IMG/VR virus record: IMGVR_UViG_3300046616_000314
Coordinates: 248,001 to 312,000 of that record
DNA: 64,000 nucleotides
Reading direction: 5' to 3' (one strand)
Both the position numbers and the translations under genes were made by a program. The notes below the pieces were generated by a model. That model saw only the letters and a program-made list of their open reading frames with translations, did not search any database and was not told the DNA's origin. This document shows, piece by piece, positions 1 through 64,000 of the stretch (within the stretch, counting starts at the first letter, position 1; each line of letters opens with the position of its first letter).

Positions 1-3000
1 GTACGTTGTTTGAGTTGCCGTATAAGGCAAATCACCCGTCAACTTACCATCCAAGGACACAGACAGATGGCTTCCCGCTAGCGTAGTGCTATCGAGATAA
101 TATTCGAGTGGCGGTTGACCGTTGGCGTCCGTAGCCAACAGTTGAATGACAGGAAGGGCGTTATTAGAAATATACGATCCTAGATCGGCATCCGTTTGCC
201 ACACAGGCGGGAAGTTTTCTTCAACCACCAGATTGAAGGTACGATCCTTTTGCGTCGCGCCGCTGTCTGCCCGAATGGTGAAGGTATAGGTCTGAGAGCC
301 GCCTTGTAGAGGCGTAGTGCCATCAATAAATGCAGGTTGTCCCGGTGCAGGATTTGGATTGAAGTTCAACCCAAGCGGAAGCGTGCCACTGATCATGGTG
401 TAATTCATGTTCGCGGCATTATCACCACCGGCTTCAAATGTAAGCGGAGCAATGATTGAATTTTCCAGCACTTTTAGATCAATGGGCGTAATCCACTCAG
501 GTTCACCCGTGTATAGAATAGTCAACGTGACGCTATGTGTACCGTCATCAACTAGGCTAAACTGCGAGCCGCTGTCTGAAGCCCATGTTCTATCCCACGC
601 ACCGATGTTGAACGAAACTGTTGTATTTTCGGTTACTGGCGGAAGTTTGCCGCGCATTTCACCCGAAATCATATTCAGTTCGACGCTACCGATGATGTCG
701 GCTTTATCTCTGAATACGTACGTTGTCGCCCAATGATTTTGATCACCAATGCTCAAAATAGAACCTGGGGACATTCCTAAACCAGTGTATACGATTGCTT
801 GTGCATTCCAGAAACGTTGATCCGGGTCAAACTGTGTCGGGTCTTGGACACCATTGACCATTGCATCGACCGTATTATAGTCATATGCATTAAACGTAAT
901 ATTGCTGAATGTTGAATTCTCATTGAACGTAAAGTCGTAAACGTTGTTCGGATTAAGCTTGGGTCCAGTATTGAATAGGGCAGTATACGTCACCATCAAC
1001 GGAACAGAATTATTAATACCATCCGAAGCAACGATGATATCGTATGGTTGCAACGGCGGGATAGCCGCGCGCTCATCGTACTGAATACTTGAATTGGAAG
1101 TAAGTTTGTGACCCCATGGCGGGAAACGCCCGTTCATGGTTTTAGCAACCTTGATGTCCAAATCTTGATTTTGCGACACGTAAGTCATACCCGACCCATT
1201 GTCTAAGACCAGATAGTCTATAACAGTCGTGTTAGTGAGATCATTGTATGGATCAAGATAGTAATTGATAGTATGCCCCTGGCTAATTGGCGCGGTCATG
1301 CCAATGTTTCCGGGTGTAACTAGCGTATTGTTTACATAATAATAAACAAAGTCTCCATTGGGGTCGATTGCATTAATAAGGTGTTCACCACTACGAATTT
1401 CGGTACGACCAAAAATCGAACCCAAATCAAGAATATGCATTCCAAGCGCAGGATTATATGGAATGTTGCCTTGCCAAACCGGAGGCTTATCTTTATTGAT
1501 GATTACTGTATAGGTAACAGTATTCGTGACGTTCACGCCATCGCTGGCAGTGAATACGAAATCATACGACTCAGAATCGGTATTGATAACCGAATTGTGG
1601 ATTGTGCCCGCGCCCGTAGCAGCGTTGAACGTGTAAAGATTTACCGGTGCATTCGAGCTAACAAGGTGGTACGTGAAGACGTTGGTTTCGCGGTCAGTAA
1701 CGGATACGGTGAACGAACTAGTTGCCGTGTCTTTCTTAGTCAAGATCACGCCACTATTAGCGGTCCAAGTCGGAACAGTGTTGAACCAAGCTGTAACTTT
1801 AGCGTTGGCGCGAAGAATGTGAACACCATCGGTAACTTCGACATCCATAATCATGTCAATGTCTTGGGACGGAGTAGCCGGAAGCGTGCCGCTGACCATG
1901 CCGGTGTTGGCATCAAACACCATCGGCGACCATGTTGACGAATGGACAGTGTAAATTAGATTTGTGCCGTTAGGATCGGTTGCCAGCGGTAATGTAAATG
2001 ATGGCGTCACGCCGCCCAAATATGAGCCCAACGACACGAAACCGTTAACAATGGGGTAGTTCCATTCAGGCGGATAGTTCTTGAGAACCCGGAACCAGCC
2101 TTGCGTGGATGATTTCTTCAAACCATCGTTGGCGGTAACAGTGAACTTATAAACGTTAGGGTCGATTTTCACGCCCGGCTCAAGCTCAACGTATGCATTG
2201 GCGAGTGCGGTAATGACAACCGAGTTGGTGACAGCATTCAGGGTTGCGTCATACGCGGTCGAAGCCGTGTACGTTGCGCCAGCCGGAAGGCTGTTTGCGG
2301 TATACGTAACGAATTGATCGTCTTCAGGCGCCAGTGCAATGTATTCCAGATTCACTAATGTATTTTCAAGGAATTCATTAGTGACTGGGTATGTAGAAAA
2401 ATACGGAGGTAGATTGTTCTTTGTTGTGATCGTGAACAATTGTGTATTGTAGTTATTGAAATCGCATGTGATCGCAATAGCAAACGTATACGTTTCCGTG
2501 TTGATGACTTCGGGAAGAATACCAGCCAACCGCCCGGTGTTTGGATTCAGGAACACGCCTTCGGTGATATCATTCGGCTTCGTCGGCGGTGAGCCCGCGC
2601 GAATGACAAACGTGATAGGGCGCATGGCGTCGTCGTGTGCCAACAGGCTGAAGTCAAAAAACTCACCTTCGTATTTCGCAAGACCAAGCGGACCTTGGGG
2701 AGTATCCCAGATAGGCGGCGGAACAGAATATGTGTTATCAACCAAAATGGTAAAATCGCGGGGAGACGACCACAGACCATTCGAAGCAGTAACGGTGAAA
2801 TCAAAAATTTGCGTGTTATCGACGCTTGGGAGATCACCGGTGATTTCGCCCGTGTCTTGATTAAGCTCAAGAGTATAGGGGAATTCGCCACCGGTCAGAT
2901 AGTATTTGATGGGACGTGCTTGCGGATCGGTTGCAACGAGTGTGAAGTTAAATGCAGTAAATTCCACGCCGACGCCAATAACACCAATGGGCGTAACCCA

Positions 3001-3090
3001 CTGGGGAGCATCGGGATTACCGACTGTAGATTTGACAAAATTCAAATTTACAGGACCGATCAAACTGATTTTCTTCAAATTGACAGACAA
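1..3090 (-). CDS. Large virion structural protein with tandem putative-Ig (He_PIG/cadherin-like) repeats; partial, runs off the window's left edge
   Basis: Not in the supplied ORF track. Manual translation from TTG at 3090 (GGAG 7 nt upstream) gives LSVNLKKISLIGPVNLNFVKSTVGNPDAPQWVTPIGVIG...LVATDPQARPIKYYLTGGEFPYTLELNQDTGEITGDLP. The same frame ends ...GKLTGDLPYTATQTTY at base 1. Start and end were frame-checked, not every internal codon. Same repeat style as 20031-30368. Confidence 0.85.
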   Translation of the reverse strand, partial: MSVNLKKISLIGPVNLNFVKSTVGNPDAPQWVTPIGVIGVGVEFTAFNFTLVATDPQARPIKYYLTGGEFPYTLELNQDTGEITGDLPSVDNTQIFDFTVTASNGLWSSPRDFTILVDNTYSVPPPIWDTPQGPLGLAKYEGEFFDFSLLAHDDAMRPITFVIRAGSPPTKPNDITEGVFLNPNTGRLAGILPEVINTETYTFAIAITCDFNNYNTQLFTITTKNNLPPYFSTYPVTNEFLENTLVNLEYIALAPEDDQFVTYTANSLPAGATYTASTAYDATLNAVTNSVVITALANAYVELEPGVKIDPNVYKFTVTANDGLKKSSTQGWFRVLKNYPPEWNYPIVNGFVSLGSYLGGVTPSFTLPLATDPNGTNLIYTVHSSTWSPMVFDANTGMVSGTLPATPSQDIDMIMDVEVTDGVHILRANAKVTAWFNTVPTWTANSGVILTKKDTATSSFTVSVTDRETNVFTYHLVSSNAPVNLYTFNAATGAGTIHNSVINTDSESYDFVFTASDGVNVTNTVTYTVIINKDKPPVWQGNIPYNPALGMHILDLGSIFGRTEIRSGEHLINAIDPNGDFVYYYVNNTLVTPGNIGMTAPISQGHTINYYLDPYNDLTNTTVIDYLVLDNGSGMTYVSQNQDLDIKVAKTMNGRFPPWGHKLTSNSSIQYDERAAIPPLQPYDIIVASDGINNSVPLMVTYTALFNTGPKLNPNNVYDFTFNENSTFSNITFNAYDYNTVDAMVNGVQDPTQFDPDQRFWNAQAIVYTGLGMSPGSILSIGDQNHWATTYVFRDKADIIGSVELNMISGEMRGKLPPVTENTTVSFNIGAWDRTWASDSGSQFSLVDDGTHSVTLTILYTGEPEWITPIDLKVLENSIIAPLTFEAGGDNAANMNYTMISGTLPLGLNFNPNPAPGQPAFIDGTTPLQGGSQTYTFTIRADSGATQKDRTFNLVVEENFPPVWQTDADLGSYISNNALPVIQLLATDANGQPPLEYYLDSTTLAGSHLSVSLDGKLTGDLPYTATQTTY

Positions 3091-3114
3091 GTTACTACTC
3101 CACGAATGATAAGG

Positions 3115-3122
3115 TATTTATG
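3115..3122 (-). promoter_or_regulatory. T4-like late promoter (CATAAATA)
   Basis: TAAATA core ~25 nt upstream of the Ig-repeat structural gene start. Confidence 0.6.
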
Positions 3123-3289
3123 CCTTGTAAAAATTGGAGTTTTTAAAAAACTTTCGTAGATCGGCATTTTTATGTTGCATCCCGCCCCGGTATTCGGTAT
3201 TCTATAAAAAGAGTGAGGCGACAGAGAAATCCGAACCAAACCGAACCAAACTCGTCAGTAACAAATAGCGTTTTTGACGAAATTTATTA

Positions 3290-3318
3290 TTGACACCGAG
3301 CCGTGGAAACGGTAAGGT
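3290..3318 (+). promoter_or_regulatory. sigma70-type promoter driving the large ncRNA
   Basis: TTGACA (3290-3295), 17 nt spacer, TAAGGT (3313-3318), AT-rich upstream. Confidence 0.7.
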
Positions 3319-3324
3319 ACAAAT

Positions 3325-4450
3325 CCTAGCCCACTTAGGCAGAAGGTCTTTGGTTCGCCGAAGATTGCGTAGTGGAAGTAGCCTCACCCGCAAGGGGTGT
3401 ACTCGTTGGATCGAGAAAGGCGAAAATAGGTAATCAACTTCGGTTGATTCGATGAATTGATAAACAAAAGTTCCCTGGTGGGGGAGTACCGCAGTAAACG
3501 CGAGGTTTATCTATTCATCCAATCATCTGAGGATGGTACAGAATTGCAGCTTGGGCTAGATAGTGTGAGGGAAACCTTACATGAAAGGGGCGAGGGATCA
3601 CACGACCCCCTACCAGTAATGGTCAATTCAAGCAAGTCCAGACTTGCCCGAAAGGGTTCTTCTAGTATCGCAAGGTATTAGGAGATAGGTCGGAAAGTGA
3701 TGTATGGGTTTCCTGAGAGGGAAATGTTGAGTGGCTGGACGTTCCGGCTTCTGGCTTGCCAGGGGTTGTAAACGGGCTCTCATAAATTGGGTTCGCATCC
3801 GATGCCTTACGCGAAAATCACTCATGACGGATAGTCAATGGATAGTCGAAGGGTTCAAGCCTTAGCGGGCGAGGGCGTTCGGCAGTTTGAAGGTTGGTGG
3901 GACACCCTAATCCGGTGGCACACATGACCTGAAAAACACCCAGAAGTCTCTTAGCGGAGACGAGGGAAGAGGCGTAAATGTATTAGCTTGGGAAACCGAG
4001 TTAGCATTTGTCGATATGGCACGTCTTGTGATCTTGGGAAACATACAGATGGTATCTTAACCAACTTGGTGGCTAATACCCACTACGTTTTGAAAGCCCA
4101 AGTCTGTATCGGACTCATGTCTGAAGTTGCTTAAGCTCTGACCGAAAGGAATCAGGGGACGCGGTAGCTGCAAGGCGAAACGTTTGATGGTGAAGAAACT
4201 CATAATCGGGCAAGCACCCGACGAACTGGCTCGCAAGGCTTGGTGGGGATTACGGTAGCCGTCGAAAGGACATGAGGTACGCGGGAATTCGCCACCCAAT
4301 CACCCGTAATGGGCGCGATGAAAGGCAGCAACGGTGAATACGGTTTGACCCGCAAGGGCAGATCGTGGATAAGGCGAAGAAACCAGACTCCCAAAGTTTG
4401 GCATAATATCGCCCAAAGATCACCACGATACGCGGTAGTCTCACGCTATC
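3325..4450 (+). ncRNA. Large structured ncRNA, GOLLD-like (~1.1 kb)
   Basis: No credible ORF; bounded by a promoter and an intrinsic terminator. Many GNRA/UUCG-capped stems: 3432-3449 cUUCGg, 3565-3580 GAAA, 3662-3681 GCAA, 3709-3724 GAGA, 3985-4002 GAAA. Long-range pair 3326-3333/3552-3559. The 3' end (GCGGTAGTCTCACGC, 4432-4446) resembles GOLLD 3' ends from memory only. Confidence 0.8.
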
Positions 4451-4455
4451 AAAAC

Positions 4456-4484
4456 AAAAAGGCGTCCTTCGGGGCGCCTTTTTT
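4456..4484 (+). terminator. Intrinsic terminator
   Basis: AAAAAGGCGTCC-TTCG-GGGCGCC-TTTTTT. Confidence 0.9.
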
Positions 4485-4495
4485 GTTGTCTAAAT

Positions 4496-4903
4496 ATGTG
4501 CATGAGGGTGCATATGACAGCGGGAAGATTTAACGTCGGAAGTTCGGACGATGGTCCGATGATCCTGTACTATGCCCCGCCAAGCCGAACCTGCGTCGGT
4601 GTTCCGATGATGGTTCTCGCACCCGATGAAATTGGAATGAATGGCGGGCGCCTGACCAATTTCCACGACGAAGATTTGGATTTTCCTATTCGCGTAATGG
4701 TTGGCTCCGATGATGAATTCGCCGCCATCGTAACTTGGGTTGCGCAGAACACCGGACCATGGTCTTTTTCGGAAGGTGTATTGGACACCACATTTAATAG
4801 ATTTTTATCTTGGGGTTGGGATCGCGGTAGACCGCTCCCAATCCTTTTTTCGTTTTTAAGTGATGACGACGCCGCCATATTCAAATTGAAATGGTCGAAA
4901 TAA
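4496..4903 (+). CDS. Hypothetical protein, 'FxxExDAxxFKLKW' family
   Basis: C-terminus FLSDDDAAIFKLKWSK; likely start ATG 4514 after GAGGG. Confidence 0.75.
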   Translation: MCMRVHMTAGRFNVGSSDDGPMILYYAPPSRTCVGVPMMVLAPDEIGMNGGRLTNFHDEDLDFPIRVMVGSDDEFAAIVTWVAQNTGPWSFSEGVLDTTFNRFLSWGWDRGRPLPILFSFLSDDDAAIFKLKWSK

Positions 4904-4909
4904 TTTCGT

Positions 4910-5200
4910 ATGATCCCTAGGCAATTTTGGGGAACCGCAATGCTTTACACCATGGGTAATCGCGAAAGTTACGAAACGTATTTCGCTACCGATCCCAAGC
5001 CCATGAAACTTGGCATTCGGGATGATTACAAAGGCGGCATCGTGTTTTCCTCCGTCAAGGAAGCCGAAGGCTACATCCAAAAACATAATCACACCACGTA
5101 TGCGGTCTATGGATTGGATTGCACCTGGGAAGATGCGTATTGGTCAGCCGACGATCAATTTTTCCGACTGACCAATACGGTGCCGCTAGTCCAGATTTGA
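4910..5200 (+). CDS. Hypothetical phage protein
   Basis: 96 aa ORF, gene-like composition, directly follows the previous gene. Confidence 0.7.
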   Translation: MIPRQFWGTAMLYTMGNRESYETYFATDPKPMKLGIRDDYKGGIVFSSVKEAEGYIQKHNHTTYAVYGLDCTWEDAYWSADDQFFRLTNTVPLVQI

Positions 5201-5362
5201 CAATCGTCTTAGCTTGGCGATCATCGCAGTTAGTTCGGTGTAGCGGCGATACTCGTCAAAATTTTCATATTTTGTGACGTTGCAGCACGCGCATACATCC
5301 TTGTTGATGTTGAGCGTGTCAACGTACGCCTGAATGGCATCAGCGGCTTGTGAGAGGTTCAT
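5186..5362 (-). CDS. Hypothetical 58 aa protein
   Basis: Manual: MNLSQAADAIQAYVDTLNINKDVCACCNVTKYENFDEYRRYTELTAMIAKLRRLSNLD; GGAG RBS upstream. Confidence 0.65.
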   Translation of the reverse strand: MNLSQAADAIQAYVDTLNINKDVCACCNVTKYENFDEYRRYTELTAMIAKLRRLSNLD

Positions 5363-5441
5363 GGTGTGCTCCTGGCTACCCCCTTACTAAGGGCAAGATT
5401 TGGGTCTCATGTGCGCCGAAACTGAGAAATATTTTTTATGG

Positions 5442-5469
5442 TTAAACGATATTTAATTTGTGCAGTGCA
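5442..5469. promoter_or_regulatory. CtrA-like box (TTAA-N7-TTAA, 5442-5456) next to a TGC-N3-GCA (PhaR-like) motif
   Basis: GTTAAACGATATTTAA is an exact TTAA-N7-TTAA; TGCAGTGCA at 5461-5469. Confidence 0.4.
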
Positions 5470-5480
5470 GCATGAAGTGG

Positions 5481-5488
5481 TATAAATA
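5481..5488 (+). promoter_or_regulatory. TATAAATA promoter element
   Basis: Exact T4 late promoter consensus 30 nt upstream of a small ORF. Confidence 0.55.
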
Positions 5489-5517
5489 AGGCTCTAAACA
5501 AAGAGTGAAATGAGAAA

Positions 5518-5622
5518 ATGAAAACGAGTCCTACAGAACGAGTGATGAAGTTCATCGCTCCTGCCACCCTTGGCATTACCGCTTTGATGACTTTGGCGAT
5601 TATCTTTACCGCCGCTCACTAA
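5518..5622 (+). CDS. 34 aa single-TM peptide
   Basis: Manual: MKTSPTERVMKFIAPATLGITALMTLAIIFTAAH; flanked by a promoter and a terminator. Confidence 0.65.
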   Translation: MKTSPTERVMKFIAPATLGITALMTLAIIFTAAH

Positions 5623-5648
5623 GCACAAAAACTAAATTTGATAGTGTG

Positions 5649-5678
5649 AAGCCCCTATGCCTGCATGGGGGCTTTTTG
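5649..5678 (+). terminator. Intrinsic terminator
   Basis: AAGCCCC...GGGGGCTTTTT. Confidence 0.8.
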
Positions 5679-5730
5679 CTTGACTAAAATTAAAATCGTG
5701 GGATAGTTTAGAGATATAAGGATTCAGTTC

Positions 5731-5895
5731 ATGCTCATCGGTACGGCTATTCAGTTGTTTGCAGTTCTTGGTTTCACGGCGGGGCTCATCGGGCACATTC
5801 GCGGGATCAAGAAATGGTGGTCGGGGAGCACATGGTATGGTGCTCTTTGGGCGATCTTGATAACCGGAACGGTCCTGGCAGCAAATAATATCTAG
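5731..5895 (+). CDS. 54 aa membrane protein
   Basis: Manual: MLIGTAIQLFAVLGFTAGLIGHIRGIKKWWSGSTWYGALWAILITGTVLAANNI; AAGGA RBS; two hydrophobic segments. Confidence 0.65.
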   Translation: MLIGTAIQLFAVLGFTAGLIGHIRGIKKWWSGSTWYGALWAILITGTVLAANNI

Positions 5896-5905
5896 GAGAC
5901 ATGAT

Positions 5906-6019
5906 ATGCGCGGATATTTGATTAACGGTTTCTGGTGGATTGGTTTCCGTCATGAAGGTAAGTTGCTCTTGCTGCGCAAGGTCGGCAAGTCTGGCGACTG
6001 TATTTCGCTCGAAAACTAA
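5906..6019 (+). CDS. 37 aa hypothetical protein
   Basis: Manual: MRGYLINGFWWIGFRHEGKLLLLRKVGKSGDCISLEN; AGGAG RBS. Confidence 0.5.
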   Translation: MRGYLINGFWWIGFRHEGKLLLLRKVGKSGDCISLEN

Positions 6020-6084
6020 ACGCTTGACATATACTCTTAATGTGAGAGTATATGTCATCGTTTGATTTATAAGGACTTATAACC

Positions 6085-6294
6085 ATGTCGGTACCTATCG
6101 TCGTTGTGATCGAACAGACCGAAGATCATTTCGTTGTCTCGGACAACGGCGGTGCCTATGACATGCGGGAATACGATCCCGAGTATTACGACACCTACGA
6201 GGAAGCCGAAGAAGACGCGGATGACCGTAAGGTGGAATACGAACGCCTGGGTGCCAACGTCAGCATCGACAACCAAGTTCCGGGGAAGAACTAA
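6085..6294 (+). CDS. Small acidic hypothetical protein
   Basis: AAGGA RBS; TTGACA promoter-like element ~6026; strongly acidic. Confidence 0.7.
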   Translation: MSVPIVVVIEQTEDHFVVSDNGGAYDMREYDPEYYDTYEEAEEDADDRKVEYERLGANVSIDNQVPGKN

Positions 6295-6755
6295 TGTCCC
6301 ATTACGCTTTCTATCTCGCGACTCAAGACGCTTTGGCGTCTCTGAAGGCGCGTCATGAAGCCATTGTTGCGCTGTATGCCAGCAACAGAAATGGCATCGA
6401 AAATTCCCCGGAACGCATTCAATGGCTGGCGGATGGCGATGACGTGGTGAAGCTCATGGTCGATTACGGAAGTAGCCCGCATGACGAAGAAAAGGCGCGA
6501 AAGCAAGTCCGAGAAATTTTCAATGGATATGTGCTAGACGCTGCGAAGCCATATGATCGCGTGATGTCACTAGTGTACGTTTCCGGTCTGACCCCGGCTC
6601 AACTTCTGACCTATATCGATAGCTTGGAAGCCCCGGCGGTATCTATTTTGCTGGCAAAATCGTCAATTGGCGAATACAAGCTTCCGTTTTCGCCCCGTCG
6701 AATGAAGAATTTCGATCTGTTCGCAACGCAATTCCGCCAATACATCTTGGATTAG
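6294..6755 (+). CDS. Hypothetical protein (paralogue of 6760-7263)
   Basis: Shared ER(I/V)QWL, xEIFxG and ILLAKxSIxxYKLP...NFDxF motifs. Confidence 0.8.
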   Translation: MSHYAFYLATQDALASLKARHEAIVALYASNRNGIENSPERIQWLADGDDVVKLMVDYGSSPHDEEKARKQVREIFNGYVLDAAKPYDRVMSLVYVSGLTPAQLLTYIDSLEAPAVSILLAKSSIGEYKLPFSPRRMKNFDLFATQFRQYILD

Positions 6756-6759
6756 ACCC

Positions 6760-7263
6760 ATGACCAAATACGAACTGTACAAGCAAGCCATCGCTGGTCT
6801 CCACGCTCTGGTAAACAGCGCGGCATTTGTCGATGGTCTGTTCACCGGTGAACGCACCGCAGATCGTGGTTATAAGGTTCATGGACCTGAATTCGACGCT
6901 TGGAATATCTCTGCCGAGCGCGTTCAATGGCTTCTGGATGCCGATGCTTGGTTTGCGAAGACCATGCAAGACATTGATCCGACCGCAACGGACGGTGCCG
7001 AAAATCCCGTTGCTCGCGCTCAGACCAAGGAAATTTTCGAAGGTTTCAAATCGCAAACCAAGCATCCTTCGTCGCCACCCGAGTATTTTGCCTCGTTGAG
7101 CGAGCAAGAATTCGAAGATTTTATCAACAATCTCGAATTGCCGTCCATCGTCATCTTGCTTGCTAAGCAATCGATCTCGACTTACAAGCTTCCGTGGGAC
7201 ACGCAGCGGGTGATGAATTTCGATGTCTTCACGAAGCGGTATCGTAATCTGATCATGGGCTAG
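6760..7263 (+). CDS. Hypothetical protein (paralogue of 6294-6755)
   Basis: Same motifs; tandem arrangement. Confidence 0.8.
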   Translation: MTKYELYKQAIAGLHALVNSAAFVDGLFTGERTADRGYKVHGPEFDAWNISAERVQWLLDADAWFAKTMQDIDPTATDGAENPVARAQTKEIFEGFKSQTKHPSSPPEYFASLSEQEFEDFINNLELPSIVILLAKQSISTYKLPWDTQRVMNFDVFTKRYRNLIMG

Positions 7264-8013
7264 TTGATGTACGGGTATCGTGGTAAGCCGCTTAAAGAAC
7301 TAACGTGCCCGTGGTGTGGTGAGAGCCCGTCTGTCATCACACACAATAACGAGCACAACCCGTACGACGATTATGCCTCATATTCGGACACGACCCGGTA
7401 TTGGATCACTTTGGGATGCAACAAATACCCGAAGTGTAATACGAGTGTTTACACGCAACCGAGTGTTACGATTGATTCGCATAGTCGTAGAGGCAATCAC
7501 GTAAACGACCTGATTCAACAAGGGATCGAGCAATGGCAACGTGGCGAGATCGTCATTCCGTTCCGCCTGGAATTGCCTAAAAATATCAAACTTCTTTCCA
7601 AGATACCCAAGGTCGGTCCCAGTTGGGTTAAGAAAACCGAACTGAAGTTTTGGATTTCCAATGAACGCGGGATCATGAAACATATTCATGATGCTCTAGA
7701 ATTCATGTCCATAACAGACCATACGGGCAAGCACACCGGGTACCATCCCTATGCTTTCACATTGTCTTATCCGGTTGGGTACGGCAATGAACAAATGTTC
7801 CGTGCGAGAATTACGGATTACAACTGGGGGCGTAGCGAGTTTACGTTCACGGGTGATGAAAGTTCGTCTTATCCTTATCGCGGCAACAAAGCCGATGGAG
7901 GATGGCTCAAAAAAGAGGCATCGAACGGGCATATGGCGCCGATAAACGATTTTCTCTTGAATAAAATTCGTGATAGTGTAGCTCACGAAGAGGACGAAGA
8001 CGATGACGCTTAG
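7264..8013 (+). CDS. Hypothetical protein with N-terminal Zn-ribbon (Lar-like)
   Basis: LTCPWCGE...LGCNKYPKC. Confidence 0.7.
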   Translation: MMYGYRGKPLKELTCPWCGESPSVITHNNEHNPYDDYASYSDTTRYWITLGCNKYPKCNTSVYTQPSVTIDSHSRRGNHVNDLIQQGIEQWQRGEIVIPFRLELPKNIKLLSKIPKVGPSWVKKTELKFWISNERGIMKHIHDALEFMSITDHTGKHTGYHPYAFTLSYPVGYGNEQMFRARITDYNWGRSEFTFTGDESSSYPYRGNKADGGWLKKEASNGHMAPINDFLLNKIRDSVAHEEDEDDDA

Positions 8014-8275
8014 CCCGAGTTTTAAAGCACTATACGACGCATTCGAATCGCCTGGGGCTAAAGACGTTGTGCCAGCCAAAGAGGGGGCAACTGACATTGC
8101 CTATGCCATTTTGGAACTGATCAGAACTGACAAGGCTTTGGATAAAGCCAAGGACAAAGTTCCGTCTTACACCGGGCAATACGACCCGCCTGATTACTAC
8201 GCCCGAGAGCAAGAAGAATTCAACAGGGCTTGTGACGAATTTCTAGAAGCTCTGACTAAAATCGTACAAAAATAA
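8003..8275 (+). CDS. Hypothetical protein
   Basis: Overlapping start, gene-like ORF. Confidence 0.7.
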   Translation: MTLSPSFKALYDAFESPGAKDVVPAKEGATDIAYAILELIRTDKALDKAKDKVPSYTGQYDPPDYYAREQEEFNRACDEFLEALTKIVQK

Positions 8276-8292
8276 AAAATATAGGTGAGGAA

Positions 8293-8505
8293 ATGCTAGG
8301 AAGAACACTCGCGGTTTACGCCGTGATCGGACTCGTGCTTGCTCTGTTTACCGAACTGCGCGCTTGGAGACGTGCTCCAAGAGGTAATTTGGTTTTGAAC
8401 ATTCTGTATAGCATGTCGCTATTTTCGTTTGGGTGGTTCCCAATCTTTGTAATTGCTGGATATTTTAGGCTCATCGATGGACGTTCAATCCCTAAGCATT
8501 CATAG
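8293..8505 (+). CDS. Small membrane protein
   Basis: GAGG RBS; two hydrophobic segments. Confidence 0.7.
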   Translation: MLGRTLAVYAVIGLVLALFTELRAWRRAPRGNLVLNILYSMSLFSFGWFPIFVIAGYFRLIDGRSIPKHS

Positions 8506-8794
8506 TCAGCGATACCTTGTACAACTAGAAGCGATGATGTCGCCCGAACGGCATCGCAAAGCTGCACGCATCATGGAAAAGAAAAACGACAAGGGCGAGC
8601 CGATGTTCTATTTCATGCCCTTCGATGTTTTAGGCGTGAAAGGTTTCTACGCGACTGCGACCACTATGGCGGGCGTCAACTGGACACTCCAAGGGCAAGT
8701 AGCCAGCTATCGGACAACCACCGCGCATTTCCCTGGTGGCGAGCATTCACCTATCCCTGACATGGAAAAATTCACGGGTATCCAGTGGTGCTAG
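8477..8794 (+). CDS. Hypothetical protein
   Basis: ORF from ATG 8477, coupled to its neighbours. Confidence 0.65.
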   Translation: MDVQSLSIHSQRYLVQLEAMMSPERHRKAARIMEKKNDKGEPMFYFMPFDVLGVKGFYATATTMAGVNWTLQGQVASYRTTTAHFPGGEHSPIPDMEKFTGIQWC

Positions 8795-9291
8795 TTCGTC
8801 CAAAATTTTCCCACCACCATTCTAAGTTTGAGCTATCGGTGGAGAGCATCGACACCGCGCCCGTAGGCGGGAGATTTGCCACCGATTTTCAAAAGCGTGC
8901 AAAGCGTCTCTGGCGTAGTGGTTGGATCGGTGTGTACATCGGTTGTGTGTCCAGTTTTGAACACGATGCCATTGTGGCGTGGACGAATACGCAAGATCGT
9001 CGGCATATGATGCGATCACAACGCTTGGTCTCTAGTGATGGTTATTCGAACCCTCACATGCTGGTCTGGTTTAAGAAACTAGACATTCATAATGCCTTTG
9101 TAGAATATGTGAAAACATTACGGCGCCCAAATCGTGTTTATCTTAAACCCGATAAAATGGACCGTGCTGTTGACTATCTAACAACAAACGGCGCAAATTT
9201 CTTAACGGTGAATTGGTACGCCACGAATCAGCAATTTAATATGACGATTGGTGATGATGACCATGCCGCGATGGTACGGCTACTGTCCTAG
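8785..9291 (+). CDS. Hypothetical protein
   Basis: 168 aa ORF; C-terminal 'DDDHAAMVRL' weakly resembles the FKLKW-family tail. Confidence 0.65.
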   Translation: MVLVRPKFSHHHSKFELSVESIDTAPVGGRFATDFQKRAKRLWRSGWIGVYIGCVSSFEHDAIVAWTNTQDRRHMMRSQRLVSSDGYSNPHMLVWFKKLDIHNAFVEYVKTLRRPNRVYLKPDKMDRAVDYLTTNGANFLTVNWYATNQQFNMTIGDDDHAAMVRLLS

Positions 9292-10463
9292 TAGCCGTAC
9301 CGCTTGATGTTCAAGCCATTGTCGCGAGCCCATTGACGAAGGGCTTGTTCTTCATACGGACGCATCAGGCGATTCGCGTAGCCACGAATCTGAACGATGT
9401 TGCGATCCACATTGTTGATTTCCAGAGTCAACGCGCGCTCGTAATCGAGAGCCTTACCGGGCTTCACCATGACAGACCAAATGCTGGTCTTGCCGCTGAT
9501 GCATTGCGACTGATAGGAGTAGACGCAATGGTGCATCTTGCTCCCTTCTTCGGCGAGAGCCTTACTCGTCTTGATTTGAACGAAACGCCAGGAATTTTTC
9601 TTCCCGGTGATCTTGTCTTCAAGGTCTGGGATCATATCATCCGATACGTCCAGACCAATCCACGTCGCGTTACCCATGCGGCGCGCACGCGCCAAGGTGC
9701 GGTGCCAGATTTCCATACCGGTTTCTAGCGAAGACAGGGTACGCCCTTGGATGACCCATTCACGATTCTCTTGACGAGCCGTCGTGATGTAGTCGATCAA
9801 GTCATTCATTTTGTTGATCGGAACGGGATTGACGCAGAAGAAACGGCACACGTCGCGCCAGAATTCGGTCTTGTAATCCTTGCTGATCAGTTTGGACTTA
9901 TAGATGCGCGTAATAACGCCCACGTCGCTAGTGTGCGACTTAGCCAGGGCATACCAGATCGCTTCGTCAAAGGTCAGTTTCATCGAGCAATTCAAGAAGG
10001 CGTGCGTTTCCTTCTTGGTCATAAAGCCCTTGGTGCGTTCCTTATACAGCGAGCCACCCGAGGCGACGATCACGTACCACATGCGGCGTTCAGCCACCGG
10101 ATCAACGGTGTTCGGATTCGCCGCGACTTCTTCATACGAGCGATAGCGATTGTCTTTACGCAGATCGGAATACCACGTCGCTTGAAGATGGTAGGGCGCG
10201 CTGTACTTACCGAACAAGTGAGCGGCGTAAGCAAGACGCATCTTGCCTTCATCCTTGGTCTTCAGGGAATGGTTGAAGGTCGAAAGAGGGCGAACCACGT
10301 GGTTCGGAAAGTTGCGAGCAATCGCCTCACCGATAGCCTTCGGCGTGCGCGATTCTTCGGCGGGTTTGTGTTTTTGGGTTTTCAGAGAAGCGACATAGCG
10401 CGCATCAAATTCCGCGCGTTGTTCTTGTGCTTCGCGAAGTCTGCTACGAGCTTTCATATCCAA
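9288..10463 (-). CDS. PcfJ-domain protein
   Basis: C-terminal LAEEGSKMHHCVYSY...LTLEI...IVQIRGYANR, typical of PcfJ-like domains. Confidence 0.8.
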   Translation of the reverse strand: MDMKARSRLREAQEQRAEFDARYVASLKTQKHKPAEESRTPKAIGEAIARNFPNHVVRPLSTFNHSLKTKDEGKMRLAYAAHLFGKYSAPYHLQATWYSDLRKDNRYRSYEEVAANPNTVDPVAERRMWYVIVASGGSLYKERTKGFMTKKETHAFLNCSMKLTFDEAIWYALAKSHTSDVGVITRIYKSKLISKDYKTEFWRDVCRFFCVNPVPINKMNDLIDYITTARQENREWVIQGRTLSSLETGMEIWHRTLARARRMGNATWIGLDVSDDMIPDLEDKITGKKNSWRFVQIKTSKALAEEGSKMHHCVYSYQSQCISGKTSIWSVMVKPGKALDYERALTLEINNVDRNIVQIRGYANRLMRPYEEQALRQWARDNGLNIKRYGY

Positions 10464-10583
10464 ACCAATCTAACGAATAATACCTACTGTATATCAATAA
10501 TTTAGGAATGGCAAGTACAAATATATTGATTAATGCCCCGAAACTACGTTAAACTTTGATTATAAATTTTTGATTGAGTTTTC

Positions 10584-11417
10584 ATGTCCAACATTACTAT
10601 AGTTTCCGCTTTCTTCGATATTGGGCGAGGAAACTGGAAACAAAACGTTTCCAAGAACGGTGGACCGCTCCCACATTATCTAGAACGAAGCGCAGAAACC
10701 TATATCGAGCGTTTCTCGTTCCTCTGTCAACTGGAAAACGAAGTCATCGTTTACACCAGTCCAGAATACGCGCCCAAGCTTGAAAAGATCAAGACCGATC
10801 TCAATAAACAAAATATGACCGTGGTTCCGATTGACTTCCCTGGTCATTATTCTGATTTGCGCGCCAAGATCGAAAAAATCCAACAAGACCCGGAATTCCT
10901 TCCGAAGATCAATCCCCAACAAGTTCGGAACCCGGAATACTGGTCCCCGGATTATGTGTTGGTGACTTCACTCAAGGCGCATTTTGTTGCTGATGCTATT
11001 GATCGTGGCATGGTTACAAATGAAATGGTCGCATGGATCGACTTCGGTTATTGTCGCGATGGTGCAGCCCTGAACAAGACGAAGAAGTGGGATTACGATT
11101 TCAATCCCGACAAGATTCATTTCTTCAATTGTAAGCCGGTCGATCTAGACAATTCGAACGCCCAAATCGGTCATGCAGTCGTCAACAACGACGTGATCAT
11201 TTTCGGCGCCAAAGTGGTTGCCGCGAAGAAATTTTGGAAGCCTCTCGCCAACAACATGCATCAATGCCTAGATATCCTGATGGAATCGGGGCTGGTGGAT
11301 GATGACCAAGGTTTGTGGCTCATGAGCTATTTTTCAAATCCGGCTCTGTTTGAGCTACATGCCATCGACTACAACAACCCCTTTATCGTGTTCAACAAAT
11401 TTAACAAATATGAATAA
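10584..11417 (+). CDS. HtrL/YibB (WlaTC) family glycosyltransferase-like protein
   Basis: ITIVSAFFDIGRGNW...YIERFSFL; RNPEYWSPDYVLV; AWIDFGYCR; VDDDQ. Confidence 0.8.
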   Translation: MSNITIVSAFFDIGRGNWKQNVSKNGGPLPHYLERSAETYIERFSFLCQLENEVIVYTSPEYAPKLEKIKTDLNKQNMTVVPIDFPGHYSDLRAKIEKIQQDPEFLPKINPQQVRNPEYWSPDYVLVTSLKAHFVADAIDRGMVTNEMVAWIDFGYCRDGAALNKTKKWDYDFNPDKIHFFNCKPVDLDNSNAQIGHAVVNNDVIIFGAKVVAAKKFWKPLANNMHQCLDILMESGLVDDDQGLWLMSYFSNPALFELHAIDYNNPFIVFNKFNKYE

Positions 11418-12789
11418 GCTTATTATTTTCGACCTTGATGGCGTCCTTATTGAAAGTCGTGATCTCCATTACGAAACACTGAACGATGCCTTGCGTGAAG
11501 TTGCAGGGCAAGATTTTGTGATTTCCAGAGAAGAACATCTGAGTTTGTTTGATGGTCTAAACACCACGCGCAAGCTCGATATGCTCACTGAACGCAAGGG
11601 TCTGTCCAAGAAACTTCACAAGGCGATCTGGGAAGCCAAGCAACAGGCGACCTTCAAGTTCGTGAAGGCTTTCCCTCAAGATCAGAAAGCCATGAGTGTC
11701 TTCGCTGCGATCAAGGATCGTGGGTGGAAAATCGGCGTAGCGTCGAATAGCATTCGTGAAACCCTGAAGCTTTCGCTCATGGCGATTGGTGTTCTAGAAT
11801 TCGTTGACCTGTTTGTCAGCAACGAAGACGTGAAGCGCACAAAGCCTTATCCCGAAATGTATTGGAAGTGCATGACCGAATTGAATGCCCTTCCTAAGAA
11901 CACAATCATCGTTGAGGACTCGCATATTGGTCGCCAAGGTGCCGTAGATTCCGGGGCTCATCTGCTAGCAGTTGAGAACGTTTCAGATTGGGACCACGAC
12001 AGAATTTTTGAAGAGATTAATAAAATGGAAAACAAAGAACACAAGTCCGTGCCGTGGCGCGATAAGAAGCTGAACGTTCTGATCCCGATGGCGGGTGCAG
12101 GTAGCCGCTTCGCACAAGCTGGCTACACCTTCCCCAAGCCTCTGATCGAAGTTCGCGGCAAGCCGATGATCGAAGTCGTTGTTCGCAACCTCAACATCGA
12201 AGCCAACTACATTTTCGTGTGCCAAAAAGAACACTACGAAAAGTACGACCTAGAGCATGTCCTGAACAACATCGCCCCTGGCTGTAAGATCGTGTTAACC
12301 GAAGGTATGACAGAAGGTGCCGCTTGTACGGCTCTGTTGGCTAAGGAACATATCGATAGCGAAGCTCCGCTGTTCTTCGCCAACTCCGATCAGTTCGTTG
12401 AGTGGAACGCCAACGAATGCATGTATGCTTTCAAGGCTGATGGTGTTGACGGTGGTATCATGACTTTCACGGCATCGCACCCGAAATGGTCGTATGCCAA
12501 GTTGGGCGAAGATGGTTTCGTGTCGGAAGTCGCTGAAAAGAAAGTGATTTCGGATCAAGCCACCGTTGGCTTCTACTATTGGAAGCACGGCGCGGATTTC
12601 GTCAAGTATGCCGAACAGATGATCGAAAAAGACATTCGCGTAAACGGTGAATTCTACGTCGCGCCCGTTTTCAATGAAGCCATTGGCGATGGTAAGAAGA
12701 TTCGCGTGAAGACTATTGATTCCATGGCGGGGATCGGCACGCCGGAAGATTTGAACGCTTTCTTGCAAAATTACAAGGGCGAAGTCTAA
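11410..12789 (+). CDS. HAD-family phosphatase fused to a nucleotidyltransferase (NTP_transf) domain
   Basis: N-terminal IFDLDGVL, KPYPE, EDS HAD motifs; C-terminal LIPMAGAGSRF...FPKPLI and NGEFY(V)AP. Confidence 0.9.
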   Translation: MNKLIIFDLDGVLIESRDLHYETLNDALREVAGQDFVISREEHLSLFDGLNTTRKLDMLTERKGLSKKLHKAIWEAKQQATFKFVKAFPQDQKAMSVFAAIKDRGWKIGVASNSIRETLKLSLMAIGVLEFVDLFVSNEDVKRTKPYPEMYWKCMTELNALPKNTIIVEDSHIGRQGAVDSGAHLLAVENVSDWDHDRIFEEINKMENKEHKSVPWRDKKLNVLIPMAGAGSRFAQAGYTFPKPLIEVRGKPMIEVVVRNLNIEANYIFVCQKEHYEKYDLEHVLNNIAPGCKIVLTEGMTEGAACTALLAKEHIDSEAPLFFANSDQFVEWNANECMYAFKADGVDGGIMTFTASHPKWSYAKLGEDGFVSEVAEKKVISDQATVGFYYWKHGADFVKYAEQMIEKDIRVNGEFYVAPVFNEAIGDGKKIRVKTIDSMAGIGTPEDLNAFLQNYKGEV

Positions 12790-13118
12790 TGTTGGATCGG
12801 TATTGGGTCATCAAACATGCGCTCAATACCGAGTCCTACAGATTTGGTGAAATTCGCGAAGACATTGAAGCTATGAAGGAAAAGGCGATTCGTCTTAGTC
12901 CTGAAGGCGTCACGTTCTACGATTTCTATGTGAATTTCGGACCAGATAAAGTTGAGCGTATGGTCGTTTGGTATACGCTCAACGAAAACGCTGCGATTAG
13001 TTTTTCACTCTATGTCGGCGGCGAAGTATCGGAGTATCTGATTGATGATGACGTTCCCGAGAAATATCGCGAGAGTTTGATACCAGCATTTATTTTTGAA
13101 GTATTGCACAATGACTGA
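12789..13118 (+). CDS. Hypothetical protein (paralogue of 13111-13449)
   Basis: Shared YWxI, AMxEKA, WYT and GGxx motifs. Confidence 0.7.
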   Translation: MLDRYWVIKHALNTESYRFGEIREDIEAMKEKAIRLSPEGVTFYDFYVNFGPDKVERMVVWYTLNENAAISFSLYVGGEVSEYLIDDDVPEKYRESLIPAFIFEVLHND

Positions 13119-13449
13119 ACTGAAAGAATATTGGATTATTCGAAAAGAGATTAAAAAAGAGCGTGGCATACTAACGGATGATATGCTGACGGCAATGGAA
13201 GAAAAAGCTTACGAACGTTTTGGGGCTCCTATTATTCGTTCGTGGATGCAAGACTACATTGGTGAATCTCAAGAATATAGATATTGGTACACATTCGTTG
13301 AGGAACATGGTGTTGCTTTTATATTGCAAAATGGTGGCGATATAGCACATAATGTAATTCCTGAAGATATACTTCCCGAAGATAGAATGTACTATCCAGA
13401 GAAAGTAATGCGCCAAATAACAAGTAAACATTGGAATAAAAACAAATGA
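13111..13449 (+). CDS. Hypothetical protein (paralogue of 12789-13118)
   Basis: Same motifs; AT-rich. Confidence 0.7.
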
Positions 13450-13748
13450 ATTTTCGTCCCCTAGCTGACCGTATTGTGGTCCGTCGTGTAGAAGAAATGG
13501 CTCAAACCAAGGGTGGTATTTTCATCCCTGAAGTCGCCAAGGAAAAGCCCCAAGAAGGCGAAATTCTGGCTGTTGGTGCTGGTGCCTATGAGAATGGCAA
13601 TCTGGTCCCGATGACGTTGAATGTCGGTGACAAGGTTCTGTTCGGTAAGTGGGCAGGTACCGAGATCACCGTTGACGGTGAGAAGGTCATGATTATGCAG
13701 GAAAAGGATGTCCTGGGTATCATCACTAAGCCGGTGGAAGCCGTCTAA
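13446..13748 (+). CDS. groES: Co-chaperonin GroES
   Basis: [12 protein letters not shown]...[24 protein letters not shown]...[15 protein letters not shown]. Confidence 0.97.
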
Positions 13749-13749
13749 A

Positions 13750-13953
13750 ATGAATCCGAATCTCCGCTTTTGCCGAGAGAATTTTGAATGGACTTACCTT
13801 CATGAAGGGGAACACCTTTCATTGAAGGAAGCCATTCAACTTGGTCTCTATGAACCGGGTCCGCCAAATCCCGCGCCTCAACGTGGTGGACCCGCGATTG
13901 TTCGTTCGTATCATGAATGCCCAACATGCGGGCATCGCACATTTGGTGATTAA
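13750..13953 (+). CDS. Small hypothetical protein with CxxC
   Basis: MNPNLRFC...ECPTCGHRTF. Confidence 0.6.
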   Translation: MNPNLRFCRENFEWTYLHEGEHLSLKEAIQLGLYEPGPPNPAPQRGGPAIVRSYHECPTCGHRTFGD

Positions 13954-14198
13954 TGACATACGTGATGACATTAAATAATGGCGACCAAATTGAGGTTGAC
14001 AAGAGAGATTCGGAACCCGTTGGTCTTTGGGTAACGTTAGTCAAGGGTCATCGTGATATGGAAGCCATTTCTGCCGCCATGCAGAGATATATTGATACAC
14101 AAGAAATTCTTCACCTTCAAGTTCAACTTGGTGGCATTACTAGAACCATTTCTCAATGCAAATATTACCCCAAGAGTCAAGTATATCTATATAAATGA
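13953..14198 (+). CDS. Hypothetical protein
   Basis: Translationally coupled ORF. Confidence 0.65.
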   Translation: MTYVMTLNNGDQIEVDKRDSEPVGLWVTLVKGHRDMEAISAAMQRYIDTQEILHLQVQLGGITRTISQCKYYPKSQVYLYK

Positions 14199-14983
14199 AG
14201 ACAGCCGTTATTATTACTGGGTTTCTGCGTAGAAACCAACCTGCCGACAAAGCATTCAAACAATTTGCTGAACTACCGAATACAGATTTCTACTTAACAT
14301 GCTGGGACCTTATGTCTACTCGTGCCCCTGGTGGGTTGTCGATGGACATTGACGAAATTGTCACCGAACAGCACGTCCGCGATAGATACCCAGTCAACAT
14401 CAAGGATATCAATATTGTATCCTATGATGACTACCTCAATAATCGTCCCTTCGTCCCAGTTTTCCAAAACCGACCAATGGACATTCTACGGGATGCTCCG
14501 CGTGCGCGAGCACACTATGATGGTGGGTACGCTCAACGAATTCCAGATATGTTCTATCTGAACCAACTGGCTGCGGATCGTGTGCCGATGGATGAATACG
14601 ACCGGATCATCAAGCTTCGACATGATATGTCATTTACTGGACCCATCCCGATTGATGCCATGGGTGACGTTCTCAATATTGATGATCACCAGCAAGTAAA
14701 CAGCATCAACTCTAACAGTAGCTACCATGGTGCTAAATCTGTAAACCTAACGCATACTGACCTTGCGCCCTATGGTTTGAGCTATCAATTGGCTTGGGGT
14801 AAACCTGCCGTTATGAAACCATACATGCGAACTTTCGATAGTATTCGCAAGATGTATGAAGAAGATAACGTTGATATCTCGGCATATGAACACACCATGT
14901 CATACTATATTCAGCGTGTGGCTAAATTACCTTATAAAGCTCATTACGTTCAACATCATTATAGTTTCATAAGGCAATCATGA
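14195..14983 (+). CDS. Putative glycosyltransferase-like protein
   Basis: MKTAVIITGFLR...YDRIIKLRHD; same architecture as 14980-15693. Confidence 0.6.
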   Translation: MKTAVIITGFLRRNQPADKAFKQFAELPNTDFYLTCWDLMSTRAPGGLSMDIDEIVTEQHVRDRYPVNIKDINIVSYDDYLNNRPFVPVFQNRPMDILRDAPRARAHYDGGYAQRIPDMFYLNQLAADRVPMDEYDRIIKLRHDMSFTGPIPIDAMGDVLNIDDHQQVNSINSNSSYHGAKSVNLTHTDLAPYGLSYQLAWGKPAVMKPYMRTFDSIRKMYEEDNVDISAYEHTMSYYIQRVAKLPYKAHYVQHHYSFIRQS

Positions 14984-15693
14984 AAACTGCAATTGTACTC
15001 ACGGGGCACATGCGCTGCTGGCAACAAGTGTTCCCAAATTTCAAAGAACGGATTATCGACCGTTACAAGAACCCTGACATCTTCATCCATACGTGGAAAG
15101 ATGAGGCATGGTGGGCTCCCCAAGAGGGCGCAAAGGGTTTCGTTGAAGGAACCCCTAACATCGATATCCAGGGTGTCAAAGCCCACTACAACCCGGTTGA
15201 AATGGTTGTCGAAGACTTCGATGAGTATCTACCAATCTTTGAATCCAGAACCGGTGATTTCCCGAATTTCTACCACCGTCCTAAGAACATCATGTCCATG
15301 TTCTACAAGATCGGTGCTGGCTTAAATCTTCTGGAAAATCATGTACTTAAGACTGGGACCGAATATGATCTAGTAATTCGTATGCGTCCCGACATGATCC
15401 TGCATGATTACTTGCCTGCGTTCGACTTGAACAAGTTCTATACGCTGGCTCATCGTAATCACATGGGCGGCGGCACGGGTGATATGTTCCAGATTGGTAG
15501 CCTTGAGAACGTATCCAAGTTCTCTCGCATTGGTCTAGAGCTTGGTTCTCTCTATCGGGACACCGACTTGCTTTGCCCGCACGTGTTGTCGCAGCATTAC
15601 ATATCTAAGTACCAAATGCCGTGGCAAGAATTCATGGTCAACAAGACCCTTCAACATACGCCAGCGGGGCAATACCAAGCGGTGCGCGTATGA
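14980..15693 (+). CDS. Putative glycosyltransferase-like protein (capsule-locus type)
   Basis: MKTAIVLTGHMR...DIFIHTW...YDLVIRMRPD...GDMFQIG. Confidence 0.65.
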   Translation: MKTAIVLTGHMRCWQQVFPNFKERIIDRYKNPDIFIHTWKDEAWWAPQEGAKGFVEGTPNIDIQGVKAHYNPVEMVVEDFDEYLPIFESRTGDFPNFYHRPKNIMSMFYKIGAGLNLLENHVLKTGTEYDLVIRMRPDMILHDYLPAFDLNKFYTLAHRNHMGGGTGDMFQIGSLENVSKFSRIGLELGSLYRDTDLLCPHVLSQHYISKYQMPWQEFMVNKTLQHTPAGQYQAVRV

Positions 15694-16151
15694 AATTCAT
15701 TGCTCACCGAGGATTGACCGAAGGTCCGAGTGAGACTTTGGAAAATAACGTGTTGCAGATCAATCGAGCAATAGCCGATGGCTTCGATTGTGAAATTGAT
15801 CTGCGATACGATGGTGTTGATTTTTGGCTAGGTCACGACGAAGCTACGTATAAGATTGATTATGCGTGGTTGATTGAGCGGTCCAAATATCTCTGGGTTC
15901 ATTGTAAGAATTATGAAGCTTTGCTAGAGTTGAAGCGACGTAATTCTAATCTGAATTATTTCTGGCATCAAGAAGACGACTATACCATCACCAGTCACGG
16001 GCGCATCTGGGTTTACCCTGGTAAGGTAGTTTCCAAGGAAGCTGTTTGCGTCATGCCCGAATGGGATGACGATTGGCGACATCAATGCCCCTTCACCGGA
16101 TACGGTGTTTGTAGCGATTATATTCGCGAAATCCGAGAACGTTCTATTTGA
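15690..16151 (+). CDS. Glycerophosphodiester phosphodiesterase-like protein
   Basis: MKFIAHRG...EN...GFDCEIDL...LGHD...WVHCKN...GVCSDY. Confidence 0.85.
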   Translation: MKFIAHRGLTEGPSETLENNVLQINRAIADGFDCEIDLRYDGVDFWLGHDEATYKIDYAWLIERSKYLWVHCKNYEALLELKRRNSNLNYFWHQEDDYTITSHGRIWVYPGKVVSKEAVCVMPEWDDDWRHQCPFTGYGVCSDYIREIRERSI

Positions 16152-16203
16152 ATTTCTTCCTAAACCATTGTACAATGCGTACTTGGTTTAGGAAGAAATT
16201 ACT

Positions 16204-17469
16204 ATGAGTGACCTGTCGGAAAATGATCACCGTCGTATTGGGCGTGATCTGAAGTTGTTCCACGTTCAAGAAGAAGCCGCCGGAAGCGTTTTCTGGCACG
16301 CGAACGGCTGGACACTTTTCCGAACTATCGAAAATTATATTCGCGCCAAGCTGGACGCCCGTGGCTATTTCGAAGTCCGCACTCCGCAGTTGTTCACCCG
16401 TAAGCTGTTCCAGCAATCGGGGCACTGGGACAATTATTCGGACAAGATGTTCTGCACGGGCGATCTTCATAGCTCGTATGAAGACCTGTATCCAGAAATG
16501 GCAGACGAACAGTATTCGTACGGCGTCAGTGATGCAACTCATGCCATCAAGCCGATGAATTGCCCGGCGCACGTTCAGATTTTCAACGCCGACAATGTGA
16601 GCCATAAACAGCTTCCGATGCGGATGGCTGAATTTGGATGCTGTCACCGTAACGAGCCTTCGGGCTCGCTGCATGGCATCATGCGCGTTCGTCAGTTCAC
16701 TCAGGATGACGCCCACATTTTCTGTACCGAGGATCAGATCAAGAGCGAAACCGCTGCGTTCTGTCGCTTGCTCCTGGGCGTCTACGAGGACTTCGGGTTC
16801 ACTGATGTCAAGATTGGCTTCTCAACTCGTCCCGAAGTTCGGGCGGGTGACGATGCCACTTGGGATCGTGCCGAAGCTGCGTTGGCTGAAGCCGTCGAGT
16901 TTTGCGGTCTGGAATACGAAGTGTATCCCGGCGAGGGCGCCTTCTATGGTCCGAAGCTGGAATTCGCTTTGAAGGACAGCAAGGGTCGTGAATGGCAATG
17001 CGGAACCCTTCAGTTGGATTTCGTTCTGCCGGAATCGCTGAATGCTCGATATATGGGCGAGGATGGCACTCATCACCGCCCGGTCATGCTGCACCGTGCG
17101 ATCCTGGGTTCGTTTGAGCGTTTCATCGGGATTTTGCTTGAACACTATGACGGTGTTCTGCCTAAGTGGCTGGCTCCGGTTCAAGTTGCCGTGGTCGCCA
17201 TCCGTCAGGATTCGGTGGGCTATGCGAAGGAAGTTGCGGAGAAATTTAAGTCGTTGGGTCTTCGGGTTGAACTGGATATCCGTGACGAAAATGTCTCGCA
17301 AAAAATCAAAGAGCATAGTAACATGGCTGTTCCATATATCGTGGCGGTTGGTCCTCGTGACGAAGCGGCACGAAACGTTTCTGTGAGAGAATTTGGTTCT
17401 CCGCAACAACGTGTGGTTAGTTTAGATCAAGGAATGTTTGAAATCGGAAGTGCCTGTAAAACAAAATAA
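16204..17469 (+). CDS. thrS: Threonyl-tRNA synthetase, catalytic and anticodon domains only
   Basis: DHRRIGRDLKLF, KPMNCPAH, HRNEPSG, RVRQFTQDDAHIF, GEGAFYGPKLEF, WQCGTLQLDF, MLHRAILGSFERF; no N-terminal TGS/editing domains. Confidence 0.97.
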   Translation: MSDLSENDHRRIGRDLKLFHVQEEAAGSVFWHANGWTLFRTIENYIRAKLDARGYFEVRTPQLFTRKLFQQSGHWDNYSDKMFCTGDLHSSYEDLYPEMADEQYSYGVSDATHAIKPMNCPAHVQIFNADNVSHKQLPMRMAEFGCCHRNEPSGSLHGIMRVRQFTQDDAHIFCTEDQIKSETAAFCRLLLGVYEDFGFTDVKIGFSTRPEVRAGDDATWDRAEAALAEAVEFCGLEYEVYPGEGAFYGPKLEFALKDSKGREWQCGTLQLDFVLPESLNARYMGEDGTHHRPVMLHRAILGSFERFIGILLEHYDGVLPKWLAPVQVAVVAIRQDSVGYAKEVAEKFKSLGLRVELDIRDENVSQKIKEHSNMAVPYIVAVGPRDEAARNVSVREFGSPQQRVVSLDQGMFEIGSACKTK

Positions 17470-17479
17470 GTGAGGTATC

Positions 17480-17752
17480 ATGAGTGCGCCTAACCGTCGA
17501 AACGGGAAGACCAACGAAGCCTGGGATAAAATGTGTACCAGTAAGACCCGATACTCTGAAGAGTTTTCGGCTCGTGCTGGCGCCTTTCATCTTTTCGAAG
17601 TGGGCGAAAAGCACCGTGATGCTGAAATGTATGTTTATCAGTGTCCAAACTGTCGTGGATGGCACATGACAGGAAAACGAAATCACCTTCCTGCAATCAC
17701 GTTCTTCGGAATGTGGGGCGAAACTGAAGAGACCGTGAAAACCACGGCATAG
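17480..17752 (+). CDS. Hypothetical protein with CPxC..WH motif
   Basis: YVYQCPNCRGWHMT; GAGG RBS. Confidence 0.7.
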   Translation: MSAPNRRNGKTNEAWDKMCTSKTRYSEEFSARAGAFHLFEVGEKHRDAEMYVYQCPNCRGWHMTGKRNHLPAITFFGMWGETEETVKTTA

Positions 17753-17762
17753 GGGTAATAAA

Positions 17763-18227
17763 ATGTCTGTTCTGGAAACAATTAAGGCTGATCAACTCAA
17801 GGCGCGTCTGGCTAAGGACAAGGAAGCAACCTCGTTGCTGACGACTCTGATCGGCGAAGCGTCGAAAATTTCTGAAGAAGATTTCAAGGCTGGTGTGACC
17901 GAAGTGTCGGACAAGCAAGTTCTCGCGGTCATCACGAAGTTCCTCAAGAACGTGACGCAACTGCGCGAATTGCAAGAAGCCGAACTGGTGAAGAAGCCGG
18001 GCGACGAGAAGTTGCAAATTGCCATCGTGACTGCGATGCGCGAGCAAAATATCCTGTCCGGTTATCTGCCGACGAAGCTGACTCGTGAAGCTCTGACGGA
18101 AATCATCGCCCGTTTCAAGTCGGAAACTCCCGAGGCGAACATGGGTCAGATCATGACGTTCCTGAAGACGAACTACGAAGACCAATACGAAGGCAAGATC
18201 GCTAGCGAAGTTGCCCGCTCCGTATGA
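17763..18227 (+). CDS. GatB/YqeY domain protein
   Basis: LETIKADQLKARLAKDK...EQNILSGYLPTKLT...MGQIM. Confidence 0.85.
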   Translation: MSVLETIKADQLKARLAKDKEATSLLTTLIGEASKISEEDFKAGVTEVSDKQVLAVITKFLKNVTQLRELQEAELVKKPGDEKLQIAIVTAMREQNILSGYLPTKLTREALTEIIARFKSETPEANMGQIMTFLKTNYEDQYEGKIASEVARSV

Positions 18228-18430
18228 TGGCTACACGTCTAATCTTGGTTATGTTTGCGGCGAGTCTGGTGATGTTTGTCACCGGACTCGTTCTGCAAAT
18301 TTTTTGGAACAACGACATTCCACGTCTACTAGCTCTCGCGGGAGCCTGTGGATGGTGGATGTCAGCTAGTGCGGCTGAGAGTTTGCATCACTTACGTAGT
18401 GATGATACAGACGATAAAACCGCCGATTGA
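18224..18430 (+). CDS. Small membrane protein
   Basis: Two hydrophobic helices. Confidence 0.6.
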   Translation: MMATRLILVMFAASLVMFVTGLVLQIFWNNDIPRLLALAGACGWWMSASAAESLHHLRSDDTDDKTAD

Positions 18431-19124
18431 GTTTCTTCGTATATTCGTCGTTTAATGCCAGGAAGAAATTCTTCGGCATTTCCGGCATGAAACGTCTGGC
18501 AAAATTCCCAAAGCTTTTCAAGACTTCGGTCTTATATTCATCTTTCATGCGTGCCATAGCCGCATCAATATGAGCCACGCCTTGTTGATAGTGGGCGTTG
18601 AATTCCACCGGATTGTTGTAGTATTCTTCGGCTGTCTGACCCTTGTAGGTCTTCCCATCGGCGCCTTTGGCTGAACGTTGCTTGGCAACAGCTTCCAAGC
18701 CACGACGATAGTCGAAGAAGTGAATAATTTCGTGGATCATGGATGACCATGAAATTGAGTACGCAACGTCTACTTCATGCGAGGGGTCGTAATCGACCAT
18801 TCCAAGCACATAATATGTCGAATCTAGAAGTTGCGGATGCTTCGACATCATCAAGCCCTTGGTGCCTGGGCGTTTGGGATCATAACCAAAACCGATGTTG
18901 AGTTTCTTGAACGACGGCGAGCGCAATCCTAATACGGCGGCTGGGACCGTAAACGTGCTCACACCCTGAATGTATTCCAGATTGATTTCTGGAATTTCCC
19001 CTAGTGGAGTATCTTCGTTGTTTTCGTGAATCCACTTCGCAAACGCAGCCTCAACATGCTTAGCTTGCTTGATCGCGATCAAATCTTGCGCGGGACCTTC
19101 GGTAAGGAAATCAGATATCTTCAT
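18366..19124 (-). CDS. Putative zincin metallopeptidase (HEXXH), probable head-packaged protein
   Basis: MIHEIIHFFD and downstream YYNNPVEFNAH; N-terminus MKISDFLTE. Confidence 0.7.
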   Translation of the reverse strand: MKISDFLTEGPAQDLIAIKQAKHVEAAFAKWIHENNEDTPLGEIPEINLEYIQGVSTFTVPAAVLGLRSPSFKKLNIGFGYDPKRPGTKGLMMSKHPQLLDSTYYVLGMVDYDPSHEVDVAYSISWSSMIHEIIHFFDYRRGLEAVAKQRSAKGADGKTYKGQTAEEYYNNPVEFNAHYQQGVAHIDAAMARMKDEYKTEVLKSFGNFARRFMPEMPKNFFLALNDEYTKKLNRRFYRLYHHYVSDANSQPH

Positions 19125-19230
19125 AGATGGTCAGCACGCTATTCAAATAGGTCTTGGCTTGTTTTAGGAGTAGCATCCATAAGCCAAAGATACCTGCCGC
19201 GATACCAACACCAAGAAGAATTTGTAACAT
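19111..19230 (-). CDS. 39 aa membrane peptide
   Basis: Manual: MLQILLGVGIAAGIFGLWMLLLKQAKTYLNSVLTIYEDI; fills the gap between neighbours. Confidence 0.55.
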   Translation of the reverse strand: MLQILLGVGIAAGIFGLWMLLLKQAKTYLNSVLTIYEDI

Positions 19231-19231
19231 A

Positions 19232-19774
19232 CTAAACCTCAAACTTGGCATCAGTGTCTAAGTTATATTTAGGCTTAGGTGCTTCAATTTCGGACCAATA
19301 CTCAATCTCGCCACGCGCGTATACGCGAGTATTAAAGATCGTTGCTTCTTCAACCGATTTCACGGCGCGACCATCATCCGCTCTCACAAACAAATGCCCG
19401 GTTTTCGGATTGAAACGCAATTCTACACCGTCCAGGGATGGGTCTGTATGGCTCAGAGAGCCCGCTACAGCCGCCATAGGAAATTTGGCATGTCCGTTCA
19501 CGATGGACACTCTAGCGGTCTGGTTGACCACGAAATAGGCTTCTGTGAGGGTGACTGCGATGTCGTACCCTACTGCCTTCGCGGTTGGCGATCCATTCGC
19601 GTGAACTGTTTGGAGAAAATAAAATTTTTCATCTTTTTCGATGCGAGAATTCAAATTTAGCCGAACAGCAACATGGGTTCCTGTAGCCAAATCTCGATTA
19701 TGAAAAAGTTTCTTGCGTAAGCGTGATGCAACCACACGGGAGTTGGTCACGTCGGAATCTACAATGGGCAACAC
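19232..19774 (-). CDS. Conserved phage hypothetical protein
   Basis: VAVRLNLN, KFPMAAVAG, LRFNPKTGHLFV. Confidence 0.7.
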   Translation of the reverse strand: MLPIVDSDVTNSRVVASRLRKKLFHNRDLATGTHVAVRLNLNSRIEKDEKFYFLQTVHANGSPTAKAVGYDIAVTLTEAYFVVNQTARVSIVNGHAKFPMAAVAGSLSHTDPSLDGVELRFNPKTGHLFVRADDGRAVKSVEEATIFNTRVYARGEIEYWSEIEAPKPKYNLDTDAKFEV

Positions 19775-19789
19775 GGTAAAATACTTTCA

Positions 19790-19960
19790 AAAAATCTACC
19801 TGACAGTAGGGATCGGTCCATCCCATAGCCTTCCGGTAATATAACCGAAGGGGGTAGTCTCCTACGACCATCGCTCTACGGATTAGGTCAGCCATCCGAG
19901 AGCCCTATACGGGGGCTCCGTCCGCTCGTTTGGTATTCTGCGTCAAACGTATCGCAGACC
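19790..19960 (-). ncRNA. Candidate structured RNA / 5' leader with ~7 hairpins
   Basis: Consecutive inverted repeats downstream of TTGTCG-N17-TACAAA (19995-19967). Confidence 0.45.
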
Positions 19961-19997
19961 AAATTTTTTGTACGATATTTTTTGGTAAACGACAAGG

Positions 19998-20030
19998 CAA
20001 AAAAGAGCCCGCCGAAGCGGGCTCTTTCCT
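19998..20030 (-). terminator. Intrinsic terminator after the giant structural gene
   Basis: AAAGAGCCCGC-TTCG-GCGGGCTCTTTTTT on the minus strand. Confidence 0.9.
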
Positions 20031-23000
20031 TTAGAAGTTGCCGAGTTGTCCCGGCGGTGTGAATGGTGTGACATAACGAGCCACGCCCTTTGTGATTCTG
20101 ATGTCATCCAAATAACCGTTGAGGTTAGCGGTATAGGATGCAACCGGATTACCACCTAGCAATAGCGCGCTTCCGGTTCCGCTTGGGAACGAGAATGACG
20201 ATGTTTGTGAACCGACGAGATTTCCATTCAAGTAGCAACGGAAAACGCCCGATTGTCTGACAATGGCAATGTGATGCCATGTATTAACAGGGATGCTTGC
20301 CGATGGGCTGAACGTAAACGTGCTGCCCGAACCGCTATAGAACGAGATAGCAGTTCCCGCCGAAGCAGTAGGACCGCCGACGTGTAAGCTCCAAACGCTT
20401 GCAGTGGAAACGTTTGTTGCAGCAGGCGGTGAATAGTGCAGTAGTTGTGAACGATAGTCGCCGCCGCCAGCAGCAGTCAGTGCAGTAATATTGAACCATG
20501 TTTCCATGGTGAAATCACCGGTTCCGAAATCTAGACCAGCGGTAGGGTTGGTCTGGCTTTGAGTGATAGTTTGAGTAACGGTACCTGGGAAGGATACCGA
20601 AGAGTTACCAAACTGCTTCTTAACCGTCGAGATCGATGCGCCATTGGCGGTAAAGGTACAGTTGCCAGTAGAATCGGTAAGAGTGCCTTCACCGTTTACG
20701 AGAACGCTAACGCTCGCGTATTGCGGATCATCATTCGGAAGCAATGTGAATTGTTGCGTCGGTGGTGTGAAGGTTCCGCTATAACGAGATACGCCATTGG
20801 TGATACGAAGATCGGTAATGGCTCCGTTATATCCGTAGTTCGCCGGGACTTGTTCATAACCACCAAGACCGATGCGCGCGGAGGTTTGACCCCAATCCGA
20901 TACTGTTCCGTTTGTTGAACCGACCGCGACACCATTGACCCAAAGGGTAGAAAGTGTACCCGAGCGAGTAAGAGCAATGTGAGTCCACGTGTTGAGCGGG
21001 ATAACCGGACCAACGATGCGGTCAACCGCTGATTCGCGCAGAACCAATTGTTGCGAAGCATTGACACCGATGAAGTAACCCGGTCCTGAACCGTTCGGGT
21101 TGTTGGACAGATAGAAACTATACAGACCGTTCGGTGGCGCCGCCGACGCTGGTTGAATTTGGTGAATCCACGCTTCGATGGTATAGGCGCCAGTCATTTG
21201 AGGAATGCCGCCGACATACGAGAAATTACCAAACGAGAAACCAGCCGTTGTTTGATTGCCCCACTTGCTTACCAATTGGGTCAATACACCGCCACCGCCT
21301 TGAATGGTGATAGCCTTGCCCGAAGAACGTTCGGTCAATTGTGCGCCTGGGTTGCCGATCATTGGCATCTGAACAATAGTATTCGCCAGATACGGGTCAA
21401 CGACAACGTTATATGTAACAACCGCATTTGACGTAGAAGATGCATTGGTCGCGGATACCGTGGTATTGTAAACCGTAGTATTCGATAGGAATGGCATCTT
21501 GCCTGTCAGCAACGAACCGTTGGCAATAAGACCGGTTGGTTCATTTGCCAACGTGAACGAGTTAGCATTGAACGTTGCGCTATAGTTCAAGACGGCGTTC
21601 GAATACGCTGTTGTATTGTTCAACAGGATTTGCGGAGCCGTGTTTGGTTTGTTAGGCAACGGTTGTGTCGGCGGTGTGAAGTTCGCTGTATAGCGACCAA
21701 CGCCCTTCGTATAGCGGAAGTCATTGGTGAAACCAACGTGACCAGCGGACGCGGCTTGACCTTCATAACCACCAACTGTCAGTCGTTGTGTGCTGGGGCA
21801 GAACGTTCCAACGTATACTTGGCTCGTACCGATCAAGTTACCATTCATGAAGAAATAGCTGGTGCCCGCAACACGTGACCATGCAAGGTGGACCCATTGA
21901 TTCAGCGGGAAGGTAACGCCAGCGCCGCCACCGATAATGTAATCGGTCGTCGGAACGTAGAAGCGCAATTGACCAGCCAAGTTAGTATACATCAGTGTAT
22001 CGTTTGCAGTAGTAGTAGTGTAGGAGCCAAAGAACGCATCATATGCTGTAGCATACGCGGTTTTGTAGAACCAACCTTCAACAGTGAAGTTACCGGGTGA
22101 AGACAGTACGCCACCAGTATTGGTAACGAATGCATAGTTGTTAGCCAATGTTTGGAACGACTGTGTTCCCCACTTGCTTTGTGTTGCAGACAACACCGGA
22201 GTACCGGTTGTGGTAACGGACTTACCAGTAAGTTCGGCTGGGACAGTTCCAACAGTACCGTACATCGGCATCATAGCAACGACGTTAGCATAATAGGTGT
22301 CGAGAATTTCCGAATCGACCGCTTGGAAATTAATAACACGGTCGGTGTAGAATACGTCAGCAAGAGCGCGAACCGTTACGTTAGCAGTAGCCGCAGTAGT
22401 ATTTGCGAATGTTACAGCCATTGTACCGGTAGTGCTGTTAATTGTAGCAACGCCCGGCGGCGTGCTTGAAGCAATCGTATAGGTGATCGCAGCCGAAGTA
22501 TCAACCGATGTCGCGGCAATAGTCTTTTGAATAACCGAGTTTGCGTAACCAACCGCAGTATTAGCCGAAGGAGTATTCGTAAAGATCGGGTTCTTGATGA
22601 TACCACCCAAGCGACCTGGGGGAGTGAAGTTCGTAGTATAACGAGCATTGCCGTTAGTAATACGAGCATCATCCATGAAGCCGTTGTACGGAGAAGTCCA
22701 GCTAGTTACGTTAATTCCACCAAACTGAATGAAACCGTTGGGCGGGAAATACATAGAAGCCGTAGGACCGGTGAATGCATTGGTTGTGGTTCCAACGTTT
22801 ACGCCGTTGAGGAAGTGCAACATATTTGCACCGCTACGAACGAACGCAACGTGATGCCATGTGTTCAACGGGAATGTCGCTTCGGAGAACGTAGCCGCCG
22901 TATTGAGCATCGCCGCGCCACTATTGGATTGGTCACGGGCTTGGAAACCCAGACCGCTAACACCGGTAGCAGTACCGCTTAGGTAGAAGCCCATTGCGTT

Positions 23001-26000
23001 ATATGTATTTACGGTCGATCCATCGGTTAGATTCCACAGACAGCCAGAATAACCCGCATTCGATGTATTGGTCAGACCGGGTGTATAAACCCACGCTTCG
23101 AAAGTCCAATCGTTTGAGCCAAAGCTGAAGCGTGGGCTTGGTGTTGTGCGAGCAATAGTTCCGACTTGGCCATTGAAGGACAAGCTTGCTGTGCCATATT
23201 TGTATGTCGATGTCGAACGTGTGGCAGTGAACAACGTGATTGTTTTACCAGTAGCGTCAACCAGATCATCTTGATAGAGCAAGACAACGTTGGAATAGAA
23301 CGGATCGGCTGTTTCGGCAATAACGGTGATGTCTCGAATTGGCGCGGTACGTGACTTGCTGTCTGTCGCCATAAAGCTAACAGTTGAAGCATTGCCAACG
23401 GTCGCGGGAGCATTACCGGTCAGTGCGCCAGTGGAGTCAATACCGATACCCGAAGTCGTGGCATTGGCTAGACCGTAGGACACTGTAGTATTTCCAAACG
23501 AAGCAGCGGTATATGCCACCTGAATTGGAGCATTGTTCGCAACGTATACTGTTGTGCTTTTCGAATTCCAGTACGGTTGAACGAAAGAATTCCAGCTTGG
23601 GGTGAAGTTGGTATTGTACTTCACGGTTGACCAAATATTCATCGAACGAATCAAGAGGTTCGAAATGTTATTGATAGTACCAGCGTTGCCGTTGTTGTAG
23701 TTACCGATAGTCATGGTATCACTATCGAAATATGTCAATGCAGGCGTGGTAACAGCACTTGATGCCACGTTTACACCATCGGCGTACAGATAGATCGTTG
23801 AGTTAATTTTGACCACGGCAAGGTGATGCCAAGTATTCAGAGACAATGTTCCGAACGAATTGGTAACGTTGTTGTAAACGTTCTTCCATTGGTTATCCGC
23901 TGGATCATAATAGACGAAGAATTTAGCTGTAGAACCAATACCGAATACAAAGCGAGTATTAGTAGCACCCGGCGATGCCAGTGGGTTCAACCATACTTCG
24001 TAAGTGAAATCGCCAACCAGCGCACGGATAGAAGAAGTATCCGTGGTCATTTTGGTGACGGTTTGGTTGTAGTAAGCAGCGGTATCGCCCGAATAACCTG
24101 GGGCGGCAACCATGGTCGGACCAGTGGCATAAGTAGTGACCGCCGCAGTACCAACGTCAGGAGCCAAGTTAGTATAGGTGACTCCGGTCGCGCGGTTCAA
24201 ACGCCAGCTAAGAGCAAGAGCCGGGGTTGGGAACACGGACGGGATTACGCTAAAGGTACGAGTAGATGATTTGTTACCGTTGCCTTCTGTTTTCTGAATA
24301 CCAAAGGCATAGCCAGTTGGACCAGCCGCGTATGGCAAGGTCCCGGTGATAGCACCGGTGTTGGCGTTCAAAGTCAGAGTGGACGGAAGGGCGCCGCTTG
24401 TAACTTCGTATAGTGCGTAGCCGAGGTTGTAAGGATCGGTAGCGGAGACAACAACGTTCGCTGTCGATTCTTCGGTAGTTGTCGCCAGGGCGCCCGCCGG
24501 GGTGTTCCACAACGGAGCATTACCATATGGGAATTCAGGTACGACATACGACGCGCCCGAATAACGAGCAACATCTGTCAAACGAACATCATCGGTGTAA
24601 CCACGGAATGTCCAACGCGGGCTTGCACCCGTACCGCCGATGTTGAGACCGGCAGTAGATGTTGCGCGTGTAATGGCTGCGTTGGAAACACGAGTGCCAT
24701 TGACGTAGGTTTGGACAGTAGAGTTACTTACGGAATATGAAACATTAAACCATGTATTCAGTGGAACAGCAGCAGCCGAGTTACCAATGCTTACTGCACT
24801 TGTGCCATTGTATGTGAAGAATTCAACCTTGCTTGTAGCATTGCTGACACGTGCGCTGAAGTATTCACCGACGCTAGCTGTTTTGTAGAACAAATAGTTG
24901 TAGCTTTCAGCAGCGGTCGGATAGGCAGTGAGATAGAACCAACCTTCAACGGTGAAACTACCCGATGTGGTATTTTGATTTGTACCTGTCGCAGCCGCCG
25001 GAATAACCATCGCAGTTGCATTAGACATGCGAGCCGAAGCAGCACCAAACTTGGAAACAGCCGACGAAGTATTAACCGCGCCAATTTGTTGAGTATAAGT
25101 GCCGTAATAATCTTGTAACGGCATTTGATTTTGAGACGGCGTGAAATTAGATGAATAACGCGACGTGCCTACGGTCATACGAATGTCATCGAATTTACCG
25201 AGGAAATTGAAATTCGATAGACCAGTTCCACCAGCAACGAATGTTGTCGCACTAGTCAAAGTACCATCATAGTAATTGGCTGGGGCTCCTTGCGAAACAC
25301 CATCAACGAACAAAGTAACCGCCGTTCCGTTGGAACACATTGCCACATGGTGCCAATCCGTAATATCCGAAATTGCAGCATTCGATACCAAGATACCAAC
25401 GGTATTTTCCAGAATGCGAATGGTGTTATTAGTTAGGAATTCCATACTAATAGTATTCGGAAGACCCTGACCGCCAACAGCCACAATACCTTCACGGTTT
25501 ACACCCAAGCGGTCGCGCTTAAGCCAGAATTCTATTGTAAATGGCTTATTATCCAACGATGATGGTAGAGCAACGACCGCAGTCGAGCTATTTTCCGCAG
25601 CAATAAGGCAACCACTACCGTATTTGGGAGCCGTGGTCCCGACTGTACCAACACCCGAGTTTGTATATCCGGCGTAGTTTATGGTATCGCCATTGAAAGG
25701 TAGGAACACGACGACATTTGCCCACTCAGAATCGGGCATCGAATCGAAGTGGTTGAGATATGTAACTTTGTCAGAATTTTGGTCGAGATAGCTTGTGTCG
25801 TTCTTGACTGTGAAGTTGAATGTCTTTTCAGACCACTTGCCCCAAACGTCAGTAGCGCGGGCAGTGAATTCCGCTCCAAGATCGTTGTTTGTGCTAGGAG
25901 CCAGACCACGAACGGCGCCATTCGAATACAGGGTAATCGTGCCCGGCAATGCAGGGCTGTTGACCATGGTATAAGTGACAGCATCACCATCGGGATCGGT

Positions 26001-29000
26001 GGCAAGTAATGTAACCGAATATTGCGAGCTTTCGTTCGCATCGGCAAGAACAGTGTTAGTAATCCAAACCGGGGCTTGGTTTTGCGTCAATGCAATCGTG
26101 AAGGTACGACCGGTCGAGAAGTGACCATCCGATGCGGCGATGTCGAAATTATACGACGAACCATTAGAGTAAGCCGGAAGAGTACCACGAATTGCACCGT
26201 TAGAATACAGAGTCAATGCACCGGGTAGGCTTGTGCCGTTGTCCAGAGCATAGGTTACTGTATTACCATTGGGGTCAACCGCCAAGACAGAAGTATTGGC
26301 ATACGAAGCTTCAATTTGTGTGAGAATAACACCAGCATTGGTAATCCAAACAGCCGGGGTATCTAGCTTAGATGTCAGCGTGAAATCACGGTCAACGCGA
26401 GTGAAGCCATCCGAAGCACCAACGCGGATGGTGTATGTGGTGTCTTCGGTGACAGCAGGTAGAGTACCGTAGATAGCCGCCGAATTTCCAACGTCCAGTG
26501 TAACGCCAGGAGGAACGGTACCCGAGACGTGTTCATAAGTCAGAGGCGTTCCATTCGGATCAGTGGCGACCAACGGGAAGTTAAATGTTGTTCCAGCCAA
26601 CGCAGTGATTAGACCCGCGTCTGTAGTCCAGACCGGCGGGATATTGTTGATAACCGAGAACGTGAAGGTACGATCAGTTGTCTTGCCTTGCGGATTATGA
26701 GCAGTAGCCAGGAAGCTATAAGGAGTATCCGAACCAACCGAAGGCAACATACCGGTCAACGCACCATTGGCATTCAGGGTCAAGAATGCCGGTAGGTTGT
26801 TAGATGTATAGGTGACTTGATCGCCGTTGCTTGTTGCAACGAGGGTCTTCGAATACGGAGACGATTCCAATTCGTTACCCAGAGCGGATGCTGTAGTCCA
26901 AGCAGGAGGCGAATTGAAGGTGGAAACCAACGAGAAGGAACGCGGAACCGAACGACGCGAATCCGAAGCGGTGATCGTGAAGTTATAAGTCGTGTCTGTA
27001 GCAATCGGGGGAAGAGTACCCGAAATCTGTCCAGTGTTATTGTTCAACGAAACGTTGGCAGGCAACGCACCACCAGTAACGGTATACGTAATAGTCAAAC
27101 CTTCAGGATCGTTTGCATGAACCGTTGCCGAGAATGCAGAACCCTCCGGTTGCGTACCCAAGCTACCAGCAGGAGTAGTCCAGACCGGAAGCAGGTTCTT
27201 CAGAACAGTGATAGAGAACGTACGTTCAGGACCAGTCAGCGTGCCATCGCTTGCGGTGACAGTGAAGGTGTAGGTCTGATCGGTGTCGCTAACTGGGGTA
27301 CCATTGATATCAACGGTATGAACCGCGCCGCTAGTATTGAATGTGGAATTCGGAGGAAGTGTGCCTGAAGTCATAGTATAGCTGACGGGCAAACCTTCTG
27401 GGTCATGTGCCGAGAAATTAAAGTTGAAAGTGTAACCGCTCAGAGTGTTACCCAAGGTACCAGCCGGGGTATCCCAGATTGGAACCGTGTCAACATTCAC
27501 GTCGATGCTGAATTCACGTTCGACAGGCGCGGCGCTGCCATCGGTGACAGTCATCGTGAACGGATAATTTGTGTTGCTCGAAACGTTTGGAGCCAAACCA
27601 GTAATGCGACCAGTTGACGAATTCAACGACAGACCGGTTGGCAACGTTGAACCAACAGCCAGGGCGTAAGTCAGTGCAGAATTTTCAAGATCAGTTGCGA
27701 CAACGCCCGTGTTTACCGGCTTGTTCTTTTGACCAGTGAAAATCGAACCAGAAGGTGTGACCCAGTTCGGAAGTTGGTTCGAATAAGCCGTGACCGAGAA
27801 CGCGCGATCAACACGGGATTGACCATCGGAAGCCCCAACTTCAAAATTATACGTTGTAGCATTGGCAACGATTGCCAGCTTACCAGCGATACGACCCGAC
27901 GTTGACATAGTAACGCCAGCCGGAAGAGTAGTGCTGTTTACGAGAGTATACGTTAGCGGAGTACCGTTGGCATCAGAAGCAACGAGTTGTACTTCGAATG
28001 TATTATTGCCGTAGAACGAACCGATTGTGCCAGCGTTGCTAACCCAAACCGGCGGAACATTGTGTTGAACAGTCAGTGTGAAGGATTGATCGGCGCCCTT
28101 AATACCGTTGAAAGCATTGATAGTGAAATTGAATACAGTGTCGCTAGCGACAGCAGGGGACACGCCCGAGAGCATACCAGCCTTAGTCAGAGTCCAACCA
28201 GCCGGTAGAGCACCAGACTTCAGGGTGTAGACCATAGGACCATTGCCAACGCCGGTTGCCGACAGTTGGTTGGAGTACGCTGCATTTTCAATAATATTTC
28301 CGAGGTTCGAACCTGTGATCCAAACCGGAGCCGAATTGAACATAACATCGATAGTGAAATTGCGTTCGACTTCGTTATAATTATCCAACGAGCCATCCGA
28401 CAGAACAACGTCAAATGACGGATGAGCATCTTGAAGAACAGTCGGAAGCGTGCCCGAGATACGACCAGTGCCCGACAGGTAAAGACCGAAGGGCAATGAA
28501 CCCGGATATTTCAGACGATACGAAACCGCATAACCATCGGGATCGTAGCCTTGAAGTTGATAGCTGAATGGAGTTTGTTCGAACCCGCCACCAATCGAAC
28601 CCGCCGCCGTCAACCACACCGGGGCGGCATTGACGCGATTGATGATCGAGAAAGTACGAGCAACGGTGTTGTAACCGTCGAACAAGTTGACGGTGAATTC
28701 AGATTCGGTATCCGAAACAACAGCAGGTAGTGTACCCGAGATACGACCAGCAGCCGACAAGGTAATACCAGCCGGGAGTGTTCCGCTTTCCAGCGAATAG
28801 CTCACTGGCAAGCCATTGGGGTCATAGCCTTCCAATTGAACGGAAATGGCAGTCTTAGCCAGGGCGTTAGCGATCAGACCAGAAGCAGTATTCCAGATCG
28901 GGTCCAGATTTTCCTTAACGATCAAGCTGAAATCACGCGGAGTGGTCAGTACGCCATCCGAAGCGTCGATAGTCAGATCAAAGGTGAAGTCGCTACCGTA

Positions 29001-30368
29001 GTTAGCCGGTGTGCCCGAAATAACACCAGTTGCACCATTCAACGATAGACCGGAAGGCAGGGTGCTTGCGTTCAGAGCATACGAAATATCCGAGAAAGCT
29101 TCGGGATCGACTGCGCTTAGGGTAAAGGTATAAGGAACGCTCGAAATCGCATTCGACAAATTCAGAGTATTCCAAACCGGCGGCGTGTTCAGGACGGCGC
29201 GAATCTTCAGTGTACGCGGCGAAGGGTTGACACCATCAAATGCGTCAATAGTGAACGTATAGTCGGTAGATTCTTCGACTTGCGGTAGGAAGCCATAGAT
29301 AGCACCCGCGCTTGTGAGAGTGACACCATCAGGCAGGGTGCCCGAAGTCAGCGAGAACGTCAGTGGCAAACCGTTGGGATCATAGGCTTGCAATTGGGTA
29401 TTGATGTAATTGCCGCCGAGATCGGTAACGATAGTACCTTGCGAAATCCAAACAGCCGGAAGATTTTTATCAACGGCAATGGAGAAATCACGATTCAGAC
29501 CGCGCAGACCATCCGAGGCGCGCAGGGTGAAGCGACGTTCTTGGCTATAACCAACTTGGCTGACAACACCGTTGATCCAACCAGTGTTGGAGTTTAGGGA
29601 CATACCAACCGGCAATGAACCGCTAACCAACGAATAGCTAACAACATCACCGTTATCGGCATCCGTTGCCACGACAGCATAATTGGCAGTTGCGTATTCA
29701 ACCGCATGACCAAGCAAGCCCGCCGGGGTTTGCCATGTGGGCGGCGCGTTGTAATCGACGGTGAAGCTGAATGCACGGTTGAGGGAAAGAATTCCGTCCG
29801 ACGCAGCAATAGTGAAGAAGAAGGTAGTATCACCACCAACGCCCGAAAGAATACCGCTGATAACACCCGTGTCAGTGTTCAGGGTCAAACCATCAGGAAG
29901 CGAACCGGCTGCAACGCTATACGTGACCGGCTCACCCTCTGGATCGGTGGCGACCACGACGACGTTTGCAAAAGTACCATCGCGTTGAGTACCCAAGGTA
30001 CCAGCAGGAGTAGTCCAAACCGGAGCCGAGTTTTGAGTGACATCAAGCGAGAATTCGCGAGAAACCGAAGCCGTGTTGCTTGTGCAGGTAATCGTAAACG
30101 CATACGATTGAGCGACGTTATCTAGAACGCCCGACAAAGCACCGGTTTGATTATTGAAAGATAGACCATCGGGAATAGTACCCGAGGTAATGGAGAAGGT
30201 AGGCGCGGGACCGCTTACAACGCGGACCTTAACGGGTAGATAGACGGTCGATCCACCCAAGAAAGAACCCAACGATCCTTCGTCGGGGCTTAGCCAAGTC
30301 AAAAAGGTGTCATCTGATGCGTTTTGCTTAATCCAAACGAGCTTCAGACCGTCATACTTAATTCCCAT
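20031..30368 (-). CDS. Giant virion fibre/adhesin, 3445 aa: ~20 putative-Ig repeats and ~7 LamG/concanavalin-A-like modules
   Basis: Repeated PxWxTxxGxL...ATDPxG..(L/V)xY...GxLPxGLxL...GxISG units; repeated D(P)xxxNVVL...WHHxA...GYxDDxRxTxGxARYTxxFTPP units. Confidence 0.9.
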   Translation of the reverse strand: MGIKYDGLKLVWIKQNASDDTFLTWLSPDEGSLGSFLGGSTVYLPVKVRVVSGPAPTFSITSGTIPDGLSFNNQTGALSGVLDNVAQSYAFTITCTSNTASVSREFSLDVTQNSAPVWTTPAGTLGTQRDGTFANVVVVATDPEGEPVTYSVAAGSLPDGLTLNTDTGVISGILSGVGGDTTFFFTIAASDGILSLNRAFSFTVDYNAPPTWQTPAGLLGHAVEYATANYAVVATDADNGDVVSYSLVSGSLPVGMSLNSNTGWINGVVSQVGYSQERRFTLRASDGLRGLNRDFSIAVDKNLPAVWISQGTIVTDLGGNYINTQLQAYDPNGLPLTFSLTSGTLPDGVTLTSAGAIYGFLPQVEESTDYTFTIDAFDGVNPSPRTLKIRAVLNTPPVWNTLNLSNAISSVPYTFTLSAVDPEAFSDISYALNASTLPSGLSLNGATGVISGTPANYGSDFTFDLTIDASDGVLTTPRDFSLIVKENLDPIWNTASGLIANALAKTAISVQLEGYDPNGLPVSYSLESGTLPAGITLSAAGRISGTLPAVVSDTESEFTVNLFDGYNTVARTFSIINRVNAAPVWLTAAGSIGGGFEQTPFSYQLQGYDPDGYAVSYRLKYPGSLPFGLYLSGTGRISGTLPTVLQDAHPSFDVVLSDGSLDNYNEVERNFTIDVMFNSAPVWITGSNLGNIIENAAYSNQLSATGVGNGPMVYTLKSGALPAGWTLTKAGMLSGVSPAVASDTVFNFTINAFNGIKGADQSFTLTVQHNVPPVWVSNAGTIGSFYGNNTFEVQLVASDANGTPLTYTLVNSTTLPAGVTMSTSGRIAGKLAIVANATTYNFEVGASDGQSRVDRAFSVTAYSNQLPNWVTPSGSIFTGQKNKPVNTGVVATDLENSALTYALAVGSTLPTGLSLNSSTGRITGLAPNVSSNTNYPFTMTVTDGSAAPVEREFSIDVNVDTVPIWDTPAGTLGNTLSGYTFNFNFSAHDPEGLPVSYTMTSGTLPPNSTFNTSGAVHTVDINGTPVSDTDQTYTFTVTASDGTLTGPERTFSITVLKNLLPVWTTPAGSLGTQPEGSAFSATVHANDPEGLTITYTVTGGALPANVSLNNNTGQISGTLPPIATDTTYNFTITASDSRRSVPRSFSLVSTFNSPPAWTTASALGNELESSPYSKTLVATSNGDQVTYTSNNLPAFLTLNANGALTGMLPSVGSDTPYSFLATAHNPQGKTTDRTFTFSVINNIPPVWTTDAGLITALAGTTFNFPLVATDPNGTPLTYEHVSGTVPPGVTLDVGNSAAIYGTLPAVTEDTTYTIRVGASDGFTRVDRDFTLTSKLDTPAVWITNAGVILTQIEASYANTSVLAVDPNGNTVTYALDNGTSLPGALTLYSNGAIRGTLPAYSNGSSYNFDIAASDGHFSTGRTFTIALTQNQAPVWITNTVLADANESSQYSVTLLATDPDGDAVTYTMVNSPALPGTITLYSNGAVRGLAPSTNNDLGAEFTARATDVWGKWSEKTFNFTVKNDTSYLDQNSDKVTYLNHFDSMPDSEWANVVVFLPFNGDTINYAGYTNSGVGTVGTTAPKYGSGCLIAAENSSTAVVALPSSLDNKPFTIEFWLKRDRLGVNREGIVAVGGQGLPNTISMEFLTNNTIRILENTVGILVSNAAISDITDWHHVAMCSNGTAVTLFVDGVSQGAPANYYDGTLTSATTFVAGGTGLSNFNFLGKFDDIRMTVGTSRYSSNFTPSQNQMPLQDYYGTYTQQIGAVNTSSAVSKFGAASARMSNATAMVIPAAATGTNQNTTSGSFTVEGWFYLTAYPTAAESYNYLFYKTASVGEYFSARVSNATSKVEFFTYNGTSAVSIGNSAAAVPLNTWFNVSYSVSNSTVQTYVNGTRVSNAAITRATSTAGLNIGGTGASPRWTFRGYTDDVRLTDVARYSGASYVVPEFPYGNAPLWNTPAGALATTTEESTANVVVSATDPYNLGYALYEVTSGALPSTLTLNANTGAITGTLPYAAGPTGYAFGIQKTEGNGNKSSTRTFSVIPSVFPTPALALSWRLNRATGVTYTNLAPDVGTAAVTTYATGPTMVAAPGYSGDTAAYYNQTVTKMTTDTSSIRALVGDFTYEVWLNPLASPGATNTRFVFGIGSTAKFFVYYDPADNQWKNVYNNVTNSFGTLSLNTWHHLAVVKINSTIYLYADGVNVASSAVTTPALTYFDSDTMTIGNYNNGNAGTINNISNLLIRSMNIWSTVKYNTNFTPSWNSFVQPYWNSKSTTVYVANNAPIQVAYTAASFGNTTVSYGLANATTSGIGIDSTGALTGNAPATVGNASTVSFMATDSKSRTAPIRDITVIAETADPFYSNVVLLYQDDLVDATGKTITLFTATRSTSTYKYGTASLSFNGQVGTIARTTPSPRFSFGSNDWTFEAWVYTPGLTNTSNAGYSGCLWNLTDGSTVNTYNAMGFYLSGTATGVSGLGFQARDQSNSGAAMLNTAATFSEATFPLNTWHHVAFVRSGANMLHFLNGVNVGTTTNAFTGPTASMYFPPNGFIQFGGINVTSWTSPYNGFMDDARITNGNARYTTNFTPPGRLGGIIKNPIFTNTPSANTAVGYANSVIQKTIAATSVDTSAAITYTIASSTPPGVATINSTTGTMAVTFANTTAATANVTVRALADVFYTDRVINFQAVDSEILDTYYANVVAMMPMYGTVGTVPAELTGKSVTTTGTPVLSATQSKWGTQSFQTLANNYAFVTNTGGVLSSPGNFTVEGWFYKTAYATAYDAFFGSYTTTTANDTLMYTNLAGQLRFYVPTTDYIIGGGAGVTFPLNQWVHLAWSRVAGTSYFFMNGNLIGTSQVYVGTFCPSTQRLTVGGYEGQAASAGHVGFTNDFRYTKGVGRYTANFTPPTQPLPNKPNTAPQILLNNTTAYSNAVLNYSATFNANSFTLANEPTGLIANGSLLTGKMPFLSNTTVYNTTVSATNASSTSNAVVTYNVVVDPYLANTIVQMPMIGNPGAQLTERSSGKAITIQGGGGVLTQLVSKWGNQTTAGFSFGNFSYVGGIPQMTGAYTIEAWIHQIQPASAAPPNGLYSFYLSNNPNGSGPGYFIGVNASQQLVLRESAVDRIVGPVIPLNTWTHIALTRSGTLSTLWVNGVAVGSTNGTVSDWGQTSARIGLGGYEQVPANYGYNGAITDLRITNGVSRYSGTFTPPTQQFTLLPNDDPQYASVSVLVNGEGTLTDSTGNCTFTANGASISTVKKQFGNSSVSFPGTVTQTITQSQTNPTAGLDFGTGDFTMETWFNITALTAAGGGDYRSQLLHYSPPAATNVSTASVWSLHVGGPTASAGTAISFYSGSGSTFTFSPSASIPVNTWHHIAIVRQSGVFRCYLNGNLVGSQTSSFSFPSGTGSALLLGGNPVASYTANLNGYLDDIRITKGVARYVTPFTPPGQLGNF

Positions 30369-30410
30369 GAGATTTTTCCAGATGCTTGTGTCAAACGACA
30401 GTGTGTTTGA

Positions 30411-30418
30411 TATTTATG
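30411..30418 (-). promoter_or_regulatory. T4-like late promoter (CATAAATA)
   Basis: ~42 nt upstream of the giant gene's ATG. Confidence 0.6.
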
Positions 30419-30482
30419 CATCTGAAATTGGGTATATTCTGGATTTAACTCCGTTTCAGAAAATACGTCTACAGGTTGCTTA

Positions 30483-30857
30483 TTACTGTTTTTCAACAAC
30501 TTTTAGGTTGCCTCCGGTGCGTTCGAACAGCGTGCAAATCATATTGATGTCGCGCTTAGGAACGTCGCGAAGAACGGGACCGGTCGTTGACATTTCGATC
30601 ATATCCTTGGCTTCCTTGAGCCCCAAAGACAAATCGCCCGTATATACACGGGAAAGCTCACGAAGAATCTTGATAGCGTTGATCTTCTTGTCGGGGATCG
30701 AGCCCATATAGATGTCGTAAACCGCATCTTGCCTGGGAAGAGTGGGGTTGCCGTGTTCGGGAAAACCGAACTTGTTGTACAGTCGTAGATAGAGCGCATA
30801 CGCATCTTTTGTATCGAGACCATCAACAAACGTGTTCATATCGATATTAACGTGCAT
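30483..30857 (-). CDS. Ribosomal protein bL12 (L7/L12) C-terminal-domain-like protein
   Basis: YDIYMGSIPDKKINAIKILRE...LGLKEAKDMIE...VLRDVPKRD...FERTGG.LKV matches the bL12 CTD signature; AGAGGA RBS. Confidence 0.8.
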   Translation of the reverse strand: MHVNIDMNTFVDGLDTKDAYALYLRLYNKFGFPEHGNPTLPRQDAVYDIYMGSIPDKKINAIKILRELSRVYTGDLSLGLKEAKDMIEMSTTGPVLRDVPKRDINMICTLFERTGGNLKVVEKQ

Positions 30858-30892
30858 GGCTGTCCTCTCTAGCAATACCAACTTGTATAGCA

Positions 30893-30899
30893 ATAAATA
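30893..30899 (+). promoter_or_regulatory. T4-like late promoter, 5 nt before ATG
   Basis: ATAAATA-acact-ATG, no SD. Confidence 0.6.
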
Positions 30900-30904
30900 A
30901 CACT

Positions 30905-31720
30905 ATGTGCAACGATATTCGCAAACATCTTAATTTATTTGAGAACGTAGAGTTTTTGGAAGAGACCAAAGCCGCTCAATATAATCTCAAAGCTCGTTAC
31001 GACGAATTCAATCAGAAATTCTTCAACAACGAATTGCCTGAAATTCCCCTGAAATTCGGTACCCTAAAGAATTCCGGCGGCGTTGTGAAATTCAAGGTGA
31101 GCCGCGTCGGTCCCAAGCCAACTGCACGAACTATTCGTTATGGTCTAAACACACCCAATACGACGACTACGTTGATCCCCGGTACATTGACGATGGTTAT
31201 CTCGGATGCCTATCAGCGTAGTGAAGCCGAATTTGACGGTTTGTTGTTGCATGAAATGATCCATGTCTATTTTGCTCATACTGGAAAGTATTATGAGAGC
31301 CATGGTCCATTGTTCATGAAAATGTTACGAGAGTTATCGCAACGTAGTGGAATGGATATTCCTCTGACCGATGACACCAGCACGGCTTTACTCTCAAACG
31401 ATGCCGTCAAACCTGTTGGTGTTGTGATTGTTGAAAAGAAGTCGGGTGGTTTCTCGTTTGCGATGTATAATCCGAACGTTCTCACCACAAAAATTGAAGA
31501 ATTCAAAGCAGTATGGGAACGTTACAATCCAAGTTATGCAAAGGAAGTCCGTGCATACTTGGTGACGGGACCAGCTTGGACGAGAATGGCAATGGAAGTC
31601 CCGGTTGGGCGCCTTCCTAAGAAAGGTAATTTTTACCGGCTAGACGACGAAGACAAAGAAAAATTGTTCGCTGAAATAGCAGAGCATGGCGAAGTGGTCG
31701 CAGAACTTAAAATATCATAA
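30905..31720 (+). CDS. SprT-like zinc metallopeptidase
   Basis: YDEFNQKFFNNELP...LLLHEMIHVY...HGPLF. Confidence 0.85.
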   Translation: MCNDIRKHLNLFENVEFLEETKAAQYNLKARYDEFNQKFFNNELPEIPLKFGTLKNSGGVVKFKVSRVGPKPTARTIRYGLNTPNTTTTLIPGTLTMVISDAYQRSEAEFDGLLLHEMIHVYFAHTGKYYESHGPLFMKMLRELSQRSGMDIPLTDDTSTALLSNDAVKPVGVVIVEKKSGGFSFAMYNPNVLTTKIEEFKAVWERYNPSYAKEVRAYLVTGPAWTRMAMEVPVGRLPKKGNFYRLDDEDKEKLFAEIAEHGEVVAELKIS

Positions 31721-31750
31721 AAAAGAACCCGGCGGGCAACCACCGGGTTC
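31719..31750 (-). terminator. Intrinsic terminator (possibly bidirectional)
   Basis: GAACCCGG...CCGGGTTC followed by a minus-strand U-run. Confidence 0.8.
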
Positions 31751-31855
31751 TCTCAACAACAGAACAACCTTCAACATACTATGTCGAGACGTTGAAGACC
31801 AATGCCCAACCACCCGGTCAGTTCCAACGAGGTTGCCTACTGGGTCTCGTTGACC
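31725..31855 (-). ncRNA. Candidate ~130 nt sRNA
   Basis: TTGACA-N16-TAATCT (31888-31861), two hairpins, then a terminator; no credible ORF. Confidence 0.45.
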
Positions 31856-31889
31856 CGCGTAGATTACAAACCCGGTTTGGGTTGTCAAG

Positions 31890-34793
31890 CTACATGATCC
31901 AAATTTTTCCAGTAGCTTCCTCAAGCAACTCATCGAAGGCTTGCTTGACCTGATTCGGTAATTCCGACCAAAGGTGTTGAGCCGCAGCACGTCTCTCAGG
32001 ATCGGTTGTCAAATCCATGCCTTCGTCAAAGTGATCCGGCAACGGGTTCAGAGTAATTTTTCCAGTAATGATATACTGCGCAAAGCTTTCGTGAATCCAT
32101 TCAGATGCCGTGACCAGTTTATTCGACCGCGCCGAACGCATAGTACCCAAATAATGACCCATCATCTTAGTATAGATTTCATGGTGATCATGATAAATGA
32201 TATGTCCATACTGTGTATCTTGATCTGGCCACTCGTGATCATAGCCAATTTCCAAGATGTTATGGACAAAATTTTCAAAGACATAGGCTGCACTATAGGA
32301 CGACGCTAGCTTGTTACGTCCACTGATCAGAGTATGCGCCATTCGGTGAGCAATGATCCATGGGCTACGCAAGCTGATGTAGTCTTGATCCGACATATTG
32401 CTTCCGAGGATCATCGTAATATGGTTCGGATTTGCCTTGCTCAAATATTCATAGGCTTCCTTACCGAGTTTCTTTTGAACCCATTCCAAATCTACGTAAC
32501 CCTTTTGTGTCGTGGGATCATAGTCGGGATTGGTCGATTGCCAAAAATACATATCGAATGTGAATAGGGTTTTCATGAAAGCATTTTGGGCTTTCTTGAT
32601 TACGCCAGGATCACGCATGGCTTTCTTATCGACGGCTGACCAGTGTGGAGCTTCCATTTCGTAGCCAGTGAATTTCGACATCATTTCTTTTTCATTGGAG
32701 TCGAAATTCGGATCAACCTGCCAATCACCAATCGGGGCTTCGGTTAAACCAGCACCAAATTGATGAATGTCTTGTAATTTCCAAGTTTCGTGATCTTTAA
32801 AATATACTTGCCATCCCTTCAAGAATTTTTGAAGATACGGATTATTAATCAAATTATCCGATGATTGATACTTAGAATAAAATTCTAGTTCTAGATTACT
32901 TCCTCGCCAACCCAAGCTAATACAGTTTACCAATCCTTGAACATTAAAATGTGTTTTAAGATCATGATGAGTAGCATTGGCTGCATCCCATGCAATAATA
33001 CCATCTGGCATTACAAACATTCGAACCCAACCAAAATTTTGCAATAAACGTTCTAATTCGCCGTGAGAACCAATCTTATAAGTTTGCAAGTTAGAATTTT
33101 TCAGTTCCACTTTATCGAATGGAGCTTCGTCCAGAATTTCTTCCTCTATCGGTTCAGACGCCGTGATCAATTCTGTTAAGTTACCGAAGTATCTAATGAA
33201 TTTTGCTTGCTTGTCGGGAGATTCGATACCGTATTCGTTCTCGCCCATGACGATAACAAACAATCCAAGCGACGTTTTCCAAACTTCTCCTGCACCCGCC
33301 CAATCATTGCTTTCAAGCATTTCATCTGAATTCGTAGCTGCAATAAAGGGTTCCCAACGGTTGGACGCGGAGACATACAGCGCGTCACGCGCGTCCGCGT
33401 GCGAACTGTCCATGGCATCCCACATATAGATGTCCCCGGTGGAAGCATCATAGGCGCCCCGAATACCAGACGTTGCCGAATTCAACAGAGATTGGAATTC
33501 ACCACGGGTCGGATCGATGAAAAATTTTACGTTATTATTCCAAACCGAAGTCTCTTCGAAACGTTCGGTCAACTCGTCATCGGTCTCTTCATCTTCGTCA
33601 TCAAGCATCGTCCAATCGCCATAGATATCTTGGTCATAGTAATCGACTTCGATTTCTGGGAAATTGTTGACTAGCCAATCGCAACCGTGCGCCAATTCGG
33701 CGCCAACTTTATCACTATGCCACCAGATTGTGTTCAGTGAAGCATCTGTGACCGTGAGCATGATCGGTTGACCAAATTTGGTGCTATAAGCGTAAACTGG
33801 AATAGCATCCTTTGGAAGATTCAATTCCGCATGAACTGTGTTGTGGACAGCATCATAGGCAGACCATGCATAAAAATCTTTCCCAACGGCATAGCCGCGC
33901 GCCATCTGGTGTTTGCCTAAGCATTCCCGCCATTCTTTGGAATTGGGATTGATAAAGACGGTGACGATATGTTCTTTGCGCGGACCATATTGCGGCTTGA
34001 AAGCGTGGGCAAAGGCTTCCTTGACCGGCTCTGGATCGGAATGAACGGGTTGTTCGGGGAAATCCAGAACATCCGAGTAGTGCGCCTTGAAGTCTACGAC
34101 CGCGTGACCATTGCGACCAATGGCGTTGAATTTTACATTCGGTGGTAGCGTGATAGGCGCACGCCGACGCTTGCCCCAAGATGCTTTATACCCTTCGTTT
34201 CCGTAGACGGTTCCTGCCATGATATCGAACAAAAGTTCTTGGTCATCGCGCGTAGTTGATTGAATATTGCTGAAGGGCTCATCATCCCAATCGACCTGCG
34301 ACGGGTGCATTGTTACGTCTACGTGACGCATTTCTACGGAAATACTTGTGACATATTTCCAAATATTTGTCAGATCACCGATCAAAAACTCTTCGGATTC
34401 ATCCGACGAGACATCGCGCATACCAAGTGTACCCGCAATGGTGTCGATAGGTTCACGATAGGTTTGGTTACGCGGTTTGTTGCGATATGGCGCATAGCGC
34501 ATCGGAACAACCTTATGATTGTGCTTCAGACGTTGCAGGCTGAAGCCGATACGCCAAGCCTTGATCCCGCCTCTAGCGTAGGTATCTTGGATATCGAAGA
34601 ATGCATTGCGGGTAAGGCTGACGCCCTGGACAGTGGCATCATTGATCGTGTGGGGTGTTCGCCCGGTGATCGTCTGTGTCTTGAAAATCATCCGCAGAGC
34701 ATCAGCCGTAGTCCAGTGATAGACTTGTTGATCTGGTGCATTGACTAGTTCGTCAATACGGTCTTCGTTTAATAGGTCCATAAGGTCGCGCAT
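31890..34793 (-). CDS. Multi-domain late protein: ART-like N-domain, three internal repeats, zincin-like C-domain
   Basis: Start MRDLMDLLNE 5 nt after CATAAATA; VYHWT..GVSLTR..ESEE; repeats ending (A/M)WxAxxxxH; SPWIIAHRMAH...HESFAQY. Confidence 0.8.
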   Translation of the reverse strand: MRDLMDLLNEDRIDELVNAPDQQVYHWTTADALRMIFKTQTITGRTPHTINDATVQGVSLTRNAFFDIQDTYARGGIKAWRIGFSLQRLKHNHKVVPMRYAPYRNKPRNQTYREPIDTIAGTLGMRDVSSDESEEFLIGDLTNIWKYVTSISVEMRHVDVTMHPSQVDWDDEPFSNIQSTTRDDQELLFDIMAGTVYGNEGYKASWGKRRRAPITLPPNVKFNAIGRNGHAVVDFKAHYSDVLDFPEQPVHSDPEPVKEAFAHAFKPQYGPRKEHIVTVFINPNSKEWRECLGKHQMARGYAVGKDFYAWSAYDAVHNTVHAELNLPKDAIPVYAYSTKFGQPIMLTVTDASLNTIWWHSDKVGAELAHGCDWLVNNFPEIEVDYYDQDIYGDWTMLDDEDEETDDELTERFEETSVWNNNVKFFIDPTRGEFQSLLNSATSGIRGAYDASTGDIYMWDAMDSSHADARDALYVSASNRWEPFIAATNSDEMLESNDWAGAGEVWKTSLGLFVIVMGENEYGIESPDKQAKFIRYFGNLTELITASEPIEEEILDEAPFDKVELKNSNLQTYKIGSHGELERLLQNFGWVRMFVMPDGIIAWDAANATHHDLKTHFNVQGLVNCISLGWRGSNLELEFYSKYQSSDNLINNPYLQKFLKGWQVYFKDHETWKLQDIHQFGAGLTEAPIGDWQVDPNFDSNEKEMMSKFTGYEMEAPHWSAVDKKAMRDPGVIKKAQNAFMKTLFTFDMYFWQSTNPDYDPTTQKGYVDLEWVQKKLGKEAYEYLSKANPNHITMILGSNMSDQDYISLRSPWIIAHRMAHTLISGRNKLASSYSAAYVFENFVHNILEIGYDHEWPDQDTQYGHIIYHDHHEIYTKMMGHYLGTMRSARSNKLVTASEWIHESFAQYIITGKITLNPLPDHFDEGMDLTTDPERRAAAQHLWSELPNQVKQAFDELLEEATGKIWIM

Positions 34794-34861
34794 ACGGTTA
34801 TTTATGGCTTGACATTTGGTAGTGTTTTGGTACGGTCCCAATAATTGTTTGGAGATATCTT

Positions 34862-35389
34862 TTGACTTCTGATCGTCCTAAAATCCGAATTGGTCAACGC
34901 GATAAGCATCGTCATACGATGCCGATCTATAAGGATGATGTTCCGGTTGCAGAATTGTATTGGCGCATTGATCGCCAGTATCTACGCACGTGGCGTGGAG
35001 CCTTCGGTAAGAAATCAACCGAATACAAGACCACGCGCATCGGCAAGCTGACGATTTTCCCGATCTTGGGTCCGCTTGATATTTCGAACCTATCGGATGC
35101 TCATACCGCGAAGCGTTACGCTCGCATGGTGGTCGAATACGGCTATGAAAACCTGATTCGGTATGAATATAAGAAAGATACTTTCACCAAAAATGACATC
35201 GTGATCGGTTGGACGCATCCGACTTTTGTATCCGAAGTTAACGAATGGTGTAAAAAACACATGCGGGATACGCCCGTGCTCAATGCTATGAAAAAGCAAG
35301 TGTCGCCGCTCTACAAAACGACGTGCATTTACGAAGTGGTTTTCTCTTGCGAAGAGGATGCCCTGATGTTCAAGTTGAAGTGGCTATGA
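34862..35389 (+). CDS. Hypothetical protein, FKLKW family
   Basis: C-terminus VFSCEEDALMFKLKWL. Confidence 0.8.
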   Translation: MTSDRPKIRIGQRDKHRHTMPIYKDDVPVAELYWRIDRQYLRTWRGAFGKKSTEYKTTRIGKLTIFPILGPLDISNLSDAHTAKRYARMVVEYGYENLIRYEYKKDTFTKNDIVIGWTHPTFVSEVNEWCKKHMRDTPVLNAMKKQVSPLYKTTCIYEVVFSCEEDALMFKLKWL

Positions 35390-35859
35390 AAGTAACGTTC
35401 ACCAAGCTAAATCCCGATGGATACAACACCCGTTTCATCCTGTACGAGGGTGAACGGGTCGGGAAGGTCACGTTCTATCGCAATCGCAAGCGCGATGGAA
35501 ACAGGGACGTGTCGTTCACTGGGGGAGATTTTGTAAATTATCTTCACAAGTCTTCTATGGGTTTGTCTAAGTTCGACACGTGGATCGAAGTAAAGCGTTT
35601 CATCAAAGCATCGTACGCTTCAGGTGGTAAGCTACTCGTGATGCGATTTTCTCAAGACCCAAAGTGTCTTGTGAATATTGCTTTCATCAAACATAATCAT
35701 ACGGCGCATTTCTATGATCATGTGAAGGATTGGCTTGCCACGAAAGAAATCTCTGCTTATCTTGTCTCCCGGTCGCGGTTTGACGATCCGAAACACCAAT
35801 ATGATATTTTCTTTTCAAGCATGGATGATGCAACTATGTTCAAGATGAAGTGGTTGTAA
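35386..35859 (+). CDS. Hypothetical protein, FKLKW family
   Basis: MKVTFT...IFFSSMDDATMFKMKWL. Confidence 0.8.
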   Translation: MKVTFTKLNPDGYNTRFILYEGERVGKVTFYRNRKRDGNRDVSFTGGDFVNYLHKSSMGLSKFDTWIEVKRFIKASYASGGKLLVMRFSQDPKCLVNIAFIKHNHTAHFYDHVKDWLATKEISAYLVSRSRFDDPKHQYDIFFSSMDDATMFKMKWL

Positions 35860-36344
35860 TGACCAAAGTCACCTTCACTCGTTCCGATGACATCTATGCC
35901 GATGGTCAGCATGTGGGCTATTTTTCGTATAGCGCATCCCGTTGGTACATTAATAGTTTCAAGACTATGGGTGGTAGCAGGATTGCTCGATACGGGACCG
36001 AAGTTATTTGCACGGTATATTGCTCAGATGGTGAGAGCAAAGAATTGTCGCAGTTCTTTTCTAAGTCCCATGTAAAGCAATTCCTTCGGGTCTATTTTGG
36101 GGGAGGCAGGGGTATTCCGCCCATCAAAATCCACGTGGTGCGCGAGCATTCTTTGTTCCGCCATATCGATTTCTTTACCGACAAACCGCCGGTCATTCGC
36201 GATAGCTTGCTAGAATGGATCGGGCAAAATCTTAGTGCCACGCCGTTTTTCAAGCGAGTAGGATCGACTTCAACTGGTGGATACTGGAATATCTATTTCG
36301 CCAGTGAAGAAGATGCGATGATATTCAAGATGAAGTGGCTATAA
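35859..36344 (+). CDS. Hypothetical protein, FKLKW family
   Basis: MTKVTFT...IYFASEEDAMIFKMKWL. Confidence 0.8.
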   Translation: MTKVTFTRSDDIYADGQHVGYFSYSASRWYINSFKTMGGSRIARYGTEVICTVYCSDGESKELSQFFSKSHVKQFLRVYFGGGRGIPPIKIHVVREHSLFRHIDFFTDKPPVIRDSLLEWIGQNLSATPFFKRVGSTSTGGYWNIYFASEEDAMIFKMKWL

Positions 36345-36405
36345 CGCTTGACAATCTAATACACTGTGGTATCTATAGTGTATTATTTGATTGATCGGAG
36401 TCACC

Positions 36406-36612
36406 ATGAGCCGCGAACAAGAAATCCGCCAAGCCATTATCGCTCATATCCAAAAGAAGGGCTCGTGCCCTGCTTTTGAAAGCGTCGGTACGGATTGGAC
36501 CGAAGGTAATCCTATCTTCGAAGCGATGCTCGCTGAAGGTGTTCTGGTCGAGACCATTCGCATGAGCCCGAAGGGGCGTCGCATGACCGTCATTCGCCTG
36601 GGAGAAATCTAA
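36406..36612 (+). CDS. Hypothetical protein
   Basis: GGAG RBS; TTGACA promoter-like element upstream (~36349). Confidence 0.7.
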   Translation: MSREQEIRQAIIAHIQKKGSCPAFESVGTDWTEGNPIFEAMLAEGVLVETIRMSPKGRRMTVIRLGEI

Positions 36613-36827
36613 TGATTCAAGCTTGGGCTGCAAAGAAGAAAAATGGCGGGCTGTATCTGTATACGGTCGCCGGTTCGAAGAAGGTTGCGATGGCTCGTTT
36701 CATCGACAATTACACTCAGACTAAGATGCGCGACATGCGCGGTCTGCCCCTGGCGGACATTCAAGCCCGGTTCGACGCTTTGCCCTATGGGCAGACCGTG
36801 ACGCTGATCGACATTAAGGAACGCTAA
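36612..36827 (+). CDS. Hypothetical protein
   Basis: Coupled ORF, GGAG RBS. Confidence 0.7.
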   Translation: MIQAWAAKKKNGGLYLYTVAGSKKVAMARFIDNYTQTKMRDMRGLPLADIQARFDALPYGQTVTLIDIKER

Positions 36828-37088
36828 ATGGAAACGATGTTCAAAATCGGCGGCGGTCTGGTGATTGTCGTTATCGTTTCTGTCATCGTGGCAGGCGCCC
36901 AAGCGGCGGCAAAGCAAGACGCTATCGACGCAATCACGTCGCGTGGCTATCACGTTGCTTCGGTGACGCCGCGCGTGTTCGGCTGCATGAAGCATCGATA
37001 TCACTACGATATCGTGACCACCGAGGGTCCGAGCTACAAGGTGTGCGCTGGCAGCTTCATTGGTCCTTCGGTGGAACCGCTACGCTAG
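36828..37088 (+). CDS. Small secreted or membrane-anchored protein
   Basis: N-terminal hydrophobic segment, Cys pair. Confidence 0.7.
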   Translation: METMFKIGGGLVIVVIVSVIVAGAQAAAKQDAIDAITSRGYHVASVTPRVFGCMKHRYHYDIVTTEGPSYKVCAGSFIGPSVEPLR

Positions 37089-37420
37089 TTTTTCTTGTGG
37101 GAATCTTCCCACTCCATCACTAGTTCCATCGCAACTTCGTCGTTGCGAGCCTTGGAAAGACGACGATAGAAGTCCTTAGAAGCCTCTAAGTCATCGACAG
37201 GTCGAACACCACACCCCGCGCCGCAAGTGCCCTTAAAACCGCTTACAAGCCCTTCAGTGGCATAGGTGAACGTGTGGGTTCGGTTGTCACGGGTAATACC
37301 CGTGATGCGACTGGGCTCATAACGACAATCTTCGATGAGATCACCGATGGCGTAGTCTGATTTTACGGACTGCCACTTAAAGTTTTCGATGGCTTCCGCG
37401 AGAGGACGAAACATTTTCAT
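37085..37420 (-). CDS. Hypothetical protein
   Basis: GAGGA RBS; GDLIEDCRY motif. Confidence 0.7.
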   Translation of the reverse strand: MKMFRPLAEAIENFKWQSVKSDYAIGDLIEDCRYEPSRITGITRDNRTHTFTYATEGLVSGFKGTCGAGCGVRPVDDLEASKDFYRRLSKARNDEVAMELVMEWEDSHKKN

Positions 37421-37500
37421 GTAAGTCCTCTATCACAACACAACAAAGATGTCCACAGGCATGAAAAGGCGTTGACGCCTTTCTTGGATTTGGTATTATG

Positions 37501-37585
37501 ACGTTGGTCATTGCCCCCAATGACCAGACGCCCGGTTGTGTTGAGCCCCGCCCCCGTTGGGTTCCGCGACCGGGCGTCAAATATT
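37501..37585 (+). ncRNA. Candidate sRNA with two CCCC-loop hairpins
   Basis: 9 bp stem 37505-37526 with CCCC loop; long stem 37527-37578 topped by CCCC; TTGACG...TATTAT (37472-37499) upstream. Confidence 0.5.
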
Positions 37586-37618
37586 TTGATTTCCGAAAAT
37601 AATTTGGTATGATGCCTG

Positions 37619-38242
37619 ATGTATTTTTTGTCCATCCCCGGTGATCTCATCGACCGAAATGAAGAATGTACTTTCTCAGATTTGCTGGGATTGACCTTCG
37701 TCACGGCTGAGTCTTCAGAAAAGCGCGTTGATTTCGTCGCGGATTTCGGCGCGCGAATCACCATGTATCACGAACAAAACTGTTGTGAGAGCGTGTACGT
37801 CGAAGATATTAACGGCGATCTAAACGATTTGGTGGGAAGCCCGATTCTGCGCGCTGATGAGCGGACAAACGTCAAGAAGTACGGGCGGGACGTAAACGAA
37901 GACGGCGACCCTATTGGCGACCCGCCTCCCGAAAACGATGACGACTATCTTCCCGAACTTCAGCAATGGACGTTCTATGGTCTTTCGACCATCAAGGGCT
38001 CCGTTGATTTCCGGTTCTATGGATCGTCAAACGGATATTATTCAGTGAGCGTCACCACCCGAATGGTCCGTTTCACCCCAGAAGTCATGCAATTCTGTAA
38101 GGAAAAGCAAATCACCGCTTGGCTGATGGGCAACCATCCCAACGACGAAGATTTCGACCATGACTTTGTTGCGACATTCCAAAACGAAGAAGACCTTCTA
38201 GTCTTCAAGCTAAAGTTTGGTGGGGACTTGTGTAAGGTGTAG
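37619..38242 (+). CDS. Conserved phage domain (CCE...GSSNGYYS) fused to an FKLKF-type tail
   Basis: MYHEQNCCESVYVEDINGDLNDLVGSPIL, WTFY, YGSSNGYYS; ends FQNEEDLLVFKLKFGG. Confidence 0.8.
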   Translation: MYFLSIPGDLIDRNEECTFSDLLGLTFVTAESSEKRVDFVADFGARITMYHEQNCCESVYVEDINGDLNDLVGSPILRADERTNVKKYGRDVNEDGDPIGDPPPENDDDYLPELQQWTFYGLSTIKGSVDFRFYGSSNGYYSVSVTTRMVRFTPEVMQFCKEKQITAWLMGNHPNDEDFDHDFVATFQNEEDLLVFKLKFGGDLCKV

Positions 38243-38488
38243 CCATGTGCTATGCCTTACACTTCGCATGATCGTCCCTGGACGATGAAGACGTAAGTGG
38301 TAGAGTCTGAACGACCCAAAGGGAATTAACCTTTGCAGATCATCCACCCCCTGATGATGGTTATCTAAGGGGGATTTTTGGCGGTGATTGAGGGAGCCGA
38401 GATAACTGGCATCGCCACCATGCGAATTAATTTGCTATCATTAACCAAATTTGGTAAGAATGGTTCATAAATTTTATGAGCCATTTTT

Positions 38489-39121
38489 ATGCCGATCAAG
38501 AAGGCGACCAAGCGCGTCGCATCTACCGACAGCACGTTCAAGTATGCCCTGCGCGTAATCGAGACGGGTAAATTCTGGACCGGGAATGTTCGTTCCCCAA
38601 ACCGCTACGCCCGTAGTCGGTATGCTGTCGCCAGCCTTCCCCGCTGGGTTCCGCAATACCAAGAAATTCCGATGCTCTGGAACAACATCGCCACGGCGAA
38701 ACGCAAGTGGTCGATTCACGAAACCGAACGCCAGTGTGGTATCGCTGTTCCAGAGTTGGAAATCGTCACCTTCGAAATGAAGACGGTTGAGACGGGCGTT
38801 CAGGTTCCCGACGTAGACCCCATTACCGTTCGCGTGACCCGCCTGCATCGGTTTGTGGGATCGGCGGTTGGTACCGCGTTTGAACGCCTAGTGGACTCTC
38901 GCATTGATGGCATGGAATTTAATTATGCAGTCAAGCGTCGCGGCAAAACCAAAGACCTCATCGACGGTAGACTGTCGGATTCATTCTCATTTAGCACCGT
39001 AACCTTCATCAAAACCGAAGAAGATTTGATGCACGCCAAGTTGCTTCTGGGTTCGAACTTTGCTACAGCTTATGATCTGAACAACATCAAGGTCGGGGAT
39101 AATGACGGAGAAGAAGAGTAA
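38489..39121 (+). CDS. Hypothetical protein
   Basis: 210 aa ORF; FIKTEEDLMHAKL tail. Confidence 0.75.
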   Translation: MPIKKATKRVASTDSTFKYALRVIETGKFWTGNVRSPNRYARSRYAVASLPRWVPQYQEIPMLWNNIATAKRKWSIHETERQCGIAVPELEIVTFEMKTVETGVQVPDVDPITVRVTRLHRFVGSAVGTAFERLVDSRIDGMEFNYAVKRRGKTKDLIDGRLSDSFSFSTVTFIKTEEDLMHAKLLLGSNFATAYDLNNIKVGDNDGEEE

Positions 39122-39344
39122 GCCGCTGGGTCTGCACAAAGAACGCGAGCTAGCTAAACATTTGAGAAAACAATTGGCTTCGATTCCAAAGATGCCGATG
39201 GCTGTCACCGAAATGACGCCGAATGAATACGCACTCTTCGAATCACTAGCTAAAGTGATCGGCACGCTTCAATTCGTTTCCGATTATATTGATCCCGTCA
39301 CTCGGGAATCACGCCGTTTGGTTGAACATTCAAAGATTACTTGA
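39102..39344 (+). CDS. Hypothetical protein
   Basis: Overlapping ORF in a co-directional run. Confidence 0.6.
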   Translation: MTEKKSKPLGLHKERELAKHLRKQLASIPKMPMAVTEMTPNEYALFESLAKVIGTLQFVSDYIDPVTRESRRLVEHSKIT

Positions 39345-39374
39345 CAATACTCTGGGTCATGCTAAATTATAAAC

Positions 39375-39713
39375 ATGACCCAGAACCCTTATGACCGCAA
39401 TAATTTCCCCGGCAAGTTCAAGACCAATTATATTGGTTTTGCTGACGGATTTTATTGCCTGCGTCTGAGCATGGATGCTGGTGAAGGTCTCGACGCCCTC
39501 ATGTGGCAGATGGAAGTCAGCGAATGGCTTTTCAACACGCTGGGCGGCAAGTGGCACATGGGGAACGATTTCCCCTACAAGGACCATCCGCAAATCAACC
39601 TGTCGGCTTGGTCGAAGAACGACTATTTCGTTCTGATCGAAAAATTTCATGAAGTCGTGCTGTTCGAAGATGCGTTCGTCGTCTCGGGTATTACCCCGTC
39701 GCAGTTGGTCTAA
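39375..39713 (+). CDS. Hypothetical protein
   Basis: TTGACA-N17-TAAATT promoter-like element upstream. Confidence 0.7.
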   Translation: MTQNPYDRNNFPGKFKTNYIGFADGFYCLRLSMDAGEGLDALMWQMEVSEWLFNTLGGKWHMGNDFPYKDHPQINLSAWSKNDYFVLIEKFHEVVLFEDAFVVSGITPSQLV

Positions 39714-40000
39714 TGGCATATTGGCACGGTAAAGGCTATCGAATGACTTCGCACGATGAGCGGAAGTTGCTGCTTCAGCAATATCCGTTTGAGGGGTCGT
39801 GCCTACGGAAGAGTAAGGAAAATGATCTTCATTTCCTGGCGGGAACCGATCTTCTCGCCATCGTAGATTATTTGTCAGACCAAATGCCAAAAACAACGGA
39901 AGCAACTTGGACTTATGACAAACTCAAGGATTGTCTGCGGTTCTCTACTGCTAAATTTCGTGACGAAACCGAGACCATCTTTAAATTGAAATTTGGTTGA
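39713..40000 (+). CDS. Hypothetical protein, FKLK(F/W) family
   Basis: Ends ETETIFKLKFG. Confidence 0.7.
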   Translation: MAYWHGKGYRMTSHDERKLLLQQYPFEGSCLRKSKENDLHFLAGTDLLAIVDYLSDQMPKTTEATWTYDKLKDCLRFSTAKFRDETETIFKLKFG

Positions 40001-40020
40001 TCGTTTGATACAGTAGCTCA

Positions 40021-40350
40021 ATGAGCTACGAAATATCCGTTGACGACATTTACGACATGATTGGTGAAATCGAAGTCGAAGAACGGATGAAAGTCGGCTC
40101 CAATAAGGAAGCCTATCGCGGCGTTTCTCATACCTTGATTGCCGCCATGCTGGCAGAGCGCAAGAGTATCAAGTTATCCCCTGAAGAAATAGCCGGATAC
40201 GTAGCACTAGTTCAGTTGTCTATTCAGACGCTTTGGGAACACGGAAAACTGTTTCTTATTCGTCACAACTATCATCATCCTACGAATTATTATTCGTGCT
40301 ATCCTACTGCAAAATTTAAAGAAATATTTCGAAACTCCGATGGAACGTAA
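40021..40350 (+). CDS. Hypothetical protein
   Basis: Gene-like ORF. Confidence 0.65.
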   Translation: MSYEISVDDIYDMIGEIEVEERMKVGSNKEAYRGVSHTLIAAMLAERKSIKLSPEEIAGYVALVQLSIQTLWEHGKLFLIRHNYHHPTNYYSCYPTAKFKEIFRNSDGT

Positions 40351-40639
40351 TCGTTTAGCCGTTATCATTCACGAACAAGTCTATGACCTTGAGGTTGCCG
40401 CGCGACTGATCGGTAAAGGCTACGACGGTGCCTCCAAGGAAGAAATTTACCAAGCAACGGTTAACGCTTGCGAAACGCAAAAAGCTGGTCGGTTCAACTC
40501 TATGGAATTCGATTTGGTGTTTAGAAAAATGTGTCGTTGCGATGATAGTCTTGCGCGCAACCTACATTATATGCTATCTACACGGGGACAGACTTTTTCG
40601 ACCTTGGACCCAACCGAATTTACAAAGACCTTCAGATGA
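40340..40639 (+). CDS. Hypothetical protein
   Basis: Coupled ORF. Confidence 0.65.
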   Translation: MERNRLAVIIHEQVYDLEVAARLIGKGYDGASKEEIYQATVNACETQKAGRFNSMEFDLVFRKMCRCDDSLARNLHYMLSTRGQTFSTLDPTEFTKTFR

Positions 40640-41436
40640 CCAATGAGATTGACGATAGCAAGCCCGATGAGCCGCACCCCACGATGGGTCCTGGCTGGTT
40701 CATCCGTTTTCCGAAGGATTGGAAGACCAAGCACGTCGATCTTCGGACCTATTATCTGATCGAGGATCAGCCCTGGTTCACCAAAGCTCCGACCACGATT
40801 TGTGATCTTCTAGGCTTCAAGATCGAACCGGGTAAGTTGAACAACCTGTTGTCGTTCGCCAATAGCGAACTGTCGTTCTGGTATTTCCTGACCTATGTCA
40901 TTGGTGAACACGCCGATGATGCAGAGACCACCAACGAAATCATCAACTTTATTCTTGGTTCCCTGGCGGGAGCCCTGAAGAACCCGCCGGGTGGGACGGG
41001 TATCGCTCTGGAATTCAAGGACATCAACAAGGTGATCCATGTCGGCGCCATTCGTGAGTACGCGAATGCGATTGCGCTGGGTATGGTCCCCAAGAGCATT
41101 CGCAAGGCTCTGGACATTCTGTTGATCACGGAATTCAACGCCACGCATTCGGTCACGGTTAGTCACACCGTTTCGGCTGAAGAAGCCACGCGCATCGTCC
41201 TATACGAAATGATCGCTGAGTTGACGGAAGAAATTCTGGCGCAACCGTCTGGTGAATCTATCGTGCCGATGTTCCTGAAGGTGCTTGAGGATAACCCCAA
41301 ACAAGCTGATTTGCTGCGCGCTGAACCCGACAACCAAAAGCTGATCGGCTGGGCGATGGGTCAAATCATGCGCGCGAGCGTCGTGAAGCTTGATCCGAAC
41401 TTTGTTCGTGGTGTGATTATCGAGCAACTGAAGTGA
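40636..41436 (+). CDS. Protein with C-terminal GatB tail (GatB/YqeY) domain
   Basis: KVLEDNPKQADLLRA...KLIGWAMGQIMRAS...DPNFV resembles the GatB C-terminal tRNA-binding domain. Confidence 0.7.
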   Translation: MTNEIDDSKPDEPHPTMGPGWFIRFPKDWKTKHVDLRTYYLIEDQPWFTKAPTTICDLLGFKIEPGKLNNLLSFANSELSFWYFLTYVIGEHADDAETTNEIINFILGSLAGALKNPPGGTGIALEFKDINKVIHVGAIREYANAIALGMVPKSIRKALDILLITEFNATHSVTVSHTVSAEEATRIVLYEMIAELTEEILAQPSGESIVPMFLKVLEDNPKQADLLRAEPDNQKLIGWAMGQIMRASVVKLDPNFVRGVIIEQLK

Positions 41437-41609
41437 GCATCTTCACCGACACGATCTCGGACGAGAGTACCGTAACGTATTTCGAACGTTTCTGGGATCG
41501 CGCCCGTGCTGTAGTGTGGTTCACTTTCCTAAGTCTAACGGTCCCGGTTGTCACCGTGTACCCGTGGTTCTTGGGAATGCGAGAAATATTGCATAAGGTT
41601 TTCGGATGA
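41433..41609 (+). CDS. Small membrane protein
   Basis: Manual: MSIFTDTISDESTVTYFERFWDRARAVVWFTFLSLTVPVVTVYPWFLGMREILHKVFG (GTG start). Confidence 0.55.
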   Translation: MSIFTDTISDESTVTYFERFWDRARAVVWFTFLSLTVPVVTVYPWFLGMREILHKVFG

Positions 41610-41875
41610 CCGAAAAACTTCAGGAGTATTATACGCCTGCTGCCATGCAAATTCTTCTGAAATATCCCGTGCCACATTGGCTGGTTCTGCGCGCGTTAGT
41701 CAACGAGCATCTTTCTCGCACGGATGCTTCGATGGTGGGAACCCCTGACATCGATATTAGTTCATTGATAATCTGCGTTCGACGCGGTATTAAACTAAGC
41801 GAATTCCTCAAATACCTCGAAAAGGTATTTGGTGAATATTTTAGTGCTTATGAGGATGATCGCGCTGTTCTTTAA
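41606..41875 (+). CDS. Hypothetical protein
   Basis: Coupled ORF. Confidence 0.6.
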   Translation: MTEKLQEYYTPAAMQILLKYPVPHWLVLRALVNEHLSRTDASMVGTPDIDISSLIICVRRGIKLSEFLKYLEKVFGEYFSAYEDDRAVL

Positions 41876-42365
41876 CAGCCGACGCAATGCTACCGCTATG
41901 GAAACCTAGAACCTTGATGGTTCGGTTCAGGTGCTTACAGCAAACGCCCTTTAGATGGGGGTTGCGAATATGCGGGAAGCGGACTTCGGGAATAATCGCC
42001 GATTCCGCCTGAGTCATGATGTACTGATAGCCCCAGTATTTGTAAGCTGGGCACGGGCAGTGAACCCGAATATTACCTGCCCATAGCAGCAAACGCGCTG
42101 CTTCTGGTGCGGTGATGTTTTCATCATCGACTTGCTCATACCATTCGGGGAACTGAATGTAGGTATTCCAGCCGTTGTATTTGTTGGGAACGAAGAACTT
42201 CATAACGTTGTTCTTGATAGCAACAAATTTGACGTAAGGGATTAGTGGCGAATAGTCTTTGTGAGGCATCCAATTAGGATCAACCTGTTGCAGAAGAACC
42301 TTATAGGTTTCTTCGTCAAGCACGGGTGGGTGCTCATCACTAAAATATCGCTTCAAGTCCATCAT
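41841..42365 (-). CDS. SWIM-type zinc-finger protein (jumbo-phage conserved)
   Basis: VHCPCPAYKYWGYQY...RNPHLKGVCCKHL; GATAAATA immediately before the start. Confidence 0.8.
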   Translation of the reverse strand: MMDLKRYFSDEHPPVLDEETYKVLLQQVDPNWMPHKDYSPLIPYVKFVAIKNNVMKFFVPNKYNGWNTYIQFPEWYEQVDDENITAPEAARLLLWAGNIRVHCPCPAYKYWGYQYIMTQAESAIIPEVRFPHIRNPHLKGVCCKHLNRTIKVLGFHSGSIASAVKEQRDHPHKH

Positions 42366-42410
42366 TTATTTATCTCTTGAAATTTTCGTAATCCGTGCTA
42401 TATTCGAGGG

Positions 42411-43337
42411 ATGTATGACGCGGCATTCACACGAGCGGGAAACGACCCTTGGGTTCTAGATTATGAACCTAACAAGGGACCGCGTTACCGTATCAAAGTC
42501 CGCCTCTGCGAATCTCAAAATTATCGTTGCTGCATCTGTGGCAACCACATTGAAGCTATGGCTTTCAATGGTGATCCCAAACAATGCGCTCTGGCATCCA
42601 TTGATCGCACCAAGCCGACCAACTACAAAAACGAAGTGGTGGTTTGTCAGTCGTGCGCGGGTCCGATGTCAGGCTATACGCATCTGTTGGATTACTACAA
42701 TGCTGTTCACTCGGGTCAAATTGTGAACGGTAAGAAAGTTAAGGCGGAAAAGGTTCGTGTGGTTCATACCGAAACCATACCTCTGATTAAGCAATTACTT
42801 GCTGAGCAAGGATATTCTAGCGTAAAGGTTCCGGTCGATTATCAGTATGCTCCCCCGACAACCGCGCCGAAGATAGCGAAATTTTTGAGTGCTGCCGAGA
42901 AACGTCAAGAAAATAAAAAAAGCAAGCATCGCCCGCCGCCCTGGTTCCGCTGGCGCGATGAGAAAAAACGCGAGTTGATGGAATGCCAAAATCACAAATG
43001 CTGCTATTGCGGCTCTGTGATGACGGTTGAGTTTTTGCGTCACCCTCGTTACGCGACGTGGGAACACGTCATTGAATTGTCTAAGGGTGGTACGTGGGAC
43101 TTAGACAATCTTGTGATTGCCTGTTCGGTTTGTAATCATCTTCGTTCGGCTATGAAGCTGGACGCTTATGAATTTTACGAATGGGCAAAGGATCACCTTG
43201 CTGAAATCGAAGAACGGGTACGCAATCGTTTCGTCCGTGCGCGGAATTATAATAGACCGCCCATTGTGGAAGAACGAAAAACAAGATCGTTCATGAAGGG
43301 CGCATCACAGTGGAAGGGTCCGATTTATGGGCGGTAG
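42411..43337 (+). CDS. HNH endonuclease with two HNH-like Zn modules
   Basis: CESQNYRCCICG...VCQSC and ECQNHKCCYCG...TWEHVIELSKGG...NLVIACSVCN. Confidence 0.85.
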   Translation: MYDAAFTRAGNDPWVLDYEPNKGPRYRIKVRLCESQNYRCCICGNHIEAMAFNGDPKQCALASIDRTKPTNYKNEVVVCQSCAGPMSGYTHLLDYYNAVHSGQIVNGKKVKAEKVRVVHTETIPLIKQLLAEQGYSSVKVPVDYQYAPPTTAPKIAKFLSAAEKRQENKKSKHRPPPWFRWRDEKKRELMECQNHKCCYCGSVMTVEFLRHPRYATWEHVIELSKGGTWDLDNLVIACSVCNHLRSAMKLDAYEFYEWAKDHLAEIEERVRNRFVRARNYNRPPIVEERKTRSFMKGASQWKGPIYGR

Positions 43338-43998
43338 CATCAACGTAACTGTTCGCAAGACGGACGGTCAAATTTTCAATCTCGATTCGTACACCAATTC
43401 GATGCCCTATTGGTTACGGAATATCAGAATCTACAACTGTGACGATACTCACTTGGAAGAGTACATCGAGGAACATCGTCCAACTGCACAACTTATTCCG
43501 ACTGGAACTGCCCCTAGTGGCTATGGTTTGGTCCTCGTTGACTATATGACCAAGACGTTTCTGTCGATGCAGGGATATTGCGGTTTCGATGAATTTTCTA
43601 CTATCGAACTGACCGGGCGGCACGAACGTAAAGAAAATTTCTTAGAATTTCTCGACGCTGGGCTCATCGAAGTTCAGATGCTTGAAGTCAATAAATCGAA
43701 CAATCATTACGAGAAAACTGGTAGGATCACTGGCTTTGACAACATCAAGGCTTTGCTAGATTCGCCAAAGTCTAGATTTGAATTCGACAGTGGCACGAAA
43801 GATGCCCCGTATTACAACTATGAAATCAACTGGTCGCCCAAGTGGACATACTGGGATTCCGAATCATCCCTAAGTACCTCAATTGAACTTTACAGAAAAG
43901 TCAAAGACCTGGGCTTTGATTTGGACATCAATGGCTGGCGCGAATGGTTCGAAGAGAACGGACGTTTTGTGTTGGATAAGCCTACGGAAGCATTCTAG
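43327..43998 (+). CDS. Hypothetical protein
   Basis: MGGSINVTVR...FLSMQGYC; 223 aa. Confidence 0.75.
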   Translation: MGGSINVTVRKTDGQIFNLDSYTNSMPYWLRNIRIYNCDDTHLEEYIEEHRPTAQLIPTGTAPSGYGLVLVDYMTKTFLSMQGYCGFDEFSTIELTGRHERKENFLEFLDAGLIEVQMLEVNKSNNHYEKTGRITGFDNIKALLDSPKSRFEFDSGTKDAPYYNYEINWSPKWTYWDSESSLSTSIELYRKVKDLGFDLDINGWREWFEENGRFVLDKPTEAF

Positions 43999-44207
43999 TG
44001 GGTTGGGGTCGCTATTATCGCCAAAAAGTGCATTTTTACGTTGAGCACGTCACAAAGGCTGGGGTCGTCCCGGCTCTGGCTTGTGGCAAACCCAATCGGA
44101 CTAAGACACGATACAGTGGTACCGCGCCGCTAGTGACTTGTGGCAATTGTCAACGAATGCAATCGCACATTGAAGCGATGGTGTTTGACAAACTGAGCCA
44201 GCAATGA
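43998..44207 (+). CDS. Small Zn-binding protein (triad member 1)
   Basis: H..., ACG, VTCGNCQR, HIEAM. Confidence 0.7.
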   Translation: MGWGRYYRQKVHFYVEHVTKAGVVPALACGKPNRTKTRYSGTAPLVTCGNCQRMQSHIEAMVFDKLSQQ

Positions 44208-44416
44208 AACGTCATTTCAAAATCTATCGACTAATGACGAGTGCAGCGGCATGTATCGATGAAGGCATTGCGGCGTGTGGAAATAAGGGCGGTCCATTCG
44301 GTGATACGACGTGGCTTCAGTTATTTGGAAACCCCGAAGCAGTTACTTGCTTGCATTGCAAGAAAACGCAAGCACACATAGAAGCAATGGTTCTAGTTAA
44401 GTTAAAACGAAAATGA
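44204..44416 (+). CDS. Small Zn-binding protein (triad member 2)
   Basis: H..., ACG, VTCLHCKK, HIEAM. Confidence 0.7.
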   Translation: MKRHFKIYRLMTSAAACIDEGIAACGNKGGPFGDTTWLQLFGNPEAVTCLHCKKTQAHIEAMVLVKLKRK

Positions 44417-44604
44417 AATACCGGTCGCGCCGATATCATTTACAGCATCCGAAACATCAATTTGTCGCGGTCTGTGGAAAAAATACTTTAGATTCCGATC
44501 TGTTAATGTCGGACTACCCGTCAGACGTTGAATGTAAAGCGTGTAAGCGAACAACGCATTTCGCTGAACAATCGATTTTTTGGAAGATTAAAGAATCGTC
44601 TTGA
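44413..44604 (+). CDS. Small Zn-binding protein (triad member 3)
   Basis: H..., VCG, VECKACKR. Confidence 0.7.
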   Translation: MKYRSRRYHLQHPKHQFVAVCGKNTLDSDLLMSDYPSDVECKACKRTTHFAEQSIFWKIKESS

Positions 44605-44639
44605 CGCCATATACCATATTGGGCTATAAATAGTTCAGT

Positions 44640-44912
44640 ATGAAAAATGAAAAATTGATGGTAGAAAATTCGTTCTACCAAGCGTGCGCCGACCTTCTAG
44701 GGGTCTCGTACGATTATTCGCCCTATCCGTTCTCGCGTCGTACGCGCTGGAATAATCGCGCCCCTGGCAACGGTCGTTTCCCCGACCACGGGCTCATCCG
44801 TATGCACGGACCCAATCTCATCAATGTTAGTTTGAAGAATCCCCGTATGTCGGGGTTCTATTACAGCGTTGAATCTGCCTTAGACGCTATCAAGAAAGCA
44901 CTGAAAAAGTGA
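44640..44912 (+). CDS. Conserved phage hypothetical protein
   Basis: RTRWNNRAPGNGRFPDHGLIR; TTGACG...TATAAA upstream. Confidence 0.75.
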   Translation: MKNEKLMVENSFYQACADLLGVSYDYSPYPFSRRTRWNNRAPGNGRFPDHGLIRMHGPNLINVSLKNPRMSGFYYSVESALDAIKKALKK

Positions 44913-45196
44913 TCAACTCTCAAGAAGATATCGAACAAGATCGCAAAGAAATCGCCTTTGCCCTGGCTGAAGCTGGTGTGAACGTTGCGGCTTTTGAGCC
45001 CGGTACGTTTGGCTATCATGAGATTGTTAATACATCCTCGTTGATCTTGGATTTGATCGCTACTCTGCTAGAACATCCTGCTACCGCAAACGATCCCGAA
45101 GCCTTCCGTATGGTCCATAAAGCTCATGGTGCTTTGTTTGAAGCCTATACTTATATGGGCGAAAAACATTTGCCGGAAAATCCAGAGCGCGACTAA
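44909..45196 (+). CDS. Hypothetical protein
   Basis: FEPGTFGYHE motif. Confidence 0.7.
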   Translation: MINSQEDIEQDRKEIAFALAEAGVNVAAFEPGTFGYHEIVNTSSLILDLIATLLEHPATANDPEAFRMVHKAHGALFEAYTYMGEKHLPENPERD

Positions 45197-45204
45197 ATAC
45201 TGTC

Positions 45205-45534
45205 ATGCGCGAATTGATGGATATTTTGGGTGACGTACAGGCTGACAACGCATACGATGCGGTCGCCACCATCTTGCGTAAGGTGTTTGGTAAGCCGTAC
45301 AATCCTGAAATGATGCGATATAACGGCGGGGGTTCGGCAGTTAGTCAAACAATTTGGGGCAATCATGGATTGACCTATCGGTTGGAACGCCTAGGTTTTG
45401 TGCGTGGCGCCGGTGAACCGGCTACAGACGGTGATTATTCACTGAGTGTATTCCGTCATCCTGACGGAACATCCGTCAAGATTTGGCATCGTTCCTATGG
45501 CACACGTTTCAGTGTTTTGCTCACACACAATTAA
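45205..45534 (+). CDS. Late small protein
   Basis: CTAAATA (45193-45199) 5 nt before ATG; starts MRELMDIL. Confidence 0.7.
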   Translation: MRELMDILGDVQADNAYDAVATILRKVFGKPYNPEMMRYNGGGSAVSQTIWGNHGLTYRLERLGFVRGAGEPATDGDYSLSVFRHPDGTSVKIWHRSYGTRFSVLLTHN

Positions 45535-45577
45535 CACCATAAATACACTAATAGCCTAATTCTAGGAGTGTATTTTC

Positions 45578-46777
45578 ATGCGACAGTGGATTAACATAGT
45601 CGAACACCGGGAACCCATCAACGAACTATTTGATGATTCGCCATCGTTGACCGCTATTCCTGACGCTGAACTTCCGCATTCGGGGCTCCCGCAATTACCC
45701 AGTGTGCCGACACTTAAGGCTTATAAATTTAAGGTAGGGTCGGAACGCTATGCGGTCTGGTTCATAAAACATTCCGATGCCGTGGAATGTCTATTTGCTA
45801 AATTCGTCCCGGCTCCGAACGGCACACAAACCATTTCATTTGAGCTAACACCGTCAGCAAGTGCCGTACAGGTGTTCTCCGCTGTCATGGTAGCCATCAA
45901 CACGTTCTGTTCGACGGTTAGACCTGAAACGATTGTATTCCCTGGTTGGAATGCAAGACAGAGCAATTTCTATAAGCGTCTAGCTCGTTATGCCGACAAG
46001 ACCGGTGTCTTGTCGAATGCGTATGAACTGTACACGCATGAACTTGACGGCAAAGAAATAACTGCGATCCGAAAGAAAGTTACGCCCAAGGCTTTCGAAG
46101 ACATCAGCGAAGATGTCTCGCCTGGGTTTAAGGCATGGTTCGGGGATAGCAAGGTGGTTGACGAACACGGCAACCCTCTAAAAGTTTATCACGGCACGAA
46201 TCAGCCGCTCACTAAATTTTCTAAAGATCGTGGCGGTGCCGCCACTGGTCCTCGCCACGGCGCGGCGCATGGTTTCTTCTTTACAAAATCGCCAGTTGTT
46301 GCATCAATGTATGCGGTTCATGCTGGCACTACGAATATTGCGGGTATGGAAGACCACGAACAAAAATCAGCACAATATCAAAAAGAAATTGCTGCTGCTG
46401 AGCGCAAAGGTGATTGGGATCGCTACGAACAACTCATGAGCGATTACGAAGATCACGAAATCAATGCAACTCGGGAAGACCCAATTCACGGTCAAAACGT
46501 AATTCCGGCGTATCTGTCTTTACAGCATCCTAAAATTTTAAATTATCAAGGTGGAAGTGGTGGTACATTTAGTGTTCATGGCGATTTGGATGTGGTTATT
46601 GATCAAGCCAAAGCCGAAGGCTACGATGGTTTGATTATGCTCAATGTCGATGATACTCCTAGCGATTCCGTCGTTACGGATCACTACGTTGCATTTAGCC
46701 CGAAGCAAATCAAATCGGTGTTCAACGGAAGCTTCAATCCGAACAGCGATCACATTAGCGAGACTTCACGAAAATAA
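45578..46777 (+). CDS. Protein with C-terminal ART-PolyVal-like ADP-ribosyltransferase domain
   Basis: FKAWFGDSKVVDEHGNPLKVYHGT, GFFFT, VIPAYLSL, GYDG, YVAFSPKQIKS; CATAAATA promoter and AGGAG RBS. Confidence 0.8.
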   Translation: MRQWINIVEHREPINELFDDSPSLTAIPDAELPHSGLPQLPSVPTLKAYKFKVGSERYAVWFIKHSDAVECLFAKFVPAPNGTQTISFELTPSASAVQVFSAVMVAINTFCSTVRPETIVFPGWNARQSNFYKRLARYADKTGVLSNAYELYTHELDGKEITAIRKKVTPKAFEDISEDVSPGFKAWFGDSKVVDEHGNPLKVYHGTNQPLTKFSKDRGGAATGPRHGAAHGFFFTKSPVVASMYAVHAGTTNIAGMEDHEQKSAQYQKEIAAAERKGDWDRYEQLMSDYEDHEINATREDPIHGQNVIPAYLSLQHPKILNYQGGSGGTFSVHGDLDVVIDQAKAEGYDGLIMLNVDDTPSDSVVTDHYVAFSPKQIKSVFNGSFNPNSDHISETSRK

Positions 46778-46837
46778 TTGCACCGCTTTGGTTTTTGTGC
46801 GATGATACCTTGTCTTTTAGATGAGGAAACAATTTCC

Positions 46838-47557
46838 ATGACGACAACCGTGTCTGCCTCGCAGACTGAAACCTACGATGTTGGTCTGCGCGCTTTCATG
46901 ACCGGCGTCTACAATCGCATGTTCGGTGCCATCGCCCTCACCGGCATTCTTGCCTATCTTGCGAGCATCGAGCCCCTGAAGTCGCTGTTCTTCACGCTCA
47001 ATGACAAGGGTCAACTGACCTATACCCTGTTGGGTATCGTCGTCGCCTTCGCACCGCTGGGCATCATCCTGGCTCAAGGCTTCCTGAAGTCCGTGAGCGG
47101 CAAGTTCGTTCTCTGGTCCGTCTCGGCACTGTTCGGGTTGAGCCTGGGTTCGATCTTCCTGAAATATACCGGCGGGTCCATCGCTTCGACGTTCTTCGCC
47201 ACGGCGGCGGCGTTCGGCGGTCTGAGCCTGTGGGGTTACACCACCAAGCGCAATCTGAGCGGTTGGGGTAGCTTCCTTCTGGTCGCCCTTATCGGGCTGA
47301 TCGTGGTGTCGCTGATCAACGTGTTCCTGCTGCATTCGAGCGGCTTGGACTTGATCGTGTCGGGTGCCGGGGTTCTGATCTTCGCGGGCTTCATCGCCTA
47401 CGATACGCAGACGACCAAGAACTTCTACTCGGAGTCCCTGTCGTCGTCGGAACTGGGTGACGTGCAAGATTCGGCTGCACTGAACCTCTATCTCGACTTC
47501 ATCAACCTGTTCCTGTACCTGCTGCGCTTCATGGGCGTCGGCAAGTCCAGCGACTAA
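46838..47557 (+). CDS. BAX inhibitor-1/YccA family membrane protein
   Basis: YDVGLRAFMTGVY, YTTKRNLS, IFAGFIAYDTQ, ALNLYLDFINLFLYLLR. Confidence 0.92.
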   Translation: MTTTVSASQTETYDVGLRAFMTGVYNRMFGAIALTGILAYLASIEPLKSLFFTLNDKGQLTYTLLGIVVAFAPLGIILAQGFLKSVSGKFVLWSVSALFGLSLGSIFLKYTGGSIASTFFATAAAFGGLSLWGYTTKRNLSGWGSFLLVALIGLIVVSLINVFLLHSSGLDLIVSGAGVLIFAGFIAYDTQTTKNFYSESLSSSELGDVQDSAALNLYLDFINLFLYLLRFMGVGKSSD

Positions 47558-47578
47558 CGGTTGACGTTAGTCACAAAG

Positions 47579-47614
47579 AGCCGGGCGTCTGAAAAGGCTC
47601 CCGGCTTTTTCTTT
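47579..47614 (+). terminator. Intrinsic terminator
   Basis: AGCCGGG...CCCGGCTTTTT. Confidence 0.8.
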
Positions 47615-47631
47615 GTCAAAATGAGTGCGCT

Positions 47632-47955
47632 ATGTCTGATCTGATTCAAGCCAGAACAAAATATAAAAAATTAAAAGATTCCCTGGATAAGGCTCAAAAG
47701 AAAGTCACCAAAGCCCACGGCAAAGCCGAAGAGGCAGGGTGGGACGATCAGAGCCTAGCGCGTTTCGAGCACGCTCTTGAGGCTGTTCAAACTCTTGACG
47801 AAGAGATCGCAATCGCAGAAGCCGATCTGCGACAAGGCGTGACCGAAGCCTTGGAAGAAATCAAACGCTTGGAACAAAAAGCCAAAGAACTTCGAAGCGA
47901 AGCCTATCAATTAGAGGCTAAGCGAGATCGGGTTTATGCGAGCATTTGGCACTAA
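47632..47955 (+). CDS. Coiled-coil hypothetical protein
   Basis: Heptad-rich, charged helical sequence. Confidence 0.7.
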   Translation: MSDLIQARTKYKKLKDSLDKAQKKVTKAHGKAEEAGWDDQSLARFEHALEAVQTLDEEIAIAEADLRQGVTEALEEIKRLEQKAKELRSEAYQLEAKRDRVYASIWH

Positions 47956-48029
47956 ACACTTAGTGCTTGACAATACTTAGGAAGGTGTTAGATTACGTAT
48001 ATTGATTGACGCAATTCGGAGACATCTTC

Positions 48030-49193
48030 ATGGACACCCGCACGAAGTTCCTGATTCCTGAAGCGAACTATCCCAAGTTCGAAGCTCAGATCGCGAAGCT
48101 GTCGCGCAAGTCGATGAAGCTGATCGGCGAAGAAATCATGCCGGTCGTCTTCGGCTACGAATACAAGCCCTTTTCGGAAGGCAGCAAGGAAACCTATAAG
48201 GTTTTCAACGTTCTGCTGACCGCCTCGACTCCGGTGCTGGACGGTTGGGAATTCGTCGCCCGCCTGGACCACACCAACGAAACCGGTACCATCGTCCGTA
48301 CCGTGCCGACTTATCACGGCGAAATCCCGACCAAGTATCGTGAATCGGTGGTCAAGTGCGATCACTGCAACGTGCAACGCTATCGCCGCGACACGTTCGT
48401 TCTGCGCAACGAACAAGGCGAATTTCAACAAGTCGGCTCGACTTGCCTGAAGGATTTCTTCGGTCACGACCCCTACAAGATCGCCAAGCTGGCTGAACTG
48501 CTGGGCTATGTGAACGAATGCGCTCGCGCCGCTCAAGAGTGGGGTGAATTCACCCCCGCGAACCGTCGCTGGGTTGAACTGGTCCCGTTCCTGGCTTGCG
48601 CCGCTCAAGAAGTTCGCAAGAACGGTTGGGTTTCGCGCACGGTCGCCAAGGAAAAGGACATCAACGCTACGGCTGATTACGCCATCACCGACTATCTGGG
48701 CGGTGGTCGCTATCCTGAACAAGTCCCCACTCAAGCCGATTTCGATCTGGCTGAACAAGCTCTGGAATGGGCTCAATCGCTGTCGGCGAAGGAATACCTG
48801 AACGACTACGAAAACAACCTGCTGGTGATCGCCAATGCCGAATGGATCGAATTCCGTTCGTGCGGTCTGGCGGCTTCCATCGTCGGTGTGTTCTTCATGA
48901 ACCAAGAGCGCGCCAAGAAGGCGGCTGCTGGTCCGAGCAAGCACGTCGGCACGCTGGGCGAGCGCGTCACGGTTGAAGCCGTGGTGACGGGCAATTCGAG
49001 CCGCGAAAACAACTTCGGCGGGATCACCTACAACTATCGTTTCCTCTCGGGTGATGACGTGGTTGTCTGGTTCGCTTCGGTAAACTCCAACCTGTCGATT
49101 GGTGACAAGGTGAAGCTGACGGGCACTGTCAAGAAGCTCGACAACTTCAACGGCAAGAACCAAACCATCCTGACCCGTTGTAAGGTGGCGTAA
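48030..49193 (+). CDS. Conserved phage protein with Zn site and C-terminal OB-fold-like domain
   Basis: CDHCN..R.R, QVGSTCLKDF, C-terminal HVGTLGER...GDKVKLTGTVK...QTILTRCKV; TTGACA promoter and GGAG RBS. Confidence 0.8.
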   Translation: MDTRTKFLIPEANYPKFEAQIAKLSRKSMKLIGEEIMPVVFGYEYKPFSEGSKETYKVFNVLLTASTPVLDGWEFVARLDHTNETGTIVRTVPTYHGEIPTKYRESVVKCDHCNVQRYRRDTFVLRNEQGEFQQVGSTCLKDFFGHDPYKIAKLAELLGYVNECARAAQEWGEFTPANRRWVELVPFLACAAQEVRKNGWVSRTVAKEKDINATADYAITDYLGGGRYPEQVPTQADFDLAEQALEWAQSLSAKEYLNDYENNLLVIANAEWIEFRSCGLAASIVGVFFMNQERAKKAAAGPSKHVGTLGERVTVEAVVTGNSSRENNFGGITYNYRFLSGDDVVVWFASVNSNLSIGDKVKLTGTVKKLDNFNGKNQTILTRCKVA

Positions 49194-49603
49194 TGGATGT
49201 TGCCACCCTCAATCTTCTTGCCGATATGGTGGTTGCATCCTGTCGGGATAAGATTTTGACTTTTGATGTAACCGATAAGTCATTTGGTACATCATCGCTG
49301 CATACGACACACGAATTCGTCGGAGCCGGAATCACTCTTGATGTTGTTTTGGAACGCAAGAGTGGTGCCCGCTATATCACGTTCACGGGCGAAGGCTGGA
49401 AAGTAAAAGTCTACGCCATGGACGCCATTTCCCGTGTTCGGTACAATACCGACGAAGCGTTGATCAATCGTAATTTCATATATTACAACGAAAATGAATA
49501 TCTGACTTTTCGCAAGGCGGAAGTCCTCGGCGGCGATCCTAGCGAAGCCCTAACGACGCTTTTGCTGTTCAAACATAAATGGTTTGTGCAAGATGGATAC
49601 TAA
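49193..49603 (+). CDS. Hypothetical protein, paralogue family B
   Basis: GEGWKV..., tail ...LLLFKHKW. Confidence 0.7.
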   Translation: MDVATLNLLADMVVASCRDKILTFDVTDKSFGTSSLHTTHEFVGAGITLDVVLERKSGARYITFTGEGWKVKVYAMDAISRVRYNTDEALINRNFIYYNENEYLTFRKAEVLGGDPSEALTTLLLFKHKWFVQDGY

Positions 49604-50036
49604 CACGATAGAGCTTCTTCTTGATCTGGCATTGTATCTTCGTCAACGTCGCGATGATCACCGAGACACGCCCGAAGATTGGGAGCGTGCCCGTGGGCGC
49701 GTCCCTAAGATGCCATCGTTCGTGGTCCCTGGAACCGAGATCAAAATCAATTACAAAGAACAGCCGCGCAAACATCGGGCACAAACTCCCGATATTATTC
49801 TCACATGCGGTAATCGTTGGTCCGTTCATTTTCAGCCCGTTCTTCTGACGGAAATTACTTCAAAGAACGCGGAGGGAGTTGTTTCGCGTAAGGCTGTCGT
49901 TCCGGGTGATGTCGTCGGAAGATGGACCCGGCATCTTTTCGCCGCACGCCCCGCAACTCGTGGCTGGGAAGCCCTACAAGAAGATTTGGTATACCTAGCG
50001 TTGTTCAAGAATCGGTGGGTGTTGCCCACGGAATAA
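49593..50036 (+). CDS. Hypothetical protein, paralogue family B
   Basis: GNRWSVHF..., tail QEDLVYLALFKNRW. Confidence 0.7.
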   Translation: MDTNTIELLLDLALYLRQRRDDHRDTPEDWERARGRVPKMPSFVVPGTEIKINYKEQPRKHRAQTPDIILTCGNRWSVHFQPVLLTEITSKNAEGVVSRKAVVPGDVVGRWTRHLFAARPATRGWEALQEDLVYLALFKNRWVLPTE

Positions 50037-50080
50037 ATTCCTGTTATATTACAATAGAATATGAGCATTGGATTGAGTGC

Positions 50081-50491
50081 GTGGAATTAGACAAGCTTGA
50101 GTTGCATGGGTCGAACAAGCAAGAAATTCTTGCCTTGTTCAACGCCGTCTCGAATGAAGATAGCGATTGGCTTGTGACCAAGACCTATGCCCGAACGGTG
50201 CGTGACATCAGCGGAACCAAGATTTACGTTCGGTGTAATTTCAACGCTCAGAACAAAGTGACAGAAGTTTCAATCGGTGGTGAGAATGGTTGGATGATGC
50301 GTTTCCAACTTCGTCTTCGTCCCACAGGTATGACCAAGGATTACATTAGAGCAAGTCTATGGTTGTGCGACGGCGAAGAGACGGGATTGGCGACTTATAT
50401 TCTCTATGATCCGCTCTTGATGAGTCCCGGTGTGTTTCAAGAGGATATGGTAACGCTTCGGCTGTTCGCTACAAAATGGATGCCGCAATGA
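50081..50491 (+). CDS. Hypothetical protein, paralogue family B
   Basis: GTG start; ENGWMMRF..., tail FQEDMVTLRLFATKW. Confidence 0.7.
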   Translation: MELDKLELHGSNKQEILALFNAVSNEDSDWLVTKTYARTVRDISGTKIYVRCNFNAQNKVTEVSIGGENGWMMRFQLRLRPTGMTKDYIRASLWLCDGEETGLATYILYDPLLMSPGVFQEDMVTLRLFATKWMPQ

Positions 50492-50548
50492 ACCAGACGC
50501 AGAAAGGCGCGTTTTAGCCCTCGGGTTTATGAGACCAATGGGAAAAGT

Positions 50549-50917
50549 ATGATGGTGAATAACGTACCGATGTCGTTCGTGACGCGGGTTTGTGAGGCAG
50601 TCTATTCCAAGACAAAGCCCGGCGTGACGACGATTGTGATCGGCGCCGTTTCTCTCAAATTATTCATCAAACAATATGGCACGACTTACGAGCGTTTCAT
50701 GTTGATTGGTGATGATTGGTCGCTGGGCTTCAACGCTTTCGTAAAAGGTTCCGATACCGAGAACTTGGAAGCAGTCGCGGACCCGACTGAATATCGTATT
50801 TTCTTGACGAACATGCGTATCTTTGATGTCGCGGTTCATGATGATGAAAATTTCATTCGAGACATGGCGGTTCTACGTATGACCGAACATGAATGGGCGA
50901 AAGAATTCGCTTCGTAA
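50549..50917 (+). CDS. Hypothetical protein, paralogue family B
   Basis: GDDWSLGF..., tail FIRDMAVLRMTEHEW. Confidence 0.7.
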   Translation: MMVNNVPMSFVTRVCEAVYSKTKPGVTTIVIGAVSLKLFIKQYGTTYERFMLIGDDWSLGFNAFVKGSDTENLEAVADPTEYRIFLTNMRIFDVAVHDDENFIRDMAVLRMTEHEWAKEFAS

Positions 50918-50938
50918 TTCTACGCGCCTAAATAATGG

Positions 50939-52867
50939 ATGCGTTATCGTGACATTATCAAGGAAAATGGTGGACTCGTTGTCCCTGGTGTGAACACCAC
51001 TCCTGACGTTCAGCCAGGAGAGATCGCGCGCCAAGCCGCCAAGCTTGGTTTCAAAGTTGACGCCAACGGATTGCCGCCCATCTGGACGGGTCACGATGCC
51101 TCTACGGGCGCCAAGGACACCCCTAACAAGGGCGAAGCGTTCTATAAGAAGAATGGTGCCCGCCCCAACAAAAAAGCCCCTAAGCTCAAGAAAAACGTGT
51201 CCGAAAGCGTACTCGTTGAGAGCTTGCGCGGTTGGTTTTGGAATGCAAACACTGGGGAAACTTTAGACATCCCCGGAACCCAAATGATGCACGTTGAGTA
51301 CATCAAGGGTTATCCAGAAAATTTTGGCTTGTCGATTGCAGACGTTAAAGACGTAAATCTACGTAACTCGATTGAAGCTGGCAAATTACTACACATGGTA
51401 TTGGCGATGGGCTGGATTCGTTGCGCGAATTCCTTCTCCGGTCACACCGCATTTTTGAACGCAGCTTCGAAGCGTTACGCCAATATGGCAATCAAACATT
51501 TTGCTAAGATGTTTACCGAGCTAGTGGTTGAGATCACCGAGAACGGTGAAGCCCCTGGTGGAGGCGTTAGCTTCCGATTGAAAGACCCCATGGCGGTGCG
51601 TCAATTCCTTCGTACGGGTGTAACCGGTGAAGAATGGATTGACGATCAGCTTTCCGCTCTAACCGAAGCTCGCCGGAATCCTGAACAGAATAGAGGCGAA
51701 CGAAATCAAGGCTTCGGAGCCGCCCTAAAGAACTATATCGGACCCGATAGCTTCATCAGCTTTACAATGATTGACAAGGTTGGCGCCAACCCGCGCACGC
51801 AATTTTCTACGCCCATAGGCATCTATACCTATCCGCTTGACGAAGAAACTTGGCAAGACGTGATGGATGACGATATTCCGTTCGCTGGGGATTTGAAATA
51901 CATCAACATTATCAAGTCCAGAGCTTCGAAAGTCATGGACAGCGCGAATTACGCACAAGGCGATATGGTCAGCAATGAAATCAAATTGCGCGAATGCTTA
52001 CTAGACTATTGGATGGAAGACCCGGATGGCATCTATCAATTCTTGAAGGATGCTCAGACTTCGGCATTCCGAAAGAAGAATTCTCCTTTCATGGCGATGA
52101 CATGGAATCAAACACGCTGGGTAGCCATGGCAATTAGCACGGCTCGTAAGAACAAAACTCTTGACCCGGAAAAACGTTTGACACTCGTTGACGTTGCGAA
52201 TCATGTAGCTAAAGAATATGACGACAACTGGAACAGTAATCCGCAGTTGTGGAATCACGTTCTATCCAATGTTCTCGGATACGATATGATCTTGGATCGA
52301 GGCGCGGGTATCATTCACAGTAATGAACCTAAGCAAGCACTGTTCTTGAAGCTCTCTGCTTTACAGTTGATGGAGCGCAAGATCAATCCAAACTGGAATG
52401 AAGATGCAAAGACGGAAAAGAAAATCACTATGGGTTATTTGCCCTTACTGATCGGAACAGAGCGTCTTCCAATCAATAAGATTTTCTGGGGGATCAATAC
52501 TGCCATCGCCAATAAGCGTGCTTATGACAATGATCAGGATATGCATAACGCCTTGGGCGGCAAGTACATAGTAACAATAAAAGACGATTTCAATAGTGAT
52601 TTCAAAGTCTTTGTAACTAATCTTCTAAATCATGTTGATGTCTCTAAGCTGAACGTAGGGCAAGCCAAAAGTTTGAATATTGGAATATATGAAATGTTCA
52701 AACATGCTGACGCAATCCGATCATTACCTCATGATATGGTTGTCGGTCTATGTGTGATGCTTAAGAAAGCAACTACTATACACCACGGACAACGAATCGC
52801 GCTTCCTGAATACATTCGTGGTTTCATAACGCCCGAAGAAGTCGAGAATATCAATGCTAATTACTGA
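50939..52867 (+). CDS. Multi-domain late protein (probable head-packaged) with C-terminal ART-like domain
   Basis: CTAAATA 4 nt before ATG; MRYRDIIKE; VPGVNTTPDV module; after LTEA: SFTMIDKVGANP..TPIGIYTYP...LGYDMILD..IIHSNEP.QALF. Confidence 0.8.
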   Translation: MRYRDIIKENGGLVVPGVNTTPDVQPGEIARQAAKLGFKVDANGLPPIWTGHDASTGAKDTPNKGEAFYKKNGARPNKKAPKLKKNVSESVLVESLRGWFWNANTGETLDIPGTQMMHVEYIKGYPENFGLSIADVKDVNLRNSIEAGKLLHMVLAMGWIRCANSFSGHTAFLNAASKRYANMAIKHFAKMFTELVVEITENGEAPGGGVSFRLKDPMAVRQFLRTGVTGEEWIDDQLSALTEARRNPEQNRGERNQGFGAALKNYIGPDSFISFTMIDKVGANPRTQFSTPIGIYTYPLDEETWQDVMDDDIPFAGDLKYINIIKSRASKVMDSANYAQGDMVSNEIKLRECLLDYWMEDPDGIYQFLKDAQTSAFRKKNSPFMAMTWNQTRWVAMAISTARKNKTLDPEKRLTLVDVANHVAKEYDDNWNSNPQLWNHVLSNVLGYDMILDRGAGIIHSNEPKQALFLKLSALQLMERKINPNWNEDAKTEKKITMGYLPLLIGTERLPINKIFWGINTAIANKRAYDNDQDMHNALGGKYIVTIKDDFNSDFKVFVTNLLNHVDVSKLNVGQAKSLNIGIYEMFKHADAIRSLPHDMVVGLCVMLKKATTIHHGQRIALPEYIRGFITPEEVENINANY

Positions 52868-54056
52868 ATTGTTTGAAGCACGTTCTAACCCAACGCAGAA
52901 CAAAGACAACCGAGCTTCGGATGTTTCTGAATATTTGCGCGGTCTAGACTACGAAACTGGCGAACTGTTTATGAGTTTTACTCAAATCGATAAAGTTGGC
53001 ATGAACCCGCAATCGACTTACAACACGCCACTAGGTGTGTATTGCTATCCGATCAATCGCCACACTATCGAAGATTACGACAACAACAGTCTTCCATTTG
53101 CGGGCGATGCCAAGTTCGTGAACATTATCAAGTCACGCGGTAGTCAACTGAATGTTCAGGACTATGGCGATGATGATCTAGCCGACGACTCCAAGCGGTT
53201 GACCAGATATCTACTTAAGATTTTTCCCGAAAATGAAAATGAGATTGATCAAATTCATGCGCTAGCCGTACAGGATGCCAAGAATGGTACTCATGGCAAG
53301 AAAACGGCGGCTTCTTATATCTGGAATTACACTCGCTGGGCAGCTTACTTGCTGGACATCAAAGACCCGAAGGCAATCATTCGTAAGATGTCGGGATTTG
53401 ATTCTACCACACCAAGCAAGACAGCCGCGACTTGGAATGCCGTCCTGCGTAAGGTGCTAGGATATGATTCGGTAGTCGATAACGGCTGGGGCATCATTCA
53501 CGAAAACGAACCGACACAGGCGGTGTTCTTGGATGTTCGTGGTTTCCAGTTAGTATCGCGCCGCGTGAACACCAATTGGTCAGGTCGCCTCCTGAAGAAA
53601 ATTAATCTGAGTACAGTTCCGTGGTTGTGGAAGAATAACAATATCGCTTTCCGTTCCATCCTCGCGGCTTTGGAAATTTTTATTACTAAGGCGCCCGTAG
53701 TGCTCAATCGCAAATATGAAGTGAACCGAGACAAACTTCGACAGGAAGTTCCAGGGTATTTTGCGGCATTGCGATCAGTGATAAGATACACGCATGTCAC
53801 TATGCAGGAAGCTAGTTATATCGCTCATGGTATCATGAGTCATATCCGCAATGGTGGTATCTTGGAACATCTGAACCAAGACGAACGATTGGAACTGTTG
53901 GAGTGGTGGCTACCATTTTTCCAAAAAGGCTTTTCTACCCAAACCGATTTGGCTAGCAATGAAACGTTCAAGAGAGATTACATGAACGTATTTGTTCACG
54001 TCCTAGACGACGCACATTATGCTAAATTTGAGGAATTTGTGGCTAATTATGGATAA
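52854..54056 (+). CDS. Paralogue of the C-terminal domain of 50939-52867
   Basis: MLITELFEARSNP; SFTQIDKVGMNP..TPLGVYCYP...LGYDSVVD..IIHENEP.QAVF. Confidence 0.8.
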   Translation: MLITELFEARSNPTQNKDNRASDVSEYLRGLDYETGELFMSFTQIDKVGMNPQSTYNTPLGVYCYPINRHTIEDYDNNSLPFAGDAKFVNIIKSRGSQLNVQDYGDDDLADDSKRLTRYLLKIFPENENEIDQIHALAVQDAKNGTHGKKTAASYIWNYTRWAAYLLDIKDPKAIIRKMSGFDSTTPSKTAATWNAVLRKVLGYDSVVDNGWGIIHENEPTQAVFLDVRGFQLVSRRVNTNWSGRLLKKINLSTVPWLWKNNNIAFRSILAALEIFITKAPVVLNRKYEVNRDKLRQEVPGYFAALRSVIRYTHVTMQEASYIAHGIMSHIRNGGILEHLNQDERLELLEWWLPFFQKGFSTQTDLASNETFKRDYMNVFVHVLDDAHYAKFEEFVANYG

Positions 54057-55320
54057 TACATTTGCAGTAATGTCGGCTGATGAATTTAGAGAATTTATCA
54101 ACCGCACGCGCGAGATCAATTCAGACCTAGCACCGGGGCATGACAATTTCCACACGGATCGAATCAAGTACGTCTATCCTTTGGATAAGAATGAGCATTT
54201 GGTTGTGCTCAACGGTGATCACATTATTGCTATGGCAGGCGTTGAAACCAATCCGTATGACCATGAACAGCTTTGGATTAAGTATGTAAGCGTTGACCCA
54301 GAATATCGCGGTCAAGGTCTAGGGCGTTTCCTTCTAGAAAAGGTTTTCCAATACGCGGTCGCCCATGGTCAGAAGGTCAAGAATAGCAGCTTCACCGAAC
54401 TAGGCGCCGAACGTCTCAAGCATCTGCACCCGGAATTCGAGAAGAAATATCCACAAGCTGCATTCGCCCGAAACGAACAGGGTAAGTACGTAAACTCTCG
54501 CGGTCAGGTCATGGAAGAATGCAACTTCACGCTTGAGCGCGAAGCGGCGAGCCATCTACCTACGGAATGGCTGAACGAAGCATCGACCGAAACCCCGGAT
54601 GCCCCAACGGTCGATACGACCAAGGATGGTCAGACGATCACCTTTGAGCGTTTCAAGGATATCGAAGGCAATAAGAATCGCGGCTGGCGCGTAGACAAAA
54701 TCGAAGCCAAGATCGGTAACGAGTTAGTGGGCTACATTAAGATTTCGTATATTCCGAAGACTCGCTTCAGACAATATTACAAGAGTGTCTTCAATTTTGC
54801 TCATCAGATGCTAGGTCAGACTGTCTTTCCATTCGGAAAAGAAACTGCCTCACTAGAAAGCTTGAATAACAAAGAATTGTTTGACGCACTCTACCGTGTA
54901 TACAGAGAAAAGAGTTACAGTTTAGCCGAGCAACTAGACCCTAAGATGCCACGCAAGCAAGTTATGCTTTTGCTTAAGAAGCAAGAGTTGGCGTGGATGA
55001 ACGATGAAACTAACGAACCGTATGGTGAGAAATTCAAGAAGTTCTATCGCTACCACGTTGATAAGCCGATGGTCGATGCGATTCGCGTCGAAGATGGTAG
55101 CGGATCATTGGGTACCGCCGGTAAGCCGTCACATTTGCGTAGAGGAATCGGGCGCAAGCTCTATGCCGCCGCGTCAGAATGGATGCAAGAACGCGGTCTA
55201 CGACTACACGCATCGGGTTGCCAGACGAACGATGCCAAGGCGTGCTGGACAAAGTTTGATTCTGAAGGCGGCGTTAAGAGCGATGCCGATGGACGCCGTT
55301 ATATCGATTTCATGAAATAA
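54049..55320 (+). CDS. Tandem GNAT acetyltransferase-domain protein
   Basis: Motif A twice: VSVDPEYRGQGLG and HLRRGIGRKLY...SGCQTNDAKACW. Confidence 0.8.
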   Translation: MDNTFAVMSADEFREFINRTREINSDLAPGHDNFHTDRIKYVYPLDKNEHLVVLNGDHIIAMAGVETNPYDHEQLWIKYVSVDPEYRGQGLGRFLLEKVFQYAVAHGQKVKNSSFTELGAERLKHLHPEFEKKYPQAAFARNEQGKYVNSRGQVMEECNFTLEREAASHLPTEWLNEASTETPDAPTVDTTKDGQTITFERFKDIEGNKNRGWRVDKIEAKIGNELVGYIKISYIPKTRFRQYYKSVFNFAHQMLGQTVFPFGKETASLESLNNKELFDALYRVYREKSYSLAEQLDPKMPRKQVMLLLKKQELAWMNDETNEPYGEKFKKFYRYHVDKPMVDAIRVEDGSGSLGTAGKPSHLRRGIGRKLYAAASEWMQERGLRLHASGCQTNDAKACWTKFDSEGGVKSDADGRRYIDFMK

Positions 55321-55373
55321 CGGAACCAAACCGCTATTCGAGTATTTTGGTACTGAACCGTGCGGAGGTACCA

Positions 55374-55517
55374 ATGTTCTTCAAATCTAAAAAGATCATC
55401 AAAGTAGAAAAGCAGCCGAGCATCAATCGCTATCTCATCGATCAAATGATGAAAGCGAACCCGGCTGCTTCATATGTCGTAGACATCGGCACTAAGGGCA
55501 AGTTTACTCAGTCTTGA
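55374..55517 (+). CDS. 47 aa hypothetical protein
   Basis: Manual; GGAGG RBS; MFFKSKKIIKVEKQPSINRYLIDQMMKANP... Confidence 0.55.
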   Translation: MFFKSKKIIKVEKQPSINRYLIDQMMKANPAASYVVDIGTKGKFTQS

Positions 55518-55782
55518 TGAACTTGCTCTGGTGTTGCGCCATGTCCTCTGGGGACTCGTAACCGAGCAATTGCCACTCGGGAATCGGGAGAACCAGAGGC
55601 AGGACGAAGTAGCGCATATGCGCGTTGTCCACCGTTTGTTGAGCCTTGGCTTTCCACGCGGCGCGAGCTTGAGCCGGATCGCTGAAGACACCAACCACGT
55701 CAAGGTTGTCTGGGTCCTTGAAGATCGTGCCTTGAACGTGAACCAGTTCACCGCCGATTACCAGTAGAAGTTTCTGTTCCAT
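55504..55782 (-). CDS. DUF4170-family protein (alphaproteobacterial)
   Basis: LLVIGGEL...LDVVGVF...AWKAKAQQTVDNAHMRYF. Confidence 0.85.
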   Translation of the reverse strand: MEQKLLLVIGGELVHVQGTIFKDPDNLDVVGVFSDPAQARAAWKAKAQQTVDNAHMRYFVLPLVLPIPEWQLLGYESPEDMAQHQSKFIKTE

Positions 55783-55789
55783 CTTACCC

Positions 55790-56143
55790 TCACAAATTGA
55801 TTTTTAGCATCATCATGTCGGCGTCAAACATTTCCTTGTCGCCGTTCCATGCGAAACAATCGCAGCTTTTGTCAGTGATATTATGCTGACTCGAAAAGCT
55901 GTAAAATTCAGCAACCCATTCATCCGCTTCAATTATGAAATGGGTAGATGAATTGGTCTTGAGTTGCCCGTAGTCTTCCGCCGGTTGGAAAAAGATTTTT
56001 ACCGTGAAGTTCTTGCCAGAAAAATCCACGTGCCGCATGGCGCCGCATTTTTCCTTACCATTCCCGAAGAAGAAAGAATCCAACTCGGGTAGAACGAAGC
56101 GCATCAAGAGACGCTTATATTCCGGCTCAATGATGCGCTTCAT
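55790..56143 (-). CDS. Hypothetical protein, family-B-like
   Basis: ADEWVAEF..., tail MFDADMMMLKINL. Confidence 0.65.
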   Translation of the reverse strand: MKRIIEPEYKRLLMRFVLPELDSFFFGNGKEKCGAMRHVDFSGKNFTVKIFFQPAEDYGQLKTNSSTHFIIEADEWVAEFYSFSSQHNITDKSCDCFAWNGDKEMFDADMMMLKINL

Positions 56144-56148
56144 CGTTC

Positions 56149-57942
56149 CTAGTTCCGCCAGCGGTTCACGATGGGATAGCGACGATCCCGACCAAAAATC
56201 TTGCTTCCGATCTTAACACCGGGAGCCGCTTGGCGACGCTTGTATTCAGCGTTATCCACAAGTTTGCGGATTTTCTGAACAACATCCAATCGAACTTCAA
56301 GTTCGACAACGATGTCAGCGACCGACAGTTCTTCTTCGATCATCGCCTTGAGGATCGAATCGAGAACCGGATAGGGCGGCAGGCTGTCTTCGTCCTTTTG
56401 ATCGGGACGCAGTTCAGCCGAAGGCGGCTTCACGATGATCTCTTCGGGAACCACTTGAGTTGCCCGACCCAAGAAGCCAAATTCCGTCAGATATTTTTGC
56501 GGAATGGCATTGCGCCAGCGGCACAAGTCCCAAACCGTCGTCTTGTAGCAATCCTTGATCGGATTGAAGCCACCGCTCATGTCGCCGTAGAGGGTCGAGT
56601 AACCCACGCTGACTTCCGACTTGTTGCCGGTGGTCAGGAGGATATGACCCTCTTGGTTGGAGATCGCCATCAGGATAGTACCACGGGCACGCGCCTGGAT
56701 ATTTTCATCCGCAACGCCTTCAAGCTCACGAAGACCAGCAGTCATACCCTTTTCGTACTGGGCACTGCTATAGGCAACGCGCAGCGAATTCACGACGTTC
56801 TCAATCGGGATGGTTCGCATTTGCGCACCAAGGCGATCAGCCCCGGCTTCTGCATCCGATAGCGAGTGATCCGAAGAGAATGCCGAAGGCAGGCGAACCA
56901 AGTGAACGTTCTCGGGACCGATGGCGTCACAGGCGACAGCCGCGACCAGACCGGAGTCCACCCCGCCGCTGTAGCCGAGAACCACTGACTTGAAGCCTTG
57001 CTTTAGAAGGTAGTCACGGGTACCGAGCACGACAGCTTGATAGATTTCCTGTTCGTGTGGTGTAACGATCTTCGGATAAAGATGCAAGGGAGCCCGATTT
57101 TCCGGCGGCTTGATCCAGTGCGAGAACGAACCGTCATCGCGCACCGAGCCCACAATCGTAGTCGGAACGCCCGCGTCATTATATTCGAAATGGCGCGAAC
57201 GGGTTTGCGGGTGGAATTCGAAGGCGAACAAACCTTCTTTGAAATATGGCGCCGACTGATAGCCCTTGGCGTCGTAGTAGAACGATCCGCCGTCGAACAC
57301 CAGTTCGTCTTGACCACCGATCATGTTGACGTACAGGAACGGCAAGCCGGTTTCCTTGATGCGGTTGGCGATCACTTGGTGACGAGTGACATTCTTACCG
57401 GCTTCGAACGGTGAACCGTTGATGCTCAGAAGGAACGTGGCGTCATTGTCCGACAGCGAACGGCTCACGCTGGGGAACCAGCAGTCTTCGCAGATCATCA
57501 GACCGATGCGTTGACCCCGGAATTCGATGGGAAACGGTTCGGCGGTATTTGCTTCGAACACGCGCTTTTCATCGAACACACCGTAGTTCGGTAGTTCGGT
57601 CTTGTGGATCAGATCGACCTTCTTGAGAACCGGATCGATCAAGTACGCACTGTTGCGCGGTTTGACGTTGCCCTTCGTCGGCGTGCCGAAGATGATCCCG
57701 GCGTCCATGAAGCCGCCGCCCATGACAGCATCAATGATGCGTTGGTTGGCGCGTTCAACCGCGTCCATGAACGAATGGCGCGACACCAAGTCTTCGATGG
57801 GATAGCCGGTCACGGCGCACTCTGGGAAGACGACCAGATCAAAGCCCGATTTTGCGGCGTTCTCGTATTGGGCAATGATTTGATCCGCGTTGCCGACGAT
57901 ATCACCGACGACCGGGTTAAATTGAATGACAGCAATTCTCAT
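56149..57942 (-). CDS. nadE: Glutamine-dependent NAD+ synthetase
   Basis: Nitrilase-fold glutaminase with E-K-C triad (FPECAVTGY, KTELPNYGVFDEKR, ICEDCW) plus synthetase SGGVDS, ENIQARARG, TGNKSE, YKRRQAAPG. Confidence 0.97.
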   Translation of the reverse strand: MRIAVIQFNPVVGDIVGNADQIIAQYENAAKSGFDLVVFPECAVTGYPIEDLVSRHSFMDAVERANQRIIDAVMGGGFMDAGIIFGTPTKGNVKPRNSAYLIDPVLKKVDLIHKTELPNYGVFDEKRVFEANTAEPFPIEFRGQRIGLMICEDCWFPSVSRSLSDNDATFLLSINGSPFEAGKNVTRHQVIANRIKETGLPFLYVNMIGGQDELVFDGGSFYYDAKGYQSAPYFKEGLFAFEFHPQTRSRHFEYNDAGVPTTIVGSVRDDGSFSHWIKPPENRAPLHLYPKIVTPHEQEIYQAVVLGTRDYLLKQGFKSVVLGYSGGVDSGLVAAVACDAIGPENVHLVRLPSAFSSDHSLSDAEAGADRLGAQMRTIPIENVVNSLRVAYSSAQYEKGMTAGLRELEGVADENIQARARGTILMAISNQEGHILLTTGNKSEVSVGYSTLYGDMSGGFNPIKDCYKTTVWDLCRWRNAIPQKYLTEFGFLGRATQVVPEEIIVKPPSAELRPDQKDEDSLPPYPVLDSILKAMIEEELSVADIVVELEVRLDVVQKIRKLVDNAEYKRRQAAPGVKIGSKIFGRDRRYPIVNRWRN

Positions 57943-57944
57943 TT

Positions 57945-58286
57945 TTATTCCTCAATATCAACGGGAGTGATATGCCAAACCGAACGGCTCTGGGGTTTCA
58001 CTCCGGTACGCATGGCGTCCATCACTTGACTGATATTACTGATTCCGCCAGTAATTTCAACAAAGCCAACGCCGACGATGTTTAGGGCAAGCGCATCCGC
58101 ACCCGCCGTGATGTTTTGAACCTTGTCATTCTTAAGAATGATTTCAGTACAATCGACCAAGTTCTTGATGTTCTTGATCGCTTTCACGTGTCCAATTTTC
58201 AGAGCCACCTTGGCTGCATCATCTTCATTGTGGGCGAAGATGCTGCAACCAGAGTTGGCAGAATTGGTGATGCGGTAGATACGCAT
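57945..58286 (-). CDS. Hypothetical protein inside the NAD operon
   Basis: 113 aa ORF abutting pncA and nadE. Confidence 0.7.
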   Translation of the reverse strand: MRIYRITNSANSGCSIFAHNEDDAAKVALKIGHVKAIKNIKNLVDCTEIILKNDKVQNITAGADALALNIVGVGFVEITGGISNISQVMDAMRTGVKPQSRSVWHITPVDIEE

Positions 58287-58931
58287 TTAGTCCTCGTGCG
58301 GATAGGCGTGAGCGAAGGTCAGGTTTTCGTTACCCGGAAACTCTTCCAAGATAACTTGCTGCATGTCGCGCACGATGCCCTTGGTCAGGTCAGCCATGAC
58401 GATCACCTTGAAGCCACGCTTCAGGAAACCTTCAATCGCCCAAAAGACGCAGAAGTCGGCAGCAAAACCGGTGATGATGATCGTATCGACGCCTTGCGCC
58501 TTCAGATCGGCGAAGAATTCATCGCGATCATAGTACGAGTTGGTCAGCGCGAGACGCAGATCGCGCAGATACAACTTGTCTTCTTCCCACATATTGAAGA
58601 CGCCCTTTTCCAGGGCATAGACCGGGATGGCGAAATTGATCAACGCCGGATTGATGACGTTCTCCCAACCGGGTGTGCCCTTTTCACAGTGCAGATTGAA
58701 GCCTGGGGCGCCCACTTCCGGGTTGCCGAGATTTTCCGGCGAGCCGATGAAGGTTTCTTCGGTGTGCGTATCGAAGGTGTTCAGAACACCCGCGATTTCG
58801 TCAGGGTTCAAGCTGGCGTTCCAACGCAGCAGCTTGGAAACCACGGCTTCAGCACCTTCCACCGGCAGGGCAAAGCCCTTGAAGATGAAATCGGCTTGGG
58901 TATCAACGTTGACCACAAATTTGTTTTTCAT
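58287..58931 (-). CDS. pncA: Nicotinamidase (isochorismatase family)
   Basis: VDTQADF, DTH, HC..GTPG, KG, GFAADFCV catalytic D-K-C and metal ligands; operon context. Confidence 0.9.
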   Translation of the reverse strand: MKNKFVVNVDTQADFIFKGFALPVEGAEAVVSKLLRWNASLNPDEIAGVLNTFDTHTEETFIGSPENLGNPEVGAPGFNLHCEKGTPGWENVINPALINFAIPVYALEKGVFNMWEEDKLYLRDLRLALTNSYYDRDEFFADLKAQGVDTIIITGFAADFCVFWAIEGFLKRGFKVIVMADLTKGIVRDMQQVILEEFPGNENLTFAHAYPHED

Positions 58932-58943
58932 AATATTTTTTCC

Positions 58944-60278
58944 TTAAACCAGAACCGGAGCACCATCGAGACCTTCGATCCCGAACAGTGCGCGGTAGCG
59001 GTCCACTTCAGAGGCGGGACCAGTTGCCTTGTTATAGTTGTCCGACATCTTCACGGCAGGACGCCCATCGGCATCCTTGATCTTGGCAACAACCGAGATC
59101 GAACCCATGTAGTCGTCAGCTTCGCCAGGGACGCAGCCATAGAAATCGTTCGACAGGTTGGTACCCCAACCAAAGCCCATGCGGACCTTGCCACGGAAGT
59201 AGGCTTCGATTTCCAAGATGTCTTCACCGTGGGTGTCGTAGCCATCGATCTTGACATCAAGACCGTCGCTGAAAATAATCAGCTTTTCTTGCGGGTTCTC
59301 GCCGTGCGTCTTCCAATATTTGATCAGTTCGTCACCGCCAGGAATCGGCTTCTTGGAGTCGGGGCGAGCACCCGTCCACTGAGAAACCCATTGCGGGGCA
59401 TTCTCAAGGAACTGGGTCGTGCCGAACGTGTCGGGCAGGAAGACCAGCAGTCCGCCGCGATATTGCGCCGCCCACTTCAGGAGCACCTTGTATTGTGCAT
59501 CCTTCAGTTCGGCATCGTCTTGCGCCAGAGCCGCCAGGGTCATCGGTAGTTCATGGGCGTTCGTGCCCTTGGCTTCCAAACCATGCTTCATGGCGAGATA
59601 TGCGTTCGACGTACCGGTGAAGCGGTCGCCAAGAACTTCCTTCGCCAGCAGCATGGCGTATTCTTGCCAAAGGAAGCTATGGCGACGGCGAGTGGCGAAG
59701 TCCGTCAGGTTCAGGTCTTCGACAGTCGCCAGCTTTTCGAGCTTGGCGTACAGCTTCGCCTTGGCGCGGGCATACATGATGTCGATTTGGGTAGCCGTCA
59801 GCTTTGACATCCGCGAACGAGCAAGAAGCTCATTGATGATGGTCAGTGCGTAGATTTCCCAAAGCGTCACTTCGGTCCAAGTGCCGTGGAATTCGAGGAT
59901 GTATTGACCGGTTTCTTCGTCAACTTCCAATGAATATTCCGGCAGTTGGAACGTCTTCAGATATTCGATATAGCCCGGCTTGAACAGTCGGTCTTGACCG
60001 TAGAAGGTGTTTCCCTTGAGCCAGTGAATCTCGTTCGGCTGGAAACGCAGCGTGCGAGCATGGTCGAGTTGCGCGCGGAGTTGCTTGATATTGATGTTCC
60101 GCGCGAGCTTCACTCGCTTGGTACGATTGGTGACGGCGAACGTCACCTTCGTATTGAAGAAATCTTCACGGATAAGCTGTTGCATCAGCAGCTTATAAAA
60201 ATCGATGTCCAGCAGCGACCGAACGATGGGGTCGATGTCGTAAAGAAGGGCGTCTTTGGCGCGTTTTGCAAAATCCAT
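58944..60278 (-). CDS. pncB: Nicotinate phosphoribosyltransferase
   Basis: SLLDIDFYKLLM, DFATRRRHS, GTSN, GTNAHE, LPDTFGT, RPDS, FSDGL, FGWGTNL, K(M)SDN. Confidence 0.96.
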   Translation of the reverse strand: MDFAKRAKDALLYDIDPIVRSLLDIDFYKLLMQQLIREDFFNTKVTFAVTNRTKRVKLARNINIKQLRAQLDHARTLRFQPNEIHWLKGNTFYGQDRLFKPGYIEYLKTFQLPEYSLEVDEETGQYILEFHGTWTEVTLWEIYALTIINELLARSRMSKLTATQIDIMYARAKAKLYAKLEKLATVEDLNLTDFATRRRHSFLWQEYAMLLAKEVLGDRFTGTSNAYLAMKHGLEAKGTNAHELPMTLAALAQDDAELKDAQYKVLLKWAAQYRGGLLVFLPDTFGTTQFLENAPQWVSQWTGARPDSKKPIPGGDELIKYWKTHGENPQEKLIIFSDGLDVKIDGYDTHGEDILEIEAYFRGKVRMGFGWGTNLSNDFYGCVPGEADDYMGSISVVAKIKDADGRPAVKMSDNYNKATGPASEVDRYRALFGIEGLDGAPVLV

Positions 60279-60283
60279 AATAA

Positions 60284-61375
60284 TTAAACTTTCTTAATCA
60301 GAGCTTCGGAGTCGCTGATCATCTTCCAATGATCTTCGAAATATTCGTAACGCGGAATGGTATCCGGGTCCTTCCAAACGGCGCGCTTGGCGTCCGACGC
60401 CGCGCGAACCTTCGGATACGCCAGGGCTTCGCGAACCTTGGTGATATCGGTCACGCCCGGCGGAATCTTCGGAGTCAGATTGATGAAGGTGGTGTGGCTG
60501 ACGGTGCGCTTGCGAGTCGAGCGATTGGGATCATCGTAGGTTTTTTCGCCGATGATGCTGTTGCGTAGAGTTTCGCGAGCGACCTTCAGACGGGTCTCTT
60601 CGTACAGTTCCTTGATCGCAGCGTCCGCAGCCGTTTGATTTTCGCAGTGACCACCGGGGACCGCCCACAGACCCTTACCGGGGAAGCCGCCGCGCTGGAC
60701 CAAAAGAACCTTGCGCGCTTGGCGAACGACCGAATCCGCCGTGTAGAAAATCGGCGGATAGGGAGCACTGTCCCATTGCCCCAGATAGTTTTGCATGAAC
60801 ACCTTCTCGGCAAGAAGGCTTTCAAGATATTCGGGGGTTTGACGGAATTCTTGAAGGAAGGCGATCACGCCTGGGGCGAGATATTCAGTCGCTTCGCCGT
60901 TCAGGAATTCCGAGACGAGGCGTTGATCTTCGACAATATATTTGTCGCGCGCATAGGTCGCGTTGATCCCACGGAAGTTGGGGACTTCGACGCTTTCCCA
61001 ATCGGGGAACTGCGACAGATAATAGCCGGTGGGTTGATCTTTCTTGTGACCGACAAGGGCGGTGGGATCATCTTGAACGATATCCCGCGTGGCATCATGC
61101 ACGGCGGCTTGCCATTGCGAAATGTTGCCATAGTCCATGACGTTGACGAACTTGACCCGACGCAGTTGTTCGGGAGGCAGCATACGCCGCCACATTTCTT
61201 CACGTTCAAATTCTCGGAAGGGAACATGGTCCCATCGCCGTGCGGCGAAAGAAGAACCGTTGACGACAACTAGTTCTTCGCATTCTTGTAGCCCGGCTGC
61301 AACTACGGCGCCGTGAGCTAGTGTTACTGGTTGACCGCGAACAACGGTCACACCGTGACGATAACGATACTTCAA
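60284..61375 (-). CDS. nadM: Bifunctional (Na)MN adenylyltransferase / Nudix ADP-ribose pyrophosphatase (NadM-Nudix)
   Basis: RGQPVTLAH (HxGH variant), VGHKKD..YYL..FP.W, INAT; Nudix PPIFYTAD..VLLVQR..PGKGLWAVPGG...KELYEET, ASDA. Confidence 0.9.
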   Translation of the reverse strand: MKYRYRHGVTVVRGQPVTLAHGAVVAAGLQECEELVVVNGSSFAARRWDHVPFREFEREEMWRRMLPPEQLRRVKFVNVMDYGNISQWQAAVHDATRDIVQDDPTALVGHKKDQPTGYYLSQFPDWESVEVPNFRGINATYARDKYIVEDQRLVSEFLNGEATEYLAPGVIAFLQEFRQTPEYLESLLAEKVFMQNYLGQWDSAPYPPIFYTADSVVRQARKVLLVQRGGFPGKGLWAVPGGHCENQTAADAAIKELYEETRLKVARETLRNSIIGEKTYDDPNRSTRKRTVSHTTFINLTPKIPPGVTDITKVREALAYPKVRAASDAKRAVWKDPDTIPRYEYFEDHWKMISDSEALIKKV

Positions 61376-61430
61376 GGTAAATCCTACCGAGCTATGGTAG
61401 CGCGTGGACTATTCCTGCGCCATGTTTTTA

Positions 61431-61459
61431 TTTATACCAAACTTTTTTCGTAAACGCAA
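61431..61459 (-). promoter_or_regulatory. Promoter of the NAD operon (TTGCGT-N17-TATAAA, overlapping TATAAATA)
   Basis: Both a sigma70-like spacing and an exact late consensus at 61429-61436. Confidence 0.55.
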
Positions 61460-61476
61460 TTAAAAAATGCGGGCAA

Positions 61477-61506
61477 GAAAAAGCCCGGCGATTGCTCGCC
61501 GGGCTC
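61477..61506 (-). terminator. Intrinsic terminator after mucR
   Basis: GAGCCCGGCGAG-CAAT-CGCCGGGCTTTTT (minus strand). Confidence 0.85.
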
Positions 61507-61535
61507 TTGTAGTCTCTATAGCTGGCGCCGAGAGA

Positions 61536-62090
61536 TTAGGCTTCGGTCGAAGCCAGATCAGCAGCGGCGTTCTTGGCTTCCGATTCCACGACGGTTTCCT
61601 TGGCGGGCTTGCGAGCCTTGGTCGCCTTCGGAGCCTTCGCAGCCGGGGCAGCAGCCTTCGCCTTGCGACCGCCTTGACCCAGACCCAGAGCCTTCGCCAT
61701 CGCCGAACGGGCTTCCGAGTAGGCGGGCGCCGTGGTCGGGTAGTCGTTCGGGAGACCGAACTTCGCCTTGTATTCGGCGACGGTCATGCCGTTGGTGGTC
61801 AGGTGACGCTTCAGGGTCTTGTAGGGCTTGCCGTCGATGAAGCTGATCAGCGCGTCGTTGGTCACGGACTTGCGGATTTGAGCCGGGGTCGCCTTGGCTT
61901 GCTCGTCAGCGACGACAGCGACCGGCGAAGCGGCGTTGGTCAGACCGGTCAGAGCCGCCGAAATGGCGCCGATGACGCCGGGGATGTCGGTCGCCGACAC
62001 GGCGTTGTGCGAGAAATAGGCACCAGCAACAGCGGCGGTCAGTTCGACGGTCGAAGTCGCGGACGACACGGGTTGAGTTTGATCAGTCAT
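61536..62090 (-). CDS. mucR: MucR/Ros family transcriptional regulator (Zn-free type) with Ala/Lys-rich tail
   Basis: ELTAAVAGAYFSHN, PAQIRKSV..DALISFIDGKPYKTLKRHL, YKAKFGLPNDYP.TAPAYSEARS.MAKALGLG. Confidence 0.95.
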   Translation of the reverse strand: MTDQTQPVSSATSTVELTAAVAGAYFSHNAVSATDIPGVIGAISAALTGLTNAASPVAVVADEQAKATPAQIRKSVTNDALISFIDGKPYKTLKRHLTTNGMTVAEYKAKFGLPNDYPTTAPAYSEARSAMAKALGLGQGGRKAKAAAPAAKAPKATKARKPAKETVVESEAKNAAADLASTEA

Positions 62091-62152
62091 ATTCGCTCTC
62101 TGTCTGTTTCACAAAAGGATGCCGCAACCATCAGCGGCGTTGGAGAGCCTTG

Positions 62153-62181
62153 AAATTAGTTCGCTGCTTTCAAGGTGTCAA
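62153..62181 (-). promoter_or_regulatory. sigma70-type promoter of mucR
   Basis: TTGACA-N17-TAATTT. Confidence 0.7.
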
Positions 62182-62413
62182 CAGCACTCATAGAGATTTT
62201 TTGATTTTATGCTGTTTTGGCAAGCCTAGACACTGATTTTAGACCAACGGATACATGAGCTAGATGCAAAAGGTTTAATGAAAAAATCAATAAAATCATA
62301 TAGTTATGGTGGAGGTTCCGTAGAGGCTCACCGCTTTGGGGGCTTCTGAAACTTTTTTTGCTTTTTTGCTTGGAACCAAAGCTTTTCGAAAGATATTGCG
62401 CGTAAAAGGGACC

Positions 62414-62914
62414 ATGAGTTATGATTATCAGATGACAACGAAACTTGATCTCGGCTTCAAACACGGTGGATTGGCTCGCCAGCTATCCAATCTCTACGCT
62501 TACCCTTTCGTGCTCGATGGCACGCAATGCGGCTCTATTGAGGGCTTTCTTCAGGGTGTGAAATTCCAGGGCTTGGAAGAACAAGCCTTGATTGCGTCTT
62601 TGCAGGGCTACGAAGCTTATAAGACCGGGCAACTAGGGAACGACTGGAAAGAAACTCAAACCCTGTGGTGGCAGGGTAAGGCTTTTCCTCGCCTTAGTAG
62701 AGAGTACCATACTCTCTTAGAGCGGGCGTACGATGCGTGCTTCGATCAGAACCCGGCTTTCGTACAAGCATTGATCGACAGCGGCATTGATGTCCTGACA
62801 CATTATATGGGGCATCACGATCCGCATAATTCGGTGCTCACCGAATGGGAATACATCTATCTTATGTATCGAGCGCGTACGAAGGCGTTCCAAGGGATCA
62901 TGGCAGAAACTTGA
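62414..62914 (+). CDS. NADAR-family hydrolase, T4 gp30.3/AdfN-like
   Basis: LSNLYAYPFVLDG..GSIEGFLQGVK...TLWWQG..F.R.S..Y..L..AY...QN..F..AL..S...LTH..G...SVLTE parallels T4 gp30.3 as I recall it. Confidence 0.85.
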   Translation: MSYDYQMTTKLDLGFKHGGLARQLSNLYAYPFVLDGTQCGSIEGFLQGVKFQGLEEQALIASLQGYEAYKTGQLGNDWKETQTLWWQGKAFPRLSREYHTLLERAYDACFDQNPAFVQALIDSGIDVLTHYMGHHDPHNSVLTEWEYIYLMYRARTKAFQGIMAET

Positions 62915-62964
62915 CAGTGCCTTAACGAAAGTTTATAGACAGGATTCCGGTCGAGGGAATTTCT

Positions 62965-63207
62965 ATGTCATCTGACGAATTTGGTATTTTGTTTCTCGCT
63001 GCGGTGTGTCTTGGACCATTTGTGTTAGTTTGTTTTTTTGCCCTGAACGAAAACCGCAACAAGGGCAAGTGGGAAACCGTCAAGGATGACGGGCGTTATT
63101 CCTATCAACAACACAAGGTGACGGGTAAGCGGCGCCTTTGGGTGTCTAAAGTTGGTCTCCTTCCTGTAAATCAGGATTGGGTAGACGGCAAAACTGATAT
63201 TCTTTAG
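62965..63207 (+). CDS. Small membrane-anchored protein
   Basis: N-terminal TM; TTGACA promoter-like element overlapping the upstream stop codon. Confidence 0.7.
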   Translation: MSSDEFGILFLAAVCLGPFVLVCFFALNENRNKGKWETVKDDGRYSYQQHKVTGKRRLWVSKVGLLPVNQDWVDGKTDIL

Positions 63208-63209
63208 GA

Positions 63210-63515
63210 ATGAAAATGACCGCTTCCGTCCGTCAGCCCGTCGTGTGGGTGAAATCCCCGGTGAAACAAGAAGAAGAAAACGCCCGATTGGCGCGTGAAA
63301 AATCTGCAATGATCGTCAAAGTGCAGGTTCCCTTCATTGAAGACGGCGAAGTGTCGGTGTATCGTGAAGGTCGAAAGGGTTTGAAGCACCAAGCCCTGAC
63401 CGTCGAAGAACAAGCCATGCTGGGCGATGACCGCAAGGCGCATTTTAAGGCGTTATGGAACGTCGATGCCGTTCGATGGGATTTGCTGAAGCGGGTTAAG
63501 GACCAAGCGTGGTAA
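63210..63515 (+). CDS. Hypothetical protein
   Basis: Gene-like ORF. Confidence 0.7.
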   Translation: MKMTASVRQPVVWVKSPVKQEEENARLAREKSAMIVKVQVPFIEDGEVSVYREGRKGLKHQALTVEEQAMLGDDRKAHFKALWNVDAVRWDLLKRVKDQAW

Positions 63516-63826
63516 CTTCCATTAAGTGGTATGCGCGGGTAAAAGAGACCTCTGGTGGAATTTTGAAAACGATTGACTGGGTTGAAGAAAATTGCCCCGG
63601 TTGGTCGTTTTTCGATATTAAAAGCAAAGATGGTCCGCTACCTGAAATCAAAAGTATTTTGAGCTTGAGTGCGATAGATGCACCCGAGCGCAATATGGAA
63701 TATGAAATCTATTTTGTTCAAGAAGAACATTTTGCGATATTTAAGCTATATAAGTCTGAAAGGATAATTGCATCTTCGACTGTTTGGGTAAGTAATATTC
63801 CCAATCTTTCGTGGGGACCAGAATAA
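63509..63826 (+). CDS. Hypothetical protein, FKLK family-like
   Basis: IYFVQEEHFAIFKLYK. Confidence 0.65.
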   Translation: MVTSIKWYARVKETSGGILKTIDWVEENCPGWSFFDIKSKDGPLPEIKSILSLSAIDAPERNMEYEIYFVQEEHFAIFKLYKSERIIASSTVWVSNIPNLSWGPE

Positions 63827-64000
63827 CCAATTATCATGATTAAGATTGAGCTAGATGTTAAGAATTCCGACATGCGTTCATTGCATGTGTGGCTCGACGC
63901 CAATTGCATTGGTTGGTGCTATCAAGGTGCAGGAAACCGTTTGTCCAACGAGCTTTGGGCAAAGAAAATGAACAAAAACATCGGCGCCCGCCAGAACGAT

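What the first reader, a model, noticed from the sequence alone, without database searches (positions are those of the whole stretch)
3290..4484. ~1.1 kb GOLLD-like giant structured RNA as a stand-alone phage transcription unit
Seen: a 1.2 kb gap with no credible ORF in an otherwise gap-free phage genome, bracketed by TTGACA-N17-TAAGGT and a strong intrinsic terminator. It holds at least ten stems capped by GNRA or cUUCGg loops (3432-3449, 3565-3580, 3662-3681, 3709-3724, 3985-4002; more GCAA/GAAA loops at ~4140-4340). An 8 bp long-range helix (3326-3333 with 3552-3559) closes a 5' domain. Known: GOLLD and ROOL are large phage-associated ncRNAs of unknown function that can form multimeric RNA assemblies; typical GOLLD is ~800 nt. 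Inference: the 3' end resembles GOLLD by memory. If so, this is an unusually long alphaproteobacterial jumbo-phage variant with extra 5' domains and no adjacent tRNA cluster. Otherwise it is a new large RNA class.
Basis: partly seen in the sequence, partly recalled or inferred. Interest (0 to 1): 0.85.

Follow-up and report, generated by a model that had tools for sequence, protein, structure and literature searches.

The report
Divergent, extra-long GOLLD RNA gene
The 1.3 kb ORF-free gap holds a gene for a GOLLD RNA, a known phage-borne giant RNA that assembles into RNA-only cages; this copy is too divergent for Rfam's own cut-off and seems to carry about 225 extra bases at its 5' end.

Summary
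Window 3160-4495 is the largest ORF-free stretch of the window. It has a TTGACA-N17-TAAGGT promoter-like site at 3290-3318 and a strong intrinsic terminator at 4456-4483. Eight GNRA/UUCG-capped hairpins lie on the + strand and none on the - strand.

- Rfam RF02032 matches 3967-4447 over the whole model (98 bits, E=5e-26). That is below the curated cut-off of 150, so standard annotation misses it.
- Two models built from other phage GOLLDs, with the window left out, match the 5' domain: an HMM at 3538-3936 (E=1e-13) and a covariance model at 3559-3702 (E=3e-10).
- Covarying helices of relatives are kept here through compensatory changes.

The canonical body from P2 to the 3' end is 889 nt, against 808-877 nt in relatives. 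The excess length is a 226-nt 5' block (3326-3551) with no homologue anywhere searched. It is best read as an expansion of the P1 hairpin loop. The 8-bp helix 3326-3333/3552-3559 would then be P1, starting at the predicted transcription start. That reading is inferred, not shown.

The linker holds a decayed tRNA-like remnant instead of a tRNA. The verdict is a new, divergent member of a known family, possibly the longest variant seen. The host is unknown.

The parts
3290..3318 (+). Sigma-70-like promoter: -35 TTGACA at 3290-3295, 17-nt spacer, -10 TAAGGT at 3313-3318. The expected transcription start is about 3323-3327.
   Evidence: Read from the sequence. It was not listed by the consensus scan because the -10 is weak. 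The relative L190 has TTGACA-N16-TATAAT at the same distance from its P1.
3326..3333 (+). Proposed 5' strand of helix P1 (CUAGCCCA). It pairs with 3552-3559.
   Evidence: Eight Watson-Crick pairs. Pair probability is 0.95 when 3324-3562 is folded alone and 0.1-0.25 in longer contexts. It lies at the predicted transcript start.
3334..3551 (+). Extra 5' block, about 218 nt, read as an expansion of the P1 loop. Hairpins: 3345-3366 (UUCG), 3385-3399 (GCAAG), 3432-3449 (UUCG) and 3516-3535. The imperfect long helix 3446-3465/3505-3524 competes with the last two. The block ends in the ACAGAAUUGCAGCU motif shared with the P1 loops of L157 and L190.
   Evidence: MFE -84.6 kcal/mol with z=-4.33, but z=-4.22 on the other strand. 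Two strict UUCG hairpins on + and none on -; 12 of 1000 shuffles reach two. No homologue found.
3552..3559 (+). Proposed 3' strand of P1 (UGGGCUAG), directly abutting the conserved (G)AUAR motif and P2.
   Evidence: In relatives a P1 hairpin ends 0-5 nt before the same motif.
3559..3966 (+). Canonical GOLLD 5' ('cap') domain. It contains GAUAG, P2 at 3563-3582 with a GAAA loop, hairpins at 3612-3623, 3646-3657, 3658-3685 and 3708-3725, and the long-range helix 3636-3644/3833-3843.
   Evidence: HMM built from 10 other GOLLDs: 3538-3936, E=1.3e-13. Covariance model R1, built without the window: 3559-3702, 48.4 bits, E=2.6e-10, the only hit in 64 kb. Covariation. The window keeps 8 of 8 pairs of the long-range helix, 4 of them by double changes.
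3967..4447 (+). Region matched by Rfam GOLLD (RF02032): first hairpin 3967-4030 (GAAA loop at 3992-3995), variable linker about 4031-4092, then the conserved 3' ('ring') domain.
   Evidence: 98.1 bits, E=4.9e-26, model positions 1-416 of 416. By my count from the NC line of that alignment, about 11 of about 95 model pairs are flagged non-standard.
4038..4084 (+). Decayed tRNA-like remnant in the linker. D-arm-like AUAC-AGAUG-GUAU and T-arm-like GGUGG-CUAAUAC-CCACU, with no anticodon arm.
   Evidence: It aligns to the tRNA or tRNA-like insert that relatives carry at this position. ARAGORN and Rfam find no tRNA here. Its fold is not better than shuffles, z=-0.69.
4114..4121 (+). 5' strand of the GOLLD pseudoknot (CUCAUGUC). 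It pairs with 4269-4276 (GACAUGAG).
   Evidence: These are the Rfam pseudoknot columns ([[[ ]]]); coordinates.
4269..4276 (+). 3' strand of the GOLLD pseudoknot.
4456..4490 (+). Intrinsic terminator: 12-bp stem, UUCG loop, T-run. It begins 9 nt after the end of the GOLLD model.

Best explanation
Window about 3326-4489 (+) is a gene for one non-coding RNA of about 1.16 kb that belongs to the GOLLD family. It sits on a 561-kb IMG/VR viral contig, apparently a very large phage.

Shown:
- Both halves of a full-length GOLLD are present and in order: the 5' domain at 3559-3966, the hairpin plus linker at 3967-4092, and the 3' domain with its pseudoknot up to 4447.
- A promoter-like site and an intrinsic terminator bracket them.

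Inferred from homology with the solved GOLLD structures (env-38 14-mer, S. agalactiae 12-mer):
- The RNA folds without protein and self-assembles into a dihedral homo-oligomeric cage.
- The 3' domains form the rings, the 5' domains form the caps, and the linker points inwards.

Inferred from the sequence:
- The extra 226 nt at the 5' end are part of the same transcript.
- They form a self-contained module inserted in the loop of P1. P1 is a peripheral helix whose loop is 3-21 nt in most relatives, 16 nt in L190 and about 45 nt in L157.
- The module would therefore decorate the cap rather than disturb the core.

The biological role of GOLLD cages is unknown in the literature. The most likely role here, as for other GOLLDs, is an RNA compartment or scaffold made during infection.
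For: - Rfam GOLLD: full-length match, E=4.9e-26.
- HMM of 10 other GOLLDs, window excluded: 3538-3936, E=1.3e-13.
- Covariance model R1, window excluded: a single hit at 3559-3702, E=2.6e-10. It ranks first among non-training sequences.
- Helices of that module covary in 26 distinct sequences: 92.4% of cells paired against 56.6% in shuffles (0 of 500 reach it) and 39-44% with slid partners.
- On 10 sequences, 35 of 45 RNAalifold pairs show compensatory changes. The window keeps the long-range helix 3636-3644/3833-3843 at 8 of 8 pairs, 4 of them changed on both sides.
- The 8-bp pseudoknot is intact.
- Strand-specific tetraloop hairpins: 8 against 0.
- Terminator; promoter with a perfect -35.
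- Source contig IMGVR_UViG_3300046616_000314, 561,116 bp.
- Body length is normal (889 nt against 808-877), so the excess is all 5'.
- P1 in relatives ends at the same motif. The window has no local P1 of 5 bp or more, only the 8-bp long-range one that starts at the predicted transcription start.
- The AGAAUUG motif lies inside the P1 loop in L190 and L157 and at the end of the window's extra block.
- Structures and cage model: Kretsch et al. 2025, PMC12286853, and the review PMC12990946. The review describes the full-length S. agalactiae GOLLD that formed a 12-mer as containing P2-P8 and P10-P27, which I read as P1 being dispensable for assembly.
Against: - The Rfam score of 98 bits is below the curated 150 and is the lowest of all GOLLDs scored here (122-305 bits).
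- No homologue of the extra 5' block exists in anything searched, so there is no covariation for it.
- Its fold z-score is as good on the wrong strand.
- P1 pair probability drops to 0.1-0.25 in the full-length fold.
- An equally long 8-bp long-range 'P1' arises, apparently by chance, in 1 of 24 other loci: L172, where the partner lies inside a tRNA.
- In the MAFFT alignment the window satisfies only 28 of 45 consensus pairs. Some of that is misalignment around its longer hairpins.
- The first hairpin's loop is GAAA rather than the family's CAAAA.
- No expression or assembly data exist for this RNA.
Confidence: 0.82

Rival explanations
1. The RNA is a GOLLD, but the 226-nt 5' block is not a domain of it. 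On this reading the GOLLD here lacks P1, as the S. agalactiae one appears to, and 3326-3551 is a leader, a separate small RNA, or a regulatory region that happens to be structured.
For: No homologue and so no covariation. The z-score is similar on both strands. The 8-bp long-range helix has a chance rate of about 1 in 24 under my search criteria. P1 probability is low in long contexts.
Against: There is no terminator and no promoter-like site between 3326 and 3559. The helix starts at the predicted transcription start and ends exactly where P1 ends in relatives. The two long UUCG hairpins are strand-specific. The end of the block shares the AGAAUUG motif with the P1 loops of L157 and L190.
Confidence: 0.22
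2. It is a decaying GOLLD pseudogene that no longer folds or assembles.
For: Lowest Rfam score of the set. The tRNA-like insert of the linker has decayed. One Rfam hairpin is aligned as an insertion.
Against: Helices are kept by compensatory changes rather than lost. The pseudoknot is intact. The displaced hairpin still exists as CGGG-CAAGCA-CCCG at 4207-4220. The promoter and terminator are intact. The tetraloop caps are strongly strand-specific.
Confidence: 0.05
3. It is a new class of large RNA, an intron remnant, or a hidden protein gene.
For: None beyond the sub-threshold Rfam score.
Against: Full-model GOLLD match at E=4.9e-26 and two independent 5'-domain matches. No group I/II intron, RNase P or ROOL match at E up to 10. 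No ORF above 80 aa and no significant family match.
Confidence: 0.01

Closest known systems
GOLLD RNA, Rfam RF02032 (Weinberg et al. 2009). Solved examples: env-38, 833 nt, 14-mer cage, PDB 9MEE (Kretsch et al. 2025); S. agalactiae GOLLD, 700 nt, 12-mer, PDB 9L0R (as tabulated in PMC12990946).
   Same: Conserved 3' domain with pseudoknot, first hairpin followed by a variable linker, 5' domain that begins with P1, an AUAA-type motif and a GNRA-capped P2, phage location, and size class.
   Different: Scores below Rfam's gathering cut-off. About 1.16 kb against 700-833 nt for the solved ones and about 825-930 nt for relatives here. An insert of about 218 nt where P1 normally has a 3-21-nt loop. 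GAAA instead of CAAAA in the first hairpin loop. No tRNA in or near it.
GOLLD on IMGVR_UViG_3300046665_000548 (locus L130, 607-kb contig) and on metagenome contig Ga0222754_1014488 (L197): the closest relatives found.
   Same: All three share the clade-specific motif UUAGCGGNNNAGGGCGNNYGGCAGUU in the 5' domain. L130 also shares the GAAA loop on the first hairpin and a tRNA-like insert in the linker that no tRNA finder calls.
   Different: In L130 a promoter-like site and a small P1 lie directly before P2, so it has no 5' extension. L197 has at least 516 nt upstream of its 3' domain without reaching its start, so it may be extended too, but the contig is cut off.
ROOL RNA (RF03087)
   Same: A large phage-borne RNA that forms RNA-only cages.
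   Different: No sequence or structure match here at E up to 10.

Membership tests
GOLLD (RF02032) | Conserved 3' domain matching the family covariance model | tested here: met
   3967-4447, model 1-416 of 416, 98.1 bits, E=4.9e-26. This is statistically unambiguous but below the curated gathering score of 150. Other true GOLLDs also fall below it: L127 122, L143 second copy 129, L197 137 (cut off), L133 143 bits.
GOLLD (RF02032) | Pseudoknot of the 3' domain | tested here: met
   4114-4121 CUCAUGUC pairs with 4269-4276 GACAUGAG, 8 Watson-Crick pairs in the model's pseudoknot columns.
GOLLD (RF02032) | 5' domain of the common type: an AUAA-type motif, a GNRA-capped P2 and the following helices, including a long-range helix | tested here: met
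   HMM without the window, E=1.3e-13. Covariance model without the window, E=2.6e-10. Covariation. The window keeps the long-range helix at 8 of 8 pairs. In the MAFFT alignment only 28 of 45 pairs hold overall, partly through misalignment.
GOLLD (RF02032) | Variable linker after the first hairpin of the 3' half, often holding a tRNA | tested here: met
   The stretch from the 3' side of the first hairpin to the conserved AAAGC motif is 79 nt, against 49-144 nt in relatives. No tRNA is present, only a tRNA-like remnant.
GOLLD (RF02032) | Phage or prophage location, often beside tRNA arrays | tested here: inconclusive
   The viral contig is 561 kb and carries genes I associate with very large phages: a ThrRS-like synthetase, NAD salvage genes, ART-PolyVal and a 3445-aa ORF. 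There is no tRNA in 64 kb. tRNA proximity is frequent but not defining: 3 of 10 confirmed loci had none in their flanks.
GOLLD (RF02032) | Protein-free assembly into a dihedral homo-oligomeric cage | not testable with these tools
   The P2 GNRA loop, which makes bridge B1 in env-38 (A34, A35), is present as GAAA at 3571-3574. A GCAA-capped hairpin (4228-4241) and the hairpin 4207-4220 (loop CAAGCA) carry GC dinucleotides like those of the self-kissing loops, but I made no residue-level mapping to env-38.
ROOL, group I/II introns, RNase P | Match to the family covariance model | tested here: not met
   No hit at E up to 10 in 3000-4800 or in 3160-3570. No hit at gathering score in the whole window.

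The most novel reading that the evidence does not exclude
The 226-nt 5' block is a real extra domain grafted into the P1 loop. That would make this the largest GOLLD described. The domain would sit on the cap of the cage, where it could change the subunit number or offer a docking surface for a phage or host partner. Published structures already show that peripheral 5' helices set 10-, 12- or 14-mer assembly.
Probability: 0.45. Interest if true: 0.55.

Novelty: new member of a known kind. Interest (0 to 1): 0.4.

Why it matters
GOLLD cages are among the few natural RNA-only quaternary assemblies, and their function is still unknown. This copy matters in three modest ways.
- Rfam's gathering score misses real, full-length GOLLDs. 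Here it missed this one plus several others at 122-143 bits, so the family is under-annotated in large phages.
- GOLLD occurs as a stand-alone promoter-to-terminator unit with no tRNA in or near it. That argues that its role does not strictly need a linked tRNA.
- If the 5' block is part of the fold, it marks the P1 loop as a natural insertion site. That would be a ready test of how peripheral domains tune cage size, and a natural precedent for engineered display on such cages.

Tried and rejected
- **Rfam at gathering score on the whole window:** nothing. The GOLLD hit appears only in E-value mode.
- **blastn of 3200-4500 against 50,697 phage records:** no match.
- **First IMG/VR pattern (GTGGATAAG..ATAAT..AAAG):** mostly chance hits. 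It was replaced by a stricter pattern that returned 80 loci.
- **Single-sequence nhmmer of the extra block** against all fetched loci and the window: nothing.
- **Exact 23-mer across the junction in IMG/VR:** self only.
- **Clade motif:** found only L130 in IMG/VR, one truncated 1-kb contig in JGI metagenomes, and nothing in 185,579 genomes.
- **Flanking ORFs as anchors for syntenic relatives:** 4496-4903 has only itself among 5.8 billion proteins, and 2635-3159 has no hit.
- **tRNA remnants in the extra block:** none.
- **RNAalifold on the nhmmer alignment:** uninformative because the alignment is not structure-aware.
- **Local fold z-scores along 2400-7100:** weak for the GOLLD body, as expected for an RNA built on long-range pairs.
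- **A cluster of tetraloop hairpins on the - strand at 37.4-39.3 kb:** short stems inside coding sequence, judged to be chance.
- **Host inference from the ThrRS-like gene:** best phage hits are only about 50% identical and are spread over Acinetobacter, Vibrio and Sinorhizobium phages. The 983-aa ORF has no phage hit.
- **Residue-level mapping of the env-38 cage bridges:** not done. The published alignment covers only the 3' end, and env-38 is not among the fetched loci.

Full report
**What is there**

Window 3160-4495 is the longest stretch of the 64 kb without an ORF of at least 90 aa. The ORFs inside it are 63-80 aa and have no significant Pfam or PHROG match.

TTGACA (3290-3295), a 17-nt spacer and TAAGGT (3313-3318) are present. 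The consensus scan does not list the site because its -10 is weak. Several other intergenic TTGACA-N17-TANNNT sites occur in the window. A 12-bp UUCG-capped stem with a T-run at 4456-4483 is a clear intrinsic terminator.

A strict count of GNRA- or UUCG-capped hairpins with stems of at least 4 bp gives 8 on the + strand of 3326-4447 and none on the - strand. Shuffles give a mean of 0.70 and a maximum of 4 in 1000. No other place in the window reaches this count.

**Identity**

Rfam at gathering score finds nothing in the window. In E-value mode the GOLLD model RF02032 matches 3967-4447 over its full length, at 98.1 bits and E=4.9e-26. The curated cut-off is 150, so routine annotation would miss it. 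The model's pseudoknot is intact: 4114-4121 pairs with 4269-4276.

Rfam models only the conserved 3' half. For the 5' half I collected GOLLD loci from IMG/VR with a motif pattern, which returned 80 loci. Ten of 16 tested loci score 158-305 bits with Rfam.
- An HMM built from ten full-length relatives, without the window, matches 3538-3936 at E=1.3e-13.
- A covariance model of the first 136 positions of the 5' domain, built from nine relatives without the window, has a single hit in the 64 kb: 3559-3702, 48.4 bits, E=2.6e-10. It finds 33 places in the GOLLD loci.
- The three helices of that model covary strongly. 92.4% of cells are paired against 56.6% in shuffles (0 of 500 reach it) and 39-44% with slid partners. 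This alignment is fitted to the model, so it leans towards the structure.
- On a 10-sequence alignment of the first 330 nt, 35 of 45 RNAalifold pairs show compensatory changes.
- The window keeps all 8 pairs of the long-range helix 3636-3644/3833-3843, four of them by changes on both sides. It satisfies only 28 of 45 pairs overall, partly because MAFFT misaligns its longer hairpins.

Both domains of a full-length GOLLD are therefore present and in order. ROOL, introns, RNase P and tRNA give no match.

**Source**

The window is part of IMGVR_UViG_3300046616_000314, a 561,116-bp viral contig. It encodes a ThrRS-like synthetase, NAD-salvage enzymes, an ART-PolyVal protein and a 3445-aa ORF. GOLLD on very large contigs of 150-608 kb is frequent in the scan. 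I could not determine the host.

**What is unusual: the 5' end**

From the conserved AUAR-P2 motif to the 3' end the RNA measures 889 nt, against 808-877 nt in nine relatives. The body is therefore of normal size. The excess is the 226 nt between the predicted start (about 3325) and 3552.

This block has no detectable relative in any of these searches:
- the fetched loci, including the 80 GOLLD loci;
- 50,697 phage records;
- Rfam at E up to 10;
- IMG/VR, using an exact junction 23-mer.

The flanking ORFs have no homologues either, so no syntenic relatives could be found.

In relatives, and in the published env-38 construct, the RNA starts with a small hairpin that I take to be P1. It ends 0-5 nt before the AUAR motif. 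Its stem is 5-8 bp and its loop 3-21 nt, often GCUUGA.

In L190, P1 starts right after a TTGACA-N16-TATAAT promoter, and its 16-nt loop contains AAGAAUUG. In L157 the loop is about 45 nt with one hairpin.

The window has no local P1 of 5 bp or more. Instead the 8 nt before AUAG pair perfectly with 3326-3333 at the predicted transcript start, and the intervening 218 nt end in ACAGAAUUGCAGCU. The simplest reading is an expansion of the P1 loop.

Support for that reading is moderate:
- Two long UUCG hairpins are strand-specific; 12 of 1000 shuffles reach two.
- The fold z-score is -4.3, but it is -4.2 on the other strand.
- P1 pair probability is 0.95 for the block alone but 0.1-0.25 in longer folds.
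- One of 24 other loci also yields an 8-bp long-range candidate that is probably spurious (L172).

The review PMC12990946 describes the full-length S. agalactiae GOLLD, which forms a 12-mer, as containing P2-P8 and P10-P27, so it appears to lack P1. The residues I assign to the P1 loop do not appear in the listed cage bridges of env-38. An insertion there should therefore be tolerated.

**The linker**

Many relatives carry a tRNA or tRNA-like insert in the linker. The window's linker aligns to the D- and T-arm parts of those inserts but lacks an anticodon arm, and no tool calls it a tRNA. L130, the closest relative, has a three-armed tRNA-like insert that is also not called. This looks like progressive decay of an embedded tRNA.

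**Mechanism**

Shown here: family membership, domain order, and the bracketing signals.

Inferred from the solved structures (PMC12286853; PMC12990946): protein-free folding and assembly into a dihedral cage, with 3' domains as rings, 5' domains as caps, and the linker inside. The P2 GAAA loop, which makes the one 5'-to-3' inter-chain bridge in env-38 (A34, A35), is conserved at 3571-3574.

Not known for any GOLLD: the biological function.

**Novelty**

This is a new, divergent member of a known family. Sub-threshold GOLLDs are common in the data: 122-143 bits in L127, L133, L197 and the second copy in L143. Sizes range from about 540 nt (L127) upwards. The window's RNA, if it is one transcript, is the longest seen here. 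A truncated metagenome relative (L197) may also be 5'-extended.

Noticed in passing
window 4038-4084: The GOLLD linker holds a tRNA-like remnant with D-arm-like and T-arm-like hairpins and no anticodon arm. It aligns to the tRNA that relatives embed at this place. The closest relative, L130, has a three-armed tRNA-like insert that no tRNA finder calls. Together these suggest stepwise decay of an embedded tRNA.
   Followed up: partly
window 3231-3250: A tandem direct repeat, CCGAACCAAA twice, lies 40-60 nt upstream of the -35 of the GOLLD promoter. It could be a regulator-binding site.
   Followed up: no
window 6025-6057: A perfect 13-bp inverted repeat (TGACATATACTCT / AGAGTATATGTCA, 7 nt apart) overlaps a TTGACA hexamer. 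Fold z-scores are about -5 on both strands, which looks like an operator or a bidirectional terminator.
   Followed up: partly
window 5201-6293: This is the second-largest stretch (1093 nt) without an ORF of at least 90 aa. It has only 41-83-aa ORFs and no Rfam hit at gathering score.
   Followed up: no
window 56149-61375 (-), 16204-17469 (+), 45578-46777 (+), 20031-30368 (-): An NAD-salvage gene cluster (NAD synthase with a CN-hydrolase domain, NAPRTase, cytidyltransferase-NUDIX), a ThrRS-like class II aminoacyl-tRNA synthetase, an ART-PolyVal ADP-ribosyltransferase protein and a 3445-aa ORF.
   Followed up: partly
L143 3129-3958 and 4460-5320: Two complete GOLLD genes lie in tandem on one viral contig, at 164 and 129 bits with Rfam. 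The second has a tRNA in its linker.
   Followed up: partly
L127 2675-3210 (also L161, L182, L186): A 'mini' GOLLD of about 540 nt. The first 5'-domain module is followed almost directly by the 3' domain, at 122 bits, below Rfam's cut-off. It sits inside a tRNA array.
   Followed up: no
L197 (Ga0222754_1014488), whole 1022-nt contig, - strand: A clade relative of the window's GOLLD with at least 516 nt upstream of its 3' domain and UUCG-capped hairpins at the far 5' end. It may be another 5'-extended GOLLD, but the contig is cut off.
   Followed up: partly
L156, L067, L191, L149, L196, L164, L143 (P1 hairpins upstream of the R1 hits): In many GOLLDs the P1 loop has the same six bases, GCUUGA, while the stem varies. 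A conserved loop suggests a tertiary contact. The window keeps GCUUGG next to its P1 3' strand.
   Followed up: no

What the first reader, a model, noticed from the sequence alone, without database searches (positions are those of the whole stretch)
18366..55320. Probable head-packaged effector arsenal: late genes sharing a T4 capsid-targeting-like N-terminus
Seen: scattered genes begin with a similar short leader ending in a hydrophobic-x(-x)-E: MKISDFLTE (18366-19124), MCNDIRKHLNLFE (30905), MRDLMDLLNE (34793), MRQWINIVE (45578), MRYRDIIKE (50939), MLITELFE (52854); MRELMDIL (45205) has the leader without the E. Internal (I/L)xE-A sites lie at apparent domain borders (ILDEA, GLTEA, ALTEA, WLNEA). 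Five of the seven sit behind TAAATA late promoters. Payloads are ART-like domains (four), zincin/SprT peptidases (three), and a co-transcribed tandem GNAT. Known: T4 internal proteins carry a capsid-targeting sequence (MKTYQEFIAE) removed by gp21 cleavage after I/L-x-E, and T4 Alt is an injected ART. Polyvalent proteins of phages and plasmids combine ART, zincin and GNAT domains. Inference: a distributed, protease-matured enzyme cocktail injected with the DNA for host takeover or anti-defence.
Basis: partly seen in the sequence, partly recalled or inferred. Interest (0 to 1): 0.8.

Follow-up and report, generated by a model that had tools for sequence, protein, structure and literature searches.

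The report
Head-targeting leader on huge-phage effector genes
A 561-kb uncultivated phage puts a short N-terminal tag, very like the one phage T4 uses to load proteins into its head, on many late genes for enzyme-like proteins, so its probable injected protein cargo can be read from sequence alone.

Summary
Read as a loose motif ([IL]xE in the first 13 residues), it is near chance: 14 of 71 genes against about 8.6 expected. A specific leader, M-[RK]-x(2-3)-[DE]-Phi-Phi-(x)-E, is not chance. Six window genes match two post-hoc patterns against about 0.2 expected.

The same leader heads the homologues of at least five unrelated families, and GNAT proteins in a related phage. It recurs as the junction between domains in fusion proteins. 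It resembles T4's capsid-targeting sequences: MKTYQEFIAE|AR in T4, and T4 Alt MELITELFDE against MLITELFEA here.

One payload family lies inside T4-type head modules (portal, gp21 protease, gp23) in about 20 other phage contigs. TAAATA lies 4-5 nt before the ATG of most leader genes (p = 3e-5), implying late, leaderless mRNAs.

Payload calls hold only in part. ART-PolyVal, SprT and the tandem GNAT are confirmed. Two genes are ART-like by fold only. One HExxH family has no known fold. The fourth ART and the third zincin are unsupported.

Packaging, cleavage and injection remain inferred. No gp21 homologue could be reached in this genome.

The parts
18366..19124 (-). 252-aa protein. Leader MKISDFLTE (nt 19098-19124) followed by an HExxH family ('family B'; HEIIH at nt 18720-18734).
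   Evidence: 232 homologues were found. Most close ones start M-[RK]-x-x-[ED]-[LI]-[FI]-E followed by [GDS][AP]xxD[LI]. In longer fusions the junction before the domain keeps Phi-x-E. H131, E132, H135 and E174 are invariant. The AF2 model has pLDDT 89, with residues 1-6 below 50, and no PDB fold match.
30894..30899 (+). TAAATA, 5 nt before the ATG of the SprT gene.
30905..31720 (+). 271-aa SprT-like zincin (HEMIH) with an atypical 13-20 residue N-terminal extension (MCNDIRKHLNLFE...).
   Evidence: Pfam SprT-like, E 1.2e-8, residues 30-147. The syntenic homologue in L007 reads TAAATA+4, then MRYSELFE, then the SprT domain from residue 15.
31890..34793 (-). 967-aa modular protein. Leader MRDLMDLLNE (34764-34793); domain C (34017-34763); three ~130-150-aa repeats (33564-34016, 33126-33563, 32739-33125); C-domain (31893-32738). 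Every border carries Phi-x-E: VKE|A, LTE|R, LDE|A, LTE|A.
   Evidence: Domain C exists as stand-alone ~290-aa proteins starting MLLTELF / MRANEIY / MRLDELF. There is no Pfam or PDB hit.
34799..34804 (-). TAAATA, 5 nt before the ATG at 34793.
44640..44912 (+). Possible further member: a 90-aa protein starting MKNEKLMVE (compare T4 gp22 MLKEQLIAE), behind TATAAATA (44625-44632, 7 nt before the ATG).
   Evidence: It matches no regex and has no Pfam hit. Weak.
45194..45199 (+). TAAATA, 5 nt before the ATG at 45205.
45205..45534 (+). 109-aa protein with leader MRELMDILGD. It has the same spacing as the T4 CTS but ends in Asp, not Glu.
   Evidence: No family hit.
45540..45545 (+). TAAATA, 32 nt before the ATG at 45578, with an AGGAG Shine-Dalgarno sequence in between.
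45578..46777 (+). 399-aa protein. Leader MRQWINIVE; N-domain (45605-46111); ISE|D junction (46103-46111); ART-PolyVal domain (46112-46762); conserved tail FNPNSDHISE|TSRK.
   Evidence: Pfam ART-PolyVal, E 1.5e-18. Short homologues are leader plus ART only (MRNFIDIITE, MREFITLIES, MRKYIDILNE). Their leader Phi-x-E aligns with the window's internal ISE. In P0130 the tail motif becomes the linker ITE|ARRNPEQNPK to a family A domain.
50929..50934 (+). TAAATA, 4 nt before the ATG at 50939. Probable promoter of the 50939-52854-54049 operon.
50939..52867 (+). 642-aa protein. Leader MRYRDIIKE; N-domain (50966-51667); LTE|ARRNPEQN junction (51659-51667); family A domain (51668-52864).
   Evidence: The junction aligns with the N-terminal leader of the paralogue and of about 70 homologues. 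The N-domain exists as a stand-alone 147-aa leader protein in a 415-kb phage contig (L059).
52854..54056 (+). 400-aa family A protein with leader MLITELFE|ARSNP. It overlaps the stop of 50939.
   Evidence: 6 of 7 residues match the T4 Alt N-terminus MELITELFDE. 69 of 89 homologues carry the leader. In the AF2 model the core has pLDDT above 90 and residues 1-11 are below 50. Foldseek gives ART-PolyVal-like models at probability 0.97-0.98.
54049..55320 (+). 423-aa tandem GNAT, translationally coupled to 52854. It has no N-terminal leader. LNE|A (54571-54579) lies between the two GNAT halves.
   Evidence: Pfam Acetyltransf_1, E 1e-20, two stretches. The JGI gene call starts at 54049. A single-domain GNAT with leader MRKLMMIVEG exists in the 520-kb relative L006.

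Best explanation
These genes encode cargo for the phage head.

A short amphipathic N-terminal leader, M-[RK]-x(2-3)-[DE]-Phi-Phi-(x)-E, works like the T4 capsid-targeting sequence. It docks the protein onto the prohead core. A gp21-type prohead protease then cuts after the Glu of Phi-x-E. That cut removes the leader and, in multi-domain proteins, separates the modules at the Phi-x-E|[A/R] junctions.

The genes are transcribed late from T4-like late promoters ([C/A]TAAATA). These are often placed so that the mRNA starts at the AUG and is therefore leaderless.

The matured enzymes would leave with the DNA and act on the host at the start of the next infection. They comprise an ART-PolyVal ADP-ribosyltransferase, a large ART-like 'family A', SprT-like and HExxH proteins, and GNATs.

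Shown: the motif, its conservation across families, its reuse as a junction, its promoter association, and the head-module context of family A in other phages. Inferred: binding to the core, cleavage, encapsidation, ejection and the host targets.
For: 1. Specific leader enrichment in the window: 6 genes against about 0.2 expected.

2. The leader is conserved in homologues of unrelated families.
- Family A: 69 of 89.
- Short ART-PolyVal proteins.
- The HExxH family B.
- Family C.
- SprT in L007 and GNAT in L006.

3. The same Phi-x-E[AR] is the junction in fusions: P0130, P0099, window 50939, the window ART protein, and family B fusions.

4. Similarity to T4.
- IPII/IPIII are MKTYQEFIAE|A[RS], and P0052 reads MRATEFIAEARRNP.
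- Alt is MELITELFDE, and the window has MLITELFEA.
- gp22 is MLKEQLIAE|A, gp24 is MAKINELLRE|S, and the gp23 site is FLTE|A.
- Alt is cut at ITE-6 and LTE-619 by gp21 (PMC5694885).
- The IPs share only the CTS (PMC3012670).

5. P3 is L/I/V/F as in T4, not S/A/G as in phiKZ and SPN3US.

6. Family A lies within 10 kb of T4-type gp20, gp21, gp22 or gp23 in about 20 of 71 IMG/VR loci. It often lies between portal and protease or right after gp23.

7. In the T4-like contig L002, three adjacent genes start MLSYKE[YF]L.E. One of them has a different body.

8. TAAATA association has p = 3e-5. Of 36 TAAATA+0-9-ATG ORFs in huge-phage loci, 15 match the strict leader pattern and about 8 more are leader-like by eye.

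9. AF2 leaves the leader unstructured and unpacked in both models.

10. The same genome has at least five more leader-bearing family A paralogues elsewhere.
Against: - There is no proteomic or experimental evidence.
- No gp21-type protease, gp23 or portal was found in the window or in about 45 kb more of the same contig. Its T4 affinity rests on a gp30.3-family gene, RNA ligase and PNK, the late-promoter-like motif, and relatives.
- The GNAT gene lacks a leader, the SprT leader is atypical, and the 45205 leader ends in Asp.
- A Glu about 10 residues before the WFGxSKVVD motif also occurs in classical polyvalent proteins without any leader (Tunturi_5: TLE|TPAF, ATE|TPQF). That junction may therefore be domain-intrinsic.
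- The family A homologue in the 735-kb phage LR756501 has no leader.
- The two regexes were defined after seeing the data.
Confidence: 0.62

Rival explanations
1. The leader does target the prohead, but the proteins are assembly or core components like T4 gp67, gp68 and gp22. They would be degraded or kept for head building, not injected as effectors.
For: Family A sits where T4 encodes gp67 and gp68, between portal and protease. T4 core proteins carry similar N-termini. Paralogue expansion resembles the inner-body proteins of giant phages (PMC5694885). The best PDB fold hit is a podophage pre-ejectosome chain, but with a weak TM-score.
Against: The payloads are enzyme families typical of injected polyvalent proteins: ART-PolyVal, SprT and GNAT (PMC5512222). 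Family A and family B have invariant catalytic-looking His, Glu and Asp residues. The proteins are 250-970 aa and have only a few Phi-x-E sites, whereas gp22 is riddled with them.
Confidence: 0.15
2. The shared N-terminus reflects expression, not sorting. It would be a codon or peptide context favoured by leaderless late mRNAs (ATG-CGN...) with no role in localisation.
For: Most leader genes have TAAATA 4-5 nt before the ATG and begin ATGCG.
Against: The leader also occurs with 24-32 nt 5' UTRs carrying Shine-Dalgarno sequences (45578, L039, L059) and on the internally coupled gene 52854. The same peptide recurs inside proteins at domain borders. Conservation is at the amino-acid level over 8-10 residues and across GC contents. 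T4 uses a normal 5' UTR with the same peptide.
Confidence: 0.08
3. The motif is the first helix or N-cap of each domain (domain-intrinsic), or a chance resemblance.
For: A Glu precedes the ART-PolyVal domain even in leaderless polyvalent proteins. The loose [IL]xE motif is near chance.
Against: At least five unrelated folds share the motif. AF2 gives it pLDDT below 50 and leaves it detached from the domain. The upstream M-[RK]-x-x-[DE]-Phi part is N-terminus-specific and is lost at internal junctions. Enrichment is about 30-fold or more over the internal rate.
Confidence: 0.05

Closest known systems
T4 internal proteins IPI/IPII/IPIII and Alt (capsid-targeting sequence plus gp21 processing)
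   Same: A leader of about 10 residues with the same spacing (M-K/R-x-Phi-x-D/E-Phi-Phi-x-E). Cleavage-type motif L/I-x-E followed by A. Unrelated payloads sharing only the leader. A late promoter of the TATAAATA type. An ADP-ribosyltransferase among the cargo. Alt is also trimmed at a C-terminal LTE site, as the ISE tail of the window's ART protein suggests.
   Different: The payload families are unrelated to the IPs or to Alt (Alt is an R-S-E ART; here the ART is ART-PolyVal). There are many more genes per genome, scattered over a 561-kb genome. Multi-module proteins carry internal sites. The spacing implies leaderless mRNA. Nothing has been shown experimentally.
Polyvalent proteins of phages and conjugative elements (Iyer et al. 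2017, PMC5512222)
   Same: The same domain vocabulary (ART-PolyVal, zincin-like peptidases, GNAT) and the same predicted role: delivery with the DNA and early action in the host.
   Different: Classical polyvalent proteins are single giant polypeptides next to or fused with portal or MuF genes, and they lack this leader (Mx1 1479 aa, Tunturi_5 gp321). Here the domains are mostly split into separate genes, each with its own leader, or joined by Phi-x-E junctions.
Inner-body and ejection proteins of phiKZ and SPN3US giant phages
   Same: Many head-internal paralogues processed by a gp21-related prohead protease. N-terminal propeptides serve for incorporation.
   Different: Those propeptides are 100 or more residues long and are cut at S/A/G-x-E. 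Here the leaders are 8-14 residues with L/I/V/F at P3, the T4 type.

Membership tests
T4-type CTS-bearing head-internal proteins | N-terminal leader of 10-20 residues resembling the T4 CTS | tested here: met
   Direct comparison with T4 IPI-III, Alt, gp22 and gp24 read from AF158101. The spacing is identical in MRDLMDLLNE and MRELMDILGD. LITELF is shared with Alt.
T4-type CTS-bearing head-internal proteins | Leader ends in the gp21 cleavage motif (L/I)-x-E | tested here: met
   LTE, LFE, IKE, LNE and IVE in five of the six regex-matching leader genes. 45205 ends ILGD, with no Glu, and the SprT extension has LFE-13.
T4-type CTS-bearing head-internal proteins | Same genome encodes a gp21-type (S77) prohead protease and a gp22/gp23-type core and shell | not testable with these tools
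   Not in the window or in L008, L060 or L066. Two portal-based IMG/VR scans did not return this contig. The feature is met in about 20 other contigs that carry family A.
T4-type CTS-bearing head-internal proteins | Late transcription from a TATAAATA-type promoter | tested here: met
   Motif level only. TAAATA lies upstream of 5 of 7 leader genes, and two more are co-transcribed. Fisher p = 3e-5. There are no transcript data.
T4-type CTS-bearing head-internal proteins | Protein present in virions with the leader removed | not testable with these tools
   The phage is uncultivated. No homologue exists in any deposited phage genome except LR756501.
Polyvalent proteins | Two or more disparate effector domains in one polypeptide | tested here: inconclusive
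   The 967-aa protein has 5 modules, and the ART protein, 50939 and the GNAT protein have 2 each. Most modules have no assigned activity.
Polyvalent proteins | Contains signature domains such as ART-PolyVal | tested here: met
   PF18760, E 1.5e-18, in 45578-46777.
ADP-ribosyltransferase fold (family A: 50939 C-half, 52854) | ART fold with catalytic H-Y-E or R-S-E residues | tested here: inconclusive
   Foldseek against BFVD hits ART-PolyVal-like models at probability 0.97-0.98, but with TM-scores of at most 0.45. hhalign probability against ART-PolyVal is 2%. There is no PDB ART hit. The 'HGT' His is replaced (FVSFT).
ADP-ribosyltransferase fold (N-domain of the 967-aa protein) | Detectable similarity to ART families | tested here: not met
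   No Pfam hit, no PDB hit, and hhalign probability 0.1%. Only a YHWT motif is suggestive.
Zincin metallopeptidase (18366 family) | HExxH on a helix plus a third ligand; zincin fold | tested here: inconclusive
   HExxH and E174 are invariant. There is no Pfam or PDB sequence hit. A confident model (pLDDT 89) has no PDB fold match.
SprT-like zincin (30905) | Pfam SprT-like above the gathering score, with HExxH | tested here: met
   35.2 bits against a cutoff of 25.6; HEMIH is present.
GNAT acetyltransferase (54049) | Pfam GNAT domains | tested here: met
   Acetyltransf_1, 74.5 bits, two stretches.

The most novel reading that the evidence does not exclude
A portable cassette defines the whole head-delivered proteome of a clade of 400-560-kb T4-related phages. 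The cassette is a T4-like late promoter placed for leaderless translation plus a leader peptide of about 9 residues ending in Phi-x-E. There would be dozens of effectors per genome, several from families with no known fold or function (family A, family B, family C and the repeat module). Multi-module proteins would be cut into separate enzymes by the prohead protease. If so, injected effector repertoires of uncultivated phages could be listed from sequence alone.
Probability: 0.5. Interest if true: 0.78.

Novelty: new variant of a known kind. Interest (0 to 1): 0.68.

Why it matters
Proteins that a phage injects with its DNA act before any phage gene is expressed, so they are prime candidates for host takeover and counter-defence. 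They are normally found only by virion proteomics of cultivated phages.

Here a sequence signature appears to mark them in huge uncultivated phages and in many T4-type environmental phages. It points to several widespread, uncharacterised enzyme-like families as head cargo. It also suggests that the T4 CTS/gp21 system is an old and general sorting device, and that polyvalent proteins and arrays of single-domain proteins are two packagings of the same arsenal.

Tried and rejected
- Megablast of 10 kb and tblastn of three payload proteins against deposited phages gave nothing, or only LR756501.
- BLASTP of T4 Alt against the window proteins matched only the N-terminal heptapeptide.
- The Alt N-domain against the window ART N-domain showed no similarity.
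- hhalign of family A or family C against ART-PolyVal was not significant.
- Profile searches of families A, B and C against PDB sequences found nothing.
- Foldseek of family B against the PDB found nothing.
- The Foldseek PDB hit of family A to a cyanophage A4 pre-ejectosome chain (E 5e-4, TM 0.27/0.12) was kept only as a weak lead.
- Two IMG/VR scans with T4-type portal queries, meant to reach the head module of the 561-kb contig, returned other phages only.
- One look-up of a left-edge gene was not on record.
- No tRNA or Rfam family occurs in the window.
- The reading of the 967-aa C-domain as a zincin was rejected, because it has HRMAH, not HExxH.
Full report
**What the window is.** The 64-kb window is about positions 248,001-312,000 of a 561,116-bp metagenomic phage contig. 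Its names are JGI 3300046616 Ga0495668_0000005 and IMGVR_UViG_3300046616_000314. No deposited phage is close at the DNA level.

The window encodes two giant Ig-repeat proteins, translation-related genes, a NAD salvage cluster, a T4 gp30.3-family gene, and many small genes. No head or tail core gene is in the window.

A narrower leader is far from chance. One pattern (M-[RK..]-x-x-[DEN]-Phi-Phi-(x)-[ED]) matches 18366, 50939 and 52854 against 0.19 expected. The other (M-[RK]-x-Phi-Phi-x-Phi-Phi-(x)-[ED]) matches 34793, 45205 and 45578 against 0.004 expected. Both patterns were written after seeing homologues and T4, so the exact p-values are soft.

A position matrix trained only on non-window homologues also separates three window genes from all others (16.0, 11.7 and 9.4 against 3.4). 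One of them, the N-terminus of 50939, belongs to a domain unrelated to the training families.

**The leader is a module shared by unrelated proteins.**

- Family A comprises the 52854 protein and the C-terminal 400 residues of 50939. It has 91 detectable relatives, all unnamed. 69 of 89 start M-[RK]-x-x-[ED]-[LI]-x-E-A-R-[KR]-N-P. R10 is invariant and E8 nearly so.
- Short ART-PolyVal proteins close to the 45578 gene are just leader plus domain: MRNFIDIITE, MREFITLIES, MRKYIDILNE, MRFFEIISE.
- The HExxH family of 18366 has 232 relatives. Close ones start MKLDDLFEG, MRYHEIVEG, MKTKELFEA and similar.
- The N-domain of the 967-aa protein exists as stand-alone ~290-aa proteins starting MLLTELF, MRANEIY or MRLDELF.
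- In a syntenic relative (L007: giant ORF, then SprT), the SprT gene really starts MRYSELFE, 4 nt after TAAATA. The public gene call had missed this start.
- A 520-kb relative (L006) has six leader genes in about 9 kb (locus positions 10001-19481). They include two ART-PolyVal genes and a GNAT (MRKLMMIVEG).
- Other parts of the window's own genome hold at least five more family A paralogues with canonical leaders, e.g. MRAYEILEARRNPEQNPK.

Both AF2 models leave the first 6-11 residues at pLDDT below 50 and outside the fold.

**The same motif marks domain borders.**

- In 50939 the sequence LSALTE|ARRNPEQN aligns column for column with the N-terminal leader of the next gene and of the family.
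- In the window's ART protein, DISE|DVSPGFKAWFG aligns with the leader end of the short ARTs.
- P0130 is ART-PolyVal, then NITE|ARRNPEQNPK, then family A. P0099 joins a DUF3990 domain to ART-PolyVal through VTE|AR.
- Longer family B proteins keep Phi-x-E immediately before the domain.
- The 967-aa protein reads leader, domain C, VKE|A, repeat 1, LTE|R, repeat 2, LDE|A, repeat 3, LTE|A, C-domain.
- The tail of the ART-PolyVal domain, FNPNSxxI[ST]E, is conserved. It is followed either by a stop within five residues or by another domain.

One caution applies. Classical polyvalent proteins without any leader also have a Glu about 10 residues before WFGxSKVVD. That particular junction may therefore be partly domain-intrinsic.

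**Comparison with T4.** The following N-termini and sites were read from the T4 record.

| T4 protein | N-terminus or site |
|---|---|
| IPII, IPIII | MKTYQEFIAE\|A[RS] |
| IPI | MKTFKEF...ITE\|A |
| Alt | MELITELFDE |
| gp22 | MLKEQLIAE\|A |
| gp24 | MAKINELLRE\|S |
| gp23 maturation site | FLTE\|A |

Family A member P0052 starts MRATEFIAEARRNP, and the window's 52854 starts MLITELFEA. MRDLMDLLNE and MRELMDILGD have exactly the CTS spacing.

Published work bears on three points.

- Alt loses six residues at ITE-6 and 63 residues at LTE-619 through gp21. The CTS is 10-20 residues long. Giant phiKZ-type phages instead use long propeptides cut at S/A/G-x-E (PMC5694885).
- The T-even internal proteins share only the CTS (PMC3012670).
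- Here P3 is L, I, V or F, which is the T4 type.

**Genomic context elsewhere.** Family A occurs in T4-superfamily contigs. L002 (165 kb) has it among the terminase, sheath, gp19-like tube, baseplate and gp32 genes. Three adjacent genes there start MLSYKE[YF]L.E, and one of them has a different body. L004 has a T4 portal nearby.

An IMG/VR scan returned 71 loci. Local tblastn with T4 gp19-gp24 found T4-type portal, gp21 protease, gp22 or gp23 within 10 kb of family A in about 20 of them. In some the gene lies directly after gp23 (L083) or after the portal (L030, L032). In others it lies between portal and protease (L038, L039, L080, L081), where T4 has the core genes 67 and 68.

Leaders in those phages vary (MKLLEVLPLLE|AR, MHLIDIFE|AR, MGELRQLIQE|R), but all end in Phi-x-E.

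**Promoter association.** TAAATA is under-represented in the window (17 against 26.7 expected) and sits just before start codons.

- It lies 4-5 nt before the ATG of 30905, 34793, 45205 and 50939.
- It lies 32 nt before 45578, with a Shine-Dalgarno sequence in between.
- It also lies before both giant ORFs.
- Five of seven leader genes have it against 2 of 64 others (p = 3e-5).
- 52854 and the GNAT gene overlap their upstream genes and are probably co-transcribed.

Starting from the promoter side, 36 distinct ORFs in ten huge-phage loci have TAAATA plus 0-9 nt plus ATG. Of these, 15 fit the strict leader patterns and about eight more are visibly leader-like.

T4 alt, 22 and 24 have TATAAATA about 27-30 nt upstream of the ATG. 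From general knowledge of T4 late promoters, the motif is centred at -10. A 5-nt spacer would then put +1 on the A of ATG, giving leaderless mRNAs. This is inference; there are no transcript data.

**What the payloads are.**

| Status | Payloads |
|---|---|
| Confirmed | ART-PolyVal in 45578; SprT-like in 30905; tandem GNAT in 54049 |
| Fold-level only | Family A: confident core, with BFVD hits to ART-PolyVal-like models at probability 0.97-0.98 but low TM-scores; profile comparison insignificant; 'HGT' His replaced |
| Motif only | Family B: invariant HExxH...E but no fold match for a pLDDT-89 model, so possibly a new fold |
| Not supported | ART nature of the 967-aa N-domain; zincin nature of its C-domain |
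| Unassigned | The three repeats; the 50939 N-domain (stand-alone in L059); the 109-aa protein |

**Mechanism and rivals.** The best reading (0.62) is T4-style head targeting and prohead-protease maturation of a late-expressed set of enzymes that leave with the DNA.

The main rival (0.15) keeps the targeting but makes the proteins core or assembly components rather than effectors. An expression-only explanation tied to leaderless mRNAs (0.08) does not account for the internal junctions or for leader genes with normal 5' UTRs. Domain-intrinsic or chance explanations (0.05) are contradicted by the number of unrelated folds, the AF2 behaviour and the enrichment.

**Limits.** I could not reach the head module of this genome. 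No cultivated phage carries families A or B. The family A copy in LR756501 lacks the leader. Packaging, cleavage, ejection and host targets are all inferred.

**Novelty.** The principle is textbook T4: a CTS plus gp21 processing of diverse internal proteins, with Alt as an injected ART. Head delivery of ART, zincin and GNAT domains has also been predicted for polyvalent proteins (PMC5512222, PMC9503650).

In the papers I could search, I did not find the following described.

- The CTS-type leader on these families.
- Its use as an inter-module junction.
- Its coupling to a leaderless-type late promoter.
- The scale of the set in 400-560-kb phages.

I rate this as a new variant of a known kind.

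Noticed in passing
window 56149-61375 (-): A four-enzyme NAD+ salvage cluster lies next to the ART genes. It holds NAD synthase (CN_hydrolase + NAD_synthase), an isochorismatase/nicotinamidase-like gene, an NAPRTase, and a Nudix protein whose N-terminus looks like a nucleotidyltransferase by eye. A Macro-domain gene lies about 1.5 kb beyond the window's right edge (L008 11263-11781). It could replenish NAD+ used by the ARTs or depleted by host defence.
   Followed up: partly
window 20031-30368 (-) and 1-3117 (-): Two giant ORFs: one of 3445 aa and one of more than 1039 aa that runs off the window. They are made of He_PIG-type Ig repeats plus LamG-like modules (by eye). Both lie behind TAAATA. 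They are probably fibre or decoration proteins. A syntenic giant ORF plus SprT pair exists in L007.
   Followed up: partly
window 4496-4903, 34862-36344, 37619-38242, 39713-40000, 49193-50491, 55790-56143 (-), 63509-63826: A paralogous family of ten or more small proteins shares only a C-terminal motif, [ED][ED]Dxx[ML]FK[LM]KW[L]. There is no Pfam hit for the one tested.
   Followed up: no
window 30894-30905, 34793-34804, 45194-45205, 50929-50939; L006, L007, L011, L029, L059, L060: TAAATA sits 4-5 nt before ATG-CGN. If TAAATA is a T4-type -10 late element, these mRNAs start at the AUG and are leaderless. This would be unusual for T4-like phages.
   Followed up: partly
window 16204-17469, 17763-18227, 40636-41436, 30483-30893 (-), 13446-13748: Translation and chaperone-related genes typical of huge phages: a class II aaRS core plus anticodon-binding domain, GatB/YqeY-like domains, a ribosomal L7/L12 C-terminal domain protein, and a GroES-like gene (by eye).
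   Followed up: partly
window 61536-62090 (-): A Ros/MucR-family regulator (Pfam ROS_MUCR in the JGI annotation). This hints at an alphaproteobacterial host.
   Followed up: no
window 46838-47557 (+): A Bax1-I (BI-1/YccA) membrane protein gene lies immediately downstream of the ART gene (E 7.5e-50).
   Followed up: no
window 41841-42365 (-); L007 19726-20256 (-): A conserved Cys-rich (SWIM-like by eye) 174-aa protein with TAAATA 1-5 nt before its ATG. Its N-terminus is MMDLKRYFSDEHPPVLDEE. It belongs to the same promoter class but its leader status is unclear.
   Followed up: no
window 62411-62914 (+); L008 18334-20306: T4-family auxiliary genes: a gp30.3 homologue (E 1.9e-39), with an RNA ligase and a PNK-like gene just beyond the window. 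They support a T4-related lineage.
   Followed up: partly
L030/L032/L038 portal ORFs: T4-type portal genes of 1047-1206 aa, twice the normal length, in phages carrying family A. They probably contain inteins.
   Followed up: no

What the first reader, a model, noticed from the sequence alone, without database searches (positions are those of the whole stretch)
37472..37590. Candidate sRNA with two CCCC-capped hairpins
Seen: after TTGACG...TGG-TATTAT there is an ~85 nt unit. Hairpin 1 is a perfect 9 bp stem (37505-37526) with a CCCC loop. Hairpin 2 is a 12 bp basal stem (37527-37538/37567-37578) plus an upper stem whose apex is again CCCC (37551-37554). A separate promoter-like element (TTGATT...TATGAT) serves the next gene. 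Known: C-rich loop sRNAs (alphaproteobacterial cuckoo/CcsR types, staphylococcal RNAIII) pair with G-rich ribosome-binding sites. Inference: a phage anti-SD sRNA that may silence SD-led host or early mRNAs, complementary to the leaderless late genes. Caveat: the -35 lies inside an inverted repeat (AAAGGCG-TTGA-CGCCTTT) that could instead be a minus-strand terminator.
Basis: partly seen in the sequence, partly recalled or inferred. Interest (0 to 1): 0.6.

Follow-up and report, generated by a model that had tools for sequence, protein, structure and literature searches.

The report
Orphan twin-hairpin RNA candidate, giant phage
A 561-kb uncultivated phage carries, between two divergent genes, a good host-type promoter followed at once by two very stable adjacent RNA hairpins; this is probably a short structured RNA, but nothing supports the proposed job of blocking ribosome-binding sites, and no relatives or expression data exist to test it.

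Summary
P1 (TTGACG-16-TGgTATTAT, 37472-37499) is followed by a perfect 9-bp hairpin with a CCCC loop (37505-37526). A 52-nt hairpin abuts it (37527-37578), with a second CCCC at its tip. Next comes a second promoter, P2 (37586-37613). P2 places the ATG of the next gene 5 nt after its -10, as in about 30 other leaderless units of this phage. The fold is far beyond chance (-50.9 kcal/mol, z -7.2). It favours the + strand (four G-U pairs; minus strand -42.4). It is unique in the genome. P1 and P2 rank 217 and 163 of 1.1 million positions under the phage's own promoter model.

Three things weaken the sRNA reading. The 3' end is not a canonical terminator, because AAAUAUUUU follows the stem. No relative of the element was found in any collection. 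No RNA run exists. So a stand-alone sRNA and a structured 5' leader of the downstream gene cannot be told apart.

The anti-Shine-Dalgarno idea is not supported. The phage's SD is GGAGA. The RNA has no CUCC, CCUC or UCCC. Only two 4-nt loops are exposed. GGGG near start codons occurs at chance frequency.

Verdict: a real, orphan, promoter-proximal structured-RNA candidate of modest interest.

The parts
37085..37420 (-). Left flanking gene P0001 (111 aa), transcribed away from the element
   Evidence: It is an open frame with a positive coding score of 0.164 per codon. GAGGA lies 5 nt before the ATG. It is an orphan in 5.8 billion proteins. The Atlas model has pTM 0.71, with weak Tudor / CarD-RID-like rows.
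37465..37482 (.). Inverted repeat AAAGGCG-TTGA-CGCCTTT overlapping the -35 of P1
   Evidence: Seen. It folds at -8.7 kcal/mol on + and -10 on -. It is unique in the genome. It could be a weak bidirectional terminator or an operator; this is undecided.
37472..37499 (+). Promoter P1: TTGACG, 16-nt spacer, TGgTATTAT
   Evidence: It matches 10 of 12 consensus positions and has an extended -10. It ranks 217 of 1.12 million positions under the phage's own promoter model; the 16-nt spacer is the preferred one. It shares ATTTGGTATnATG with P2. The predicted start is about 37505-37507 (inference).
37505..37526 (+). Hairpin 1: perfect 9-bp stem with a CCCC loop, at the predicted 5' end of the RNA
   Evidence: (z -5.5). 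It is the most stable first-30-nt structure among 200 intergenic promoter-like sites.
37527..37578 (+). Hairpin 2: 14-bp base, UU bulge, 6-bp upper stem, 2-bp cap, CCCC apex (37552-55). It abuts hairpin 1 with no spacer.
   Evidence: It folds at -37.6 kcal/mol on + against -27.9 on -. Four G-U pairs become A-C mismatches on the minus strand.
37579..37592 (+). A/U-rich tail AAATATTTTGATTT: possible weak termination zone, overlapping the -35 of P2
   Evidence: Its tail score is -2.0, at the weak end of 40 intergenic hairpins of this phage. The phage's usual terminators carry TTTTT directly on the stem.
37586..37613 (+). Promoter P2: TTGATT, 16-nt spacer, TGgTATGAT, ending 5 nt before ATG 37619
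   Evidence: It ranks 163. It has the same geometry as about 30 other promoter-ATG units that lack an SD.
37619..38242 (+). Right flanking gene P0002 (207 aa; DUF7448 / phrog_2650), probably leaderless
   Evidence: Pfam E 1.9e-23 and PHROG E 3.3e-37. Coding score 0.177 per codon. No close relative; the best is 54% identical over its aligned part. The fold gave no clear PDB match.
37436..37444 (.). CAACACAAC, perfectly complementary to GTTGTGTTG at 37535-37543 in the 5' arm of hairpin 2
   Evidence: These are the only two intergenic copies of this 9-mer in the genome. The chance of such a match in the gap is about 0.07. Unexplained.

Best explanation
A short non-coding RNA is made from the + strand by the host sigma-70 RNA polymerase at P1.

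5' end: transcription is predicted to start at about 37505-37507, so the RNA begins directly with hairpin 1. Hairpin 2 follows with no spacer. Together they form a rigid twin-hairpin body of about 74 nt.

3' end: it would arise in the all-A/U stretch 37579-37592. It could come from inefficient termination, or from trimming of read-through transcripts back to the stable stem. Product length is about 75-90 nt.

Independence: the next gene does not need P1. It has its own promoter, P2, placed for a leaderless mRNA.

Mode of action: almost every base is paired. The RNA most likely acts through its shape and its two exposed C4 loops, for example by binding or decoying a protein or an RNA polymerase surface. 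Long antisense pairing is unlikely.

What is shown: the structure, its strand bias, and the fit of both promoters to the phage's consensus.

What is inferred: that P1 fires, where the RNA ends, and what it does.
For: - Structure: -50.9 kcal/mol, z -7.2, 0 of 200 shuffles as good.
- Strand bias: the + strand beats the - strand by 8.5 kcal/mol. All of this comes from hairpin 2 and its four G-U pairs.
- Promoters: P1 fits the phage's own promoter model (rank 217 of 1.12 million; preferred 16-nt spacer; T-rich TGGTA motif). Other 'orphan' promoters of this model sit in front of tRNA genes, so the phage does drive RNA genes this way.
- Position of hairpin 1: it starts exactly at the predicted 5' end. 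It gives the most stable first 30 nt among 200 intergenic promoter-like sites (-11.6 against a median of -1.75 kcal/mol).
- Fold density: the P1-to-ATG stretch reaches -0.47 kcal/mol per nt, against -0.09 to -0.33 for 18 other long leaders.
- P2 and its ATG fit the leaderless design seen at about 30 other genes. P1-P2 is the only tandem of more than 100 nt upstream of such a unit.
- No coding signal over the element: ORF34 scores +0.004 per codon and the minus-strand ORFs -0.22 and -0.43, against 0.16-0.18 for the flanking genes.
- The gap is divergent, so no gene needs a terminator here.
Against: - No expression data. The only runs that hold this DNA are DNA runs. The contigs of the near-identical freshwater relative do not cover 37400-37605.
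- No relative of the element exists in any collection searched, so covariation cannot be tested.
- The 3' end is atypical. AAA follows the stem and the U run starts 6 nt later. The phage's own terminators carry U runs on the stem. P1 transcripts may therefore simply run into P0002.
- Only 38% of the phage's genes have an SD-like word. The region before ATG 37619 is A/U-rich and unpaired. A P1 read-through mRNA could therefore still be translated.
- No Rfam family matches.
Confidence: 0.4

Rival explanations
1. The element is a cis-acting 5' leader, not a separate gene. P1 is a second, upstream promoter of P0002 and the genes beyond it. The twin hairpin is the 5' end of that mRNA.

It could work in three ways:
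- As a 5'-terminal stabiliser against 5'-end-dependent decay.
- As a leaky attenuator that sets how much P1 transcription enters P0002 and passes over P2.
- As a put-like RNA that stays on the polymerase and makes it resistant to pausing and termination.
For: - The tail after hairpin 2 is a poor terminator by this phage's own standard, so read-through is likely.
- The stretch before ATG 37619 is A/U-rich and unpaired. 62% of the phage's genes lack an SD-like word, so SD-independent initiation on a leadered mRNA is plausible.
- The HK022 put RNAs are about 70 nt long, consist of two stem-loops, need no protein, and putL lies just downstream of its promoter (PMC9378689). This is the same gross layout as here.
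- Terminator-like hairpins lie downstream of P0002.
Against: - P0002 already has a promoter placed for a leaderless mRNA.
- Nearly every gene in this region has its own promoter, so long-range antitermination is not obviously needed.
- The covariance model of the element finds nothing in the HK022 early region.
- No other long leader in the genome is comparably structured.
Confidence: 0.3
2. There is no RNA function. The palindromes act at the DNA level, or the promoter-like and hairpin sequences have no function. Possible DNA-level roles are operators for a regulator of the divergent promoters, or another protein-binding or recombination site.
For: - Hairpin 1 is a perfect 9+9 palindrome with a 4-bp centre, sitting at about +1 to +22 of P1.
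- The repeat at 37465-82 covers the -35 of P1 and lies next to the only candidate P0001 promoter. These are classic operator positions.
- A 9-nt inverted repeat (37436-44 / 37535-43) brackets P1.
- There is no conservation or expression evidence for an RNA.
Against: - None of these palindromes or half-sites recurs elsewhere in the 561-kb genome.
- Hairpin 2 is imperfect in a strand-specific way: its four G-U pairs cost 9.7 kcal/mol on the other strand. This is expected for RNA, not for a DNA site.
- P1 fits the phage's promoter consensus beyond the two hexamers.
Confidence: 0.15
3. One reading: a trans-acting anti-Shine-Dalgarno sRNA. Its C-rich loops would pair with G-rich ribosome-binding sites of host or early phage mRNAs and spare the leaderless genes.
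For: - There are two CCCC loops on one small RNA.
- The phage does have both SD-led and leaderless genes.
- C-rich sRNAs that pair with SD regions are known from the CcsR/cuckoo and RsaE/RoxS families (from my own knowledge).
Against: - The phage SD is GGAGA or GGAG, and its A cannot pair with C.
- The RNA contains no CUCC, CCUC, CCUCC or UCCC.
- The loops are 4 nt long on rigid stems, and all other bases have an unpaired probability near 0.
- GGGG in start regions is at chance level (41 of 979), and GGGGG occurs in only 4.
- No Rfam hit to any C-rich sRNA family at E <= 10.
- No Hfq gene in the phage.
- The host is unknown, so host targets could not be tested.
Confidence: 0.05
4. The element acts on the minus strand. 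It would be part of the 5' UTR of P0001 (with GGGG loops), or a terminator for leftward transcripts. Or it encodes the 34-aa peptide of ORF 37498-37602, whose in-frame TTG at 37504 lies 4 nt after the -10 of P1.
For: - P0001 has no convincing sigma-70 promoter close to it. The best candidate is TGGACA-17-TGaTAGAGG (rank 468), with a non-consensus last base. Its transcript could therefore start further right.
- ORF34 spans the element exactly.
Against: - No promoter-like site lies on the minus strand to the right of the element (best score -3.3).
- The minus-strand fold is 8.5 kcal/mol weaker and has no U tail.
- ORF34 has a coding score of +0.004 per codon, which is about the 6th percentile of small called genes. 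It would be buried in a -50 kcal/mol structure. Every leaderless unit with a strong promoter starts with ATG, not TTG; only two weak-promoter cases use GTG.
- The minus-strand ORFs score -0.22 and -0.43 per codon.
Confidence: 0.07

Closest known systems
HK022 put RNAs (putL, putR): cis-acting, polymerase-binding antiterminator RNAs
   Same: Both are about 70 nt, consist of two stem-loops, and sit at the very start of a transcript from a host-polymerase promoter of a phage. Neither needs an associated protein gene (PMC9378689).
   Different: - No sequence or structure-model similarity to the HK022 early region.
- put stem I is irregular and forms a triplex; hairpin 1 here is a plain perfect 9-bp helix.
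- There is no -10-like pause signal in the first 30 nt (read from the sequence).
- The downstream genes here have their own promoters.
Short promoter-proximal phage RNAs ended by a terminator (lambda 6S RNA from pR'-tR', lambda OOP RNA, P22 sar RNA); recalled from my own knowledge
   Same: A strong host-type promoter in a phage regulatory gap gives a short structured RNA of under 200 nt (OOP and sar about 70-80 nt; lambda 6S is longer) ahead of, or beside, protein genes.
   Different: - OOP and sar are antisense to a neighbouring mRNA. No overlapping minus-strand transcript is predicted here.
- Lambda 6S ends at an efficient terminator, and a Q protein acts at its promoter. The tail here is a weak terminator, and no Q-like logic is evident.
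C-rich-loop sRNAs that pair with SD regions (CcsR/cuckoo of alphaproteobacteria; RsaE/RoxS of Bacillota)
   Same: A small RNA that shows runs of C in hairpin loops.
   Different: - No Rfam match.
- The loops are bare CCCC tetraloops, not the longer CCUCC- or UCCC-bearing loops.
- There are no tandem copies.
- The motif does not complement the phage's GGAGA SD.
Type III toxin-antitoxin loci (ToxIN layout) and the P1/P7 c4 RNA layout
   Same: The order is promoter, then small structured RNA, then a leaky stop, then a protein gene on the same strand.
   Different: - There are no tandem RNA repeats.
- P0002 is DUF7448, not a known toxin fold.
- No C4 Rfam match.
- No G-rich site complementary to the loops lies near the start of P0002.

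Membership tests
CcsR / cuckoo C-rich sRNAs | Match to the family covariance model | tested here: not met
   There was no Rfam hit at gathering score in the window. There was also none at E <= 10 in 37380-37680.
CcsR / cuckoo C-rich sRNAs | Loops carrying an anti-SD word (CCUCC-type) and several tandem copies | tested here: not met
   The RNA has no CUCC, CCUC or CCUCC. It is single-copy in the genome.
RsaE / RoxS C-rich sRNAs | UCCC motifs in unpaired regions, and a match to the family model | tested here: not met
   There is no UCCC in the RNA and no Rfam hit.
HK022 put RNA | About 70 nt, two adjacent stem-loops, directly downstream of a host-type phage promoter | tested here: met
   The twin hairpin is 74 nt long and starts at the predicted +1 of P1. 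The put features are taken from PMC9378689.
HK022 put RNA | Sequence and structure kinship with putL / putR | tested here: not met
   Model R1 finds nothing better than E 1.2 (8 bits) in HK022 bases 24000-32000. I take this stretch to hold the early region; the record does not mark pL, pR or the put sites.
HK022 put RNA | Suppresses pausing and termination through the polymerase beta' zinc-binding domain | not testable with these tools
   This needs in vitro transcription or reporter assays.
Stand-alone bacterial or phage sRNA gene (promoter plus intrinsic terminator) | Own promoter | tested here: met
   P1 ranks 217 of 1.12 million positions under the phage's promoter model. This is consensus only; firing is not shown.
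Stand-alone bacterial or phage sRNA gene (promoter plus intrinsic terminator) | Intrinsic terminator: GC-rich stem directly followed by a U run | tested here: inconclusive
   The stem is strong (-37.6 kcal/mol). But AAAUAUUUU follows it, and the tail score of -2.0 is at the weak end of the phage's own hairpins.
Stand-alone bacterial or phage sRNA gene (promoter plus intrinsic terminator) | A discrete transcript is detected | not testable with these tools
   No RNA run holds this DNA.
AgvB (prophage anti-GcvB sRNA) | Match to the family model | tested here: not met
   The hit at 37430-37485 (+) scores 14.2 bits against a gathering score of 56, with E 3.2. No promoter lies before it.
RNA anti-CRISPR (solitary CRISPR repeat mimic) | The hairpin matches the repeat of a CRISPR array in some genome | tested here: not met
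   The 18-mer core of hairpin 1 gives 28 single matches in 185,579 genomes, and none lies in an array. Four of them are coding sequence in Acidithiobacillus. Exact matches only were searched.
P1/P7 C4 antisense RNA | Family model match, and loop-complementary target sites downstream in the same transcript | tested here: not met
   There is no Rfam hit. No GGGG-type site lies near the start of P0002.

The most novel reading that the evidence does not exclude
A giant phage makes, early and from a host promoter, a protein-free twin-hairpin RNA of a new family. This RNA acts directly on the host's gene-expression machinery. It could work like the put RNA, riding on the polymerase. Or it could be a rigid decoy whose twin C4 loops capture a host factor or a defence sensor. 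Either way it would sit in front of a set of leaderless genes.
Probability: 0.1. Interest if true: 0.65.

Novelty: new member of a known kind. Interest (0 to 1): 0.3.

Why it matters
Non-coding RNAs of virulent phages are little known, and those of huge uncultivated phages are hardly known at all. In the phiKZ RNA map, the one predicted 75-nt sRNA could not be confirmed by Northern blot (PMC8244752). A verified RNA gene with a host-type promoter in a 561-kb phage would add one such case. It would also give a handle on how this phage combines SD-led, SD-less and leaderless genes. As it stands, this is a single-sequence prediction: clean in structure, with no evidence of conservation or expression. 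The specific and more exciting claim of an anti-SD silencer does not fit the sequence.

Tried and rejected
- **Known RNA families.** Rfam at gathering score over the window gave none. Rfam at E <= 10 over 37380-37680 gave only chance rows: MIR6450, AgvB and two snoRNAs. ARAGORN found no tRNA or tmRNA in the window.
- **Relatives of the element.**
  - megablast and blastn against 50,697 phages: none.
  - An exact 30-mer in IMG/VR: none.
  - Two gapped patterns in JGI metagenomes: none.
  - An 18-mer in 185,579 genomes: only chance or coding hits.
  - Covariance model R1: it finds only itself in its own genome. It finds nothing in four DUF7448 loci or in HK022.
- **Relatives of the phage, for synteny.**
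  - P0001 is an orphan.
  - P0002 has only distant relatives, 54% identity or less.
  - Two large neighbouring proteins have no relatives in IMG/VR.
- **Sequencing reads.**
  - The only full holder is the likely source sample, a rhizosphere metagenome.
  - Two freshwater rows of equal size, probably one data set filed twice, hold pieces of a phage 97.7-100% identical to this one, but none covers the element.
  - There is no RNA run.
  - Read laying was given 5,001 letters.
- **Target search.** Duplex energies of the RNA against 979 phage start regions do not differ from shuffled RNAs (means -22.1 against -21 to -23). I do not rely on this crude test.
- **Operator idea.** No second copy of any palindrome or half-site exists in the genome.
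- **Cis-antisense idea.** No minus-strand promoter lies to the right of the element.
- **Coding ideas.** ORF34, ORF67 and ORF115 have zero or negative coding scores.
- **P0002 function.** The AlphaFold model (pLDDT 76.6) has no PDB match at E <= 0.001. It gives no link to RNA.
- **Technical.** They were replaced by an intergenic-only scan.
- **Genetic code.** No code other than table 11 was used.

Full report
**Context.** The window is bases 248,001-312,000 of a 561,116-bp IMG/VR virus record (97% complete by CheckV).
- GC content is about 48%.
- The DNA comes from a rhizosphere metagenome. A phage 97.7-100% identical over the pieces laid is present at about 2x depth in a freshwater metagenome.
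- The genome carries 36 tRNA genes, none of them in the window.
- The window holds a class II aminoacyl-tRNA synthetase, NAD synthase, NAPRTase, a NUDIX protein, an ART-PolyVal protein and a 3,445-aa open frame.
- No sigma-70 region 2, no RNA polymerase beta-like subunit and no Hfq were found in six-frame searches.

**Where the finding lies.** It lies in a 198-nt gap (37421-37618) between two genes that point away from each other.
- P0001 (37085-37420, minus strand, 111 aa) has a positive coding score. It has no relative among 5.8 billion proteins.
- P0002 (37619-38242, plus strand, 207 aa) is a DUF7448 / phrog_2650 protein.
- Because the gap is divergent, no gene needs a terminator there.

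All elements are at the stated coordinates.
- Bases 37500-37595 of the + strand fold into two directly abutting hairpins at -50.9 kcal/mol.
- The dinucleotide-shuffle mean is -26.5 kcal/mol (z -7.2; none of 200 shuffles is as good).
- Taken alone, the hairpins give z -5.5 and z -6.2.
- The ensemble is rigid. Only the two CCCC loops, the UU bulge, three further single bases (A37526, C37549, U37558) and the 3' tail have an appreciable unpaired probability.
- In an intergenic-only fold scan of the whole genome, the element is among the five most stable of 1,910 windows.
- The others are mostly canonical terminators between co-directional or convergent genes.

**Strand.**
- The reverse complement folds 8.5 kcal/mol worse.
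- The whole difference lies in hairpin 2: -37.6 against -27.9 kcal/mol.
- Its four G-U pairs become A-C mismatches on the other strand.
- Hairpin 1 is a perfect palindrome and says nothing about strand.
- Four of four transition-type imperfections favouring one strand is suggestive, not decisive (one-sided p about 0.06; my own arithmetic). It does agree with the direction of P1.

**Promoters.**
- The phage has a clear sigma-70-type promoter family, TTGACA-16/17-TGnTAnnnT, with a T-rich run before the TG.
- I built a position-weight model from 88 such promoters upstream of other genes, leaving this locus out.
- Under it, P1 ranks 217 and P2 ranks 163 of 1,122,232 positions. Both have the preferred 16-nt spacer.
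- Of 333 sites above the same score, 118 lie within 60 nt of a gene start.
- Another 31 end 4-8 nt before an ATG that has no SD. These are leaderless units, and they include P2 with P0002 and the window genes at 39375, 40021 and 42411.
- Some 'orphan' promoter sites precede tRNA genes. The phage therefore uses this promoter type for RNA genes too.
- P1 stands out among 200 intergenic promoter-like sites. The first 30 transcribed nt are the most structured of all (-11.6 kcal/mol against a median of -1.75), and the hairpin begins exactly at the predicted 5' end.
- P1-P2 is the only tandem of more than 100 nt upstream of a leaderless unit.
- The P1-to-ATG stretch has a fold density of -0.47 kcal/mol per nt. 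Eighteen other long leaders have -0.09 to -0.33.

**The weak point: the 3' end.**
- This phage's terminators are GC-rich stems with a tetraloop and a run of T directly on the stem, often with a matching A run upstream.
- Hairpin 2 is followed by AAATATTTTGATTT. Its tail score (-2.0) is at the weak end of 40 intergenic hairpins.
- The nine bases after the stem are all A or U, so some termination is conceivable (inference). Substantial read-through into P2 and P0002 must still be expected.
- Only 38% of the phage's genes have an SD-like word, and the stretch before ATG 37619 is A/U-rich and unpaired. A P1 read-through mRNA could therefore be translated.
- For these reasons I cannot separate 'stand-alone sRNA' from 'structured 5' leader'.

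**Coding and minus-strand alternatives.**
- The 34-aa frame that spans the element scores +0.004 per codon.
- The minus-strand frames score -0.22 and -0.43 per codon. The two flanking genes score 0.16-0.18.
- All leaderless units with a strong promoter start with ATG, so the in-frame TTG 4 nt after the -10 of P1 is an unlikely start.
- On the minus strand, the only sigma-70-like site is TGGACA-17-TGaTAGAGG, which ends 6 nt before the P0001 ATG. It ranks 468 and has a non-consensus last base.
- Nothing promoter-like lies to the right of the element. A cis-antisense relation to P0001 is therefore not supported.
- The inverted repeat at 37465-82 is a weak hairpin (-8.7 or -10 kcal/mol). It covers the -35 of P1 and is unique in the genome. 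It may be a weak bidirectional terminator for the upstream + operon, or an operator. I could not decide between these.

**The anti-SD reading fails on sequence.**
- The most frequent 5-mer before start codons is GGAGA (80 genes). GGAG occurs in 143 start regions.
- GGGG occurs in 41 of 979, about the number expected by chance. GGGGG occurs in 4.
- The RNA has no CUCC, CCUC, UCUCC, CCUCC or UCCC.
- Its unpaired C residues are two tetraloops plus the single C37549.
- No Rfam family matches at gathering score. At E <= 10 only chance-level rows appear.
- Nothing shows that the leaderless genes are 'late'. They use the same promoter type as the SD-led genes.

**Relatives.** None were found, so covariation could not be tested. 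Three kinds of search were made.
- Direct searches for the element: nucleotide searches against phages, exact and gapped patterns in IMG/VR and in JGI metagenomes, and an 18-mer scan of 185,579 genomes.
- Searches with a single-sequence covariance model over the phage's own genome, the DUF7448 loci, the 28 pattern hits and the HK022 early region.
- Synteny searches with four neighbouring proteins.

The 18-mer hits are chance. Four of them are the codons for VVIAPND in a conserved Acidithiobacillus gene. None lies in a repeat array, so a solitary CRISPR-repeat mimic is not supported.

**Closest analogies.**
- In layout, the element most resembles HK022 putL. That RNA is about 70 nt, has two stem-loops, sits right after a host-type promoter and needs no protein (PMC9378689).
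- It also resembles short promoter-proximal phage RNAs such as lambda 6S, OOP and P22 sar (from my own knowledge).
- It is not demonstrably a member of any of these families.

**Verdict.**
- The structure and both promoters are real features.
- The most likely reading is a P1-driven short structured RNA (0.4).
- A cis-acting leader is a close second (0.3).
- DNA-level or no function comes next (0.15).
- A minus-strand or coding role (0.07) and the anti-SD mechanism (0.05) are unlikely.
- Interest is modest until a transcript or a diverged copy is found.

Noticed in passing
window 37613/37619, 39375, 40021, 42411; about 30 places genome-wide: Many genes have a sigma-70-type promoter whose -10 hexamer ends 5-6 nt before an ATG, with no SD. 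These are a set of predicted leaderless mRNAs in a giant phage. Only 38% of the called genes have an SD-like word.
   Followed up: partly
window 37436-37444 and 37535-37543: There is a perfect 9-nt inverted repeat, CAACACAAC / GTTGTGTTG. One arm lies in front of P0001 and the other in the 5' arm of hairpin 2. These are the only two intergenic copies among 10 in the genome. The chance of such a match in the gap is about 0.07. Unexplained.
   Followed up: partly
window 37430-37485 (+): CUAUCACAACACAACAA plus the small hairpin gives a chance-level match to the prophage anti-GcvB sRNA AgvB (14 bits, E 3.2). No promoter precedes it. On the minus strand the same bases give a GU-rich stretch just upstream of the P0001 SD.
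   Followed up: partly
window 37085-37420 (-): P0001 is an orphan protein with a confident Atlas model (pTM 0.71). Its nearest structural rows include Tudor-like, polymerase-interacting domains (CarD/TRCF RID, PcrA/UvrD tudor; TM 0.43-0.49 by query). This is a lead only.
   Followed up: partly
window 37417-37420: The minus-strand ORF 37417-37764 overlaps the P0001 start as ATGA, which looks like translational coupling. But its coding score is -0.22 per codon, and it runs antisense to the conserved N-terminus of P0002. It is spurious.
   Followed up: yes
own genome 119,760-119,996 (-), locus L008; also orphan promoters at 544,269(-), 543,864(-), 328,104(-) and 34,146(-): Strong promoters of the phage's consensus are not followed by a called gene. 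The one at 119,996 precedes about 200 nt of structured RNA (-77 kcal/mol over 237 nt) that ends in a terminator-like hairpin. No Rfam match at E <= 0.01. These are further non-coding RNA candidates outside the window.
   Followed up: partly
whole genome; window 35000-40000: The source appears to be a rhizosphere metagenome. Pieces 97.7-100% identical occur at about 2x depth in a freshwater metagenome that is probably filed twice. The genome has 36 tRNA genes.
   Followed up: partly
window 11350-12789, 16204-17469, 20031-30368, 45578-46777, 54019-55320, 56149-61375: Auxiliary genes in the window are:
- a HAD / NTP-transferase fusion;
- a class II aminoacyl-tRNA synthetase;
- a 3,445-aa open frame;
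- an ART-PolyVal ADP-ribosyltransferase domain;
- a GNAT acetyltransferase;
- an NAD cluster of NAD synthase, NAPRTase and NUDIX.
   Followed up: no
window 37602-37614 and 37488-37500; own genome 8,627-8,644 and 252,898-252,914: A promoter subclass shares the spacer word AAATAATTT(G/C)GTATGAT. It includes P2 and two other promoters. P1 shares the last 13 nt.
   Followed up: partly
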